From Chiloscyllium plagiosum (lineage: Eukaryota): a DNA stretch of 64,000 nt. The stretch spans positions 13,257,979 through 13,321,978 of the forward strand of contig NC_057753.1 in NCBI RefSeq assembly GCF_004010195.1, read 5' to 3'. The notes below the pieces were generated by a model that worked only from the letters and a program-made list of their open reading frames with translations, did not search any database and was not told the origin of the DNA. How positions within the stretch are numbered: position 1 is the first letter of the stretch; each line of letters opens with the position of its first letter. Below, piece after piece: positions 1 through 64,000 of this stretch. The position numbers and the translations under genes are program-made.

Positions 1-322
1 GCAAAGTCTTTTCCCTGGGGTCGGGGAGTCCAGAACTAGAGGGCATAGGCTTAGGGTAAGAGGGGAAAGATATAAAAGAGACCTATGGGGCAACTCTTTC
101 ATGCAGAGGGTGGTACGTGTATGGAATGCGTTGCCTGAGGATGTGGTGGTGGCTGGTACAATTGCAATATTTAAGAGGCTTTTGGATGGGTATATGAATA
201 GGAAGGGTTTGGAGGGATATGAGCCTGGTGCTGGCAGGTGGGACTAGATTGGGTTGGGATATCTGGTCGGCATGGACGGGTTGGACCGAAGGGTCTGTTT
301 CCATGCTGTACATCTCTGACTC
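1..322 (+). mobile_element. CR1/HER1-type LINE, 3' end
   Basis: Typical CR1 terminal sequence (…RTRGH.. coding end followed by gggtctgtttccatgctgtacatctctgactc tail); similar to the 3' ends at 23350-23570 and 18500-19160. Confidence 0.8.
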
Positions 323-2165
323 AGGTCGGGAAACCAGAATTGCGCACAATATTCCAAAAGTGGCCTAACCAATGTCTTGTACAGACGCAAAATGACCTCC
401 CAACTCCTAAACTCAATGCTCTGACCAATAAAGGAAAGCATACCAAACACCACCTTCACAATCCTATCTACCTGACACTCCATCTTTCAAGGAACTATGA
501 ATCTGTACTCCAAGATCTCTCTGTTCAGAAACACTCCCCACAACCTTAACTTTAAGTGTATAAATCCTGCCTTGATTTGTGTTTCTAAATGCAGCATCTC
601 GCATTTTATCTAAATTAAACTCCATCTGCCACTCATTGGCCCATTGAATCACAATCCCATTGAACTCTGTGGTAGCCTCCTTCGCTGTCTATTACACCTC
701 CAATTTTGGTGTCACCTGCAAACGTACTAACTATACCTCCTTTGGTCACATCCAAATCATTTATATAAATGATGAAAAGCAGTAGACATAACACCGATCC
801 CTTGTGGCACACCACTAGTCACAGGCCTCCAGTCTGAAAGGCAACCCTCCACCACTACCCCTGCTCTTCGATCTTTGAGCAAATTCTGAATCCAGTTCTT
901 CCTGTATTTCATGCGATCTAACCTTGCTAACCAATCTACCATGACACACCTTGCCAAATGCCTTACTGGAGTCCACCACTCTGCCCACATTAATCCTCTT
1001 CGTTACTTCAAAACTCAGTCAAGTTAGTGTGGCATGATTTCCCATGCACAAAGCCATGTTGACTCTTCCTAATCAGTCCTTGCCTTTCCAAATACATGTA
1101 AATCCTGTCCCTTAGGATTCCTTCCAACAGCTTGCCCACCACCGATATCAGGCTCACCAGTCTATAATTCCCTGGCTTTTCCTTACTCCCTTTCTTAAAT
1201 AATGGCATCACATTAGCCAACCTGCGGTCTTCCGGTACCTTGCCTGTGCCTATCGATGATCCAAATATCTCAGTGGGGGGTGGGGTCTATACTACAATCC
1301 CAATAAGGTGATAATCCCTTTTTTTACTTCTCAGTTCCATGTTCCAGGAATATCTGGAAGTACAGACATAATGTTATCCCTTATCAAAAATGCCACTCCC
1401 TTTCTCTTCTGCACCCCTTTCTATCCTTCCTTATAGTGTTTGTATCCTGGAATATTAAGCTGCTAGTCCTGTCCATTCCTGAGCCACGTTTCTGTAATTG
1501 CTTTGACACCACACCATTCTGATTTCTCGCTGTCAGCCTCAGAAATACGTCTGTGCCTCTGATTACAGAATCCCCTATCACAATTGATCGCTTGGAACCT
1601 GGCGTACTCGTTACATTACAACCAGTCTCGGTACCAGAAACTTGGTTGTTCATGCTACATTCCCCTGAGAGTAAATCACCCCCTACGTTTTCCAAATCAG
1701 CTTACTTGTTTCAGAAGGGGATAGCCACAGGAAGCTCCTGCACTACCTGCTTCTGTCTACCTTTTCTGGCAGCAACCCATCTGCCTGACTGTATCTGCGG
1801 TTTTTCTCCACTTCTATAACTGCAATCCAAAACGGCCCCTCGCTCGTGTAAATTACTCATTGCTTCTAACTGCCACTCCAACTGATCCATGCAATCTGAT
1901 TGCATTCGCAAACAAACACACTTACTGCAAGCCATCAGTAACATGGAAATTCTCCCTAATCTCCCAAATCCGACAGGAAGAGCACATCACTCTACTAAAT
2001 GCCGTCTTTACACTTCAACAATCTACAGAAAATAGCACTGTCTTACTGCTCTTAAAAAAAAACTGCTCCAGGCTAACTTAGTACCTATGTTTTATATTGT
2101 TAAATTTTAATCAAGAGACAGATCTCAATAAAACACACAACCAAAAAGAACCCACTCTGCTCACG
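323..2165 (-). mobile_element. Degenerate, internally deleted CR1 LINE (ORF1 esterase plus RT fragments)
   Basis: Minus-strand peptides: LYKTLVRPLLEYCAQFW, FAGDTKIGG, VTSGVPQG, PGNYRLVSLISVVGKLLE (RT) and SIVIGDSVIRGTD (SGNH-type ORF1). Confidence 0.85.
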
Positions 2166-2229
2166 ACTTTTTTTTAAAAAAAAAGGACAGCAACATTACA
2201 TTCAAAAACCATGTAAATTGGTGCTTTGT

Positions 2230-2700
2230 GACAAGGATGGATACGATGGGATTTCTGTGACTGCAAACATGAATCCAGGATGCCATGTGACCTCCCTGGC
2301 ACCCGAATCAGGATTTTCTGGAGCTGCAGGGTGAACAGCCTGAGATTGTTGAACACATGAGAACAAACATTTGTTTTTTGAGGGCCTGAAAGCTGAACAT
2401 AGAAAGATAGGAGATGCATTAAAACACAGGAACTGTAATGTAATAATATCAGCTGTACTCCCAGTGCCACATGCTCGTGACAGCATGAATAAGAGGATAG
2501 ATCAGATAAATGTGAGGCTTCATAAAGAGTTTAGGTTCTTGGGGCATTGGAACCATTTCTGTGGGAGGTGGGACCTGCAGAAGTCTGACTCGTTGTCCCT
2601 GGCGAGAGCTGGGACAAATCTCCCCTTGGAGGCCTTTGCTAGTTCCGTTGGTGATGTTTAAAAGTAGATTGGCAGGCAAATGTGAACAAGAGCGTAGACT
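2230..2700 (+). mobile_element. CR1 ORF1 (SGNH esterase) fragment
   Basis: VIISAVLPVPHAR…FLGHWNHFCGRWDL resembles the ORF1 at 39138-39743. Confidence 0.7.
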
Positions 2701-3742
2701 GAGATGGGTCAGGTTCAGATCAGGAAGAGGGATAGAGAATGTTAGTGATGCTGTCAGCAGCTCAGAAAGACAAAAGAAAGGAGGATTAAACGAGAATAGA
2801 GTTTCTTCATATGTCAGGACTGCGATTTCGGAAAATCAGTCTGGTGAATCTTCTTTACTCTCTCTCTCAATGGCCAGGTCATCATTCCTTGGGAAAGGAA
2901 ACAAAGGTGCACACAATACTCCAGATGTGGGCTTACCAAGGCCCTTGCAGAAAGTCATCTGTGCTGCTGTACTTGCATCCTCATTATGACAGTTAACATA
3001 TCACTTGCATTCTTCTCTCTCTGCATGCTTTCAAAAAGGGGGTCAGGAACCAAAATGGCTTCAGTCTCAGACACCAAATTATTGAACACAATATCCCCAT
3101 TGTATGCATGCTGGTCATCAATCACCTACTAAATCTTTTCCCATTTTCTGGCACTTAACACTATATTGTGGTGCCTTTTGTTTGATCATCTAAACATTTC
3201 AAGGTTACAAAGGTTCCTGCATCTGCTACCATTTCAGATGCTGCCTGATCTGCTAAATGCCTCCAGCATTTTCTGATTTTATTTCAGATTTCCACTATTT
3301 TGCTTAAGTTAGTATCACGTAGAGTTATACAGCACGCAAAAAGACCCTTAGCTCCAAGTCACCCATGCTGACTAGATAGCCTAAACGGATCTAGTCCCAT
3401 TTGCCAGCATTCGGCTCTTATCTCTCTGAACCCTTCCTATTAATGTCTCCATCCAAATGCCTTTTAAAATGTTCTAATTGAGCCTGCACAAGCCTGACCA
3501 ATTGCCCCTGGGCAGAGCTTAGAGAAATCTCTTGGCGGAGTTGCGAGTTCCATTGGTTCCCATCCCCCATCAGACCAATTTGAAATCTCACCAGTGTGTC
3601 GACTGAGATGGGTCAAATTAAGTTCAGGAAGTGGGTGATAGAATATTAGTTAGTGATGCAGTCAGCGGCTCAAAGAGAAAACAAAGGATTAAACGAGGCT
3701 GGGGGCTCTGCTCAAACGTCAGTCCTGACATCCTAGGAATTA

Positions 3743-4091
3743 TGGGCGGCACGGTGGCACAGTGGTTAGCACTGCTGCCTCACAGCGCCTGAGACCCGGG
3801 TTCAATTCCCGCCTCAGGCGACTGACTGTGTGGAGTTTGCACGTTGTTGAACACATGAGAACAAACAACATTTGTTTTTTTGAGGGCCTGAAAGCTGAAC
3901 ATAGAAAGATAGGAGATGCATTAAATCTCACCAGTGTGTCGACTTAGATGGGTCAAATTAAGTTCAGGAAGTGGGTGATAGAATATTAGTTAGTGATGCA
4001 GTCAGCGGCTCAAAGAGAAAACAAAGGATGTGGACTTGTTGGGCCGAAGGGCCTGTTTCCACACTGTAATGTAATGTAATCTAATCTAATC
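3743..4091 (+). mobile_element. Chimeric HE1-like tRNA-SINE whose core is replaced by local sequence
   Basis: tRNA-like head with A/B boxes (tggcacagtggt…ggttcaattcc) at 3743-3845, and tail gtggacttgttgggccgaagggcctgtttccacactgtaatgtaatctaatc at about 4030-4091. Confidence 0.85.
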
Positions 4092-4679
4092 AGTCTGGTG
4101 AATCTTCTTTAGACCAGGGCATCCTTCCTTGGGAAAGGAGAACAAAGGTGAATACATTACACCAGGTGTGGACTTAGCAAAGCCCAAACAGAACGATATC
4201 CCTGCTCCTCTACTCAAATCTTCTCACTGTGAAGGCCAGTGTGTCATTCACATCCTTCACTGTGTGCCACTGCTTCCTGCTTCCTAAAAGAGAGAGTCAC
4301 AGTGAAACACAGAACAAAATGGGTTCAGAGGCTCTGATGTAAATTTCTAAAGCAGCATACTTGTCCCCATCGTATCCATATTGTCATCCAGCCCCTGTTA
4401 ACTCTAATCCCATTTTCCGGTACTCAGCATGTATAGTGCCTTGTATGATCATCTAAACACTTTAAGGTTGTAATGGTTCCTGCATCTGTTACCATTTCAG
4501 ATCCTGCCAGACCTGCTGAATGTCTCCAGCATTTTCTGATTTTATTTTGGATTTCCAATATTTTGCTTGGAGTACTTAATATCATGTAGTAATACAGCAA
4601 GGAAACAAACCCTTTGTTCCAACTTGTCCATTGCAATCAGATAACCTAAACTGATCGAATCACATTTGGCCCATATCCA

Positions 4680-5042
4680 ACCAAAACCTTCCTATTCATG
4701 TACCATTCAGATAACATTTTACTGGTGTAACTGCACCTGTCTCCACTACCTCCTCATTTCATACATGCACCACCCTCTCTGAAAAGATTGTCCCTCAGGT
4801 CCCTTTTTAAATCTTTCCCCTCTCTCCTTAAACCTACGTGCTCTAGTTTTGAACTCCCTTACCTTGATTTAAAAAGTCCTCAGCTCTTCACCTTATCCAT
4901 GATCCACATAAGATCATTCCTAAGACTCTGACACTTCAGAGGCAAAAAAGGCCCAGTCTATTGAGCTTCTGTAACACATCTCTCCAATTCCAGCAACAAC
5001 TTTGTAAATCTTTTCTGAATGCTTTCAAGTTTAACAGCACCT
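4680..5042 (-). mobile_element. CR1 3' fragment, interrupted by a PLE and resuming at about 6180-6365
   Basis: VKLESIQKRFTKLL on the minus strand; the RT continues at 6180-6365 (LQVDRVVKVAF). Confidence 0.7.
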
Positions 5043-5069
5043 TTGTGCTTTTTGAGAAGATTTATAGCT

Positions 5070-6180
5070 CTGGTTGAGATGCAGGTTGTAAGTTTGCTCG
5101 GTGAGCTTGTTTTCTGACATCTCGTCACCATGGTAGGTAACATAATCAGTGAGCCTTTGTTGAAGCGCTGGTGTTCTGTCCCGCTTTCTATTTGTGTGTC
5201 TTGGTCTCTTAAGGTGGGCGATTGCCATTTCCAGTTCTTTTTCTCAGAGGTTGGTAAATGGGGTCTAACTCGACATGTTTATTGATGGAGTTCTGGTTTG
5301 AATGCCAGGCCTCTAGGAATTCCCGTGCGTGTCTCTGTTTAGCCTGTCCTAGCTGGATATGTTGTCCCAGTTGAAGTGGTGTCCGTAAACGGAGCTGCAT
5401 CAAGACATTATTTAAATGGGCCACAACACACTGCAGCACCCCAGAACTATGAGCAGCGGAAGTAAAATACCCATGCAGCGTATTCAAGAAGGAGTACCCG
5501 ATAAACGGTCCGCTGATTCTTAAACAACAAACCCAAACAAGTAGACACAATATGTGCAGAAACCCTCGCCACACTACCATATATTAAAAACATTTCGGAG
5601 TTGACTACCAGATCACTCTGACCCCTTAGCATCATGGTAGCCCACAAATCTACCAACACACAAACAGCTACTGACGAACACAAAGGACCCTATACCAACA
5701 ACCAGCAAAATGAATGTCATTTACAAAGTACCTTGCAAGGACTGTAACAAACACTACATCGGACAGACAGGCAGAAAACTAGCCACCAGGATACACAAAC
5801 ACCAACGAGCCACCAAAAGACATGACCAACTATCACTAGTATCCTTACATACAGATGAAGATGACCACTATGACTGCGACAAATTATTCATCTGAGGACA
5901 GGCTAAACAGAGACACACACACACACACACACAATATCCTAGAAGACGGCATTCAAACTGGAACCTCATCAATAAACACACTGATTTGGACCCATTTACC
6001 AACCTCCTGAGGAAAAAAAGAACCGGAAATGATATCACCCACCATTAAGAGACCAAGTGACACGAATAGAATGGGGGACAGAACACCAGCGCTTCACCGG
6101 AGGCTCACTGATGTTATCTCGTGTGGTGATGAAACGTCTGAAGACAAACCTGTCAGCTCAGCAAGTAAACTTCCAACCTT
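5070..6180 (+). mobile_element. Penelope-like element: GIY-YIG 3' fragment with an inverted copy of its 3' end
   Basis: ORF 5710-5895 NVIYKVPCKDCNKHYIGQTGRKLATRIHKH is a GIY-YIG endonuclease signature. About 5070-5385 is an inverted copy of about 5870-6180. Confidence 0.85.
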
Positions 6181-6819
6181 TAATGACTTCTTTCCTATAG
6201 CAGGGAGAGCAGAACTGAATACAGTCTTCCAAAATAGGCCAAACCCATGTCTAATACAGCCACAACTGCTGTACTCCATGACTGACCAATAAAGGTCATT
6301 TCAAATGCCACCTTCACCACCCTGTCTACCTGCAACCCCACTTGCAAGAAACCTGTGCACTTGTTCTTAGCCCTTTGGAGGCATTGAAGGATATTGAGAA
6401 ATAACAGGATTGAGTTGGAGATGAATAAAATGTGTCTGCTTTGTACCTGCCTCTTCCACCTCGATCTCTTTGTAGTTTTGTGCAAACACTAACTGGTTCT
6501 CTTCCCTTAAGGATATGTATGGGCCAGTTCAGTTTTTATAATCCAGCAGCTTTCTTCACTGTCATTTCCACAACTGACCAGATCAATTGCTCTCTGTTTC
6601 ACAACCTGGGTGTTCTTCTGATTTCCCCTAATGCCTTTGTTTTATGTTTGAAAGGTTGACTCGCATTTCGAGACTTCAAATGAAAACACGTCCAGATCTA
6701 ACAGTCACTCCACTTCTCATAACCTAATTAGCACAGAATTTTCAGCATTAGAGGAAGAAGCAACATTCACGCAGGGGAGAAACAGTGCGTGTGGATGATT
6801 CAGTGAACAGTCATTTGAA

Positions 6820-8058
6820 ATGGCCAAACGCCAGCGCAGTCACACTGGGGAGAGACTGTGGAAATGTGGGGATTGTGGGAAGGGATTCCTTTGTCCATCC
6901 AAGCTTGAACTTCACCAACGCAGTCACACTGGGGAGAAGCCATTCACTTGCTCCGACTGTGGGAAGGGCTTCAGTCGGTCGTCACGCCTGCGGATCCACC
7001 AGCGGGTTCACACTGGAGAGAGACCTTTCATCTGCTCGATGTGCGGGAAACCATTCGCTGAGTCATCCAGCCTTCAGAAACACCAGCGAATTCACACTGG
7101 AGAGAGACCGTTCACCTGCTCGGATTGTGGGAAGGGATTTGCCCTGTCATCCAACCTGCGAATCCACCAGAGACGTCACACAGGGGACAGGCCGTTCACT
7201 TGCTCCACGTGTGAGATGGGATTCAGTCAGTTATCCAGCCTGCAGATACACCAGCGAGTTCACACTGGTGAGAGACCATTCACTTGCTCCCAGTGTGGGA
7301 AAGGATTCAGCCAGTCGTGCAACCTGCTGACACACCAGCGAGGGCACAGTGGGGAGAGGCCATTCACCTGTTCTGAATGTGGAAAAGGATTCATTCGCTC
7401 ATCTGAACTACTGAAACACCAGCGAATTCATACCGGAGAGAAACCATTCATATGCTCCGATTGTGGGAAGGGATTTACCCAGTCGTCTAACCTGCAGAGA
7501 CACCAGCGTGTTCACACTGGGGAGAGACCATTCACCTGCTTGGTGTGCGCGAAACCATTCGCTGACTCATCCACCCTTCTGAAGCACCAGCGAATTCACA
7601 CTGGAGAGAGACCGTTCACCTGCTCCGATTGTGGGAAGGGATTTACGCTGTCGTCCAACCTGCGGATCCACCAGCGAGTTCACACTGGGGAGAGACCGTT
7701 CACTTGCTCCATGTGTGGGATGGGATTCAGTCAGTTATCCAGCCTGAAGATACACCAGCGAGTTCACACTGGTGAGAGACCATTCACTTGCTCCCAGTGT
7801 GGGAAAGGATTCAGTCAGTCATGCAACCTGCTGACACACCAGCGAGGGCACAGTGGGGAGAGGCCATTCACCTGTTCTGAATGTGGAAAAGGATTCATTC
7901 GCTCATCTGAACTACTGGAACACCAGCGCATTCATACCGGAGAGAAACCATTCACGTGCTCAGATTGTGGGAAGGGATTTACCCAGTCGTCCCACCTGCG
8001 GAGACACCAGCGTGTTCACACGCGGGAGAAAGTGTCACTTGGTCAAGCTACCTGCTGA
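6820..8058 (+). CDS. C2H2 zinc-finger protein, 14 tandem fingers
   Basis: Intact ORF with 14 CX2CX12HX3H fingers and TGERPF linkers; no KRAB/SCAN/BTB domain visible in the ORF. Confidence 0.9.
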
Positions 8059-8438
8059 TACACCAGCCTATTCAAATCAATGGAGAGACGGTTCACTTCT
8101 GTATGAGAAATGATTAAGCTGTTAACACACCAGCGAAATGACACTAGGTAGATCTGTTCACCTGCTGTATTTGTGTAAAACAGTTTGCTATTTGCTTACA
8201 CCATGCAAATTCACAATGAACCACAGGTGTAGGGTTTTGATTTTACTCACACACTAAAATGAACATTGGGCCATTTGTATTGATGCTATTAATGAAAAGG
8301 GGCTGATATTGTAGATACAATTGTGTATCTGTCATAATTCTAAGATAGGTTTTGAAAATAATGGCAATGTCGCTTTACATCAACACACATGACGACTGTC
8401 TACCTGCATATTGCTTGTAAATTGTTTTTGAGGTTCAT

Positions 8439-9590
8439 CGTACAGCTCTCCTCATATCTCCCTATTTAACTTCCCTGTTGCACGTTTACCTGAAAGTATC
8501 TGCTCCCTGCACATTCTGGCCAAATCACATCTGCTCTTATTAAAATCAACCAACCATGAGTTCTTTACTAACTGTCAGCATTGGATTTTGATGCTATTGT
8601 GGGATAACAAAAATCAGCCTTTTGCTAAAACTAAGTTACATCAAAGTCTTTGTCTAATTCTGAGTGCCTTAGATATAAGATAATCAGTGTCCTTCACACA
8701 AGCAGTTGGCAGAAGGCATGACCAGAGTGAAATATAAACTGAAATGCTAGCAATTTAGTTCCAAGTGCTGTTGTGGCGCATGCAACTTAACTTGGCAAGC
8801 AGATGGGATACAGAGATAATGTCCAAAAGGTTAATAAGAAAAGGAGAAGAATGAACAAGACGGTCAGAAAGGCATTGACATCAGGTACGAGGGAGTTTGA
8901 TGTAGCAGAATAGCATTTACTACAATTATAAATTAAGAACAGGGTATGATAACATTGCTGTCACTGAATCATGGTTGAGAGAGAGAGAGACAGACAGCAT
9001 TGGAAGCTGAATACTCCAGGATATAGGATCTTCATGCGAGAAAGAGAAGGAGGTGGCATTACAATGTTCAGGGAATTTATTACAGCAGTAAGGAGGGGTG
9101 ACATCTTAGAAACCTCCTTAAATTAACCTGTATGGGTAGAACAGTTAGAGCTGCTAAGGAGGCAAATTTCAGCCACATGTAAAAAAGAGTTAGGGTCATG
9201 AGAGTGGGGGATTTCAGCTTCCCCAACATTAACTGTGGTCATCATTGTGTGAAAGGTTTCGAGGAAGGTTTTGGATAGATTCAGGACCGCTTTTGAAACC
9301 AATATGTAGAAATGCCAACAAGGAAGGGGGACGTCCAAGACTTGGCTTTAGATAACAGAAGTGGACAACTGTATCAGTGGGGGATCATTTTGCAGACAGT
9401 TGTCAGAACCGTTAAAAAGATTCAGGATTGTTATGGAAAAAGGACAAAGGTTGGGCCTCAAATCAATGTTTGAAATTGGTTGATTTTAATAAGAGCAGAT
9501 GTGATTTGGCCAGAATGTGCAGGGAGCAGATACTTTCAGGTAAACGTGCAACAGGGAAGTTAAATAGGGAGATATGAGGAGAGCTGTACG
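8439..9590. repeat. Perfect 115-bp inverted repeat (8439-8553 / 9476-9590)
   Basis: The two arms are exact reverse complements when read base by base; the spacer is 922 bp. Confidence 0.95.
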
Positions 9591-9600
9591 GAGAACCTGA
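8930..9600 (+). mobile_element. Old CR1 endonuclease fragment
   Basis: Degenerate IAVTESWL, GDFSFPNIN and GDHFADS motifs of the CR1 APE domain. Confidence 0.65.
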
Positions 9601-9899
9601 ATTGATACAGCCAGGTAAAATAAAGGGAAATGCTCAATTGTCTTACAGTTACATTAATGGACAACAGATAATAGGCAAAAGAGTAAGGTCCATTAATTTC
9701 AATCTCAAAATTCTCCATAGTTCGCCCCTTCCCACTCGTGAATACTGACGCAAAGTATTCATTTACAATCAGGCCGACATTCTCCAGTTCGAAACGCTGA
9801 TTACTGCTGTTGCCCTAAAAGAAACTAGCATGGAGAGAGTGAGAAGGTTTTGAGTCATCTGGCAGGCTAAACTGTGGATAAACCCCCACAGTCAACAAG

Positions 9900-10520
9900 T
9901 TACAACCTGACTACATTTGCATGGTAGTATCAGCCAAGTTAAGCCACCTCATGATAACCCTTATTTGTGCCTCTTAATAACACGTCTGGAATGGGGAGAC
10001 CAGCAGGAGGAATATGTTTGTGAAATCCAGACATGGGGGCAGTAGAAAACAGCAAGTGTTCCCAATATTGGGGTGTAATCCAGGCTGTTGACTCCAGCCT
10101 CTTGACATTCCAAAATCTGACCAGAAAAGGTACTTTGTGCCCTTTGACTGGTGAACCTCATCATTGACATTGTCCCCTTTATCTATCACTCATTCGATGT
10201 CCTGGTGCAGGTGGCCAATGACACTGCAGAGGCCTTGGAATGAAATAAGCACTGAAATGGTAGCTGTCTGTAAAACAGTGCTGATTGGATACTGGCTGAA
10301 AACACAGCCACTTGTGCCATAATTGGGACTGAACGCTGTGCTTCTATCCCAGATAACTCTGAAGCCATCACCGATTTAGCAGCACTTGGACAAAAACAGG
10401 TGTATAAGCTATGTGGAGTTGGGCAACATTCTGGTCAGGATGCTTGGGAACCTCCCTGGTGCAGGGCATAATGTTATTCTTTGTCGAAATTCTCATTTTA
10501 TATTCTTTGCTTTTATTAGT
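9900..10520 (+). pseudogene. Endogenous retrovirus env (TM subunit) remnant
   Basis: Frameshifted translation of 10202-10385: LVQVANDTAEAL / EISTEMVAVCKTVL / DWILAENTATCAIIGTERCASIPDNSEAITDLA. This is a heptad repeat, a partial immunosuppressive domain and a degenerate CX6CC. Confidence 0.75.
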
Positions 10521-10693
10521 CAAATGATGTTGCCAACAGGCGGCCTCTACCGCAGCCCACCAAGTAAGTCTCCTGAAAGCTAAGCAACCCGTGAGGCAAT
10601 CATTCTTGTATTAATAGCTTATCTATGTACTTGCAAGCTTTGTGATTTGCTTAAGGAGGAATCAAAGGAGGTGGGGGGAGGGACGGGTGTGAT

Positions 10694-11316
10694 TGTTACA
10701 GCTGCCCATGACAGAGGCACAAAGTAGCTGATGGAATGCAGTAGAACAGTAACATTTACTGTCAAGGATTGCTCCATGAGCAAGGCCGTAGATTATAACA
10801 TTAACATTAGATTAATATAGTTTCACAAGTAGCACAATAGCAGCTTTGTAAAACATAGATAATCACGTGTAACATTTGACTAATCCCAAGTAGAACAAGA
10901 GAACATTTGATGCTGCTAGCACAAGTCAAGGTTGCAGAGTTTTTTAAAAATAATTTAATCTGTAATATACTGAGGGAAATTACTAAATTATTCAAAGAAG
11001 TTTCATTCACTAAAAGTACCCCCTCCCCTTATCATTGCATGTAGTGAGAAATTTAAACGTTCCTGGTCTAATTCATTGGCAATTGACATGTGCAGAAGGA
11101 TAAGAAAGTCTGTGCAAACGTCATGACTGAGGTTGGACAACATGCCTGTCCATCTCAGCCATTAGCATACCAGGAACCAGTTACAGATTGACAACTCCAC
11201 TCTGCTGACCATTGGTAATCCCAGGAAGCTGTTTATAAGTTAATGCTTTTTTTTGTGTGTGACTTTTTATTGTATGTTCCCTGTGACTTTGGTCTCTGAA
11301 AATATTTGATCCAACA
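10694..11316 (+). mobile_element. Putative ERV 3' LTR
   Basis: Follows env and a purine tract (aaaggaggtgggggagggacggg, about 10664-10687); starts TGTT and ends AACA. Confidence 0.55.
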
Positions 11317-11329
11317 CTAGGGCTATAGA

Positions 11330-11740
11330 TGTTTCATATTTGGCCTTTTAGAATGCATTTCAGATGGTGCCATGTGGCACATTGGTTAGAAATTTAGAAA
11401 TCTTTGGGTCCTTGGTAATATGGATAGGAAACAGAGGGGAGATAAACATGGGCACTGCTCTGCTTTGAGACAATTTGAAAGTGGCGTTCCTCAGGGATCG
11501 GTGTTGGTATCCTCGCTTTTTCTGAGTTATGTAAACAATTTGGAGATGGGTTTTGAGGGCGACATCTCAAAATTTACAAATGATAATAAACTGTGCAGAA
11601 TAGTGAACTGTGAGGATCATGTTAAGCGACTTCAGACAGATATTGACAAGTTGGCAAAATGGGCAGACACCTGGCAAGTGAATTCCAATGCAGAGAAATG
11701 CAAGATAATTCATTGTGCTAGAAGATGCAAAGAGGCACAA
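11330..11740 (+). mobile_element. CR1 RT fragment
   Basis: SGVPQGSVL…SKFTNDNKL…WADTWQVN. Confidence 0.8.
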
Positions 11741-12005
11741 TACAGGTCCTCATGTCCCCTTTTTGCCCTCCTGATTTCTTTCTCAAGTACACTCCTACTG
11801 CCTTTATACCCTAAGGATTCACTCGATCTCTGCTGTTGACACCTAACATATGCTTCCTTCTTTTTCTTGACCAAAACCTCAATTTCTCTAGTCATCCAGC
11901 GTTCCCCAGACCTACCAGCCTTGCCTTTCACCCTGACAGGAACATACTGTCTCTGGACTCTCACTATCTCATTTTTAAAGGCTTCCCATTTTCCAGCCAT
12001 CCCTT
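11741..12005 (-). mobile_element. CR1 ORF2 (EN-RT linker) fragment
   Basis: WEAFKNEIVRVQRQYVPVR…LEKEIRRAKRGHE resembles the ORF2 region at 40620-40880. Confidence 0.8.
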
Positions 12006-12263
12006 TAGTCTGTAAGAATAATCAATGTATCCCCCCCCATATCAATCAATCCTTACGTAAGATTAGAACATTAATTCATCAGATTGTCTCCTTACTTTTA
12101 GCAGAAATCTTCCCTGGAGTCCCCTACCACAATCCTCCACATTTCCACGGTTTCTCCAAGGTGTGGGTGTCCTTGTGTCATTGAAGCCTTCCTCTCGTAC
12201 AAAACAAACCTATTGCTTAATTACTCCTGGAAAAAGTACCATCTTTTCCAGATTGTTAAAATA

Positions 12264-13109
12264 CAGTAGTCCCCCGATACCTGCAGGGAATATGTTCCAG
12301 GACCTACAGCAGAACCCCGAAACATCAGATCGGAGCGAACCCATTCATTTGAATGGGAAATGTACCTTCCTGGCAGCCTCTTGGTCCCTGGTTCCCTACA
12401 TAGGGGGACCTTGCTTATCTGAAAGAGATGGGCGATTTCGTTCAGATAATTGATTATTCGGATAATCAATTTGACCTTAAACAAGGCAAGCCATACTGAT
12501 CTAATGCTGTGCTCTACCGGAGAGTTTGTTTAGATCTATAATTTTGCTATTTAAACAAACTAATCTTTGCATTATTCAAATTGCAGGTTAAACAGAGGAC
12601 TAAACCCTTACCATCACATAAATATATGAAATCTCAGCATTAAGCAAGGTCCCAAACAGCTTCTACAATCACAAGAGCATTTGTCAGTTTCTGGGAACTC
12701 AGTGTCACGATAGAAATACAAAAGCACCGCCTTGCACGTGCATTTACTTTACTGGCCATTTTCTACATGATTGGCCCAGTAAAGTGATGGGAATAAAGCA
12801 CTTATCTTTGCAAAGGGCTGTGTAACTTATCCATATGTTTTTTTAAAAAATCCAGTCGCTGATACTTAAGGTGCCGGTGTTTCTTTGCTTTTGCCAGCAT
12901 TTTCACATGTTCTTCAGTACAGGTAATCCAAATTCACTTACCTCTTTTATGTAACGTTTTTGCAGGACCTTGAGATTTTCTTTGGATAATCCAAAAATCG
13001 AATAATTGATATTTGGATAAGAGGTTCCTCTGTAATATGTTCAGACTACAGTAATCCGCGGGTAACTGAAATCGCGGAAAACAATTCCATGGATATGGGG
13101 GTGAACCTG
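12264..13109. mobile_element. Tc1/mariner Tigger-like non-autonomous DNA transposon
   Basis: TA|CAGTAGTCCCCCGATACC … GGATATGGGGGTGAACCTG|TA: imperfect terminal inverted repeats with a TA TSD. Confidence 0.6.
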
Positions 13110-13139
13110 TAATTAAATTTCTTTCCACAGTCACTGATA

Positions 13140-13385
13140 CATGTGTGTGTACATCTCAATACTTTTGCAGTCACAATTTGTCCACAGTATGAGCACCTTT
13201 CCTTTCACTTTCAAAAGCTGATGATGTTCGGATCAAGAAACTCTCAGATCTCAATCCATTCCATCAGTACCCTACAACAGACTAAACAAAAGTCAACACT
13301 GTCAGTACAGAATGGAAATTCACAACAGTCAGTATTAACTGGAACATTTTTTTCCTCTCTTGTTCACCCAAAGCTGTAAATCCCA
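13140..13385 (-). pseudogene. Orphan remnant of the 5' part of a ZNF gene (acceptor and 5' UTR region, no fingers)
   Basis: Similar by eye to 25420-25680 and 49630-49900, which precede minus-strand finger arrays. Confidence 0.4.
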
Positions 13386-14204
13386 GTCACACACACACAC
13401 ACACACACTCTTCCCTGAGCTGAAATCCAATCCCGTCTCCTCCCTTCTCTCCTGCATTTCCAGTGAGCTCTCTCCCTCCATCTCCTCCTCTGGATCCAGG
13501 TCCCTAGCTCCTGTCTGCACCAAGAATCAAATCAATGAGTCAGATTCAGAGTTTGGGGTCCCCCGTGGGAGTTGGTGAAGTCTCCCCATACACCTCCCAA
13601 GTTTTCCTTCCTGATCAGTGCCTTATTGATTTTTCGCCCAAACTGGAACACCTTATGTTCTTTTCCCACCCCTATCCTCTGATGCGAGCCATGCTTCAGT
13701 CGCTGCCCCAGGATGAGGTCCATTCCTCTGGGTCCTGTTCCCAGAGCGAGGGAGCTACCAATGACAGATGCTGTGGGTGCGTTGAATGAATTTTCTCTCT
13801 CCCAACTTGTGTGGCACTTACCCCGACTGCAACAACTGGTTAGCATTGCGGGACCCACTCATACAACACATGATCCAGATCACAAAGGCTTCCAGGTGAT
13901 TGACAGCAGCAGCTGACCAATAGAAAGGAGGGAGCAGAGCTGAAGGTGTAGGACAATGTCATTATAAACAACAAATGAATGTGGGAACACTGGGGGGGGG
14001 GGGGGGGGGATGAGCAGTTTATTGAGGATAGGGTCAATGGAGCAGCAGGAGGGTCTCTCGGACAAACCTAGCAATGCGAGAGTCTGGCAGGTGAGAAACA
14101 AGAGGAAGATTCCATTTCAAGACTCGATCAGGGGCAATTGTAAGACATTCTGGCCTGGTGTTCTGTGAATATTTTCTATACAGACTGCTCAGAGATATTA
14201 ATTA

Positions 14205-14275
14205 CCTATCTCCGAAAGTGTGACTTGAACCCAGGTCTCCTGATTGAGAGGTAAACAAATGACCACTGTGCCATT
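14205..14275 (-). mobile_element. tRNA-derived SINE head
   Basis: Reverse complement tggcacagtggt…ggttcaagtc gives A and B boxes; no full cloverleaf. Confidence 0.5.
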
Positions 14276-14539
14276 AAAAACCCCTCCCTGGTGGGGTCAC
14301 GAAAGGGAGGGAAGATTTTCTCAATCTCACTGACAAAGACGCTCCATGAACTCCTTGCACGTGCTGTCAGAGGTGACAATGGAGGACACAAGGGACCAGC
14401 CTTTCAAAGGAACTCACTTGTAAAGGTCTCAACAAGACAACACACTGGTCATCGGCACAAAGATGGTCTATTTGAATTCCATCCAGAGGATTAACACCTA
14501 TAACTGGGCCAACGTTAAATCAACATCAGTAATCACAAA

Positions 14540-14720
14540 CCCCCATGAGCAAAGTGAAGTCCTAGACACTTGTAAGAGCAAATTTCCACCCACTGCAGTT
14601 GCTGGTGAACTCTCTGGTGTCTCAGCAGGTGAGATGACTGACTGAATCTCTTCCCACACAAGGAGTAGGTGAATGGTCTCTCCCCAGTGAGAGTGTTCAG
14701 GTATCTAAGAAGGTGATATT
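14540..14720 (-). pseudogene. C2H2 ZNF remnant (last finger and tail)
   Basis: [32 protein letters not shown]. Confidence 0.8.
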
Positions 14721-15118
14721 CAACCATTTCAAACTTTCCTGTACCTCAACTGGTCTGTAATGTCGATGTCTTGTTGATCCTTCTTACTCTTTTGGAAATT
14801 CTCTCTGGATCCCATCCCCTTACCAAGTAAAAGTTGCATGTGCCCCAACAGCACTGGTAACTACATTTCCAGTATTCCAACCTATATCTCACTCTGGATT
14901 TGTCTTTTCCCAGCTGCTCATGTGAAGGGTACTGACTGAAGCATTCAGAATGCCTCAGAAATAAGATAAAGACTTGATGCAAATTAGTTGTAACAAAAAG
15001 CTGATTGGCCTTATTTTTATCCCAAATGGATAACTGAACCTGTGAGGTTTACAAATATCATAAGAAACAGGTCCAGAAAACATTTTGGATTTGAATAATA
15101 ACAGCATCATAATCCAAT

Positions 15119-15777
15119 TGTCATGGACCAGACCATCTCAAAACATTACAAGAACGTAGCGTAAACCCTAACTTTGCTGGTTTTTTTAAGCAGGTGGAAC
15201 ACAGATATTCCAAGAGAGATGAAGTTGGTTAAACTACTTAGTTTTAAACAAAACAGAATTTATTTACAAGATTACCGAGTGAAACACAAACAAAAAAAAA
15301 AGAGAACAGAATACCGAATAATTTAACCTATCCAAAAACCCAACAGACTACACCAACTTAATGATGCTGTTCCCTATACTTGCAACAATCTCCATAAACA
15401 TCCCTGGGCACAAAAGGTAATCTCAAACACAGGGTCTTACAGGAGAGATGTCAGAGGGAGACTACCAGCATGGACCTGACTCTTTGGATCCAGCAGCTTC
15501 AAAAACTGCCTGACTGTCTTCACTGAATAGCCAGACTGCTAAAACAAAAATCAAACCAGAGAAAAGCAGAGCTGAGAGAACTACTCACTCCATTTTCATT
15601 GTACAAGTGGTTTCTTTTAAAAGAAAAAAATTAAAGCCTTTTGCCTGAGGCAATAGCTGTTAGCTTTAATCTAACATAAACCCTTCAAAGTTAGACTTTC
15701 CAGTCTTTTACAGTCTCTCTGGGGGAAAGAAAAAGCCAAGGACACCATAACCATGTTGAAGGAGCCGCATCGTCCCA
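15119..15777. mobile_element. Solo-LTR-like insertion
   Basis: TG…CA ends. The flanks rejoin to match the uninterrupted paralogous 3' flank at about 8555-8600, so it is an insertion. Confidence 0.55.
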
Positions 15778-16375
15778 CCAGCACCGAGGGAACTCACTGT
15801 TGTTTAACCAGTCATGATGAACCAGAAACTCACTTTACAAACATTATGCAGGTGGACAGTCTTCACCCAGTGTAACTGTCATGTATACAACATTGTTAAC
15901 ATTTTCAAAACCTATCCTACAGATACACAATGGTATCAGCATTTTATATACCATATCAGCACCTTTAACAAACAGCCCAAGGAATAAGGTTCATTCTGTG
16001 GTGTGAGTAATAGCAAAGTCCTTCACCTGTGGTTTCTTTGTGAATTTTCTGATGTGTTAGCAAATAGCAAGCCCTTTCACATGGGGGAAAGAGAGTATTC
16101 AGCTGCTCCATGTGAATCCCTTTCCACATATAGAGCAAGTGAATGGTCTCTCTCCAGTGTGAACTGGTTGGTCTGTCTGCAGACTGGATAACAGAGTGAA
16201 TTCCATCCCACAAGTGAATCCTTTTACACAGACAGAGCAAGTGAATGGGATCCACCCACTGCCAATTCACTGGTGTATTAACAGTATTGGATAACAGAGT
16301 GAATCCCTTTCTGCCTGCAAAATAAATGAACTCGTCTCTCTGTGGAGCAAACAGGCTGGTGTATCAGCAGGTGAA

Positions 16376-17602
16376 TTATCTGAGTGACTGTTTCTCCCCA
16401 GTGTGAACTTGCTCATGTCTCCGCAGGTTGGATGATTTGGTAAATCCCTTTCCACAATTGGAACAGATGAATGGCTTCTCTCCAGTATGAACTCGCTGGT
16501 GTTCCAGTAGTTCCGATGAACAAATGAATCCTTTTCCACATTCAGAACAGATGAATGGTCTCTTCCCAGTGTGAACCCGCTGGTGTTTCAGCAGGTTGGA
16601 GGACTGAGTAAATCGTTTCCCACACAGGGAGCAGGTAAATGGTCTCTCCCCAGTATGAACTCGCTGGTGTATCTGCAAGGTGGATGACTGAGTGAATCGC
16701 TTCCCACACCAGGAGCAGTTGAACGGTTTCTCTTCAGTGTGAACTCGCTGGTGTACCAGCAGGTGGGATGACTGAGTAAATCCTTTCCCACACACTGAGC
16801 AGCTGAATGCTCTCTCCCCCGTGTGAACCTGCTGATGTCTCAGCACGTGGGATGACCGAGTGAATCCCTTTCCACACACAGAGCAAATGAATGGTCTCTC
16901 TCCAGTGTGAACGAGCTGATGTATCTGCGGACTGGATGATGGAGCAAATTCCATCCCACAAGTGGAGCAGGTGAATAGTTTCTCTCTAGTATAAACTGTG
17001 TGGTTCTCTGGTAGATTAGATGAATGAGTGAATCCATTCCCACATTCAGAGCAGGTGAATAGTCTCTCTCTACTGTGAGCTCGTTGGTGTATCAGCAGTT
17101 TGGACGACTGAGCGAATGCTTTCCCACAATCTGAGCAAGCAAATGGTCTCTCTACAGAGTGAACATGTTGATGTTCTAGCAATATAGACGAGCGAGTGAA
17201 TGCTTTCCCACATTCAGAACAGGTGAATGGTCTCTCTCCAGTGCAAACGCGTTGGTGTTTCCGCAGGCTGGACGATGAAGCAAATCCCTTTCCACAATTG
17301 GAACAAGTGAACGGTTTCTCCCCAGTGTGACTGCGTTGGTGTATCCGCAGGCTGGATGACTGACTGAAACCCATCCCACAGTGGGAGCAAGTGAATGGTC
17401 TCTCCCCAGTGTGAACTCGCTGGTGGATCCGCAGGCTGGATGACTGACTGAATCCCATCCCACAATCAGAGCAGGTGAATGGCTTCTCCCCAGTGTGACT
17501 GCGTTGGTGCATTTCCAGCTGGGATGGGTAAAGAAATCCCTTCCCACAATCCCCACATTTCCACAGTCTCTCCCCAGTGTGACTGCGCTGGCGTTTGGAC
17601 AT
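16376..17602 (-). CDS. C2H2 zinc-finger protein, 14 finger units (unit 4 ends in Cys, unit 7 degenerate)
   Basis: First ATG at 17602 ([16 protein letters not shown], nearly identical to the start of the 6820 gene); decayed extra fingers continue at about 16040-16375. Confidence 0.9.
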
Positions 17603-18069
17603 TTCCGACGAACCTTCATTCACTCCTCCGCACACGGACAATGCGTGTTTCTCCTCGATGTGAATGGTAGTTTTTCTTTCACTGTTCAAAATCCTGAAAT
17701 AATTAGATTATGACAAACAGGGTGACTGTCAGATCTGGATGTGATTTCAGTTGAAATCTCTAATTGCAAATCAAAGTTTCAAACACAAAACAATTGCATT
17801 GGGAGAAATCAGAAAAACACACAGGCTGTGACACTGGGAGCAATTAATCTGGTCTGTTCTGGAGATGACACTGAGGGAAACTGTTGGATTATCATTATAA
17901 CCAAACTAGCTGATAACTCTCTTTCAGGGAAGGGAGCCAGCCAGTGTTTGCACAAAACTACACAAAGAGATAGAGGTGGGAGAGACAGGCATGAAACAGA
18001 GGCATTATAACAATCTACAACTGAATCCTGTTTTCTTTGCATACCTTTCAATTCCTCTGAAGGTCTAAG

Positions 18070-19160
18070 AACAAGTCCATTGTACCGAGACAGGAGTGCT
18101 GAAGAAGGCATTTGGCATGCTTGCCTATATTGGTCAGTGCATTAAATGCAGGGGTTGGGAGGTTATGTTGCAGCTGTGTAGATTATTGGTTATACCAGTT
18201 TTGGCAATCGTGGTCTCCCTGCTATAGGAAAGAAGTTGTTAAACTTGAAAGGGTTCAGGGGAAAAAAGGTCACATGGGTTGTTGATGTCATTGGAGAGTT
18301 TGAACTATCAGGAGAGACTGAACAGGCTAGGGCAACAAAAACAGAAGTTGCTGGAGCAGCTCAGCCAGCACCTGTGAAGAGAAATCAGGGTTAACATTTC
18401 AGGGCCGCTGACCCTTCCTCAGAACTAAATAGGTTGGGGCTTTGTTTCCTGGAGCATCAGAAGCTGAGGAATGACCTTATAGAAGATTATAAAATCATGA
18501 AGGACATGGCCAGGGTGAATAGCTTTTTCCCCGTGGGAGGGGGAGAAGAATCTAGAGCACGTGGGTTCAAGGTGAGAGGGGAAAGATTTAAACAAAAGGA
18601 CCTCAGAGCAAACCCTTTCACACAGAAGGTGGTGTGTGTATGAAAGAGGCTGTCAGAGGAGGTGGTGCAGACAGACACAATTACACACAAAAGGCATCTG
18701 GATGGGTACATGAACAGTAAGCTTTTATAGAGAAATGGGGCAAGTGGGACAAGATGGGCGGCACAGTGGCACAGTAGTTAGCACTGTTGCCTCACAGCGC
18801 CAGAGATCCGGGTTCAATTCCCGCCTCAGGCGACTGACTGTGTGGAGTTTGCACGTTTGCGTGGGTTTCCTCCGGGTGCTCCGGTTTCCTCCCACAGTCC
18901 AAAGATGTGCAGGGTCAGGTGAATTGGCCATACTAAATTGCCCGTAGTGTTAGGTAAGGGGTAAATGTAGGGGTATGGGTGGGTTCGCTTCGGCGGGTCG
19001 GTGTGGACTTGTTGGGCCGAACAGCCTGTTTCCACACTGTAATGTAATCTGTAAATCTGTAAAACTGTAATCTGTAAATCAGTTTGAGATATCTGGTTGG
19101 CATGGATGAGTTGGACCAAAATGTCCATTCCCATGCTGTACAGCTCTACGACTCTCTATT
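18070..19160 (+). mobile_element. CR1 3' portion with nested PLE mini-element (about 18334-18426) and HE1 SINE
   Basis: VVKLERVQ…LRNDLIEDYKIMK…SRARGFKVRGERFK; tail ccatgctgtacagctctacgactctatt. Confidence 0.8.
18755..19080 (+). mobile_element. HE1-like SINE
   Basis: tRNA head with A/B boxes, core, CR1-like tail and (gtaatct)n end. Confidence 0.9.
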
Positions 19161-19449
19161 ACGTTTGACCCCAATTTGCTCAGTGTTTCTCAGTGACTCT
19201 CTCCTTTAGTAAACATGTAGGAGTGGCAGGCAGTAAAAATGCAAATAATACAGTGGCTTTCATAATGCTCGAGTAGAAGAGCAGGAATATGTTTCTGTAA
19301 GGGCTTTGGTGAGACCACACCAGGGTCTCGCATACACCTTTCTTCCCCTTTCCCAAGGAAGGATGCCCTGGCTATTGAGAGAGTACAAAGGAGGTTCACC
19401 AGACTGATTCCTGGGATGTCAGGATTGATGTATGCAGAGATACTGATAC

Positions 19450-20330
19450 TTTTCAAAGCCTCCTTTCTTTTGTCTGAGCCGCTGACTGCATCACTGATAT
19501 TCTACCTCCCAATCCCTGATCTGAATCGGACCCATTTGAGCCTGCACGTTGGTTCCCATTCCCCAGCCACACTAGTTTAAAACCCCACCAAAAGAACCTA
19601 ATTCCTTCTCTGGTATACCATTTCTCCAGCCACACATTTATCTGATCTATCCTCTTATTCCTGCTCCCGTCAGCACGCGGCACTGGGAATAAGTCTGATA
19701 TCATTACATTTTGAAGTCCTGAATTATTATGTATCTCCTATCTTCCTATATTCAGCTTTGAGGCCCTCATCCCTTTGTTCACCTACATCGTTGCTTCCAT
19801 GACCACTGGCTGTTCAACCTCCAGCTCCAGAATGTCCTGGAGCTGCTCCACATCCCTGATTTTGGAAGCAGGGAGGCAAAGTACCATCCTGGATTTATGT
19901 CTGAGGCATCAGAATGGCCTGCCTGTATCACTTACTATTGAAGCCCCTGTCATTATAGCCCTGACATTATCGCCCTGAGGCCACGCCCGACCAGCCCCTT
20001 CTGTATGTAAGGTCGTATATCTGTTTGAGAGGGCGATGAGTAATGGGGACTCCTGCACTTTCTTCCTGAGTTGTTGCTTTGTCTAATGATCACCCATTCG
20101 CTTTCTGCCTGTATAATCTGCCTGCAATTTGATCGACTCATTAAAGGTATGCTGTCCATGAGATTCTCAGTATCGCGAATGCTCCATAGTAAGCCCACCC
20201 ACAGATCCAGCTCTGAAAAGTGGTTGGCCAGTAGCTGCAGATGGACCCACTTACTGCATACGTAGCCATCAGGAATACTGGAAGTGACCCTCACTTCCCA
20301 CATTGTGCAAGAGGAGCACAGCAGGGCTCT
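19450..20330 (-). mobile_element. CR1 ORF1 fragment
   Basis: CSSCTMWEVR…YVCSKWVHLQLL (N-terminal zinc-knuckle-like) and FPVPRADGSRNKRIDQINVWL (esterase). Confidence 0.7.
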
Positions 20331-20652
20331 GAGGTCTCTTCTCTGACTTTTCTGTAATTTACGCCAGTTCCTCCCTTTGAGAGAATTTAATTGAGCGAAG
20401 GATCTTCCCCTTGTTTCAAACACTTCTATTATAATTGAAAGTCTCTACCTTTTCAAAAGCTGATATATTATGCTTCAAATCAGTAAGAAAATACTCTGCA
20501 GGTATCACTCACCAATCACTCGTTTCCATTAAGAACTTCTGAACTCCCCAAACTGAAACTTCACCCTCTCCCTGTCTCATCTCATTCTGTTTCCACCCAA
20601 CTCCAAAGCACCACTTTTAGGATCAACAGAGTTGTCAAGTTCTGGAACGTTC

Positions 20653-20787
20653 TGATTCCTGATGAAGGGCTCCTGCCTGAAACATTGATTTTCCTGCTCC
20701 TCAGATGCTGCCCGACCTGCTGTGCTTTTCCAGCACCACTCTAATCTTGACTCTGATCTCCAGCATCCGCAGTCCTCACTTTTGCCT
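20653..20787 (+). mobile_element. 135-bp PLE-derived mini-element with a hammerhead motif and 16-bp TSD
   Basis: Direct repeat aagttctggaacgttc at 20637-20652 and 20788-20803; CTGATGA at 20659-20665 and GAAA at 20679-20682. Confidence 0.85.
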
Positions 20788-21289
20788 AAGTTCTGGAACG
20801 TTCCAGCCGAAAAGATGCTGGAATTTGAGTCCATGAGGAATTTTAAAAAGGTATTTGAGAATGAGGAATTGTGGGTTAAAATCCTGAAACAGGTGATTCG
20901 GATGAAATATGACAGTTCTTTCAAAGAGATGGGGAGTTATTTGGATAAATCTCAGGGCAATATCTCCTTCCCCGCCTACAGCGCCCAGACTTGAGCTTAT
21001 GCTCCAAGGGTGATCTGACAACCAATTTGAACACCTTGCTGGTTTTGAACTGCAAACGTGAAGGATAATTTTTTTTTCCCCCACAGACAAAACACTACAT
21101 ATAACTTTTTCCTTTCACAGTTAAATGACAATGATATTCACATCCTGGTCAGAACTTGTTTGAAGATCCCGCTCTGCAAATTAATATCCTGCAAAATGAG
21201 TTCACAAAAGAAAAGCCCAGCAAAGAGATCTCGAAAAATCATACATTTAGCTGGGTTCTCCCAGTTTGCAGTGTAAATGCTCCTGTTCA

Positions 21290-21740
21290 AATCGCCCGCC
21301 CCCCACCCCAAGGGAGAGGCAGGCGCATGCGCGCTGTGGCACCTTACCCCCAGTAAAGATGGCGGCGGCTAAGGCGGGCTCTGTTACCGTCAGGGGCCCG
21401 CAGCTGTTTCTTCCGTCTGCCGCAAACGCTCGTCCAGGAGCTTCTAAACCGGATCTAGAGGCTCACGCCATCCCAATCCAGAACTCACTCCACTTCCTCG
21501 CCCGGTCTCCGCAGTATCTCATTGGCGAACTCTACCGGTCCACACACACACACACAATAAAAACGCCAGGCGCGCCCGTTGGTCACGGGCCGTACCGCTT
21601 TCCCGCCCCTCGCTCACACTGATTGGTTGGAGGACTAGATGCGAACGGCTTGGTCCTCCAAACCGCCCCCTTTCTTCCATTGGCCAGAAACCACCCGTCA
21701 GTCAGCCGGGCCCCGTTGTGACGTTGGAATGTCGCGTTCC
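21290..21740 (-). promoter_or_regulatory. CpG-island promoter and exon 1, probably of the 16376-17602 ZNF gene
   Basis: CpG-rich; NRF1 GCGCATGCGC at 21323-21332; YY1 AAGATGGCGGC at 21356-21366; minus-strand CCAAT boxes near 21521, 21622 and 21680; minus-strand donor G|GTAAGG at 21348/21347. Confidence 0.75.
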
Positions 21741-22349
21741 TCACTGCTGGCCCTGGTCTGAGTATTCACCGTCCATTGTGAATGGCGAGGTATCTCAGAG
21801 CCACGGGGAGAAGGGGAGTGGCCATTCAGCCCATTAGAGCTGTACTGTCTCATTCGAAAGTCGTCGAAAATCTATCCCAACTCCCTTACTCTTTGCCGTA
21901 AGCCTGCAAAATCTTTCCTTAGAAAGTGAAATTACAAATCTCTTTTGCGTGTAACTGCCAAATCTGCGTCCAGCTGACGTTCAGATTCCCAGAATCCTCT
22001 CATTTTCACCCTGAATTATTTGCCAATTATTTGAAAGCAGTGGTCTGTGGTTACCAAACATGGTGACAATATTGATAATTTCTCTTTGCAAATGAAATAT
22101 GCTCTCAACAAATCTACACCTTTTCTAATTCACTGCTTAACCATCTCGGTTCCAAAGAGAATTATCTGAGTTTCTGCTACCTCTCCACAAAACAGAAACC
22201 CATCTTAATTTTAATTAAAACATGGCATAGCTTTTTGCTGTCCAGCCCAGTATTTATTGTCCATCTTTATTTGACTTGGACAAAGAGGTGGTAAACTGCC
22301 TTCATGAATAGTACCATGCATGTGCTGTAAAAACACCATTGTGCTGTTT

Positions 22350-22472
22350 GAATGATAATCTCCTGGAGTCTCACAATGCTCCCTATCTCTATAATCTCCT
22401 CCAGCCTCACAGCCCTCCCTATCTCTGTCATCCTCTTCAGCCTCCCATCTTCCCTAAGTCAGTAATCACCTC
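22350..22472 (+). repeat. Degenerate ~34-bp minisatellite (ctccctatctctgtaatctcctccagcc…), continuing at 23730-23985
   Basis: The repeated unit is visible in both blocks, which are separated by PLE and CR1 insertions. Confidence 0.6.
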
Positions 22473-22474
22473 TA

Positions 22475-22679
22475 GTGTGGAGTGTGGTGCTAGAAAAGCA
22501 CAACAGGTCATGCAGCATCTGTGGAGCGGGAGAATCAACGTTTTCAGTGTAAGCCCTTAATCAGGAAGGGCTTATGCCTGAAATGTCGATTCTCCTGCTC
22601 CTCAGATGCTGCCTGAGCTGCTGTGCTTTTCCAGCACCACACTCTCGACTCAGATCTCCAGCAGTCCTTACTTTTTCCT
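22475..22679. mobile_element. Inverted (fold-back) pair of PLE terminal sequences with degenerate hammerhead motifs
   Basis: About 22478-22560 is the reverse complement of about 22565-22645. Confidence 0.8.
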
Positions 22680-22704
22680 AGTAATCTCCTCAAGCCTCAG
22701 AACT

Positions 22705-23570
22705 AGACATGGACAGTAAGTTTGTAAATGACACCAATATTGATGGTTTAGTGCACAGTGATGACATTTATCTCAGAGTACAACAGGACCTTAATCCTAT
22801 AGGCAAATGGGCTGAGGAATGGCAAGTAGAACTGAACTTAGATAAATGTGAGATGTTGCACTTTGTTGAGGCAATCAAGGGCATGACTTATATACTGAAA
22901 GGTAAAGCCTGAGGGAGTGTTTTTGAACAAAGGGACCTGGTGTGCAGGTGCATAGTTCATTGAAAGTGGAGTCACAGATAGGATGGTGAAGAAGGGGTTT
23001 GGCACGATGCCCCGATTGGCCAGTGCACTGAGTGTAGGAGCTTGGAGGTCATACTGTGGCGGCACATAACATTGGTTAGGCCGCTTTTAGAATACTGCAT
23101 TGAATTCTGGTCCCTGTTGTTGGAAAGATGTTGTTAAACTTGAAAGGTTTCATAAAAAATTTACAAGGATGTTGCCAGGATTGGAGTGTTAGAGCTCAAG
23201 GGAAACACTGAATAGGCTGGGGTTGTGTTCCCTGGAGCACTGGAGGTTGAAGGGTGACCTTTTCGAGGTTTATAAAATCATGAGGGACATGGATAGGTTG
23301 AATAGCTAAGGCCTTTTCCCTCCCAGGAAAACTTGACAGCGGAGGTGCAAGATGAGAGGGAAAGATTTAAAAGGGACTTCAGGGCAACTTTTCACAAAAG
23401 GTGAACAAGCTGACAGAGAACGTGGTGTAGGCTGGTGCAATTCAACATTTTAAAGGCTTATGAATGAGTCTCTGAACAGGAAAGGTTCAGAGAGATATGG
23501 GTCAAATGCTGGTAAATGGGATTAGGTCAAATTGGGACATGTGGTCAGTGCGGATGAATTGGACTGAAGC
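22705..23570 (+). mobile_element. CR1 RT and 3' end
   Basis: SKFVNDTNIDG…WAEEWQVELNLDKCEMLHF, running to the 3' UTR. Confidence 0.85.
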
Positions 23571-23668
23571 AAACACAGAAATTGCTGGAAAAGCTCAGCA
23601 GGTCTGGTATTATCTATGGAGAGAAATCAGAGTAAACATTTCAGGTTAAGTTACCCTTCTTCAGGACT
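23570..23668 (-). mobile_element. PLE terminal fragment with a decayed hammerhead motif
   Basis: Same family as 18334-18426 and 26370-26600. Confidence 0.65.
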
Positions 23669-24689
23669 TGGAATGAAAACTCTGTTTTGGTGTTGTATAA
23701 CTCTATGGCTCCGTGACTCTCACTATCACTATAAATTCCTTCAGCATCTACAGCCATCCTTACCTTTATAATCTCCTCCTTTTTAAAAAAACTCCTTATC
23801 TCTATAACCTCTTCCAACCCCAACAACACTCTCTTTCTCTCTAATGTAATCCAATGTCACAATCCTCCCTATCTCTGTAACTTCCGACAGCTCCTACAAC
23901 TCTCCCTATCAGTATAATCTCCTCTGGCCTCACCATCCTCCCTATCTCTGTAATCTCCTTCAGCCCCAGAGCCCTCACTATCTCTTATCCTGTTTAAGGC
24001 AGCCAACATTTCCTGCACAACCGTGGTCATGACCTGAATGGATTCATTTCAGAGTCATGCTTGAAGATCCATCGAGATACCTTCTGTCTCCATAGTTGTC
24101 AGCCTCTGGAATCTCCTCCATAATCCAAGTGCCCTGTGCTTCTTCATTTCTGACCCAGTTCCATATCCCTCACCTACATCATGCCACCATCGGGGCTGTG
24201 CTTTGAATTGCCAAGCCCCAAGTTGTCTCTCCTTCTTTAAAATACATAAAATCAACTTCTTTGATCAAGACTTTGGTCAACTATGAAAAATCTTGGGAGG
24301 TTTTACTGTTCTACAAAAAATGAATGTCATTGTTGTTACCTAATAATGGTCACTGCAGAAACATTTGAAATCCTTGCACCAAAATTATTAGTTATTTTCA
24401 GACTTGAAGGAATCAGTTAAGAGAAGGTTTTACCAAATGAAGGACAGGAATGGGATGGAAGTTTTACGAAAAGAGGGTGAACAGACTGGGCATGTGAACA
24501 CTGGTGTTTAGACGGGTCGAAGGTAATCTGACCGAGACAGAGGGGTGTTGGCAAAGCCCATGTAACAAGGATACATCCTTCTGAGGGACTCAGCACTATC
24601 ATAAAGAAGCCTTCTCTTCTGTATCTAGGACCTTGGAACCATGCAAGACAGAGTCTGGGACATATTTCTTACACTCCTTAGGATTAACT

Positions 24690-25600
24690 CACAAATTCAG
24701 TCCTGGATATGTGATCATGAGCAACAGTAGCACCAGAATCCATCCCCTGCAGTCAGTCATGATCTATCTGGTGTTTGAAAAGGTGAGATGACCGAGTTTC
24801 CCTCTTTCCACATGTGGACTGGTGAAAGTTCTCTCACCGGTGTATCTGCATGATGAATGCTTGAGTGAATCCCTTCCCATATGCCAGCGGCTTCTCTGCT
24901 ACATGAATTTGTTGGTGCAGCAGGAGGGTGAATGACACGATGAGTCCCTTCAAATGCACACAGCAGGGAAATGACCCCTCACCAGTGTGAATTCATTGGT
25001 GTTTCAGGAGATTAGATGAACTTCTTTCCACAAATCCAGCAGTTAAATTGTCTCTCTCCAGGCTGAATGTATTGGTATTTCTGCAAGTCATTGCTGTTTT
25101 AAGGGTCTTCTCACAGTCTGAACATTTAATCATTCACACTTCAGAGTGGACAAGCTGGTTTCTTGGCACATTGGATAAATGAAAAAAATCCAGCTCCATA
25201 CTCAGTACAGGTGAACGATCACTTCCAGTGTGAATGCCTTGATAAATTCCCAACACAGATGGATAATTGAATCCCTTCCTACAGAACATGTATTTTCCAG
25301 CATGCGAGTGTGCTCTGCCTCTTAGCTTAGTTGATCAGTTGTAGTTACATCCACAAAGTAATGTTTTTCAGGCTATATAATTGATTAAAGCTTCTTCCAC
25401 AGCCAAATCACGAAAACACTCATTTAGGTGTATGTCTGCGTCTTGGTGCCGTTCCCATGGCTGTTTTAAATCTTTTCCCAAACAGAACAAATTGTTTCTC
25501 TTTCTATATTGAAAGGATGATGATATTCAGCTCCAGATGAATTGAGTAAATCAGTCAGATCTTAATGTTTGATTTCAGAATCATTTGTAAAAGTGTTAGA
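24690..25600 (-). pseudogene. C2H2 ZNF pseudogene
   Basis: Decayed finger repeats (gtgaatcccttccc, ccagtgtgaa) with stops; 5' and 3' flanks resemble those of the 48358 gene. Confidence 0.8.
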
Positions 25601-25929
25601 AGTCATGAGCAGCTCGGACTGAAATTCACAACAGAAATTTCTAGTTTCAATGGAATATTCATTCATCTCTTGTTCCCCAAAACAAGCGATTCAGGCAAAC
25701 TAAAAGTCAAATTCAGCAACCAAGTTGCCAAGGTAAGCTAAGGGAACCTTTCCAATAAATCAGAATGTAGCCCCTGTATTAATGGAACACTCTGTACGCT
25801 AAGATACGCAGCAGTTGTGGTTGGCACCAATGTACCAGTGATATTGTGTTCTCCCCTACCAGGACTGCCTAGGCATAGGGAACATCACAAAGAATCCACA
25901 GTCATACGTGGATTCATTCACAGTCATTG

Positions 25930-26240
25930 TGGGCGGCACGGTGGTTAGCACTGTTGCCTCACAGCGCCAGAGACCCGGGTTCAATTCCCGCCTTAGGCGA
26001 CTGACTGTGTAGAGTTTGCACATTCTCCCCGTGTCTGCATGGGTTTCCTCCGGGTGCTCCGGTTTCCTCCCACAGTCCAAAGATGTGCAGGTCAGGTGAA
26101 TTGGCCATGCTAAATTGCCCATAGTGTTAGGTAAGGGGTAGATGTAGGGGTATGGGTGGGTTGCGCTTCGGCGGGTCGGTGTGGACTTGTTGGGCCGAAG
26201 GGCCTGTTGCCACACTGTAAGTAATCTCATCTAATCTAAT
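25930..26240 (+). mobile_element. HE1-like SINE, full length
   Basis: A/B boxes, core and taatct tail. Confidence 0.9.
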
Positions 26241-26364
26241 ATCAATCTTAATGCCTCACGAAGCAGGCTCGATGGACAAAAAAGCATATTCCAGCACCTA
26301 TTCCTTGTTTTCAGCCACTTAAACACCCACCCCCACAACTCACAAAGCGGTCCTGATCATCGAA

Positions 26365-26595
26365 ATAAAAACTGAAAGAACTGTGGAAGCTGTAAATCAG
26401 AAACAAAAGAAAACGAAGTTGTTGGTAAAGCTCAGTAGGTCTGGCAGCGTCTGTGCAGAGAAATCAGAGTTAATGTTTCGGCTCTGGCGACCCTTGCTCA
26501 GTTGAGGAAGGGTCACCGGACCCGAATCGTTAACTCTGACCTCTCTGCACAACTGCTGCCAGACCCTGCTGAGCTTTTCCAGCAACTTCTGTTTG
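26365..26595. mobile_element. Fold-back PLE terminal pair with hammerhead motifs at the centre
   Basis: Inverted arms meet at about 26500; the plus arm reads tTGAGGA-A-GGGTC-accg-GACCC-GAAt-CGTT-AAC. Confidence 0.8.
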
Positions 26596-26819
26596 CTTTC
26601 GTATTCGTCTGAGCCCCACAAATCACAGCACAAGCACATCCAAGTGGATTTGAAATACCCAGCCGCCCCCTCCTTCTGATGACACCCCTTCCCGATAAAC
26701 TGGCACAATGTGAAGCTACAGTGTCACTGAACGTTGAGGATCCGCCCTTTCAAGTAACTCTGCAATCCTCCTGCCTCTCCCGCTACTCAGCAGCATCGCC
26801 TGGGAGCGGCTGAAGATGC

Positions 26820-27220
26820 TAATTGTTCTGAGTTTAAGGGTCGCGCGCTAGGACCCGGTGGGACCGAACGCTCTGAAATCCCGCCCACCGTGCGTCACCA
26901 AACTGACTACGCATGCGCCGAGCTCCCTTCGGAGCCAAGATGGCGTCCGCTACCCGAGATGTGATCCCGGGTGAAGGCCCCAGGGGCGTGAATTCGGGAC
27001 TTTCCGGTTGCTAATCGAAGTTTGAGGTACTCGGCGAGCGTTTGCAAATAATATGCCCGCCCGGCGCTCCCTCCGCCGTCTCGCAGCCTCACCGTGCGCG
27101 GACCAGAAACAGCGGCGTTTCTGGCGGTTGTTTTCACCGTCACTGCGCATGCTCTAAACTCCAGGTGGTTACAGCGCCTGCGCAACGCTCCTATGCGCCG
27201 AGATGCGGGACATTCACCAC
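26820..27220. promoter_or_regulatory. CpG-island promoter, probably bidirectional
   Basis: GC box cccgccc, NRF1-like ACGCATGCGC at 26909-26918 and YY1 CAAGATGGCG at 26936-26945; lies between a minus-strand ZNF pseudogene and a plus-strand ZNF gene. Confidence 0.75.
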
Positions 27221-27242
27221 AAGGGGGAGGGAGAGAAACATT

Positions 27243-27745
27243 TGGGGCGGTACGGTGGCTCAGTGGTTAGCACTCATGTTCAGTTCAAAATCGGGCGACA
27301 GTCTGCGTGGAGTTTCCACACTATCCCTGTGTCTGCGTGGGTCTCCTCTAACAAAGTTGTGCAGGTCAGGTGAATTGGCCAAGCTAAGTTGCCCATCGTG
27401 TCAGGGGTAAGTACAGTACAGTGTATAGGACATGGGTCTGGGTGGGTTACTCTTCGGAGGGGTCAGTGTGGACTCGTTGGGCTGAAGGGCCTGTCACTGT
27501 ACTCCTAGGGATTTGTTAATTTTCATGTGATGGGGATGGGAAGCAACGCAAGCAGGAACAAAACACTACAGAAATAATACAAGTGTGAAAGACAGGGGTT
27601 TCTAAAATGTTTTCAGGGAAAATGCTAAATTGCCCGTAGTGTTAGGTAAGGGGTAAATGTAGGGGTATGGGTGGGTTGCGCTTCGGCGGGTCGGTGTGGA
27701 CTTGTTGGGCCGAAGGGCCTGTTTTCACACTGTAATGTAATCTAA
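27243..27745 (+). mobile_element. Two HE1-like SINE pieces (27243-27510 and 27623-27745)
   Basis: Similar to the SINE at 25930-26240. Confidence 0.8.
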
Positions 27746-28073
27746 AAAAATAAAAAAAAACTGCAGCTTTTTAAAAAATTGATTCAGTGGATATGGGCCA
27801 GCATTTATTGCCCATCCCCAAATGACCTCAATAAAGTGGCAGTGAGCTGTTACCTTGAGCTGTTGTTTCTTTTACTTTAATTTTATCCTGTGGACTTGCT
27901 GTTTGATCTGACAGCTTTGGTTTTGGTTTTGATGTTGCTTCACGTCCAATGAAGCAGTTGATAGTTCCGTCTAGTATATCGATTTGGGCAAAGCTTTTCC
28001 ACGCCTATAGCTGGGTGGATGCTGAGCTTTGTTGGAGGTTGGAATCTCTCCACGCTCCAGGCTCACTGCCTTT

Positions 28074-28109
28074 ATTCCTGATGAAGGGCTTTTGCCCGAA
28101 ACGTCAAAT
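28074..28109 (+). ncRNA. Minimal type I hammerhead ribozyme motif within a PLE fragment (about 28040-28170)
   Basis: attc-CTGATGA-A-GGGC-TTTT-GCCC-GAAA-CGTC-aaat; the core is intact and stem I has a mismatch. Confidence 0.7.
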
Positions 28110-28309
28110 TTGAAGCTCCTTGGATGCTGCCTGAACTCCTGTGCTCTTCCAGCACCACTGATCCAGAAACTGGTCATGAGTCTAATGAGTCACGATGGAG
28201 TATGGGATTCCAATGGGCACAACAATCCGACTTAGCCAAATTGTCTTGAGCCGTGATTGTACAGTGTTTTGGGAGTGGAGAAATTGGTAAGGAAACAAAA
28301 ACAGAAACT

Positions 28310-28440
28310 ATGATTCTGAGAAAATGTCACTCGACCCAAAATGTTAGCTCTGATTTCTCTCCCCCAGATGCTGCCAGTCCTGCTGAGCTTCTCCAGTAAC
28401 GTTTTGCTTTTGTTCCTGATTTCCAGCATCTTCAGTTTTT
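28310..28440 (+). mobile_element. PLE terminal fragment with a decayed hammerhead motif
   Basis: ttCTGAGAAaatgtcactcgacccAAAAtgttag followed by the family 3' tail. Confidence 0.6.
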
Positions 28441-29616
28441 TTTTTCAATTTTTGCTTAGTGTTGTGATGTAGGTAGCAAGCAAGGTAGTGGTCTTTTACC
28501 AGATCATCAGCTCCCTTCATGATGGCTTTTGTCACTGTTGTTTCTCTGGAATATAGAGAAGTGTCAATGATCTGACTGGCATTTGTGTTTGGAGATGTGC
28601 AAATGTTGTATAACTTTTGCTATTTCATTATTTTTGTGTTAACTTGGCCCCACCTTAATACTGCCATGGTAGGGTATGGAAAGTGGAGATTTATTGAATT
28701 AACCCTGAGGTACTGTGTACTTAACAGCCAATGAATACTTAATATATGTTGAGTACATGGCGTTATTGATTAATCACTGGGTGAGTTGGTCTGATAAGTA
28801 ACCAAATGGAAAACCTTTCCATTCACCTCTTGCTTTATTACAGTAGATAGACCTTATTTTAGTACATGTAGATGGGACAGTATTGCCTTATTACAGTAGT
28901 CTGTGAAAATAATTAGATAGACTTTGTAAAGAACCAGGACAGACAGTGGGGGCTACAGATTCCTAGTGACCAGGAGACTGTGAAAGGTCAAGCCTCCTGA
29001 CTCGTCCTCAACCCTGTAATGTTCTGATCACCGTCTCATTCTCTCGGATCCCCTTTTATCCTCTTCCTCCATCTCTCCTCATGCTCACACTCCCATTCCC
29101 TTCTCAGGTTCTCACACCCTTCATGTTGTGGCTGCCCTTCTCACACTCTCGCCTCTCTCCCTGACTGCACTTTCTCTCATTTCTGATACTCATTCTGTTC
29201 CCTCCTCCACTACTTTCTCTGTGATCTCCCCCACCATGCACTCTTTCTCTATCGTGCTCTATCTCTTTTGCTCTTCCCTCATTCTCTTGATCTTTTTCTC
29301 CTTCCTCCCATTAAAGCCGAAGTCTTGTGTAGTCCAGACCAGCTGGCATTTTTGGTTTATTTACCAAGTTGGTAGCTTTCATGCTCGGGTGTTCCTAGTG
29401 TCTGCCCCAAAAATTACCAGACAACACTCAGCTCTATTTCATAACCTCCCTTTGTGATTTTGTCAGTTGTCTCTCTTTCACACTGTTCTGTTTTCAATAA
29501 ACTTCACAGGACATTGGAAAGGGAGGATTTGCAACCGGGTGTCTGAAACCAAGCATCACATCAGGATCTCAGAGGCTCCATGTTTTCAAAGTCAGAAGTT
29601 TCATCGGATTTTAAAC

Positions 29617-30738
29617 ATGGAATGGACAAACCCCATTCACGGTGGGGAGAAACTTTACACTTGTTGTGTATGTGAACAAGGCTTCAGTCAATCAGCTGGC
29701 CTCACTAACCACAAATGCAGTTACACTGGAGTGAAAGTGTTCATCTGCTCAGAGTGTGGTGTGGGATTCACTCGGTCAGCCCACCTTCTGAGACATCAGT
29801 GGGTTCACACTAAGGAGAGACCATTAATCTGCTTTGAGTGTGGGAAGGGATTCACTCACTCAGCCAGTCTGCTGAGACACCAGCGAGTTCACACTGAGGA
29901 CAGACCTTTTAAATGTCCAGACTGTGAGAAGTGCTATAAAAGTCGCAGCAGTCTGATGTCCCATCTACGTGTTCACACTGATGAGAGACCTTTTAAGTGT
30001 TCAGACTGTGGCAAATGCTTTCAAAGTTCTGGGAAATTGATGTCCCATCAACGTGTTCACACCGAGGAGAGACCATTTAAATGCCCAGAATGTGAGAAAT
30101 GCTATAAAAGTTCAGGAGAATTGATGTCCCATCTACATGTTCACACTGACGAGAGACCATTTAAATGCTCAGACTGTGGGATGTGTTTTAAACGTTCCAG
30201 CAATCTCACATCCCATCAACATGTTCACACTGACAAGAGACCGTTCAGGTGTTCTCACTGTGGGACTGGGTTCAGGCAATCGTCTCAACTCACTAAACAC
30301 CAGCGCATCCACACTGGGGAGAGACCGTTCACCTGTAACAATTGTGGGAAGGGGTTCACTCAGTCATCCCACCTTCTCACCCACCAGCTAGTTCACACTG
30401 ACAAGAGACCTTTTAAGTGTTCAGACTGTGGGAAGTGCTTTAAAAGTTCCAGGGTATTGATCCACCACCAACATGTTCACACTGAGGAGAGAGCTTTTGC
30501 ATGTCCTGACTGTGGAAAGTGCTTTAAAAGTTCTGGGGAGCTGATGCGCCATCAGCGTGTTCACACTGAGGAGAGACCGTTCAGGTGCTCTCACTGTGGG
30601 GCTGGGTTCAAGCGATCATCGGACCTCATTGTACACCAACGCAGTCACACTGGGGAGAGGCCATTCTCCTGCATGGAGTGTGGGAAGGGTTTCACTCACT
30701 CTTCCAACCTGCTGAGACACCGGCGAGTTCACAAGTGA
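29617..30738 (+). CDS. C2H2 zinc-finger protein, 13 finger units
   Basis: Acceptor …ttcacAG at 29508-29509; first ATG at 29617 ([12 protein letters not shown]); AATAAA at 30831. Confidence 0.9.
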
Positions 30739-32249
30739 CAGCATGTTGCTGTTAGCTACTTCCTGGAAACAACCTTGTTCATTATGCTCATTGATGTTGA
30801 TAACATCCAATACTATGTATTAATATGCTGAATAAAAGTCAAATAAATCAGCTCTGTATTAGTCTGTCAAAGTTTCATTTTGAGGGGCTCTCACTCTCCC
30901 CTGTCTCCTCAATCTTCACCTCCATCAAGTTGGAGGAGCTCTTGGAGCTTCTTTGGATTGAGACAATCCAATCAACTACTACTGCTGCTTCCCTCCCTTC
31001 CAATAGTTCACAGGTCCCCACTGCCTAAAGTTTCCCCCTCAGGTCAGAATTCCCATCTTTCTCCAATTACTCTTTATCCCTTCATCCCCTGTCGGAGCTC
31101 GCTTTGTGGACTACAGCCACCTCCTGCTCCACTGACCCAATTCCCAGTAACATGCAGAGCAGACCACCCAACCTCCCCATATTTGCCAATATTTTTAACA
31201 GTTCGTTCTCTCCACTCATTCTGTCCATCATGCCTTTAAATCTCCAAATCTTATTTAAAGAAACCTTGACTGTCCTCAGCAAGCTAATGCTGTGTCTCAG
31301 GTTTCCCTCTCCTCTCTAAAGTCCTTGAACTCTGATATTTCTGACCTATGTGCTGTCGCCAGGTAACACACTATCACAGACAACACCCAGCTGCAACTCA
31401 GTAACATCTCTCTCCACTTCTCCACAATCGCTAAATTATAAAACTGTTCATCCCAGATCCAACATTGCATGATTAGAAATTTCATAAATCTCTCTGTAAA
31501 CCTTTATGTAAATTGAGATGATGTTTGCATCATGTGTTTCCTGTGGAACGGTTCTGTCCTTCCAATAGAGAAGAGGTCATGAGGATTGTGACAGTAGATG
31601 GAACTTTCTGTACTTGATTAGTTCAACTGGAATTCCATCCTTGCTGGTGCCTCTCTTCTTGCAAAGAGATCAATGCCATTATCATCCTTAAGTCTGCCTT
31701 CACTTGTCCAATTCAACCCTTGACAGGTGTCTGTGGGAGAGCATCAAATGGAGACTGGGAAACCCCCATTTCACAGGAGAACAGCTCCTAGTCTTGTTTA
31801 ATCCAGTAAGACATCTTTGCTGTGCTGCAAGTGGGAGGTCTGGCATTTGCTGATTTCAGGCAAGTAACTTTGGTGATGGAGCAAGGACACTTTTGATCCC
31901 ATCATGCATAGCATATAGATCTTCATTGTCACCGTTTGGGTTACTTGATAGAACCTTATCAAGCGATTCTTTGCACAGTAACTCTCTCTCTTCTGCACAA
32001 TTTTCTTAGCCACTTCCAGATTATGCAGTGTTTTAGCTGTTGGGTTTATGCTGCTTCAGTATGGTATTGACTTTGGCTTCAATGACAGATCTCATTTCTG
32101 CAGAGTGGATCTCTAACTATTCTTTGTTGCAGGTTCAATTTTTAAAAAGGTTCTTTAAAAAATTACCAGAAACAGTTCCATAATAGTAAACACTAGCCAT
32201 GCACAAGCATTTTTAACTTCAGTACAAATAATGCAAATATTGTCAGGCT

Positions 32250-33930
32250 GGTATTCCTGGATGTTAATAACAGCAGAATTGAAGCCCTGTAGACATTTAT
32301 GACTTTCCTGATATGTTAGCTGATTAAATTACTGAGTAAATCCATTCCCACACAGGTGAATGGTTTCTGTCCAATGTAAATACTTTGCCTGCAGTGAGGA
32401 TGGAAGACTGAGTGAATGCTTTTCCACACAAAGTCCTCCAAGGGGGATACACAACAATGCAGAGTGGCCAAGCAGAGGCTGATAGCCAAGTTCGGTACCC
32501 ATGAGGACGGCCTCAACCAGGACCTTGGGTTAATGTCACACAATAGGTGGCCCCACTACATTGTACACACACACACACATGTACACAGTCTTACATTCTC
32601 ACACAATCAGACAGACCGTCTCCCATACACACAGTCCGCACTCACACCCACGCCCACATCCTCTCTCAGGCATATACTCCATCACACTCAGGCACAAACT
32701 CTATCAAGCACACACACACATAGTTACACACTCTCACTGTGTCCGCGCGCACACATATAAGTCTAAGGGGTGAATTTGCATTTGCAGAATTCTGTTTGCA
32801 GATACGTTCTATTTTGTTCAAAAAGCACACAATCTGTAGGCAGTCAATACATGTGACATTTATAAATTCCTACTTTGGAAATAGAACCAGTCTGACTCAA
32901 GATTGGAATACAGACAGACTAACTTCACAACTTTAATGCATTCTCGGAGCTAGATGTCACTTTTTAAAAATAAACGCTGAAGTAGTCTCAAGAATGCAAC
33001 TTGAAAGATCATATTAATGTTTACATATTAATGAATTGAAACTTGCAACCCATTCTAAATGATGAAAGACTTAATAACAATCTAGTTTTAAATCAACTAG
33101 GCGAAAGTGAGGACTGCAGATGCTGGAGATCAGAGTCTAGATCAGAGTGGGCCTGAAAAAGCACAGCAGATCAGGCAGCATCCGATGAGCAGGAAAATCC
33201 TGAGCTGGCAATTTGGAACTGGGGTAAGGTGGGGGGAGGGGAAATGAGGAAACAGGTGAAGTCCATATTGATGCTCTGGGGTTGAAGTGTTCCGAGGCGG
33301 AAGATGAGGCGTTCTTCCTCCAGATGTCGGCTGGTGAGGGAGTGGCCGGGAGGAGGCCCAGGACTGCATGTCCTCAGCAGAGGGGGAGGGGGGGTTGAAA
33401 TGTTGATTGGTGCGGGTATCCCAGAGATGTTCCCTAAAGCTTCTATTTCTAAATAAACCTGGTGGACTAAAACCTGGTGTTATAAGATTTTTAACTTTTC
33501 CACACAAAGTGCAGGTGAATGGTCTATCCCTTGTGTGATGTCGCTGATGTCTCAGCACGGTGGATGAACTGCTGAATCTCTTCCCACATTTGGAGCACAT
33601 GAGTGGCCTCTCCCCAGTGTGAACTGACCGATGTATTGCAAGGGCAGGTGACTTTGTGAACCCCTGAGCTGGATTCACCCTGAGGTGGATCGTTTCTCCT
33701 GAGTGTAACTGTATTGATGGATTTCCAGTTCAGATATGCAATTGATTTCTTCATCGCAGTCCTCACATTTGCATGGTTTCTCTCCTGTGTGGCTGTGTTG
33801 ATAGATTTCTGACAGTGATGGATAATTAAATCCTTTACCACAAGCCCCACAATAGGCATAATTTCTGCAAGTTACAGGTGACCTTGTATCTCTCTAGGTT
33901 GAACAATCAATTAAAGTTTCTACCACATAT
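32250..33930 (-). pseudogene. C2H2 ZNF pseudogene split by a PLE insertion
   Basis: Fingers at 33495-33860 ([33 protein letters not shown]) resume at 32250-32434. Confidence 0.85.
32435..33494 (+). mobile_element. Penelope-like insertion with 16-bp TSD, containing a second PLE fragment (-, about 33100-33440)
   Basis: cttttccacacaaagt at 32419-32434 and 33495-33510; begins with the PLE C-terminal peptide QRLIAKFGTHEDGLNQD. Confidence 0.85.
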
Positions 33931-33934
33931 AGAT

Positions 33935-34105
33935 CACACGGTGGCTCAGTGGTTAGCTCTGATGCCTCACAGCGCCCAGGGACCCAAATTCAATTCCAGT
34001 CTCGGGCAGCTGTCTGTGTGGAGTTTGCACATTCTCCCCATGTCTGTGTGGGTACCTCTGAGTGCTCCAGTTTCCTCCCACAGTCCAAAACTGTGCAGTT
34101 TAGGT
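33935..34105 (+). mobile_element. HE1-like SINE, 5' half
   Basis: tRNA head and start of the core. Confidence 0.75.
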
Positions 34106-34694
34106 GGCTTTACCGTTCCCACCCTTCTCTGCCTTCCACGAAAACTGTTCACTTCTACAATGCCTGGTTTGCGACACTTTTCCCACTGCTGGAAAATGCA
34201 CTTAAACAGATGTTTTATGAGATTGGTGCACCTGATGGGCTGAAGGGCCACTGCCATGCTGTCAAAACTCCAAGGCTGACTCTACTGCTAAGCACTGATG
34301 GTGGAGACAGTGTGAGAGAGAAAATATGGGCAGACATGGGATAGATTTTAATCCCTGCTGTTTTCGCTGGCACTATCTCATTACTGACCAATGGACCACA
34401 CCAGCCGTTTCAAAGCAGCTCACCAGGTCAAACAGCCTCTATCTGTGTTGTGAGGTTCTTCCCTTTGCTACCGCTCTCTCTGCTAACACATTCACTGGAT
34501 TTGTCCATGAGATGAGGTGGTTGACATGGAGCTGAAGTAGGATGAGCCTCTTTTCTCTCCAGTTTTGAATAATGAGGGATAATCTCATTGAACAGTCTGA
34601 AATTCAGAAATTGTTTGACAGTGTTGTTGCGACATGGGTGTGTCAAGAAATGGCCTCAATACTCTTCATCACATATCAGCCAGTCAAGCATTAA

Positions 34695-35060
34695 TTTTTT
34701 TTATTTACTCATTCACGGGATGAGGACATTGCTGGTTAAGGGAACATTTATTGCCCATCCCTAATATCGCAGGGAGCAGTTAAAAGTCAACCATATTGTT
34801 GTGTGTCTGGAGTCACGTGTTGACCAAACCAGGTAAGGAAGGCAGTTTCCTTTCCAAAAAGGACATGAGTAAACTAGATGTGTTTTTCCCTGACAATTGA
34901 CAATGGTTTTATGGTCAACAGTGAACTCCTAATTCCGGACTTTGTTTTCATATTGAATTCAAACTGCATCATGTGCCATGTCAGATTTGAGCCTCCAGAA
35001 TACTACTTAGTTCTCTGGATAAGCAGTCCAGTGACAATACCACTCAGCCGTTGCCTCCCC
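34695..35060 (-). mobile_element. Older tRNA-SINE with a CR1-type tail
   Basis: Reverse complement starts ggggaggcaacggctgagtgg… with a B-box-like motif and ends in an A-rich tail; related pieces at about 22230-22320, 27780-27860 and 63190-63310. Confidence 0.55.
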
Positions 35061-35528
35061 AAATGCCAAAATGAGGGCTTAATTGTCACTCAAATGGTTA
35101 TGAGTCTTTGGAATTCTCTAACCTGTGGATCCCAGTGGCTGAGTGTACTGATTGCTGAGATGGATATGTCTTAGTCCTCAGTGTGTGCTTTCAGGATTTT
35201 CTATTTCCTTGTTTTTGTCAATTTGGAGCAGGGCTCTGAATGGACGCTCAATCTCTGACCACTTCAACTTTTATTCACATTAGTTGTGCAGCCTCACATT
35301 GAAATGTTGCGAGGAAATGTTGCAGATTTCAAACGCACAAGGTATGTTTGTCCCTTTCCAGTTATATTGTGCAATCACAACTTAGATCACCGCTTCGATA
35401 TAATGTAAAGTCTCAAGGTGCTTCTCAGGAGCATTAAATAAGAAAGTACAAATGTCAGCCATAAAATAGGTCAAATGACCAAACATTTAGACAAATAGAT
35501 TTTTAAAAATAAAAATGCCTTGAAGGAG

Positions 35529-35655
35529 TCATGATTTGGAGATGCCAGTGTTGGACTGGGATGTAGAAAGTTAAAAATCGCACAACACCAGGTTATAGTC
35601 CAACAGGTTTAATTGGAAGCACTAGCTTTCGGAGCGACGCTCCTTCATCAGGCGG
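35529..35655 (-). mobile_element. 127-bp PLE-derived mini-element with an intact hammerhead motif and 9-bp TSD
   Basis: ttgaaggag at 35520-35528 and 35656-35664; same family as the 3' end of the 32435-33494 PLE. Confidence 0.8.
35620..35654 (-). ncRNA. Minimal type I hammerhead ribozyme motif
   Basis: Reverse complement: CGC-CTGATGA-A-GGAGC-GTC-GCTCC-GAAA-GCTA-GTG. Stems I and II pair, and helix III is the palindrome AGCT. Confidence 0.75.
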
Positions 35656-36011
35656 TTGAAGGAGGTAAGTGAGGGACAGATGGAGAGAAGTGTACGGAGG
35701 CAATTGCTGAGCTTACGGTCTCAGGAACTGGGAGTGGGGCAATCTGATTGAAATGTAGATGGAATCAGAATTTGAGGAGTGTAATCCAGACATCTGTGAC
35801 CATCAAGACAATTACTGTGGTAGGGAGGGGCGAGAGATGGAATGATTTGTGTTCATCAGTAAGGATTTTAAAATAACAGAAGTGCTTGATGAGGAGCCAA
35901 TGCAAATCAGCCAGTGTTAGGAGCCATGGAGGAATGGGACTTGCTTCAGTGTAAGCCTGGGCAGCAGCTTTGTATCTCAATTTTACAGAAGGTGAAATAT
36001 CCAATTTTACA

Positions 36012-36335
36012 GAAGGTGAATTGGCCATGCTAAATTGCCCGTAGTGTTAGGTAAAAAGGGGTACATGTAGGTGTATGGGTGGGTTGCGCTTTGGTGGGTC
36101 GGTGTGGACTTGAAGGGCCGAAGGGCCCGTTTCCACACTGTAAGTAATCTAATCTAAAAGAAAAGGTTACCCCTCAGATTCTTTTAAAGTGGGCGGCACG
36201 GTGGCACAGTGGTTTGCACTACTGCCTCACAGCGCCAGAGATCCAGGTTCAATTCCCACCTCAGGCGACTGACTGTGTGGAGTTTGCACGTTCTCCCCGT
36301 GTCTGCGTGGGTTTGTAATGTAATCTAATCTAATC
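36012..36335 (+). mobile_element. Two HE1-like SINE pieces (a 3' half, then an internally deleted copy)
   Basis: 3' half at 36012-36155; head and tail at 36190-36335. Confidence 0.8.
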
Positions 36336-37164
36336 CAAATACATTCCAGAACTGACTTTGTGGTAAATCTGCACTGACCTGTTTTCAGGACTGATATCTA
36401 ACCTTGAAGTCACAGTGTGAACAGTGTGTGGAGACAGTCCTGATGAGGGACAGAAGCACACTTTGGGAGAATGAGGCATGGCAGAGGGAGCAATTGATCC
36501 AGCAGGGGAATGCGGAAACTCCCCAAAACAGCTTGTGGAAATGGCAAACCCCAGTAAAGAAAATACCAGTCCGCCCGTTAGCAGAGAGTGGAGTCCATCA
36601 TTTCCCAATGGGAAGCCTCGGTTATTGAACATATCAATAAAATTGAAAGGGCAGTGTACTGCAGATGCTGGAGATGTGACAGGTTTTTTGTTTTGCATGC
36701 GTATACACCTGAGGCCATCATTGGTGGATAAATTCTGGAGATTGCAGTGGTCACTGAAGACAACAGCTTCACCTTTCTCCTGTTTAAATGGAGGAAAATG
36801 TCCCTTTTGTTTATCCCCTGCTATTCCCACCTCATTCTGCTCCCACTGAGACCAGAGTCTAGTGTTGGTCCAGTCCAGGTGGAAGATTTTCTTTCCTGAA
36901 GGCATTTTTGAACAAGTTGAGTTTCGACACAATCCGACAGCTTTCACGATTACATTTTCTGAGGGCCTGTTGTACAAATGACCAGGTTATTGGCTGGATT
37001 TCACAACCTGCCTTTGTTTTTCTCACAGCCCATTTTCTTTGCAAATTCAATTTCACGTGGTATAAGAAAAAAAGTTTCAGTCAGCTGGGCTCAAACCAAA
37101 CACCACACCCGTATCTGAAAGGGTTATTCAGTTTGCCAGGACCTGAATATCATCAGCTTTCGAC

Positions 37165-37860
37165 CATGGCAGCAAAAGGTACCAAAAGGTACCTGAGAAA
37201 AAGCCTTGGGAATGTGGCGAGTGTGGCCAGGGATTCAATTACCCAACGGAACTGGAAACTCATCACTGTAGTCACAGCGGGGAGAGGCCATTCACTTGCC
37301 CAGCATGTGGGAAGGGGTTCACTCAGTCATCCAACCTGCTGACACACCAGCAAATTCACATTGAGGAGAGATCGTTTAAATGCCCAGACAGCGGGAAGAG
37401 TTATAAAACTTCTGGAGAACTGATGGCTCATCAATGTGTTCCCTATGAAGAGAGACCGTTCAGCTTCTCTCACTGTGAGACTAGGTTCAAACGGTCATCT
37501 CAACTCACTGTTCACCAGCAGGTTCACACGACAAAAGACCTTTCAAATGCCCAGACTGTGGAAAATGCTATAAATGTTCTCCAGATCTGATGTCCAACTG
37601 TATTCAGACTGAGGAGAGACTATTTGGGTGTTCTTACTGTGAGAGTGGGTTCACGCGATCATCTCAATTCACTGTACACCAGCGAATTCACGCCGGGGAG
37701 TGAACTTTTCAATACCCAGAGTGTGGGAAATGCTATAAAAGTTCTGGGGAATTGACACGTCATCAACATGTTCTCGCTCACATGAGGCCGATCAGATACT
37801 CTGACTGTGGGACCAAGCTTAGTGTTCAGGGATGTGTAGGTTGGTTCACAAGTCACTGTA
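37165..37860 (+). pseudogene. C2H2 ZNF pseudogene
   Basis: [51 protein letters not shown], then frameshifts and stops; 3' cassette as in the 29617 gene. Confidence 0.85.
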
Positions 37861-38899
37861 GTGACAGGATTTTAGTGGAAAGCACATTTGGGGATGAACT
37901 GTGTTCATTGACATCTGTTTCTGATAATGTTGGATAAACTCCAACCTAGCTAGAGTAATTAATAATCTGGATAAAAGTCAAATAATTCAGATGTGTTAAA
38001 CATGCAATAGTTTGAATCGTCTTACTATCTCTAACACAAGGTAGCTTCTTTTTGAAGGGATTTCCCTCTTTCAGTCTCCTCCATTCCCATCTCCAACAAC
38101 ATAAAGATCTTTCACCTAAGATGGGGCATGTTTTTAAGGTGAGAGGAGAAAGATTTGAAAAGGACATGTGAGGCAATATTTTTTACACAGAGTGGCTGCT
38201 GTGTGGAACGAATTGCCTAAGGTAGTGGTGGATGCACTCTCAGTGTGAAATGTGGTAGTCTTTGACTTGTCAAGAGTTTACACAATGTATAGCAAAAGAT
38301 CAGACAGTAATATCATGGGATCCCTACAAACATCCTTAATAGGTTTCAAGAGAAATGTGTCAACAGTGGAATGATACCTAACCTATCTGTATTTTACTTA
38401 TCCATATATCTTTTAAATGTTGTAATGGTATCTGCACCATCATTCCCAGTGGTAGTTCATTCCAAATACGTTTTCTGTGTAAAAAACAGCATGGTTAGGT
38501 ACCATTCCATTAACGACATGTTTTTTCTGGAACCCAATGAGACTCCCATGACAATACTGTCTGATCTCTTATCGTATATCATGCAAACTCATTACAAGAC
38601 AAAGGCTGTCACATTTCACCCCAAAAGGCCCTGTCTACCTCAGTTTATGCTGGTATGGCAAATTATCTCAAGTGTTTGATCATCAGCTGAAGCCAGCTGA
38701 TTCAAACTGCAATGTGGAATATTATTTTCATATCAGTTTGATGCCAGCATGTAGGCCATAATCCTGATCATATCAAAAGAGCATTCTGCTTAATTGTTTG
38801 CAACAACGAAGTACTAACCGTATTCAACCATGCTTGCAAAGTCCATAACACAGTGTCCAGCATTAAATCCAATTCTGCAATTGGGCAACATGGTCAAAG

Positions 38900-41800
38900 T
38901 ATTCCACAGTTACTAATTACAATTGCCAATTGCTAAGAATTATACTGATAACTAAGTTGGAGTTGTCAGTCCAGCTGACAGTGTGGTGCGTTTCCATGCA
39001 CTGGAAGCCATGTGTGTTAGTATACAAGATCCTGTTATTTGCAGACAGAAAGAACATTCGGAAAGGGAACCAGCAGGCAGTGCAGGGATCCCCTGTGACC
39101 ATTCCCCTCAACAATAAGTATACCGTTTTGGATACTGTTGGGGGAGAACGACTTACCAGGGGAAAGCAGTGGGATACATGGCTCTGGCACAGAGTCTGTC
39201 CCTGCTGCTCAGAATGGAAAGGGGAAGAGGAGCAGAGTAGTAGTCATTGGGGACTCCCTAGTTAGGGGGACAGATAGGACGTTCTGTGGGGACGAGAGAG
39301 ACTCACGGTTGGTGTGTTGCCTCTCAGGTGCCAGGGTTCGTGATGTCTCTGATTGTGTTTTTGGGATCCTTAAGGGGGAGGGGGAGCAGCCTCAAGTCGT
39401 GGTCCACATGGGCACCAATGACATAGGTAGGAAGAGAGATGGGAATTTAAGGCAGAAATTCAGGGAGCTAGGATGGAAGCTTAGAGCTAGGATGAACAGA
39501 GTTGTTGTCTCTGGTTTTTTGCCTGTGCCACGTGCTAGTGAGGCAAGGAATAGGGAGAGAGAGGAGTTGAACATGTGGCTACAGGGATGGTGCAAGAGGG
39601 AGGGTTTTGGATTCTTGGATAATTGGGGCTCTTTCTGGGGTAGATGGGACCTCTACAAGCAGGATGATCTTCATCTGAACCAGAGAGGTGCCAATATCCT
39701 GGGGGGGATATTCACTAAGGCTATTGGAGTGGGTTTAAACTAATCCAGCAGGGGGATGGGAACCAAAAGTGTAGTTCGAGTATAGAAAAGGTTGAGAGTA
39801 GGGAGGTCCAAAATCAAGTTTCAGGGACGCAATATGGCACCGGCAAGCAAGAAGTTGGTTTGAAGTGTGTCAACTTCAACACCAGGAGCATCCGAAAAAA
39901 GGTGGGTGAACTTGCAGCATGGGTTGGTACCTTGGACTGCGATGTTATAGCCACTTCGGAGACACGGATAGAGCAGGGAGAGGAATGGTTGTTGCACGTT
40001 CCAGGATTTAGATGTTTCAGTAAGAACAGAGAAGGTGGTAAAAGAAGGGGGAGGGTGGCATTGTTGGTCAAGGACAGTTTTACATTTGCAGAAAGGATGT
40101 TTGAGGACTTGTCAACTGAGGTAGTATGGGTTGAAGTTAGAAACAGGAAAGGAGAGGTCACCCTATTGGGAGTTTTCTATAGGCCTCCGAATAGTTCCAG
40201 TGATGTAGAGGAAAGGATAGCAAAGATGATTCTAGATAGGAGTGAGAGAGACAGGGTAGTTGTCATGGGGGACTTCAACTTTCCAAATATTGACTGGGAT
40301 CACTACAGTACGAGTACTATAAATGGGTCAGTTTTTGTCCAGTGTGTGCAGGAGGGCTTCCTGACACAGTATGTAGACAGGCCAACAAGGGGCGAAACCA
40401 CATTTGATTTGGTACTGGGTAATGAACCTGGCCAGATGTTAGACTTGGAAGTAGGTGAGCGCTTTGGTGATAGTGATCACAATTCTGTTTCGTTTACTTT
40501 AATGATAGAAAGGGATAAGTGTATACCATTGGGCAAAAGTTACAGCTGGGGGAAAGGCAATTACGATGCGATTAGGCAAGATTTAGGAAGCATAGGATGG
40601 GAAAGGAAACTGCAGAGGACAGGCACATTAGAAATGTGGAGCTTATTCAAGGAAAAGCTACTGTGTGTCCTAGATAGGTATGTACCTGTCAGGCAGGGAG
40701 GAAGCTGTAGAGCACGGGAGCCATGGTTTACAAAGGAAGTGGAATCTCTGGTCAAGAGGAAGAAGAAGGCTTATGTTACGATGAGATGTGAAGGCTCAGT
40801 TAGGGTGCTTAAGGGTTAGAAGGTAGCCAGGAAAGATCTAAAGAGAGAGCTCAGAAGAGCCCGGAGGAGACATGAGAAGTTGTTGGCAGATACGATCAGG
40901 GTAAACCCTAAGGCTTTCTATAGGTATTTAAGGAGTAAAAGAATGACAAGAGTAAGATTAGGGCCAATCAATGATAGTAGTGGGAAGTTGTGTGTAGAGC
41001 CAGAGGAGATAGGGGAAGCACTAAATGAATATTTTTCAACAGTATTCACTCTAGAAAACGACAATGTTGTCGAGGAGATTACTGAGATACAGGCTACAGA
41101 CTAGGTGTGATTGAGGTATTAGAAATCCTGCAGAGTTTGAAAATAGATAAGTCTCCTGGGACGGATTGGATTTATCCTAGGATACTCTGGGAAGCCAGGG
41201 AGGATATTGCCGAGCCTTTGGCATTGATCTTTAAATTGTCATTGCCTACAGGAATAGTGCCAGAAGACTGGAGGATAGCAAATGTGGTTCCCCCATTCAA
41301 AAAGGGGAGTAGAGACAATTCTGGTAATTATAGACCAGTGAGCCTTACTTCAGTTGTTGGTAAAGTGTTGGAAAAGGTTATAAAAGATAGGATTTATAAT
41401 CATCTAGAAAAGAATAATTTGATTAGCGATAGTCAGCACGGTTTTGTGAAGGGTAGGTCGTGCCTCACAAACCTTATTGAGTTCTTTGAGAAGGTGACCA
41501 AACAGGTAGATGAGTGTAAACCGGTTGATGTGGTGTATATGGATTTCAGCAAGGCGTTCGATAAGGTTCCCCACAGTAGACTATTGTACAAAATGCGGAG
41601 GAATGGGATTGTGGGAGATAGAGCAGTTTGGATCAGTAATTGGCTTGCTGAAAGAAGACAGAGGGTTGTGGTTGATGGGAAATGTCCATCCTGGAGTCCA
41701 GTTACCAGTGGTGTACCGCAAGGGTGGGTGTTGGGTCCACTGTTGTTTGTCATTTTTATAAACGATCTGGATGAGGGCATCAAAGGGTGGGTTAGTAAAT

Positions 41801-42690
41801 TTGCAGATGACACTAAGGTCGGTGGAGTTGTGAATCGTGACAAAGGATGTTGTAGTTTACAGAGAGACATAGATAAGCTGCAGAGCTGGGCTGAGACGTG
41901 GAAAATGGAGTTTAATGCGGACAAGTGTGAGGTGATTCACTTTGGTCGGAGTAACTGGAATGCAAAGTACTGGGCTAATGGTAAGATTCTTGGTAGTGTA
42001 GATGAGCAGAGAGATCTCGGTGTCCAGGTACACAGATCCTTGAAAGTTGCCACCCAGGTTGACAGGGTTGTTAAGAAGGCATACAGTGTTTTACCTTTTA
42101 TCAATAGAGGGATCGAGTTCCGGAACCATGAGGTTATGCTACAGTTGTACAAAACTCTGGTACGGCTGCACATGGAGTATTGTGTACAGTTCTGGTCACC
42201 ACATAATAAGAAGGATGTGGAAGCTCTTGGAAGGGTGCAGAGGAGATTTATTAGGATGTTGCCTGGCATGGAGGGAAAGTCTTACGAGGAAAGGCTGAGG
42301 GACTTGAAGCTGTTTTCGTTAGAGAGAAGAAGATTGAGAGGTGACTTAATAGAGACATATTTGATAATCAAAGGGTTAGATAGGGTGGACAGGGTGAACT
42401 TTTTTCCAAATATGGTGATGGCGAGCACGAGGGGGCATAGCTTTAAATTGAGGGGTGATAGATATAGGACAGATGTCAGAGGTAGTTTCTTTACTCAGAG
42501 TAGTAAGGGTATGGAATGCTTTGCCTGCAACAGTAGTAGATTCACCAACTTTAAGTACATTTAAGTTGTCATTGGACAAGCATATAAACGTACATGGAAT
42601 AGTGTAGGTTAGATGGGCGTCAAATGGGTATGACAGGTTGGCGCAACATCGAGGGCTGAAGGGCCTGTACTGCATTGTAATGTTCTATGT
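38900..42690 (+). mobile_element. Near full-length CR1/HER1 LINE (ORF1 SGNH esterase, ORF2 APE plus RT; inactivated)
   Basis: ORF 39138-39743 has VVIGDS, GTND and DDLHLN; 39860-40819 is APE (VMGDFNFP, SDHN); 41107-42564 is RT (GVPQG, FADD); in-frame stops at about 40819 and 41104. Confidence 0.95.
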
Positions 42691-43249
42691 ACACACACTG
42701 CATCTGTTTCAACTTAACGCAATGGGTGTCAACCATTTGGTGGTTAATTTCTCAGGGTAATTTAACAATGAAACAGACTAACATCTAATTGCTGTGGTTC
42801 AGGTGTCAAGCCAACAGACATTCAGTGAAGGATGTTGTACATACAATTAGCCTGAACTGAAATCCCTCAGACATGAAACATTTCTGCTGCTGTCATAATT
42901 CAGAAGGACAAGGAAATGAAAGTTCAACCATAAATATCACATGAATAGATATAACAACTAGGAAAGCCTGAAGTTCTTTTATTTAGAAAAGTAGAAGGCT
43001 AAGAAATGACACATTAGCAATAGAAAGCTTTGAACCTGTTTTGTCTTACCAATGTAGCAGAACCTGCTGGTTCATTTCCAGTCAGGAAAGGACATATTTT
43101 ACACTAATCGCCAAACTGACAGCACATCTCCAGCCTTAAGAATTCTTTTTTAATGATTAAAACAGTAGAAAAATATCTTCTGTTCCATGTCTAGGAGCTC
43201 TGAACCATGGAAGAAAGTGGCTGGAAGTCATTTCTTGCAGTACTCCGGT

Positions 43250-44750
43250 TTAGAACATGGAACAGAGTACATTACAGCACAGTACAGGCCCTTCAGTCCT
43301 CGATGTTGTGCTGACTTGTGGAACCAATCTGAAGCTGATCCAGCCTACACACTATTCCATTCTCGTCCATATGCCTATCCAATGACCATTTAAATGCCCT
43401 TAAATTTGGCGAGTCTAATACTGTTGCAGGCAGTGCGTTTCACGTCCCTACTACTCTGAGTAAAAAAATTACCTCTGATATCTGTCCTAAAATTTACCAC
43501 CCCTTAATTTAAAGCTATGTCCCCTCGTACTAGCCATTGCCATCTGAAGAAAAAGGCTGTCACTGTCCAACCTATAAAACCCTCTAATTATCTTATATGT
43601 CTCAATTAAGTCACCTCTCAACCTTCTTCGCTCTAACGAAAACAGCCTCAAGTCCCTCAGCCTTTCCATGCAAGACCTCCCCTCCATACCAGGTGACATC
43701 CTAGTAAATCTCCTCTGAACCCTTTCCAACGCTTCCATATCCTTCCTATAATGTGGTGACCAGAACTGTATGCAAAACACAAAATGTGGCCACTCCAGAG
43801 TTTTGTACAGCTGCAGCATGATCTCATGTTTACAAAATGCAATCCCTCTACCAACAAAAGCTAACACATTGTATGCCTTCTTAACAACCCTATCAATCTG
43901 AGTGGCAACTTTCAAAGATCTATGTACATGGATTCCAAGGCCTCTCTGCTGTCTACACTATCAAGAACCTTACCATTAGCCCAGTACTCTGCACTCCTAT
44001 TACTCCTTCCAAAGTGAATCAACTCACACGTTTCCACATTAACCTCCATTTGCCACCTCTCAGCCCAGCTCTGCAGCTTATCTCTGTTTCTCTGTAACCT
44101 ACAACATCCTTCATCACTATCCACAACTCCACTGACCTTAGCGTCATCTGCAAATTTCCTAACCCATCCTTGTATGCCCTCATCCAGGTAATTTATAAAA
44201 AATGATAAACAGCAGTGGACCCAACACAGATCCTTGCGGTACCCCATTAGTAACTGAATCAAGATGAATATTTCCCATCAACCACCATCCTCTGTCTTCG
44301 TTCACCTAGTCAATGTCTGATCCAAACTGGTAAATCACTCTGAGTCCCATGCCTCCGTATTTTGTGCAATAGCTTATCATGGGTAACCTTATCAAATGCC
44401 TGACTGAAATCAATATACACCACATCAACTGTTTACCCTCATCCATCTGATTGGTCACCTTCTCAAAATACTCAATAAGGTTTGTGAGGCACAACGTGCC
44501 CTTCACAAAACCGTGCTGACTATCCCTAATCAACTTATTCCTTTCTAAATTATTATAAATCTTATCTCTGATAACCCTTTCCAATACTTTACCCACAATC
44601 GAAGTAAGGCTCACAGGTCTATAATTTCCAGGGTTGTCTCTACTCCCCTTCTTGAACAAAGGAACATCATTTGCTATCCTCAAGTCTTCTGGCACTATTC
44701 CTGTAGACAATGATGACATAAAGATCAAAGCCAAAGGCTCTGCCATCTCC
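43250..44750 (-). mobile_element. CR1 RT and 3' end, tail-to-tail with the preceding copy
   Basis: PGNYRPVSLTSIVGK, KFADDAKV and STRGHSFKLRG on the minus strand. Confidence 0.9.
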
Positions 44751-44754
44751 TGGC

Positions 44755-44825
44755 AGAGAAATGTCGATTCTCCTGCTCCTCGGATGCTGCCTGACCTGCT
44801 GTGCTTTTCCAGCACCACTCTAATC
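44755..44825 (+). mobile_element. PLE terminal fragment starting within the hammerhead (GAAAtGTC)
   Basis: Matches 20679-20745. Confidence 0.75.
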
Positions 44826-44829
44826 ATGA

Positions 44830-45120
44830 CTTTCCCCAGTGTATCACCAGGGCAGATGACCGAGTGAATCCCTTACTACACACAGAGCAGGTGAATGGCT
44901 TATCTCCAGTATGAGTGCATTGGTGTCTCAGCAGGTTATTCCTGCTTTTAAAACTCTCCTCAATCAGAACATTTCAGTTTTCATCTTAGTATGAACTCAC
45001 TTATGTCTCAATAGGTTGGATGAATGAATGAACCACTTCCCCACATGTAGAACAGGTGTATGGCCACTCCCTAGTATGCTGATGTACAGAGAGTTCAGAT
45101 GACATTTTTGAATTCAGTCT
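44830..45120 (-). pseudogene. C2H2 ZNF remnant
   Basis: Reverse complement [25 protein letters not shown]-like fingers with indels. Confidence 0.75.
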
Positions 45121-45494
45121 CTCAGTGATAGCACCAGAAAGGAAATAGTGAGATAAAATATGTGGGCAAAAAATGGCAGATTGATGAAATGTGTGAAATG
45201 AGAGATTGATAACTTTGGTATGTAGGATACTGAAAGTTTATCTTTCCTTCAGTGGAGAGGGAATGCAGAATGTTGCAGTCTTAAAAGAACTGAATGTCCT
45301 CCTACATGAATCATAATAGTAAGGATATTATTACATACTGAAAACATGGCTTAAAGCATGGGAACAGAGCAGCTGAAAATCCCTGGATATACAACTGTCA
45401 GACAGGAGGGAGAGAGGGATTAAATTCAAGTACAGGTGTCACGTTATTGGTGAATGAATCGTAACTATGATGAGGGATGATCTAATAAATCATA

Positions 45495-45930
45495 TCATAA
45501 GACCATAAGACGTAGGAGTGCAAGTAAGGCCATTCGGCCCATCGAGTCCACTCCGCCATTTAATAATGACTGATGGGCATTTCAACTCCGCTTACCCGCA
45601 TTCTCCCCGTAGCCCTTAATTCCTTGTGACATCAAGAATTTATCAATCTCTGGCTTGAAGACATTTAGCGTCCCGGCCTCCACTGCACTCCGCGGCAATG
45701 AATTCCACAGACCCACCACTCTCTGGCTGAAGAAATGTCTCCGCATTTCTGTTCTGAATTGACCCCCTCTAATTCTAAGGCTGTGCCCACGGGTCCTAGT
45801 CTCCTCGCCTAACGGAAACAATTTCTTAGCGTCCACCCTTTCCAAGCCATGTATTATCTTGTAAGTTTCTATTAGATCTCCCCTTAACCTTCTAAACTCC
45901 AATGAGTACAATCCCAGGATCCTCAGCCAG
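45495..45930 (-). mobile_element. CR1 3' end (second subfamily)
   Basis: YSLEFRRLRGDLIETYKI…TRGHSLRIRGG; tail (tcttatg)n. Confidence 0.85.
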
Positions 45931-48357
45931 ACCTGATGGGTTGAGTTCCATGGAGCCCACCGGTTTGTCCTGAAATGGAAACTTTAAACAGAGTTAACAG
46001 ATGATTTTAAAATATCACTGCAATGTGATCGGCAGGACTCTGCACTAACCCTGTGACCAGATGTTTCCACCTGATAGTGGTCCCACATTTATTTTTTGCT
46101 GAGAAGTGACATGTGCGGTTTTGAACTGGCAGCAGAGAAACAGGAGGTTGTGCCACCTGAGAATGGAGCAAGTGGTCATTTTATTGTTATCAGCTTGAAC
46201 AGACGTCCTGTCTGTGAGGGTGACCTCATACTGACAGAATCAAGAACAAACATACAGATTGCTGATGGTCTCTGCATTTTAATTCAATGTCTTCCTTGAT
46301 CCACTTATACTTTCTCCGTGTCTCTCTGCAAATACCATGCATTCACCATACTCAGTGTATGTACTGAAGCTCAGTTGACACAATTATTGTCTCCCTTCTT
46401 TGAAAAAATAACTAAAGAGCTTTTGAGATGCAATGGCGGAATCTCTACCTCCAGTCTGGAAGGTGCAGGTTAAAATTCCAATTGCCTCAGAGGTTTCACA
46501 TCGCCTGCCTGAACAGGTTGATGAAAAATAATCATAAACTAGCATAGAAACAATGGGGAGACAGAGACTGCATACCTGCAATGTTGCAAATATTTAAAAG
46601 GAAAAAACAACCAATTTCTCAAATCACACTGCTCAGAGATGTGATTGCACGCCTCTGGAGCAGGTGGGACTTGAACTCAGGTCTCCCTATTCTGGGGACC
46701 ATGACACCACAAGAGGGCTTACCTGCCATGTTTCACTCTCGATAAGTAAATCTGTGCCAGACTATCCCAGTAATGACCGGCTCTCGTTTCTTACTTCATC
46801 AATTGGCTATCCAGACTGTCACAACAAAGTCTGGATTAATACTTATTAAAGTGAACATTGCAACTGGGCAGGACCAACCCTTCACTATTTATCACCCAGC
46901 CTTGTTATTCCCACTGATAAAAACTACAGCATGGATAATGCTGTTCAACAATTGAGAGTTTACTGCATATTTGAATGTGAAAGTCAATTATTAGTTGTTT
47001 GTGATAAAATATATGAGTCCATAGATGTCACTGCTTCTAGTTTCATTGTTTGCTGACAATCAGATACAATTGAGGGTAAAATCAGTATCTAGTGTATGTT
47101 TTTTTTTAATTGATTGGGGTAAATAATTTGTTATGGTGCAAAGTCCTGCACATTTTTGCTTGATAACTGAACTTTCTGCCTGCAACCCCAACATTTGCCA
47201 AAATAAAGACAAACGCACATTCCAGTGATTCTGAAATCAGATTCAAAACTATAGCTTGACAATAACATTGGGTAAGATTGCTGCTGCTAATTTTCCACAT
47301 GCTAATAACTCAAACAGCAACTTCAAGAAAGAAATTGCATTGATTTGGATTGATGTGAGTGAAATCCTTTGAACGATGGCATTGGACAGGAGAACAAGAC
47401 TGTTTGGCCCAGCCAGTCAGCTGTTTTAAACAACTGTTGAATTGTTCCATTTGCCCAATCTTGCTCCAAAGTCATTAGAAGCTTTCCTTTTCAACTGTAC
47501 TTCCCATTTCATTTTCAAAGTTCCTAGTCGATTTGTTTCCTTCAATCTTTCATGGAATGCATTCCAGATCATATTAACTCACCAGCAGGGATGAGGTGTA
47601 TTTAAACATCAGTGTTTGGGGAGTGTGTCAATACAAGAGGAAAGTCTTAGACTCAATGCCATCCCTTCTTTATCTGGAATGAAACTATTATCATTGTAAA
47701 AGACACCCATGTATACATCCATCTTCAATTTTACTAAGGATGGTAACTAACGTGTTTCTGTTCAATAAATCAAGATTGTACAACATACAGGTTCAAATGT
47801 TGTAGAATTATCAAGTGCCATTTTCAGACTTGAAAATTAAACCTGCTGTTTCACTTTCAGTCAGAATAGATTAGAAACACACACAGTTTTTTTGGACTGT
47901 GTCACAAAACAGATCATAGTTTTGACACCAATCTCTGATATTTCAGCTTGTTCCCAGCATTCACGGTCATTCTTCCTGACTTGAAACACGTCTGCAAGGG
48001 AGCTGCTGTTCTGTGCCTTGGAGATCTGAGCCAAGAAAGGCAATGGCTGAGACCAATTTATTATGCACCTTAAGATTGTCCTCATGAGGACTCAGCTGTG
48101 AGTGAAGAGAAATGAGAATGATTAAAATCACATTCATCCCTCTCAGTGTGATCCTGATGGACTGTGTCCAGGTTAAAGATCAGTTTCTGACACACAACCC
48201 TCCTCCCACATTGTCCTTTATGACTCTAGCCTCATGTTAAACACTCAGATGGGAAAGACAAAGATTACAAAATTGTCTCAGAAAAGGTGAATAATTTTTC
48301 ATTTATGCAGAACATAAAAACTCGTCAACAAATCAGGATCATCAGAATGAACATGGT

Positions 48358-49506
48358 TCAGTCCTGGATATGACTAGCAGCATCGGCAAGTGCAGAATCC
48401 AAACTTTGCATTTGCTTGTGAACTCGCCGGTGTGTCAGCAGATGGGATGACTGAATGAATCCCTTCCCACAGACATTACAGGTGAATGGCCTCTCCCCAG
48501 TGTGAACTCGCTGGTGTTTCACCAGGTAGGATGAATGAGAAAATTCCTTCCCACATTCAGAGCAGGCGAACGGCCTCTCCCCAGTGTGAATCCTCTGGTG
48601 TGTCTGCAGGTTGGATGACTGAGTGAATCCCTTCCCACAAGTTGGACAAGTGAAGGGCCTCTCTCCAGAGTGAACTCGCTGGTGATTCATCAGGTTGGAG
48701 GATCGAGTGAATCCCTTCCCACACACAGGACAGGTGAAAGGCTTCTCCTTTGTGTGAACCTGCTGATGTGTCAGAAGATTACATGAACGGGTGAATCCCT
48801 TTCCACATTCAGAGCAGGTGAAAGGTCTATCTCCTGTGTGAAGTTGCTGGTGTATCAGAAGGTTGGATGAATTAATGAATCCCTTCCCACACACAGAGCA
48901 GGTGAATGGTCTCTCCCCTGTGTGAATCCGCTGGTGATACAGTAGGCCAGATGGACGAGCGAATCCCTTCCCACACACAGAGCAGGTGAATGGCCTCTCC
49001 CCTGTGTGAGTATACTGGTGTGTCAGCAGATCCTTTTTGCTTTTAAAGCTCTTCTCGCAATCAGAACAATTAAAAAGTTTGTTATCAGAGTGAGCAAGTT
49101 GATGTGTCTGAAGGTGGGATGACTGAGTGAATGCCATCCCACAGATAGAGCAGGTGAATGGCCTCTCCCCAGTGTGGATACGTTGATGTGTCATTAGATC
49201 CTTTCTGCATTTAAAACTCTTCTCACAGTTTGGGCATTTAAATGGTCTCTTATCAGTGTGGACAAGTTGGTGAGTCACAATGTGGGATGATCGAGCAAAT
49301 CCTTTACCACACACAGGGCAGGTGAACGGCCTTTCCTCAGTGTGAACTCGCCGGTGTGTCAGAAGGTTGTAGGAATGGGTGAACCCCTTCCCACAGACAG
49401 AGCAGGCGAATGGCCTCTCCCCAGTGTGACTGCGCCGATGAACCTCCAGTTGAGATGGGTAATTGAACCCTTTTCCACAGTCGCCACATTTCCATGGTTT
49501 CTCCAT
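48358..49506 (-). CDS. C2H2 zinc-finger protein, 13 fingers plus an 18-aa C-terminal tail
   Basis: First ATG at 49506 ([10 protein letters not shown]); intact ORF; likely acceptor tttttAG at 49828-49827 and donor GTAAGT at 50093-50088. Confidence 0.9.
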
Positions 49507-50119
49507 GGCGCAGTGTCCTTGTGTCTCTCCACTTTGGATGATCAGTTGAAGCCTCGCACCTAAGTTTACAATTTGTCTCTGCTGCAAATGTGTGACATTT
49601 TTCTCAGGATGTGTAATAGAACACTCTCACTCAGATCTGTTTGTGTGTCTGGTTGCTTTTCCACTCAGACTGACGTCTGACATCTTCTCCCTTGAGGCAG
49701 GACAGAAACTGTTGCTCTTACTACAGCCAGAGGCTGATGACATTCAGGTTTGAATGAATCGAGTGATTCTGTGAGATGGGGCGCTTGGTTTGAATTTGCA
49801 GTCTGCAATCTTCTTTAAAATGCCGCCTAAAAAGGAGATGACAAAAGCCCTCAGAACAGAAAATCCAGACAGACAGTTGCAGTTTCGCTGGAACGTGTCC
49901 TGCTCCCGAAAACGCGATCTAATTCAACCAAAATAAGTCCAAAATGACTAGCGAGGCATGAAGAGGTACAAAGGAAATCTCCTTAACAAAGCCAGAATGC
50001 TATTCCCAATGTCTGTGAGACACTCTCCATCCAAGCTCCCCAGTAATAGTGGAACCAGTCATTTGGAACCTCTCATCGCGTGTTCCCACTTACGAGCATT
50101 TGGACCCAGTTGCAATCAG

Positions 50120-50520
50120 ACAATCCAAACCCCGCCCACCCCGTCTACGTCATCACGCCGGGACGTAAGGGCGCTGCTCCGCCCCTTTCCCTCCCTCCCT
50201 CCCCGCGGATCGAAGATGGCGGCTGTTGACTTGAACTTCTTCCCGGGGACACGAATCTGGCTCATGCAGGTCAGTATTCGCGGTTCGGGACATTTAATCA
50301 GTGTCTATCAACCCGCCCCGTCGTTCCGCCAGCTCCATCGTTTCCTCTGCGCTGCCGCGTCCTCGCCGCCTGCAGATGAGAAAGAAAGCGTCCCTCTTGC
50401 CCACCGTCGTTCGTCTGCCAAAACGCATGCGCCAGATGTTGGGTGGGTCTGCGCTTGCGCACTGTTCTCCCGTGACCTGGAGAGGCGACGTTTACCAGCG
50501 CGGGGCATGGTGGGTAAATG
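50120..50520. promoter_or_regulatory. Bidirectional CpG-island promoter
   Basis: GC boxes, CRE-like acgtca, YY1 AAGATGGCGGC at 50213-50223 and NRF1-like acgcatgcgc near 50423; plus donor CAG|GTCAGT at 50269/50270 and minus donor at 50094/50093. Confidence 0.75.
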
Positions 50521-50534
50521 TGCTTCAATGTTTA

Positions 50535-50715
50535 AGATCAGATTCCCTGCCATGTGGAAACAGGCCCTTCGGCCCAACAAGTCCACACTGACCCTCTGAA
50601 GAGTAACCCAGCCAGTCCCATTTCCCTCTGACTAATGCACCCAACACTACGGGCAACTTAGCATAGCCAATTCACCTGACCTGCACGTATTTGGACTGTG
50701 GGAGGAAACCGGACA
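50535..50715 (-). mobile_element. HE1-like SINE, 3' half
   Basis: Reverse complement of the SINE core and tail. Confidence 0.8.
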
Positions 50716-50719
50716 TTGT

Positions 50720-51476
50720 GTTAGAACGCCGCCCACCCCACTCCTGGCACCTTTCGGTGCCATTGTAGGAAGTGCAAAACCTGCGTCCACACCACTCCCC
50801 TCACCTCCGTCCAAGGCTCCAAGGGATCCTTCCACATCCGTCAGAAATTTACCTGTACTTCTACTGATGTCGTCATCTGCATCCGTTTTATCCGACGTGG
50901 TCCCCTCTACTTTAGAGGAGACAGGATGCCTTCTTGCGGATCGTTTCAGAGAACATCTGATATACCCACACCCACCAACCGCACCACCCTGTGGCTGAAC
51001 ACTTCAACTCCCCCTCCCACTCCGTCAAGGGCATGCAGGTCCTGGGACGCCTCCATTGGCAAACTGTTACCACCTGACGTCTGGAGGAAGAAAGCCTCAT
51101 TCCCCCTTGGGATCCTGCAACCACACAGAATAAATGTGGATTTCGACAGCTTCCTCATTTCCTCTCCCCCCACATTCTCCCAATCCTAAGCCTCCAACTC
51201 TGCACTGCCCTCCTGACTGGTCCATCACAACCCCCTCTGACCTATCATCTTCTCCCTTACCTTCATCCACCTCTCACTTTTTCAGCTACCTTTACCCCAA
51301 CCACACCCCCTCCCTTTTATGTCTCAGACCCCAGCCCACAAGCCTCCTTCCTGATGAAGGGCTTATGCCCAAAACGTCGATTCTCCTGCTCCTTGGATGC
51401 TGCCTGACCTGCTGTGCTTTCACAGCAACAAACTCTCGACTCTGATGTCCAGCAACTACAGTCCTCACTTTCTCCC
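50720..51476 (+). mobile_element. Penelope-like element 3' part (GIY-YIG remnant plus terminal hammerhead motif)
   Basis: Decayed KGSFHIRQKFTCTSTDVVICI…ETGCLLADRFREH; CTGATGA-A-GGGC-TTAT-GCCC-aAAA-CGTC from 51351. Confidence 0.85.
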
Positions 51477-52519
51477 AGTGAGAAAGAAGGCAATACTGGA
51501 CCTGTTTCTTGGGAATGAGGAGGGCAAAGTGTTAGCTAAGCATTGAATGGTAATAATAATAGTTACATAAGTTTTAGGTGAATTATGGAAATGATGTTGA
51601 ACAATCCAGAATACAAATAATTAACTCAGGAAAGCCAATTTAGTCCTCCTAGTTGAACAGTCAATAATATCAGAGCATAACTTTAATTGAAGGGCTTAGA
51701 GGGAACTTGAGGGAAAATATTTCACCCAGAGGGTGGCAGGGGTCTGTAATACATTGCTTGAGACATGGGTTCATGTGGGTACCTCACAACTTTTACAAAG
51801 TACCTGGATGAGCATTTGAAATGTCATCATGTTCAAAGCTCCGGACCTGGGACTGGAGAATGGTACAAGTGTAGATTTAGTTTTGATTTGACATTACTGA
51901 GCTGGTGGATCAAAGGGCCTCTTCTGTCCTGAATGGTATTTGATTCTCATTTCAATGGAAGAAGAACAACCCTGTGCCAAAAACAATCAAGTCAAATGTT
52001 GGCAGGAAAAGAAATGTAGCTGAATAGTTGGTGACCTTTGAAAAAGAAGTATTTCAAACATAATCAAAAAGTAGGGCAAAGAAACTCAGAAATTCATAAA
52101 TGACATAAATGACGAGAGATAAAAATGAAGGCAAGCAAGAAAAAGGTTGTTTGTTATGGACATGTGGAGAACATCCAGCTGCGAACCAGACTGAATATAG
52201 AAAGTTCAGAGGGGAATGGAGAAGAATGATAGAGAAGTAAAAGAATAGGGTGGGGGAGCAGAGGGGAGTATGAAATGAGACTAGCAGTTAATTTGAAAAG
52301 GAATCTCAATCTTCTTTGTTATGTATAAATAGTAAAAGTGTGGCAAATATGTTTTCACAGAGGAAGTGATGTAAACAGTTGTGTCTCTCAGAGTCAGTCG
52401 TGCTACCGTTCCTTTTCTCGATAGAAGAAATTGACCTGAACTTGGCAAACTGAGCATAAGATCAAAATCTCCGGAAAACTCTGAGGCACGTATAATGAGA
52501 GTATAATAGAATATAATCC

Positions 52520-53142
52520 CTACAAAATATATTCAGGCCAGTCCCACTCCCTATCCAATCCCTATAACACTGCATTTTCTATGGCTACTCCATCTAGCCT
52601 GCACACTATGGGCAATTTAGCATGACCAGTCCACTGAACCTGTACACCTTTGGAATGTGGGAGGAAACCGGAGCACCTGGAGGAAACCTACATAGACCCG
52701 AGGAGAATGTGCAGACTCCACACAGACAGCAGCCTGAGGATGGAATTGAACCCTGGTCCCTGGTGCTGTGAGGCAGCAGTGCTAACCACCGAGCCACCCC
52801 CAAATAGGATCGTTGTCAGCCTGTCAGCACCAGGGCGGCACGGTGGCTCAGTGGTTAGCACTGCTGCCTCACAGCACCAGGGTCCTGGGTTTGATTCCCG
52901 TCTGTCTATGTGGAGTTAGCACATTCTCCCTGTGTCTGCGTGGGGTTGCTCCGGTTTCCTCCCACAATCCAAAGATGTGCAGGTCAGGTGAATTGGCCAT
53001 GCTAAATTACCCGTAGTGTCAGATGAATTAGTCAGAGGGAAATGGGTCTGGGTGGGTTACTCTTCGGGTGGGGGGGATGCGCATTGTGGAGTTGTTGGGC
53101 CGAAGGGCCTGTTTCCACACTGTAGAGAATCTAATCTAATCT
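52520..53142. mobile_element. Head-to-head pair of HE1-like SINEs (52520-52800 minus, 52832-53142 plus)
   Basis: Two tRNA heads on opposite strands, about 30 bp apart. Confidence 0.85.
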
Positions 53143-54283
53143 CAGAAGAAAACACATTGATATCATATCACTCACAAACATAGCAAAGCACTTCACTGGA
53201 CAGTCTGGGGGAGGGATTGTATTACAGGAACAAAACTCCACTCTGCAACTTATCTTTATCTAACTAATACAAAATATTCTAAACTTTTGACACATTTGTC
53301 AAATCTACCCTCAACCTCAGTATCTCCAACCGAACGTTGCAATTAAAATTTCTCTTCCTTCTGATCGAGTTGTGAATTTACATTCTGCTCTGATTTTGGA
53401 AAATCCTTTCACAGGGCAAATTCCAACCTAGAGAAATGTCAGTCGCTGAATTTTAATTTAGACAGACACTGATGGTTTTCGTAATCTCGTTTTACAGAGA
53501 CATGAAGACTTTTGACAATCGGACTTTTTCTCTTTGCACAATTCTTGTACTGTTTTTCCAGCTACAACATCCAACAGGAGAATTAAAATTTGAAAACAAA
53601 GAAATTGTTTCAGAAATGAGTATTGTTGAACATCCATCTAGAATTTACAGCTTTTTGTGCTATGCTGTTGTTTCATCTCTCTGGGTCTGCTGTGAGACTT
53701 TTAGAGTGGTTCTGAATCCATGTCCTTTGCTTTGTTTCACCCCCATTGACCCAACTTGCTCTTAGTAGAACATAGAACAGTGCAGCACAGTACAGGCCCT
53801 TCGGTCCTTGATCTTGTGCCGATCTTTTACCCTACTCTAAGATCAGACTAGCTGGCATACCTTTCATTTTACTATCTTCCATATGCCTATCCAAGAGTCA
53901 CTTAAATGTCACTAATGTATCTGACACTACTACCACTGCTGGCAGTGCATTCCATGCACCCACCACTCTCTGTGTAAAGAACCTACCTCTGCCATCTCCA
54001 CTAAACCTTCCTCCAATCCCCTTAAAATTATGCCCCCTCATGATAGACATTTCCACCGTGGGAAAAAGTCACTGGCAATTCACTCTATCTATGCCTCTCA
54101 TCATCTTGTTCACCTCTGTCAAGTGACCTCTCATCCTTCTTCGCTCCAATGATAAAAGCCCGAGATCCCTCAATCTTTCTTCAGAAGACGCCCTCCAGTC
54201 CAGGAAACATCCTGGTAAATCTCTTCTGCACCCCCTCTAACACTTCCACGTCTTTCCTATAATGAGGCAACCAGAACTTAACA

Positions 54284-54372
54284 GGCCTGAAGAAGGGCCT
54301 GTGCCCGAAACGTCGAATCTCCTGTTCCCTGGATGCTGCCTGACCTGCTGTGCTGTTCCAGCAATAAAGTTT
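54284..54372 (+). mobile_element. 89-bp hammerhead mini-element with a 16-bp flanking direct repeat
   Basis: caaccagaacttaaca at 54268-54283 and 54373-54388; CTGAAGA-A-GGGC-CTGT-GCCC-GAAA-CGTC from 54287. Confidence 0.9.
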
Positions 54373-54690
54373 CAACCAGAACTTAACACAATATTCCAAG
54401 TGTGGTCTAACCAAGGCTCTATAAAGCTGCAGCATAACCTCCTGGCTCTTAAACTCAATCTCCCTGCTAATGAAAGCTAACACACCACACACCTTCTTAA
54501 CAAACCTATCATGTTGATGGCAACTTTGAGGGATCTATGGACACAGACTCAAGATCCCTCTCTTCCTCCACACTGCCAATAATTCTGCTTTTAACCTGTA
54601 TTCTGCATTCAAATTCGACCTTCCAAAGTGAATCACTTCACACTTTTCCAGGTTGAACTCCATCTGCCACTTATTAGTCCAGTTTTGCGT

Positions 54691-54988
54691 CCTGTCAATC
54701 TACTATTGCAACCTACCAACAGCCCTGCAACTCATCTACTATTGCAACCTACCAACAGCCCTGCAACTCCTCCAACCTTTGTGTCATTGGCAAACTTACT
54801 AACCCACCCTTCCACTGCCTCATCCAAGTCATTTAGTAAAGCACAAACAGCAGAGCTCCTGTCAATCTACTATTGCAACCTACCAACAGCCCTGCAACTC
54901 CACCAACCTTTGTGTCATTGGCAAACTTACTAACCCACCCTTCCACTGCCTCATCCAAGTCATTTAGTAAAGCACAAACAGCAGAGCT
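54691..54988. repeat. Nested tandem duplications (131 bp twice, with an extra 36-bp duplication in copy 1)
   Basis: 54691-54857 versus 54858-54988. Confidence 0.9.
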
Positions 54989-55550
54989 ACCAGAACCAAT
55001 CCCTGCAGAACACCACTGATCACCATCTCCAGGCTGAATACTTTGCATCTACCACCACCCTCTATCTTCTATGGGCAAGCCAATTCTATATCCGGACAGC
55101 CAGACCTCCCTGTATCCCATGCCTCCTTACTTTCTGAATGAGCCAACTATGGTGAACCTTATTAAATGCATGCTAAAATCCATGTACACCATATTCACTG
55201 CTCTACCTTCATCAATGTGTTTTATCACATCCTCAAATAATTCAACAAGGTTTAGTGAGGGATGACCTGCCCCTCACAAAGCCATGTTGACTATGTCTAA
55301 TCAAACTATGGTTTTCCAAGTAATCATAAATCCTGTCTCTCAGAATCCTCTCCAACATTTTGCCCACTACAGACATAAGACTGAGTGATCTGTAATTCCC
55401 AGGATTATTCCTATTCCCTTTCTTGGACAAGAGAATAACATTTGCCAGCCTGCAATTATCTGGCACTACTCTAGTGGACAGTGAGTACGCAAAGATCATC
55501 ACCAAAGATGCAGCAATCTCTTCCATCACTTCCTGTATTAGCCTAGGGTA

Positions 55551-56650
55551 TTCACAAAGTCATTCATAAAATCAGGAAGTATGGGATACAGGGAGATTTG
55601 GCTATCTGGATTCAAAATTGCTGGCTGACAGAAGGTAGACAGTGGTTGTAGATGGAAAGTATTCTGCCTGGAGGACAGTGTTGAATGGGGTCCTGCAGGG
55701 CTCTGTTCTTGGGCCTCTGTTCTTTGTAGTTTTTATAAATGACTTGTATGAGGAGGTTGAGGGGTGGGTTAGTAAGTTTGCGGATGACACAATGGTTGGA
55801 GGTGTCGTCAATAGTATAGAGGGCTACTGCAAGCTGCAGCGCGACATAGACAGGATGCAGAGCTGGGCTGAGAAATGGCAGATGGAGTTCAACCTGGATA
55901 AATGCAAAGTGATGCATTTTGGAAGGTTGAACTCGAATGCTGAATATAGGATTAAAGACAGGATTCTTGGCAGTGTGGAGGAACAAAGGGATCTGAGTGT
56001 GCAGGTACATTGATCCTTCAAAGTTGCCACCCAAGTGGATAGGGTTGTTAAGAAAGCATATGGTGTTTTGGCTTTCATTAACAGGGGGATCGAGTTTAAG
56101 AGCCGCGAGGTTTTGCTGCAGCTCTACATGTCCCTGGTGAGACCACACTTGGAATATTGTGTCCAGTTCTGGTTGCCCTACTATAGGAAAGATACAGAGG
56201 CTTTGGAGAGGGTGCAAAGAAGGTTTACCAGGATGCTGCCTGGACTGGAGGGCTTGCCTTATGAAGAAAGGTTGAATAAGCTTGGACTTTTCTCTTTGGA
56301 GAGAAGGAGGAAGAGAGGAGATCTGATCGAGATGTACAAAATAATGAGAGGAATAGATAGTCAATAGCCAGAGACTTTTCCCCAGGGCAGGATTGACTGG
56401 TACGAGAATTCATAGTTTGAAGATATTAGGAGGAAGGAATAATGGAGGTGTCAGGTGGAATGCGTTGCCAGCTGTGGTGATGGGAGCAGAGTCATTGGGG
56501 ACATTTAAGCGACTGCTGGACACGCACATGGATAGCAGTGAGTTGAGGGGTGCGTAGGTTAAGTTACTATATTTTACACTAGGATTAAATCTCGGCACAA
56601 CATCATGGGCCAAAGGTTCAGTTCTGTGCTGTACTTTTCTATGTTCTATA
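55551..56650 (+). mobile_element. 5'-truncated CR1 nested in opposite orientation
   Basis: GVLQGSVLGP…FADDT…LVRPHLEYCVQFW; tail (ttctatg)n. Confidence 0.9.
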
Positions 56651-58160
56651 TCCCGTATGGCCGACTGGATTTATCTGTCCTTCTATCTTTCGAAATTTTC
56701 AACATATCTTCCTTCTTAATATCAATCTGTTCTAGCATATCAGTCTGTTTCACGCTGTCCTCAGAAATGCCAAGGTCCCTCTCAGTAGTGAATACTGAAG
56801 CAAAGTATTCCTTAAGGACGTCCCTGACTTCCTCTGACTCCAGGTTCAAGTTCTGTCCAGTATTCCTGATCAGCCCTACCCTCACTATAGCCATCCTTTT
56901 GTTCCTCATATGAATGTAGAATGCCTTAGGGCTTTTCTTAACCCTGCGCGGTAAAGCTTTTTCATGCCCCCTTCTAGCTCTCAAGTCCATTGTTCAGTTC
57001 TTTCCTGGCTACCTCATAATCCGCTAAAGCCCATCTGATTCATGTCTCTTCAACCTTAATTAAGCTTCCTTCCACCTCTTGACTTAATCCACATCCCTTG
57101 TCACCCAAGATTTTTTCAAACTACCATCCCTTCCATGCCTCAGTGGGACAAACCTGTGCTATCAGCAAGTGCTTCCTGAATAACCTCACATTTCCCTCAG
57201 AACATCTGTTCCCAATTTAGGCGCCCCAGTTCCTGTCTAATAGCATTGTAATTCCCCCTCCTCCAATTAAATACTTTCCCGTATCATCTTCTCCTGTCCC
57301 TCTCCGTGAGTACAGTAAAGGTCATGGGGTCGTGATCACTATTACTGAAATGCTTTCTCACCGAGAGATCTGACACCTGGCGTGGCTCGTTGCCAAGTGT
57401 CAAATCCAATATGGCCTCCCCTCTCATCAGTCCATCTACATATTGAGTCAGGGACCCTTCCTGGACACACCTGACAAAAACTGCTCCATCCAGACTATTT
57501 GATCTAATAAGGTTACAACCAACATTAGAGAAGTTAAAGTCACCCATGACAACAATCCTGTTACTTTTGCACCTTTCCAAAATCTGCCTCCCAATCTGTT
57601 CCTCCGCATCTCTGTTGCTATTGGGAGATTATGGGTGGCACAGTGGTTAGCACTGCTGCCTCACAACGCCTGAGACCCGGGTTCAATTCCCGCCTCAGGC
57701 GACTGACTGTGTGGAGTTTGCACGTTCTCCCCGTGTCTGCGTGGGTTTACTCCGGGTGCTCCGGTTTCCTCCCACAGTCCAAAGATGTGCAGGGTCAGGT
57801 GAATTGGCCATGCTAAATTGCCCGTAGTGTTAGGTAAGGGGTAAATGTAGGGGTACGGGTGGGTTGCGCTTCGGCAGGTCGGTGTGGACTTGTTGGGCTG
57901 AAGGGCCTGGTTCCACACTGTGATGTAATGTAATCTAATCTGTAGAAAACTCCCAATAAAGTGACTGCTCCTTTCCTGTTTCTGACTTCCACCCATACTG
58001 ACTCTGCAGACAAACCCTCCGCGAAGCCCTGCCTTTCTGCAGCTGTGATACTATCCCTGATTAGCAATGCCACTCCCACACCTCTTTCACCTCCCCCTCC
58101 CTACTCCTTTTGAAACATCTAAATCCTGGAACATCCAGCAACCATTCCTGCCCCTGTGAT
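56650..58160 (-). mobile_element. CR1 ORF2 endonuclease/linker portion
   Basis: IVVMGDFNF, NSDHD, GVALLIRDS and LGVFYR on the minus strand. Confidence 0.85.
57630..57940 (+). mobile_element. HE1-like SINE inserted in a CR1
   Basis: Full head, core and taatct tail. Confidence 0.9.
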
Positions 58161-60580
58161 GTCCATAGCAACAGAGACACAGAGGAGCAGATTGGGAGGT
58201 AGATTTACGAAAGCTGCAGAAGTAATAGGTTTGTTATTGTGGTTGACTTTAACTTCCTTTAATAGTGGTGCATTTTAAATCTGTTTGGTATTTTCATATT
58301 ATCTTTACCAATTGTGTCTAAATGAGGCTTCCATTGCTTCTCGTCTGCAGACTACGTGCTGCTGATTCACCAGCTTTATCTTCCCATGGTCAACAATTTT
58401 ATTTCCTGAATGTGTGATCATTTCTCTTCAACTTCTGAGCTAATATGAACTGTCATATTCTGTACTATTTTTGTTCACCATATTTATTCTACACTTTCTC
58501 AAATGTTAACTCTGTGTTGCCTTCACTACAAATACTGCCTGACCTGCTGAGTTTTCCAGCCTATGATTGGTTGTTTTATCTTAGCTGTCTAATATCTGCG
58601 GTATTTCTCTCATTTTTTCCAGCATTTGTTCAGAGAATCGAGTCCAGAAACATCGATAGACTAATTAAGAGCTGGTTTCCAGTATGACAGTATTGGTTCT
58701 GGAGGCTTACTTCCTGTCTCCAGTTTACATCCTTTCTCACGGAATCACGGAATGATCACCGAACAGAAGGAGGCCATTTTATACATCGTAAGAGCAACTC
58801 AGTGAGTTTCACTTCCCTTCGTTTTATTGTTTCCACTGGATCAGGTAATTGGAAATGAGAAGTGCCAACTGCCCTTTGAGTATTTAAGGGTTGGTAATTA
58901 TTGTGTCAAAAAGGTTCGGATGACAATTATGAAAATGTTCCTGCACAATCCAGAGTACAAATAATTAACACAGGAAAGCCAACTTTGTCCTCTTTGTCGA
59001 ATGATCAATAGTAACAGGGTGTAATTTCAATGTGAAGGCTTTGAGGGGGTTTCCGGGGAAAGTACTTCACCCAGAGGACGGCGCGGGTCTCTAATGCACT
59101 TCAGGTGCTCATCCACTTCTCTTGTGAAGGCATTTGTTGAATTAGTTTGAGGTGGAATGAAGATGGAGACGTTGCTCAGTTTAGCCCTCAGGCTATTGGA
59201 AACCAGTCAGGTCCAGGAAATTCTGATCTCTAATTGTCAAAGGATGGTAGGGGAGATCAAGTTGTAAAATGGGAACTTTGCATTCAATCTAATCAGATGC
59301 TATTGTTAGGAACAAACTTTTCTGAAGATGCTTTTAATCTATTTTTATACGCATAATCATATATAAAACTGTACAGATACTTTTAAAAAGAGTTTTTGGG
59401 ATTTGAACATCACTATCAAGAACAGCAGATTATTTTGTCATCACTAATTACTTGTGGAAGAGTTGGTGCATGACCTGAAATGCTGCAGTCCATGTGGTAA
59501 TGAGAAGACATTTTGATTAAATGGTCTCTTTCAGGGAGTATTTTGAAGATCAGTGTGACTTAGAGAAGTTTGAGGAGGAATTTCCAGAGCCTGGGCCCTT
59601 GGAAGCTCAATGAATGGCTCAGTGGTGTAGAATAATTTAAAATCTGGAAAATTCAAGAACTTCGAATTAGACAAACACAGATATTTCTGAGTGTTATGCA
59701 GCCAGAAGAGGTTAGAGAGTCAGGGGCAATGGCAGCAGGGAAGTGATTTTAAAAACAATGCTGAGATTTTTTTAAAAAGGTTTTGGTGCTTTGCAGGCAG
59801 AGAGCAGGGTGGTGATGGGTGAAAGAAGGTTGGTGTGAGTAAGGACATGAACAACAGACTGAGGATAACCTTGAGATTACAGGGAAGATGGATGTGGTAG
59901 GCCGGTCCAGATTGTGTTAGAACGTTTAAGGCTATGAGCAACGAATGACAGTTTCAGAGCTGTCGACACCAGGGTGGAGTTAGGTGATGTCATTGAGCTG
60001 GAAATAGATAATATTGGTGATGAAGGTTTGAGGTCACTCTCCTGGCCTGTCTTATTGCCATCTTATTGATCTTATTGCCATCATTCTCACTCTTGTCCCC
60101 CACTCTCACTCTTACTGTTGCCCCATGACGCTACCTCCCTCACTCTCAATTTTCCTACCTTATCAGTGCTCCCCGACCTTCAAGCTGCCCTGCTTCGTGG
60201 CCTCTGTTATCCCTCACTCTCCCTCTGTGTTCTCTGTTCTCCCATGCGGTCAGAGATTTGTTATCCAGACTGCACGGCAGGTTCCAGTCCCTGGAGGAGA
60301 TGAGTGACCTGTTGGGTTTGATGAAATTCTGGCAGCTTTCATTGTTACTTGTTACCTCATGAACACCCCATAAATTACCAGATTTATTCAGCTCAGTTTC
60401 TCAACTGCCCTTTGATTTTGTGTTCTTTTTGTTGCAATTCAATTGTTTCTGTTTTCATTCAAATTTCACAAGACTAATCAAAGGGAGGATTCACAGTCAG
60501 AAAATTCAAGCCAAATATCCTATCACGATCTGACGGAGCTATCCAATTTATTATCACCTAAATACCATCAGATTTTGAGT

Positions 60581-62014
60581 ATGGAAGGAGAAAGCACCGT
60601 TCACCCAGGGGAGAAACTGTGCACGTGTTGTGTGTGTGGACAAGACTTCAGTCAACCATCTGACTTCACAAACCACAAATGCAGTCACACTGGGAAGAAA
60701 CCATGGAAGTGTGGGGATTGTGATAAAGGGTTCAGGTCCCCGTCGGAGCTGGAAATTCACCAATACAGTCACACGGGGGAGAGGCCATTCACCTGCTCCA
60801 AGTGTGGGAAGGGATTCACACAGTCATCAACCCTGATGTCTCACCATCGTGTTCACACTGAGGAGAGACCTTTTAAATGTCCAGACTGTGGCAAGTGCTT
60901 TAAAAGTTCAAGCAATCTGATGTCCCACCAACGTGTTCACACTGACGAGAGACCTTTTAAATGCCCAGACTGCGAGAAGTGTTATAAAAGTTCCAGGGAA
61001 CTGCTGTCCCATCAACATACTCACACTGACGAGAGACCGTTTAAATGCCCAGACTGTGGGAAGAGCTATAAAAGCTTTGGGGAACAGATGCTCCATCAGC
61101 GTGTTCACACTGGAGAGAGACCTTTCAAATGTCCAGACTGTGGGAAGGGATATAGAAGTTCCAGCAATCTAATGTCCCATCGACGTGTTCATACTGACGA
61201 GAGACCTTTCAAATGCCCAGACTGTGGGAAGGGATATAAAGGTTCCAGTGAACTGATATCCCATCGGCGTGTTCACTCTGATGAGAGACCTTTTAAATGC
61301 ACAAACTGTGGGAAGTGCTTTAAAAGTTCTGGGGCACTCATGAACCATCAACGTGTTCACACCGACAACAGACCTTTTAAATGTCCAGAATGTGGAAACT
61401 GCTTTAAACGTTCAGGGGAACTAATACGCCATCAACGTATTCACACTGAGGAGAGACCTTTTAAGTGCCCAGACTGTGGAAAGTGCTATAAAAGTTCAGG
61501 GGAACTAATATCTCACCAACGAGTTCACACTGATGAAAGACCTTTCAAATGTTCAAACTGTGGGAAATGTTATAAAAGTTCAGGGGATCTGATGTCCCAC
61601 CAACGTGTTCACACTGATGAGAAACCTTTTAAATGCTCAGCCTGTGGGAAGTGCTTTAAAAGTTCCAGTAAACTGATTTCACATCAACGCATTCACACTG
61701 ACGAGAAACCTTTCAGATGTTCCCAATGTGAGAGTAGGTTCAAGTCATCATCCGAGCTCACTGTCCACCAGCGAACCCACACTGGGGAGAGACCGTTCTC
61801 CTGCACAGAGTGTGGGAGGAAGTTCACCCAGTCATTCAACCTGCTGACACACCAGAGAGTTCACACTGGAGAAAGGCCTTTCAGCTGCTCCAAGTGTGGG
61901 AAGAGATTCACTCAGTCATCCATTTTATTGAGACACCAGCGCGTTCACAGTGGAGAGAGCAGACCTTTTAAATACAAGACTGTGGGAAGTGCAATAAAAG
62001 TTCTGAAGCACTAA
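60581..62014 (+). CDS. C2H2 zinc-finger protein, 16 fingers
   Basis: ATG at 60581 ([12 protein letters not shown]); candidate acceptor AG at 60471-60472; a frameshift after finger 16 leaves about 3 decayed fingers to about 62200; AATAAA near 62319. Confidence 0.9.
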
Positions 62015-62453
62015 TGTCCCAGCAAAGTGTTCACATTGCCAAGAGACCATTCAAGTGCTCTCATTGTGTGATTGAGTTTGGGAAATCCTCTTAACTCGTA
62101 CACCAGCTTATTCACGCCCTGGAGAAACCTGTTCACTTGCTGTGAGTGTGGGAAGGTATTCAGTCAAATCTTTCACCTGCTGAGGCACCAGTGAGTTCAG
62201 CAGCGACCTTGGGATTGGACTTTGCTGTTAATCACATCCAGGGCTGAACCATGTTGATTGATATCTTTTTCTGCTGATGTCAGTACATTCCACTTCAATT
62301 TTTGCTGTCAGAATTCTGAATAAAAGTCACATTAATCAGCTTTTCATTAAACAGTTCTGAGGCTTTTCAATATCTATAACACCAGTACAGTTCACACTTG
62401 AAAGAAATTTTTAAACGTCTGGGTCTCTTACAAAGGCTTCAGAGTAAATAAGA

Positions 62454-62748
62454 CTTAGTGGATTTTGAGGGGATTTGTATCTCAGGTTGAGGTTCTGGAT
62501 GTAAATTTGCTTGCTGAGCTGGAAGGTTTGTTGTCAGACATTTTGTCACCATACTGGGTAACATTATCAGTGAGCCTCCGGTGAAGCACTAGTGGTATGG
62601 CCTGTTTTTTTTTTGTGTGTTTAGGTTTCCTTAGGTCAAGAAAACCCAATGAAACCTGAACACACACAAAAAGCGGGCTGATGTTAGCTAGTATGGTGAC
62701 GAAATGTCTGAAAACAAACCTTCCAGCTCAGTGAGCAAACTTACATCC
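62454..62748. mobile_element. Fold-back PLE terminal pair (family of 5070-6180) with 11-bp TSD
   Basis: agtaaataaga at 62443-62453 and 62749-62759; two inverted decayed hammerhead motifs. Confidence 0.8.
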
Positions 62749-62918
62749 AGTAAATAAGATCTGTTGTTCACACTGCAGAGAGACCGTTCACTTACTCCAC
62801 ATGTAGGAAGGGGTTCACGTCATAATTCCAGTGCACTGAACATCAACATGTTCCCATTGATCAGCGACATTTGGTATGTTCTGACTGTGGAAAGAGCTTT
62901 AAAAGTGAAAAATATCTG
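62749..62918 (+). pseudogene. C2H2 ZNF remnant
   Basis: HTAERPFTYSTCRKGFT…HQHV…CSDCGKSFKS. Confidence 0.7.
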
Positions 62919-63210
62919 AATAAAAGAAATCTGGAATTAAAAATCAAATGTTGATTGCCTGAAAAACCAGGACAAAATAGCCTCTTAACTTGCTTGTAAA
63001 TTAGCAGTGGAACGATTGAGTGAATCTCTTCCCACACGTGAAGCGGGGAAATAGACTCAAGTTCATGTTAGGAAGCAGCTATTTACCTGCTTCATGTATG
63101 GGAAGAGAATCACTCAGTCATCCCATCACTGATTCATAAGCAACTTAAGAGGCTATTTTGTCTTGGTTGTTCAATCAACATTAGATTTTTAATTCCAGAT
63201 TTCTTTTATT
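62919..63210. repeat. Imperfect ~135-bp inverted repeat with a 24-nt loop, partly ZNF-derived
   Basis: 62919-63054 is approximately the reverse complement of 63079-63210. Confidence 0.9.
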
Positions 63211-64000
63211 TCAAAACCAAATTCTACCATTTATCCATAGTAGAATTTGAACCCTGGCTCCCAGGAATGTTACTAGGGTGTCTGGATTAATATCACTCAG
63301 CCCTCAACTCCTCCTTATTCTGGCTACAAAAAAAAAGTTTCAGATGGCAGCGTAAGTCTTCAACTACTGGAACGAGACTTGGAATGAATTATATTAACAA
63401 AGGAGGGATTTTGAGATAACAACCCCAACTTAGGAACTCAATTCCAAAGGAGTGTCAGATTGAACTGGAAACTTTATCTTTGTTTCTCTCTCCACAGACG
63501 CTACGAGACGTGCTGAGTTTCTCCACCAGATACCAATGCCAGGCAGCAAGCAAGCACAGGGGTGATGGGTGAGCAGAGCTTGGTGTGGGAAAGCTCATGA
63601 GCAGCAGAGTTTTGAAGATCTCATGCATCCAGGTGAGAGACTAGTCAGGAATGGTAAAATTGCAATGGTAAAATTTAACACTGGCTTGGATGAGGGTTTC
63701 ACTAGCCGTTGGGTTATGGTCAGGTGGCAATGGATAACATGGAGAGTAAAGTATCTGGGACTATATATTGTGTAAAGTCAGAAGCTCATCCTGGGGTTAA
63801 ATATGAGACTGAGATAATGAACCGTATGGTTCAGTGTCATAGTTCCAAAAGAGAGGGTCAGTTCAGGATCATAATTTTGTAATGACATTTTGTAATGGTG
63901 CCTTTGATCTCCCCAGTTTTTAATTAGAGGATATTTCTTCTCCGATACTGAATTTGGGTTAATCAGTCTGATCGTTTAGTGACAGTGAAGGAATGGATAT

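Follow-up and report, generated by a model that had tools for sequence, protein, structure and literature searches.

The hammerhead-like motifs dispersed through 64,000 nucleotides of Chiloscyllium plagiosum DNA (here termed the window) are very probably minimal type I hammerheads that reside in the pLTRs of four families (A–D) of Penelope-like elements (PLEs). Most are decayed passengers in truncated insertions. The motifs likely cut RNA only in active parents of the elements, where two copies would pair through a palindrome, probably aided by the element's protein. The class assignment, put forward earlier in a first-pass annotation, is supported by linkage to element ORFs and by covariation between families.

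Inspection of the window sequence confirmed hammerhead-like motifs where that annotation had placed them (Table 1). Its estimate of roughly 15, if read as a count of ribozymes, is too high: 16 copies retain most of the motif, but few have an intact core. The CUGANGA...GAAA core with its NUH cut triplet is a trait of the families; together with the palindrome it is kept in only 3 of the 16 window copies (28078+, 54287+ and 35651-), and 13 have a broken core. Helix I is missing its first pair in 28078+ and its 5' strand in 54287+ (the insertion begins 3 nt ahead of the intact core at 54287), which leaves 35651- as the only complete motif in the window. It spans 35620-35654 in an insertion that begins 4 nt ahead of the core, and its cut site is predicted to fall after 35623. 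The insertion at 20653..20787 begins 6 nt ahead of the core at 20659, and its palindrome has decayed to ACAT. Both motifs of the head-to-head pair at 62454..62748 (62570- and 62678+) are damaged, and families B and D have no intact copy within the window. Overlooked at first were seven remnants that consist of a tail alone and a family A copy at 22564-, which forms an inverted pair with 22560+; a profile search gives 23 family matches in all. The window copies are mostly dead relics.

Table 1. Hammerhead motifs, insertions and PLE remnants in the window
Feature	Position	Strand	Remarks
Family D motif	5113..5152	-	Core damaged; left arm, head-to-head with 6108+
Poseidon-type GIY-YIG C-terminal remnant	5224..5352	-	Upstream of 5149- motif; 88% to L294 protein
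Poseidon-type GIY-YIG remnant	5641..6039	+	Upstream of 6108+ motif; E 7e-45
Family D motif	6105..6141	+	3 nt missing in core region
Family B motif	18390..18425	-	Short copy; palindrome decayed to ATGT
Family A short insertion	20653..20787	+	135 nt; 16-bp target-site duplication
Family A copy	22483..22567	-	Minus arm of short head-to-head pair; core damaged
Family A copy	22563..22682	+	Inversion junction removed 5' part of core
Family B motif	23632..23668	-	Decayed
Family B copy	26398..26502	-	Core damaged; minus arm of short head-to-head pair
Family B copy	26502..26596	+	Core damaged; plus arm, pair with 26398..26502 (-)
Family A motif	28075..28108	+	Core and palindrome intact; first helix-I pair broken
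Family B motif	28313..28348	+	Heavy decay
Family C GIY-YIG C-terminal remnant	32446..32547	+	Followed by decayed family C tail at 33433-33509
Family C short insertion	35529..35655	-	127 nt; 9-bp target-site duplication
Poly(A) signal ATTAAA	35608..35613	-	+10..+15 from predicted cut
Neptune-type Cys linker and GIY-YIG remnant	50758..51102	+	Upstream of 51351 motif
Family A motif	51348..51381	+	G12 lost
Family A short insertion	54284..54372	+	89 nt; 16-bp target-site duplication
Family D head-to-head pair	62454..62748	.	Inside 11-bp target-site duplication

The motifs are not due to chance. Searched with a strict descriptor, the window gave three matches, compared to none in 97 and one in 3 of 100 shuffles. 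The same descriptor found 41 matches in 764,087 random genomic bases, none in the reversed sequence and 0–1 in each of 10 shuffles. The four family patterns proposed at first reading all occur as exact matches among natural genomic copies: 19,637 for a family A subset pattern, 659 for B, 16,625 for C and 281 for D (plus 652 with N7=A), with zero matches to the reversed pattern every time. Matches with an intact core number 165,774 in the genome versus 166 in the control. Extrapolating from 399 profile matches in 1.246 Mb of random blocks, we estimate about 1 million remnants genome-wide. An Rfam scan of the motifs returned nothing at the gathering score, and its nine matches at E ≤ 10 include no hammerhead family.

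All four families have a bulged base after A9 and, as the modal state, a G10.1-C11.1 closing pair; helix II measures 4, 5, 5 and 6 bp. Helix III had been described as always palindromic. This is true of the family consensus, which is a palindrome without a loop (modal ACGU in A, B and D, AGCU in C), but many copies carry ATGT or ACAT instead, as a result of CpG decay. The related claim that the stems differ between families yet stay paired is borne out between families and within family D. The first helix-I pair is C-G in A, U-A in B, C-G in C and A-U in D, and the third pair within D has switched from U-A (19 copies) to C-G (14). In a set of 22 recurring motif types, pairing is seen in 56 of the 66 helix-I cells, compared to 30.9 after shuffling, and none of 2,000 shuffles reached as high a value; these types include pattern-selected loci, and the copies are related. 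Inside a single family, covariation is absent from most pairs. Helix I of family A is weak, reading C-G, U-A, U.U, A-U in most copies, with U.U at the third pair in 95 of 127 copies and U-A in 14. That the most abundant family has a 2-bp helix I followed by a U.U mismatch speaks against a role in cleavage. In folding calculations helix II forms, but other folds are favored for monomers and dimers alike: neither the monomer nor the half-dimer model is the lowest-energy fold, in a program unable to model a double hammerhead.

Linkage to element ORFs is strongest for family D, whose motif comes after the end of GIY-YIG and in the same orientation at 20 of 20 protein-anchored loci. The motif follows the GIY-YIG end at 9 of 10 protein-anchored loci in family A, 4 of 6 loci in C and 2 of 30 motif-anchored loci in B. 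In subfamily A1, the next ORF begins 164 nt 3' of the core. Family D ORFs match RVT_1 (E 8e-7) and GIY-YIG (E 2e-4), both below the Pfam cut-off, and the endonuclease stretches of A and D can be aligned with each other (E 2e-6). Pfam gave no match for the GIY-YIG remnants in the window, nor for the ORFs of A, B and C, and hence we take the latter to be PLE ORFs partly on the basis of characteristic sequence motifs. With a C-terminal GIY-YIG and no Cys linker (L294 and L295), family D is classed by sequence as Poseidon-type, the clade name Penelope/Poseidon being a provisional assignment from sequence motifs. Families A and C are classed as Neptune-type: a C-x4-C-x2-C linker precedes GIY-YIG in both (L265 and L105), and a C-x2-5-C-x2-C linker in this position defines the Neptune clade (PMC8557442). 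Family B is probably Neptune-type as well; its linker is decayed in L208, and it has a tail in common with A. No intact full-length element was recovered, as long frames ended in assembly gaps.

Variation among lineages avoids the core. A non-CpG minor allele at ≥12% occurs in only 1 of 52 columns of the core and palindrome, compared to 14 of the 25 columns that make up N7, N17 and loop II (P = 7e-8) and 27 of 140 tail columns (P = 0.001). N17 is G in none of 295 copies. In contrast, mismatch in single copies is 3.5, 6.7 and 4.2% in the core of families A, B and C and 4.5, 7.2 and 6.1% in the tail, with no significant difference, and we reject selection on single genomic copies. Given that single copies decay neutrally, selection acted on the parent elements.

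The 5' ends of copies cluster just upstream of the core, away from the cut site. The clustered ends lie about 30 nt past a TATA-like box, the offset of which differs by family. Copies starting at +1 are nearly absent (1/138 in A, 1/53 in B, and 1/48 and 0/13 in the small samples of C and D), arguing against cleaved templates as the source of copies, a possibility we reject. None of 30 ORF-start loci, some of them gap-masked, starts at +1 when read by eye, and only 3 of 174 family A copies end at or past the cut. We infer that Pol II would start 4–20 nt ahead of the core, that the short copies would be run-off cDNAs of uncleaved RNA, and that paired cleavage would trim the parent transcript to unit length. 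In a post hoc tally, an extra G precedes the putative +1 in 13 family A copies versus 9 with A (P = 0.06), in 4/5 of C (P = 0.017), 0/4 of B and 1/2 of D; a cap-derived origin of this G is suggestive only.

In family C, RNA reads from one sample place a poly(A) site shortly after the motif. Of 3,099 family C reads, 1,497 are polyadenylated 27–30 nt past the cut site, at places equivalent to 35596 and 35593. These tailed reads end behind AATAAA or ATTAAA and run uncleaved across the cut site; family C copies thus provide poly(A) sites that are in use at some place or places in the transcriptome. The data suggest that the pLTR is an LTR-like cassette of promoter, ribozyme and poly(A). Read ends did not accumulate at the cut site in families A and C, although a poly(A) single-cell library makes this a weak test. 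Published cleavage activity is low for this class (PMC4209133), and 8 of 9 frog dimers were uncleaved (Li 2026, bioRxiv 10.64898/2026.07.22.740005). In a study of Anolis (PMC11167929), the motif cleaves with protein, and the ribozyme is dispensable for insertion in vitro.

A more elaborate version of the cassette, which we regard as possible but doubtful, puts the hammerhead in an R region. The pLTR would be ordered TATA box, start site, hammerhead, poly(A) signal, poly(A) site and tail, and reverse transcription would begin in the tail. The parent transcript would carry one motif per end, and pairing of the two would strip the cap and poly(A) tail, switching an mRNA to a template that is either circular or of unit length. 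The short copies, hundreds of thousands in number, would then be integrated 'strong-stop' cDNAs of capped, uncleaved RNA, and family C would have seeded working poly(A) sites across the genome.

About 40% of copies lie in short head-to-head pairs (87 pairs <200 nt apart, or 174 of 422 copies). Among nearest neighbors of the same family, head-to-head orientation greatly outnumbers direct orientation (47 versus 2 within 150 nt in family A). Pair arms mostly end at the front edge of the motif; in family A, 45 of 75 end 25–36 nt before the cut. Such pairs are unable to dimerise on one strand, an observation that runs against a dimer role. They also raise the idea that parents keep the motif as a non-cutting signal for RNA pairing or protein loading at the RNA 5' end, so that many insertions are joined head-to-head at the motif because two templates were brought together. 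The frequency of pairs, the position of arm ends and the uncleaved templates all fit this idea, as does the Anolis protein, which is predicted to be a dimer and both cuts and extends the two strands (PMC11167929). We nevertheless consider it unlikely. All catalytic positions and a base other than G at N17 are kept in four families, beyond the needs of pairing; the Anolis motif cleaves, as noted above; and Naiad elements are also typically head-to-head, yet lack the motif (PMC8557442).

Very many copies of 90–135 nt have target-site duplications, and internally deleted partial tandems exist with two motifs 365–740 nt apart (L307, L314 and L330). These, and the derivation of retrozymes from pLTRs by Li 2026, could point to an independent non-autonomous family (an animal retrozyme, or SINE-like) with circular RNA as its replication intermediate. 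This seems highly improbable, as the copies are scattered rather than in arrays, have one motif each, intergrade with ORF-bearing copies and decay neutrally, and a circle made by cleavage explains no ends upstream of the core. Host recruitment of the motifs to regulate the window's zinc-finger gene cluster is hardly credible: the motifs are indeed interspersed with at least five C2H2 zinc-finger ORFs, and family C does supply used poly(A) sites, but 13 of 16 cores are broken, and motif density is 0.36 per kb in the window (23 in 64 kb) versus 0.32 in the random blocks, ruling out local enrichment.

Hammerheads of PLE pLTRs, as favored here, are an already known class, to which C. plagiosum contributes a further genome, one where copy number is very high. 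Minimal hammerheads (min-HHRs) in pLTRs of metazoan PLEs were described in 2014 (Cervera and De la Pena, PMC4209133), and their cleavage as dimers by Lunse et al., as given in a review (PMC6765202). The motifs studied here share with the former the type I core, the bulged base between 9 and 10.1, G10.1-C11.1, the palindromic 15.2-16.2 and the presence of several families per genome, mostly as solitary copies belonging to truncated elements; Poseidon and Neptune elements of fish, the types seen here, were among the known carriers. Differences are the 4–6 bp of helix II, the very short helix I of family A and the 165,774 intact cores, a figure to be set against coelacanth (∼4,000) and Xenopus (9,000), which were counted with a different descriptor. 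The accessible text and two supplements of that paper name no cartilaginous fish.

In PAc, a Poseidon element of Anolis (Frangieh et al. 2024, PMC11167929), the motif likewise occupies the pLTR immediately ahead of the 'tail', unprocessed RNA serves as the principal template, and the cut site is without RNA ends. Unlike in A1, the PAc ORF begins inside the motif, and the accessible part of the paper mentions neither clustered 5' ends nor a TATA offset, nor polyadenylation at the motif. Transcription starting in the pLTR and common head-to-head inverted pLTRs are shared with Penelope of D. virilis (Schostak 2008, PMC2377424) and A. vaga (Arkhipova 2013, PMC3846280). TATA and Inr-like words were noted in A. 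vaga, whereas D. virilis Penelope has an internal TATA-less promoter and an intron ahead of the motif; here, the likely start is directly at the motif, with a TATA-like box upstream. Non-LTR retrozymes, found in one sampled cartilaginous fish, are likewise non-coding repeats that are related to PLEs and bear type I hammerheads (Cervera and De la Pena 2020, PMC7229834; Li et al. 2026, bioRxiv). However, those are tandem arrays of mostly canonical motifs, while the copies here are dispersed, single or inverted, and minimal; no tandem array of that kind was found within the window, and direct neighbors are rare among genomic copies. A search of openly accessible literature found no paper on shark Penelope hammerheads or elasmobranch Penelope/Neptune elements, nor on a TATA box, start site, poly(A) or strong-stop at a Penelope hammerhead.

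The detail added by C. plagiosum is that the motifs likely lie just past the transcription start and, in family C, just ahead of a used poly(A) site. These side results touch on what the hammerhead does in Penelope elements, a role that has been called unclear (PMC8557442). The roughly one million remnants form a record of where template RNAs began and of their being copied uncut, and the poly(A) site that follows the motif in family C yields a specific model of how the element's RNA is laid out, one that can be tested. Given that this site is in use, such copies may end host transcripts.

Using a strict descriptor of the minimal type I hammerhead (core, helix II of at least 4 bp, palindrome and NUH), we found three matches in the window; of 100 shuffles, 97 gave none and 3 gave one. 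In 764,087 random genomic bases, 41 matches were seen, versus 0 in the reversed sequence and 0–1 per shuffle (10 shuffles). The first-pass annotation had placed motifs of four families (A–D) in the window, and they lie at the positions it gave. Real genomic copies also match its four consensus patterns (A subset, 19,637; B, 659; C, 16,625; two family D patterns, 281 and 652), with 0 control matches for each. The core pattern without stems has 165,774 genomic matches, compared to 166 in the control. Family profiles built on natural copies match the window 23 times and random sequence (1,245,939 bases) 399 times, indicating that the window's density is ordinary. The earlier count of ∼15 motifs is too high for working ribozymes: the core is intact in only 3 of the 16 window copies that hold most of the motif, and both core and helix I in only one (35620–35654, minus strand). 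Among sampled matches spanning the motif, the core is intact in 56/150 (A), 6/47 (B), 18/60 (C) and 9/43 (D, with 27 rows drawn from protein-anchored loci). The window motifs are genuine and belong to a known class, most of them being dead.

The motifs lie on the coding strand, preceded by GIY-YIG ends. When we searched the genome with the window GIY-YIG peptides and checked the downstream sequence, the motif followed the endonuclease in 20 of 20 loci for D, 9 of 10 for A and 4 of 6 for C. For B, whose copies are mostly short, an endonuclease lay upstream of the motif at 2 of 30 loci; its tail is common to A. Family D ORFs match RVT_1 and GIY-YIG slightly below the Pfam cut-offs, and Pfam gave no match for A and B ORFs. 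The A and D endonucleases can be aligned to each other. Families A and C carry a C-x4-C-x2-C linker, by which Neptune Penelope-like elements (PLEs) are defined in PMC8557442; D is without it. In subfamily A1, the ORF starts 164 nt downstream of the core at 5 of 30 loci, placing the motif in the PLE terminal repeat (pLTR). The motifs are of the same class as the min-HHR described in PMC4209133, and we regard their identity as PLE minimal hammerheads as nearly certain. An additional D-like subfamily was seen as a head-to-head pair at another genomic locus (L269:7336–8005; helix I GCA/UGC, helix II GUCACC/GGGGAC, U at N17, the nucleotide preceding the predicted cut), and at a further locus (L324), six or more ∼30-nt repeats derived from the family A ORF-start region stand in an array directly upstream of an ORF start.

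The window, from a 3.56-Gb genome, contains a C2H2 zinc-finger ORF cluster with interspersed LINE remnants; its repeats resemble those of sharks. Zinc-finger stretches 6356–8180 and 16222–18079 are inverted paralogs (77% identity), and one LINE remnant holds a recent 131-nt tandem duplication (54734–54988, 99% identical). Weak Rfam miRNA-precursor matches come from an inverted SINE-like pair (52603–53153) and are probably a hairpin artefact.

Features located in the window
Feature	Position	Strand	Remark
GIY-YIG remnant, family A	50758–51102
GIY-YIG remnants, family D	5641–6039; 5224–5352		two arms of a single inverted insertion
GIY-YIG remnant, family C	32446–32547
AATAAA of an A subfamily	54362–54367	+	putative poly(A) signal
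Long C2H2 ORF	6799–8055	+
Long C2H2 ORF	16379–17707	−
Long C2H2 ORF	29458–30735	+
Long C2H2 ORF	48361–49626	−
Long C2H2 ORF	60416–62011	+
C2H2 fragment	near 33145–33729	−
C2H2 fragment	near 37147–37587	+
LINE	39099–42690	+	GDSL esterase-like ORF1, AP endonuclease, RT
Inverted copy of that LINE's RT part	43262–44751	−	83%; after the LINE
SINE-like repeat	3742–3845; 18754–19064; 25926–26237; 52603–53153; 57628–57950		∼300 nt, abundant

Modal helix-I pairs (first to third) are C-G, U-A and U.U in A; U-A, U-A and G-C in B; C-G, A-U and C-G in C; and A-U, C-G and U-A in D. The claim that stems differ between families yet pair is borne out for helix I, except at the third pair of A. This poor helix I in the commonest family is a true weakness for activity. 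Within families, the third helix-I pair of D alternates (U-A in 19, C-G in 14), and no covariation was seen at most other pairs. Of the free columns, 14 of 25 carry lineage-level variants, as do 27 of 140 columns in the tail and 9 of 40 in stem II (mainly transitions in old family B), compared to 1 of 52 in the core or palindrome. N17 is G in 0 of 295 copies; in C, it is A in 36 and U in 21. Mismatch rates of core and tail do not differ in single copies, which decay irrespective of the motif; CpG is kept in A copies at G12 (89/146), the palindrome (84/146) and the cut site (93/148). Because single-copy decay is blind to the motif while the core is spared among lineage variants, constraint acted on parent elements.

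Few copies start at the predicted cut; 76 of 174 A copies instead end at the motif's front, 25–36 nt before the cut. Relative to curated upstream references, and counting only ends no more than 30 nt from the core, the median end-to-core distance is 3 nt in B (63/68 copies), 4 nt in A (117/173), 6 nt in C (58/103) and 13 nt in D (22/87), with D differing from each of the others (P < 2e-4); the whole motif was required, and pattern-selected loci were included. Three window insertions show such ends directly, as they are bounded by target-site duplications: their distances to the core are 6, 4 and 3 nt. In long copies, a TATA-like word lies between −35 and −32 in B (4 references), at −40 or −38 in C (30/37), mainly at −50 to −45 in D and, weakly, at −39 in A (12/44). 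The position 30 nt beyond this word follows the end cluster in three families (B, C and D), while in A it precedes the peak by ∼5 nt; in B, it coincides approximately with the A of a TCAGTT word, which we take to be an initiator. The helix I edge, by contrast, is at an identical position in all families, which speaks for transcription starting there rather than for a stop caused by structure. We lean toward copy ends marking a transcription start just before the core, with the caveats that B is old and has few references and that unsampled subfamilies could imitate ends. An extra G is only suggestive of a copied cap.

RNA evidence comes from a run of poly(A) single-cell reads (X21; one sample, ∼2% of the run, possibly from another species). 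Of 3,099 reads on the family C stretch, 835 stop aligning at 35593 and 662 at 35596, and they continue as a run of T; the genome is not A-rich there. These runs are poly(A) tails of ribozyme-strand RNA, added 30 and 27 nt past the predicted cut. In C, 48 of 60 copies have AATAAA (28) or ATTAAA (20) at +10 to +15, with a GU-rich stretch downstream. The reads hold several subfamily variants, indicating many source loci, and they cross the predicted cut and continue beyond the core for 24 nt or more on its upstream side, indicating uncleaved RNAs initiated upstream. On the family A stretch, 2,983 reads run in both directions with no pile-up of ends. No such hexamer follows the cut in B and D copies; in A, 14 of 150 sampled copies form a subfamily with loop CUGU and a 4-bp helix I in which AATAAA is present at +49.

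Short head-to-head pairs number 87 among 422 copies (∼40% of copies), an arrangement known in PLEs (PMC8557442, PMC3846280). Internally deleted A1 elements with two direct motifs were seen at three other loci (L307, 365 nt apart; L314, 740; L330, 401), both motifs at L307 being intact or almost so. Such elements offer naturally occurring dimers whose cleavage could be assayed, and they may be precursors of retrozymes.

In published work, the class is reported to cleave as a dimer, though weakly (PMC4209133; review, PMC6765202), cleavage was seen in 1 of 9 dimers from frogs (Li 2026, bioRxiv), transcription starts within the pLTR (PMC2377424), and protein assists cleavage, with reverse transcription starting internally in the tail and unprocessed RNA being used (PMC11167929). 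Transcription of the parent element may begin shortly ahead of its 5' motif; reverse transcription starting in the tail close by would reach the RNA end by run-off, giving short copies, and pairing of the 5' and 3' motifs, with both cut, would trim the parent RNA. Our data directly show where the motifs lie, that their stems covary, that single copies decay neutrally, that copy ends cluster and that a poly(A) site is used in C. Cleavage in parent elements is quite likely, and a full LTR-like model of the pLTR is less likely than not. No description of a promoter, motif and poly(A) layout was found in the openly accessible literature searched. The motif class itself is already known; this arrangement is the part worth pursuing.

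Follow-up and report, generated by a model that had tools for sequence, protein, structure and literature searches.

One minus-strand LINE in the 64,000-nucleotide stretch of shark DNA that we analyzed (the window) is interrupted by 89 bp holding little more than a hammerhead ribozyme motif. The locus raises the questions of whether so short a sequence is a separate retrozyme-like element, as the initial annotation proposed, or the remnant of a longer one, and of what set its ends.

Insertion Site

By inspection of the sequence, the insert occupies positions 54284-54372 between exact 16-nt repeats on the plus strand, a left copy (54268..54283) that is host LINE sequence and a right copy (54373..54388) that repeats it exactly. 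The minus-strand frame of the LINE reads ...EYCVKFWL, is broken by the insert, resumes as ...KFWLPHYRKDV, and continues past it. We examined 14 non-self loci among the matches listed (at least 40) for a search with the left flank, all of them paralogous rather than orthologous LINE copies, and all 14 carry the 16-mer once, lack the insert, and run straight into the right flank. Because of these empty sites we regard the 89 bp as a true insertion with a target site duplication (TSD), in agreement with the original description. The suspicion that the first bases of the repeat might belong to the element was also correct. The first 4 nt of the right copy are at the same time the element's own 3' end sequence, and because of this ambiguity the TSD is 12-16 nt long.

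The host LINE (53766..55551, minus strand) is ∼76-87% identical to its paralogues, and we take it to be CR1-like by its protein motifs. A Pfam scan of a 49-residue piece of the LINE gave no match. The frame contains several further stops and, because it was already broken and diverged, no intact gene is interrupted by the insert. The part of the LINE downstream of the insert, at window positions 54698-54989, contains two duplications, a 36-nt tandem one and a longer internal one.

Identity of the Insert

Comparison with its genomic relatives indicates that the insert is very probably a truncated, young Penelope-like element (PLE) of Neptune-like type, reduced to an end piece that has no tail. 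We number the element from the first hammerhead core base (54287, +1), which places the predicted cut after +28. On this scale the PLE end piece runs from −1 to +90 (54286..54376, plus strand), where it stops at the proximal, tailless 3' site; positions 54373-54376 are common to it and the right repeat. All 91 of its 91 nt are identical to a longer copy, L004.

The family is abundant. Counted as exact-match patterns in the 3.56-Gb genome, a 54-nt core occurs 11,081 times (reversed control, 0) and a 23-mer at the element 3' end 23,095 times. Corresponding counts are 7,835 for the core plus four stem I bases, 2,325 for an upstream 72-mer (−85..−14), 172 for the junction beyond the tail, and 39 for a 43-mer within the start of the ORF. 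Upstream, longer copies continue across a 3' UTR to a C-terminal GIY-YIG region (Pfam PF01541, E 4e-5 and 1e-4), ahead of which L107, L108, L133, L167, and L169 have a CX4CX2C linker. A CX2-5CxxC linker between RT and EN is a mark of the Neptune and Nematis PLEs (PMC8557442). An RT fragment at one family locus matches RVT_1 (E 5.8e-10). On the downstream side, rare copies pass the tail and continue into a long ORF; their cores are 100% identical to that of the present copy, and the first ATG of this ORF is downstream of the hammerhead. No full-length master, a single copy with everything, was seen in the assembly, which has gaps.

The core is thus joined to the GIY-YIG region upstream and to the ORF's beginning downstream, which does not support a separate retrozyme-like element and favors the alternative that the initial annotation had kept in reserve, an extremely 5'-truncated PLE. 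Its reading of the insert as non-coding and made by PLE machinery is upheld. So is its view that the element is young, as the first 65 nt of this copy recur unchanged in 40 of 61 sampled arms.

A second young subfamily (L119, L124, L130, L134, L197, L229, and L108) differs by a few linked substitutions; it has the two 3' ends and the 5' edge of the main subfamily and occurs in short, long, and ORF-linked forms. In L220, L222, L236, L239, and L243 the N-terminal part of the PLE ORF contains an Ala/Thr-rich stretch and a tandem 13-residue Pro-rich repeat, and the ORF sequence breaks off beside this part. A 223-residue open frame downstream of the match at L195 may be a retroviral envelope fragment, which it resembles. 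The 0.9-1 kb common to the upstream sides of L049, L071, and L083 was rejected as part of the element, being duplicated host sequence. The window also holds at least eight further stubs of older related PLE families, one of them two-armed, at 20652-20782 (with its own flanking repeat), 22488-22663, 23581-23666, 26554-26585, 28062-28154, 33099-33194, 44758-44814, and 51344-51475.

Hammerhead Motif and 5' Junction

The sequence, its predicted folds, the family alignment, and a published description (PMC4209133) together identify a minimal type I hammerhead motif at 54287..54318 on the plus strand. The conserved core (54287-54293) is followed by an unpaired A, a 4-bp stem II (54295-54298/54303-54306), GAAA (54307-54310), and a palindromic helix III. 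The predicted cut falls after 54314, and the 3' strand of stem I occupies 54315-54318. The closing helix I of 4-5 bp is found in intact copies such as L004; in this copy one of the four bases of the stem I 5' strand remains, so the earlier remark that stem I is mostly lost was accurate. An intact copy is predicted to fold into the hammerhead outline, stem I plus stem II, and the junction of this copy into a hairpin that sequesters stem II (−15.2 kcal/mol). The fold of the whole 121 nt is unremarkable (z −0.98). Because three of the four stem I bases are gone and there is no neighboring ribozyme with which to form a dimer, this copy is predicted to be an inactive ribozyme.

At the family level, a hand-picked alignment of 14 members has invariant core bases and stem II paired in 98% of cells; covariation in these copies does not rise above shuffles, 139 of 500 of which reach the score. 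Rfam searches found no match in the whole window at the gathering score and no hammerhead model among the 5 matches up to E 10 for an intact copy. The ribozyme call rests on the motif and the published description of minimal hammerheads.

The core begins 3 nt inside the insert, with its three CpGs unmutated, as had been noted. Of the three bases ahead of it, only 54286 is element-sense. The other two (54284..54285, plus strand) are extra G's that belong neither to the target nor, in this sense, to the element. Preceded by the final 3 nt of the left repeat and followed by the next two bases, they give a stretch that agrees over 7 nt with the stem II region in reverse complement, and the identical junction sequence is found in a two-armed copy, L014. 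The junction is thus likely to record a two-armed or fold-back event of which the second arm is nearly gone, the alternative being untemplated addition. Near the other end, the AATAAA to which the initial annotation drew attention is present at 54363-54368. It reads as internal body sequence and not as a tail signal: no poly(A) tail follows it in the family copies displayed, and related families lack the AATAAA.

Two 3' Ends and Paired Arms

The ends of family copies were sampled from the first 100 exact matches of a 3' anchor, which correspond to 100 arms of 74 insertions in the first 14.3 Mb of contig C1. Two positions ∼36 nt apart dominate the 3' ends, with 37 arms at +88..+92 and 47 at +125..+128; the remaining 16 end near these clusters, or run on by chance or into other sequence. 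These two 3' ends are the known "tail" of PLEs. A second, inverted arm is carried by 27 of the 74 insertions, and in all 27 a short end is paired with a tailed end, an outcome with a probability of 3e-9 under independent choice. Across all loci examined, 60 of 64 closely joined pairs are short plus tailed; of the four exceptions, three belong to loci selected because they contain ORF chimeras.

Thirty two-armed insertions have TSDs of 10-15 nt (minimal) or 11-17 nt (maximal, with bases common to the element ends), a range that includes the 12-16 nt of the present copy; only 20 of 47 single-armed insertions have a TSD of at least 10 nt. The target nicks have no ATT preference (13/60 against a background of 0.23), and for this reason cutting by the endonuclease at the element's own ATT was rejected. 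In the 30 two-armed insertions G is weakly enriched (about 0.4-0.57) 2-4 nt outside each TSD end, symmetrically on both strands, possibly as an endonuclease preference. One two-armed hairpin with the junction −149/−76 recurs at L007, L017, L075, L165, and L166, with a common AT-rich flank behind the short arm in the first three; this insertion was apparently re-mobilized or duplicated with host DNA.

A Sharp 5' Edge at the Front of Stem I

In the same 100 arms, the 5' end lies within −7..+3 in 56, within +5..+60 in 30, and further upstream in 14, three of which pass −550. The stop rate per nucleotide is 0.0055 before the 10-nt zone, 0.126 inside it, and 0.0037 after it, so that 56 stops were seen where ∼4 were expected. 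Single-armed insertions behave likewise, 25 of 47 stopping in the zone. At the cut site (+27..+29) a single arm ends, and 70 of 100 reach +3 or further upstream. 5' truncation is therefore not random, and its boundary is the front of stem I rather than the cut site; since 30 arms stop short and 14 pass the edge, ordinary truncation and longer templates also occur. The initial annotation held that ends scattered at random along a longer PLE, with no pile-up at the ribozyme, would indicate ordinary truncation. The ends are not random and the pile-up is strong, but it lies at the stem I front edge, ∼32 nt upstream of the cut site. Four 5' ends group at +25, too few for a call.

The modal 5' end is −4, taken by 41 of 155 arms, in a set that was in part selected because its arms reach this position. 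It is the first base of the stem I 5' strand and also the A of TCATTC, which resembles the initiator consensus; the match sits in pyrimidine-rich sequence, and four of its bases double as stem I. The same edge recurs in chimeras. At loci selected because they contain ORF sequence, ORF fragments are joined head-on to the hammerhead; of 39 such joins 23 lie within −7..+3, eight of them at −4, and 8 of 12 cores that continue into the ORF begin at −5..−2. The last untemplated base before the edge is G in 9 of 12 ORF joins and 3 of 7 single-armed copies (12 of 19 together, p 0.001-0.007). This is a post hoc count on 19 junctions in which the bias is not confined to −4 and some bases perhaps come from inverted fragments; in two-armed copies such a G is indistinguishable from templated sequence. 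In full-length L1 copies an extra G is a sign of cap copying (PMC11702581).

Template and Mechanism

The family identity, the TSD with its empty sites, the two fixed 3' ends, and the 5' pile-up can be read from the sequence itself. To account for them we favor, at a probability of roughly two in three, a reading in which the RT starts inside an uncleaved RNA and runs off its 5' end, which would likely be a transcription start. The element RT would prime at an endonuclease nick in the old LINE, the staggered nicks lying 12-16 nt apart, with up to 4 nt of target-template pairing. Synthesis would begin ∼90 nt downstream of the hammerhead core inside uncleaved element RNA, presumably the element's own mRNA by way of its 5' copy of the start sites. 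The RT would then run off the RNA 5' end as in the synthesis of retroviral strong-stop cDNA, that end being a likely transcription start at the front of stem I. The 5' end would be joined via a short fold-back or a second-arm remnant, and the resulting copy would be an end product, predicted not to move again. The initiator-like motif at the edge fits this reading. ORF-to-hammerhead joins at the edge would be expected if an RT that runs off a 5' end jumps to another RNA, and the extra-G bias fits, because cap copying would add a G.

Drosophila Penelope has an internal promoter in its pLTR (PMC2377424). Transcription there begins 46 nt ahead of an intron whose end is at helix I (PMC2377424, PMC4209133), and because that start is not at the helix itself, it counts against the run-off account. 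A more detailed version, which we put forward tentatively and at somewhat below even odds, is that the thousands of stubs are fossilized strong-stop cDNAs of a capped mRNA whose start would be an initiator located at stem I's first base. A protein dimer would start one cDNA per internal site, one on each nicked strand; the two cDNAs, about 95 and 130 nt long, would both end by run-off at the cap; and longer copies and pLTRs would arise only when the RT jumped to other RNA or copied a tandem transcript. In that case the role of the hammerhead would be to mark the RNA 5' end and not to cut the RNA.

It is rather unlikely, in our judgment, that the insert is a PLE stub whose 5' pile-up reflects a stall, self-priming, or processing hotspot at the hammerhead front on a longer RNA. 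Many two-armed junctions do use microhomology, 1-3 nt long, that short repeats around the core provide, and self-priming has been proposed for PLE palindromes (PMC3846280). Moreover, the RNA start was not observed: 718 reads from one poly(A) single-cell run contain no site where many molecules start or stop. These reads largely mirror the genome, since 94% continue into unlike sequence, as expected of copies inside host transcripts, and their depth and loose ends follow the genomic stubs within such transcripts. A second sequencing run gave 0 reads, and two further sets consist of contigs, which are unable to show ends. Against a stall, an RT at −4 would already have copied the stem I 3' strand and stem II, so that no hammerhead helix should be left to block it. 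The pile-up recurs at this edge in single-armed copies and in ORF joins, the extra G's fit run-off, and the nicks of this family have no ATT preference.

A separate non-autonomous mini-element, retrozyme- or SINE-like, with transcribed masters of ∼95-130 nt mobilized in trans by PLE proteins, is improbable. It would explain a nearly fixed short form at very high copy number, and non-LTR retrozymes are said to derive from pLTRs and to be present in one chondrichthyan (bioRxiv 10.64898/2026.07.22.740005). Several loci also hold a 224-nt unit in tandem, every repeat of which has a hammerhead. However, two same-strand cores within 700 nt were found in 0 of 74 sampled insertions and the ends lie off the cleavage site, which tells against the retrozyme-like structure originally proposed. 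Furthermore, both subfamilies comprise short, long, and ORF-linked forms with an identical core, and the 3' ends are the internal start sites of a PLE. By analogy, the stubs may also be poor templates, as they lack the RNA downstream of the start sites that the anole protein needs (PMC11167929). No joint or circle junction was listed for the 718 reads or for the two contig sets, a weak test given that a poly(A) library is unsuited to small circles. Finally, a reading in which hammerhead self-cleavage fixes the ends and linear or circular monomers serve as templates is very improbable and is refuted for the bulk of sampled copies: the invariant core and paired stem II speak for it, but it predicts 5' ends at +29, where almost no arm ends and which 70 of 100 cross, covariation does not exceed shuffles, and ribozyme mutants of the anole element left insertion in vitro unchanged (PMC11167929).

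Comparison with Known Systems

The element is of a known kind and not a new ribozyme replicon. The closest known system is that of the 5'-truncated EN+ PLEs of the Neptune and Nematis groups (Craig et al. 2021, PMC8557442; Arkhipova et al. 2013, PMC3846280). Common to both are strong 5' truncation, an adjacent inverted copy, partial tandems, a TSD, a 30-40 bp tail at only one end, and, in longer copies, GIY-YIG with CX2-5CxxC. Unlike in the available portions of those accounts, a sharp 5' boundary at the hammerhead front is counted here, and the present copy is single-armed and tailless. A literature search, made outside Repbase, subscription papers, and the supplements of the 2026 preprint, any of which may describe the family, found no paper on a 5' boundary at the hammerhead front and nothing joining Penelope with strong-stop and hammerhead.

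In 2014 minimal hammerheads were reported from pLTRs; most were solo motifs, attributed to truncated PLEs (PMC4209133). The shark motif resembles them in its short helix I, the unpaired base before stem II, the palindromic helix III, and its occurrence mostly as solo motifs with opposite-strand pairs 100-700 bp apart; it differs in that stem II is 4 bp and, in this copy, the stem I 5' strand is lost. Sharks are not named in the accessible part of that paper, and the accessible part of PMC6155905 contains nothing on shark elements.

In vitro work on PAc, a Poseidon element of the green anole, showed that the tail is defined by two internal sites at which RT starts on uncleaved RNA (Frangieh et al. 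2024, PMC11167929). Two start sites downstream of the hammerhead and an uncleaved RNA template are likenesses to the shark family, and further listed likenesses are that both strands are nicked and extended and that the protein is predicted to be dimeric. Unlike PAc, the shark family belongs to another clade, has its hammerhead and the two sites lying upstream of the ORF's first ATG, lacks an ATT nick preference, and would pair target with template over as many as 4 nt when priming.

Non-LTR retrozymes (Cervera and de la Pena 2020, PMC7229834; Li et al. 2026, bioRxiv 10.64898/2026.07.22.740005) are similarly non-coding, with a type I hammerhead, a derivation from or relation to pLTRs, and long TSDs. 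They consist of head-to-tail repeats with a ribozyme per unit and are processed to circular monomers. The window insert, unlike these, is one piece shorter than a unit whose ends do not lie at the cut site, in a family with no tandem same-strand cores among the 74 sampled insertions and 1 of 100 arms ending at +27..+29. The 224-nt head-to-tail unit, comprising the pLTR from −18, the hammerhead, the tail, and ∼75 nt of the ORF side, is found at L079/L191 (C1, about 26.52 Mb), L044 (C1, about 16.16 Mb), L240 (C19), and C8 (about 24.158 Mb), with L044 and L079 99% identical over 227 nt. As judged by its sequence, it is this tandem derivative, and not the window insert, that fits the published definition of a non-LTR retrozyme. 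Hammerhead counts in such genomes would be made up mostly of dead stubs, not retrozymes. Set beside these systems, the stub family is a large natural record of the PLE reaction, and its pairing of one short with one tailed end, its sharp 5' edge, and its ORF-to-hammerhead joins yield precise predictions about that reaction.
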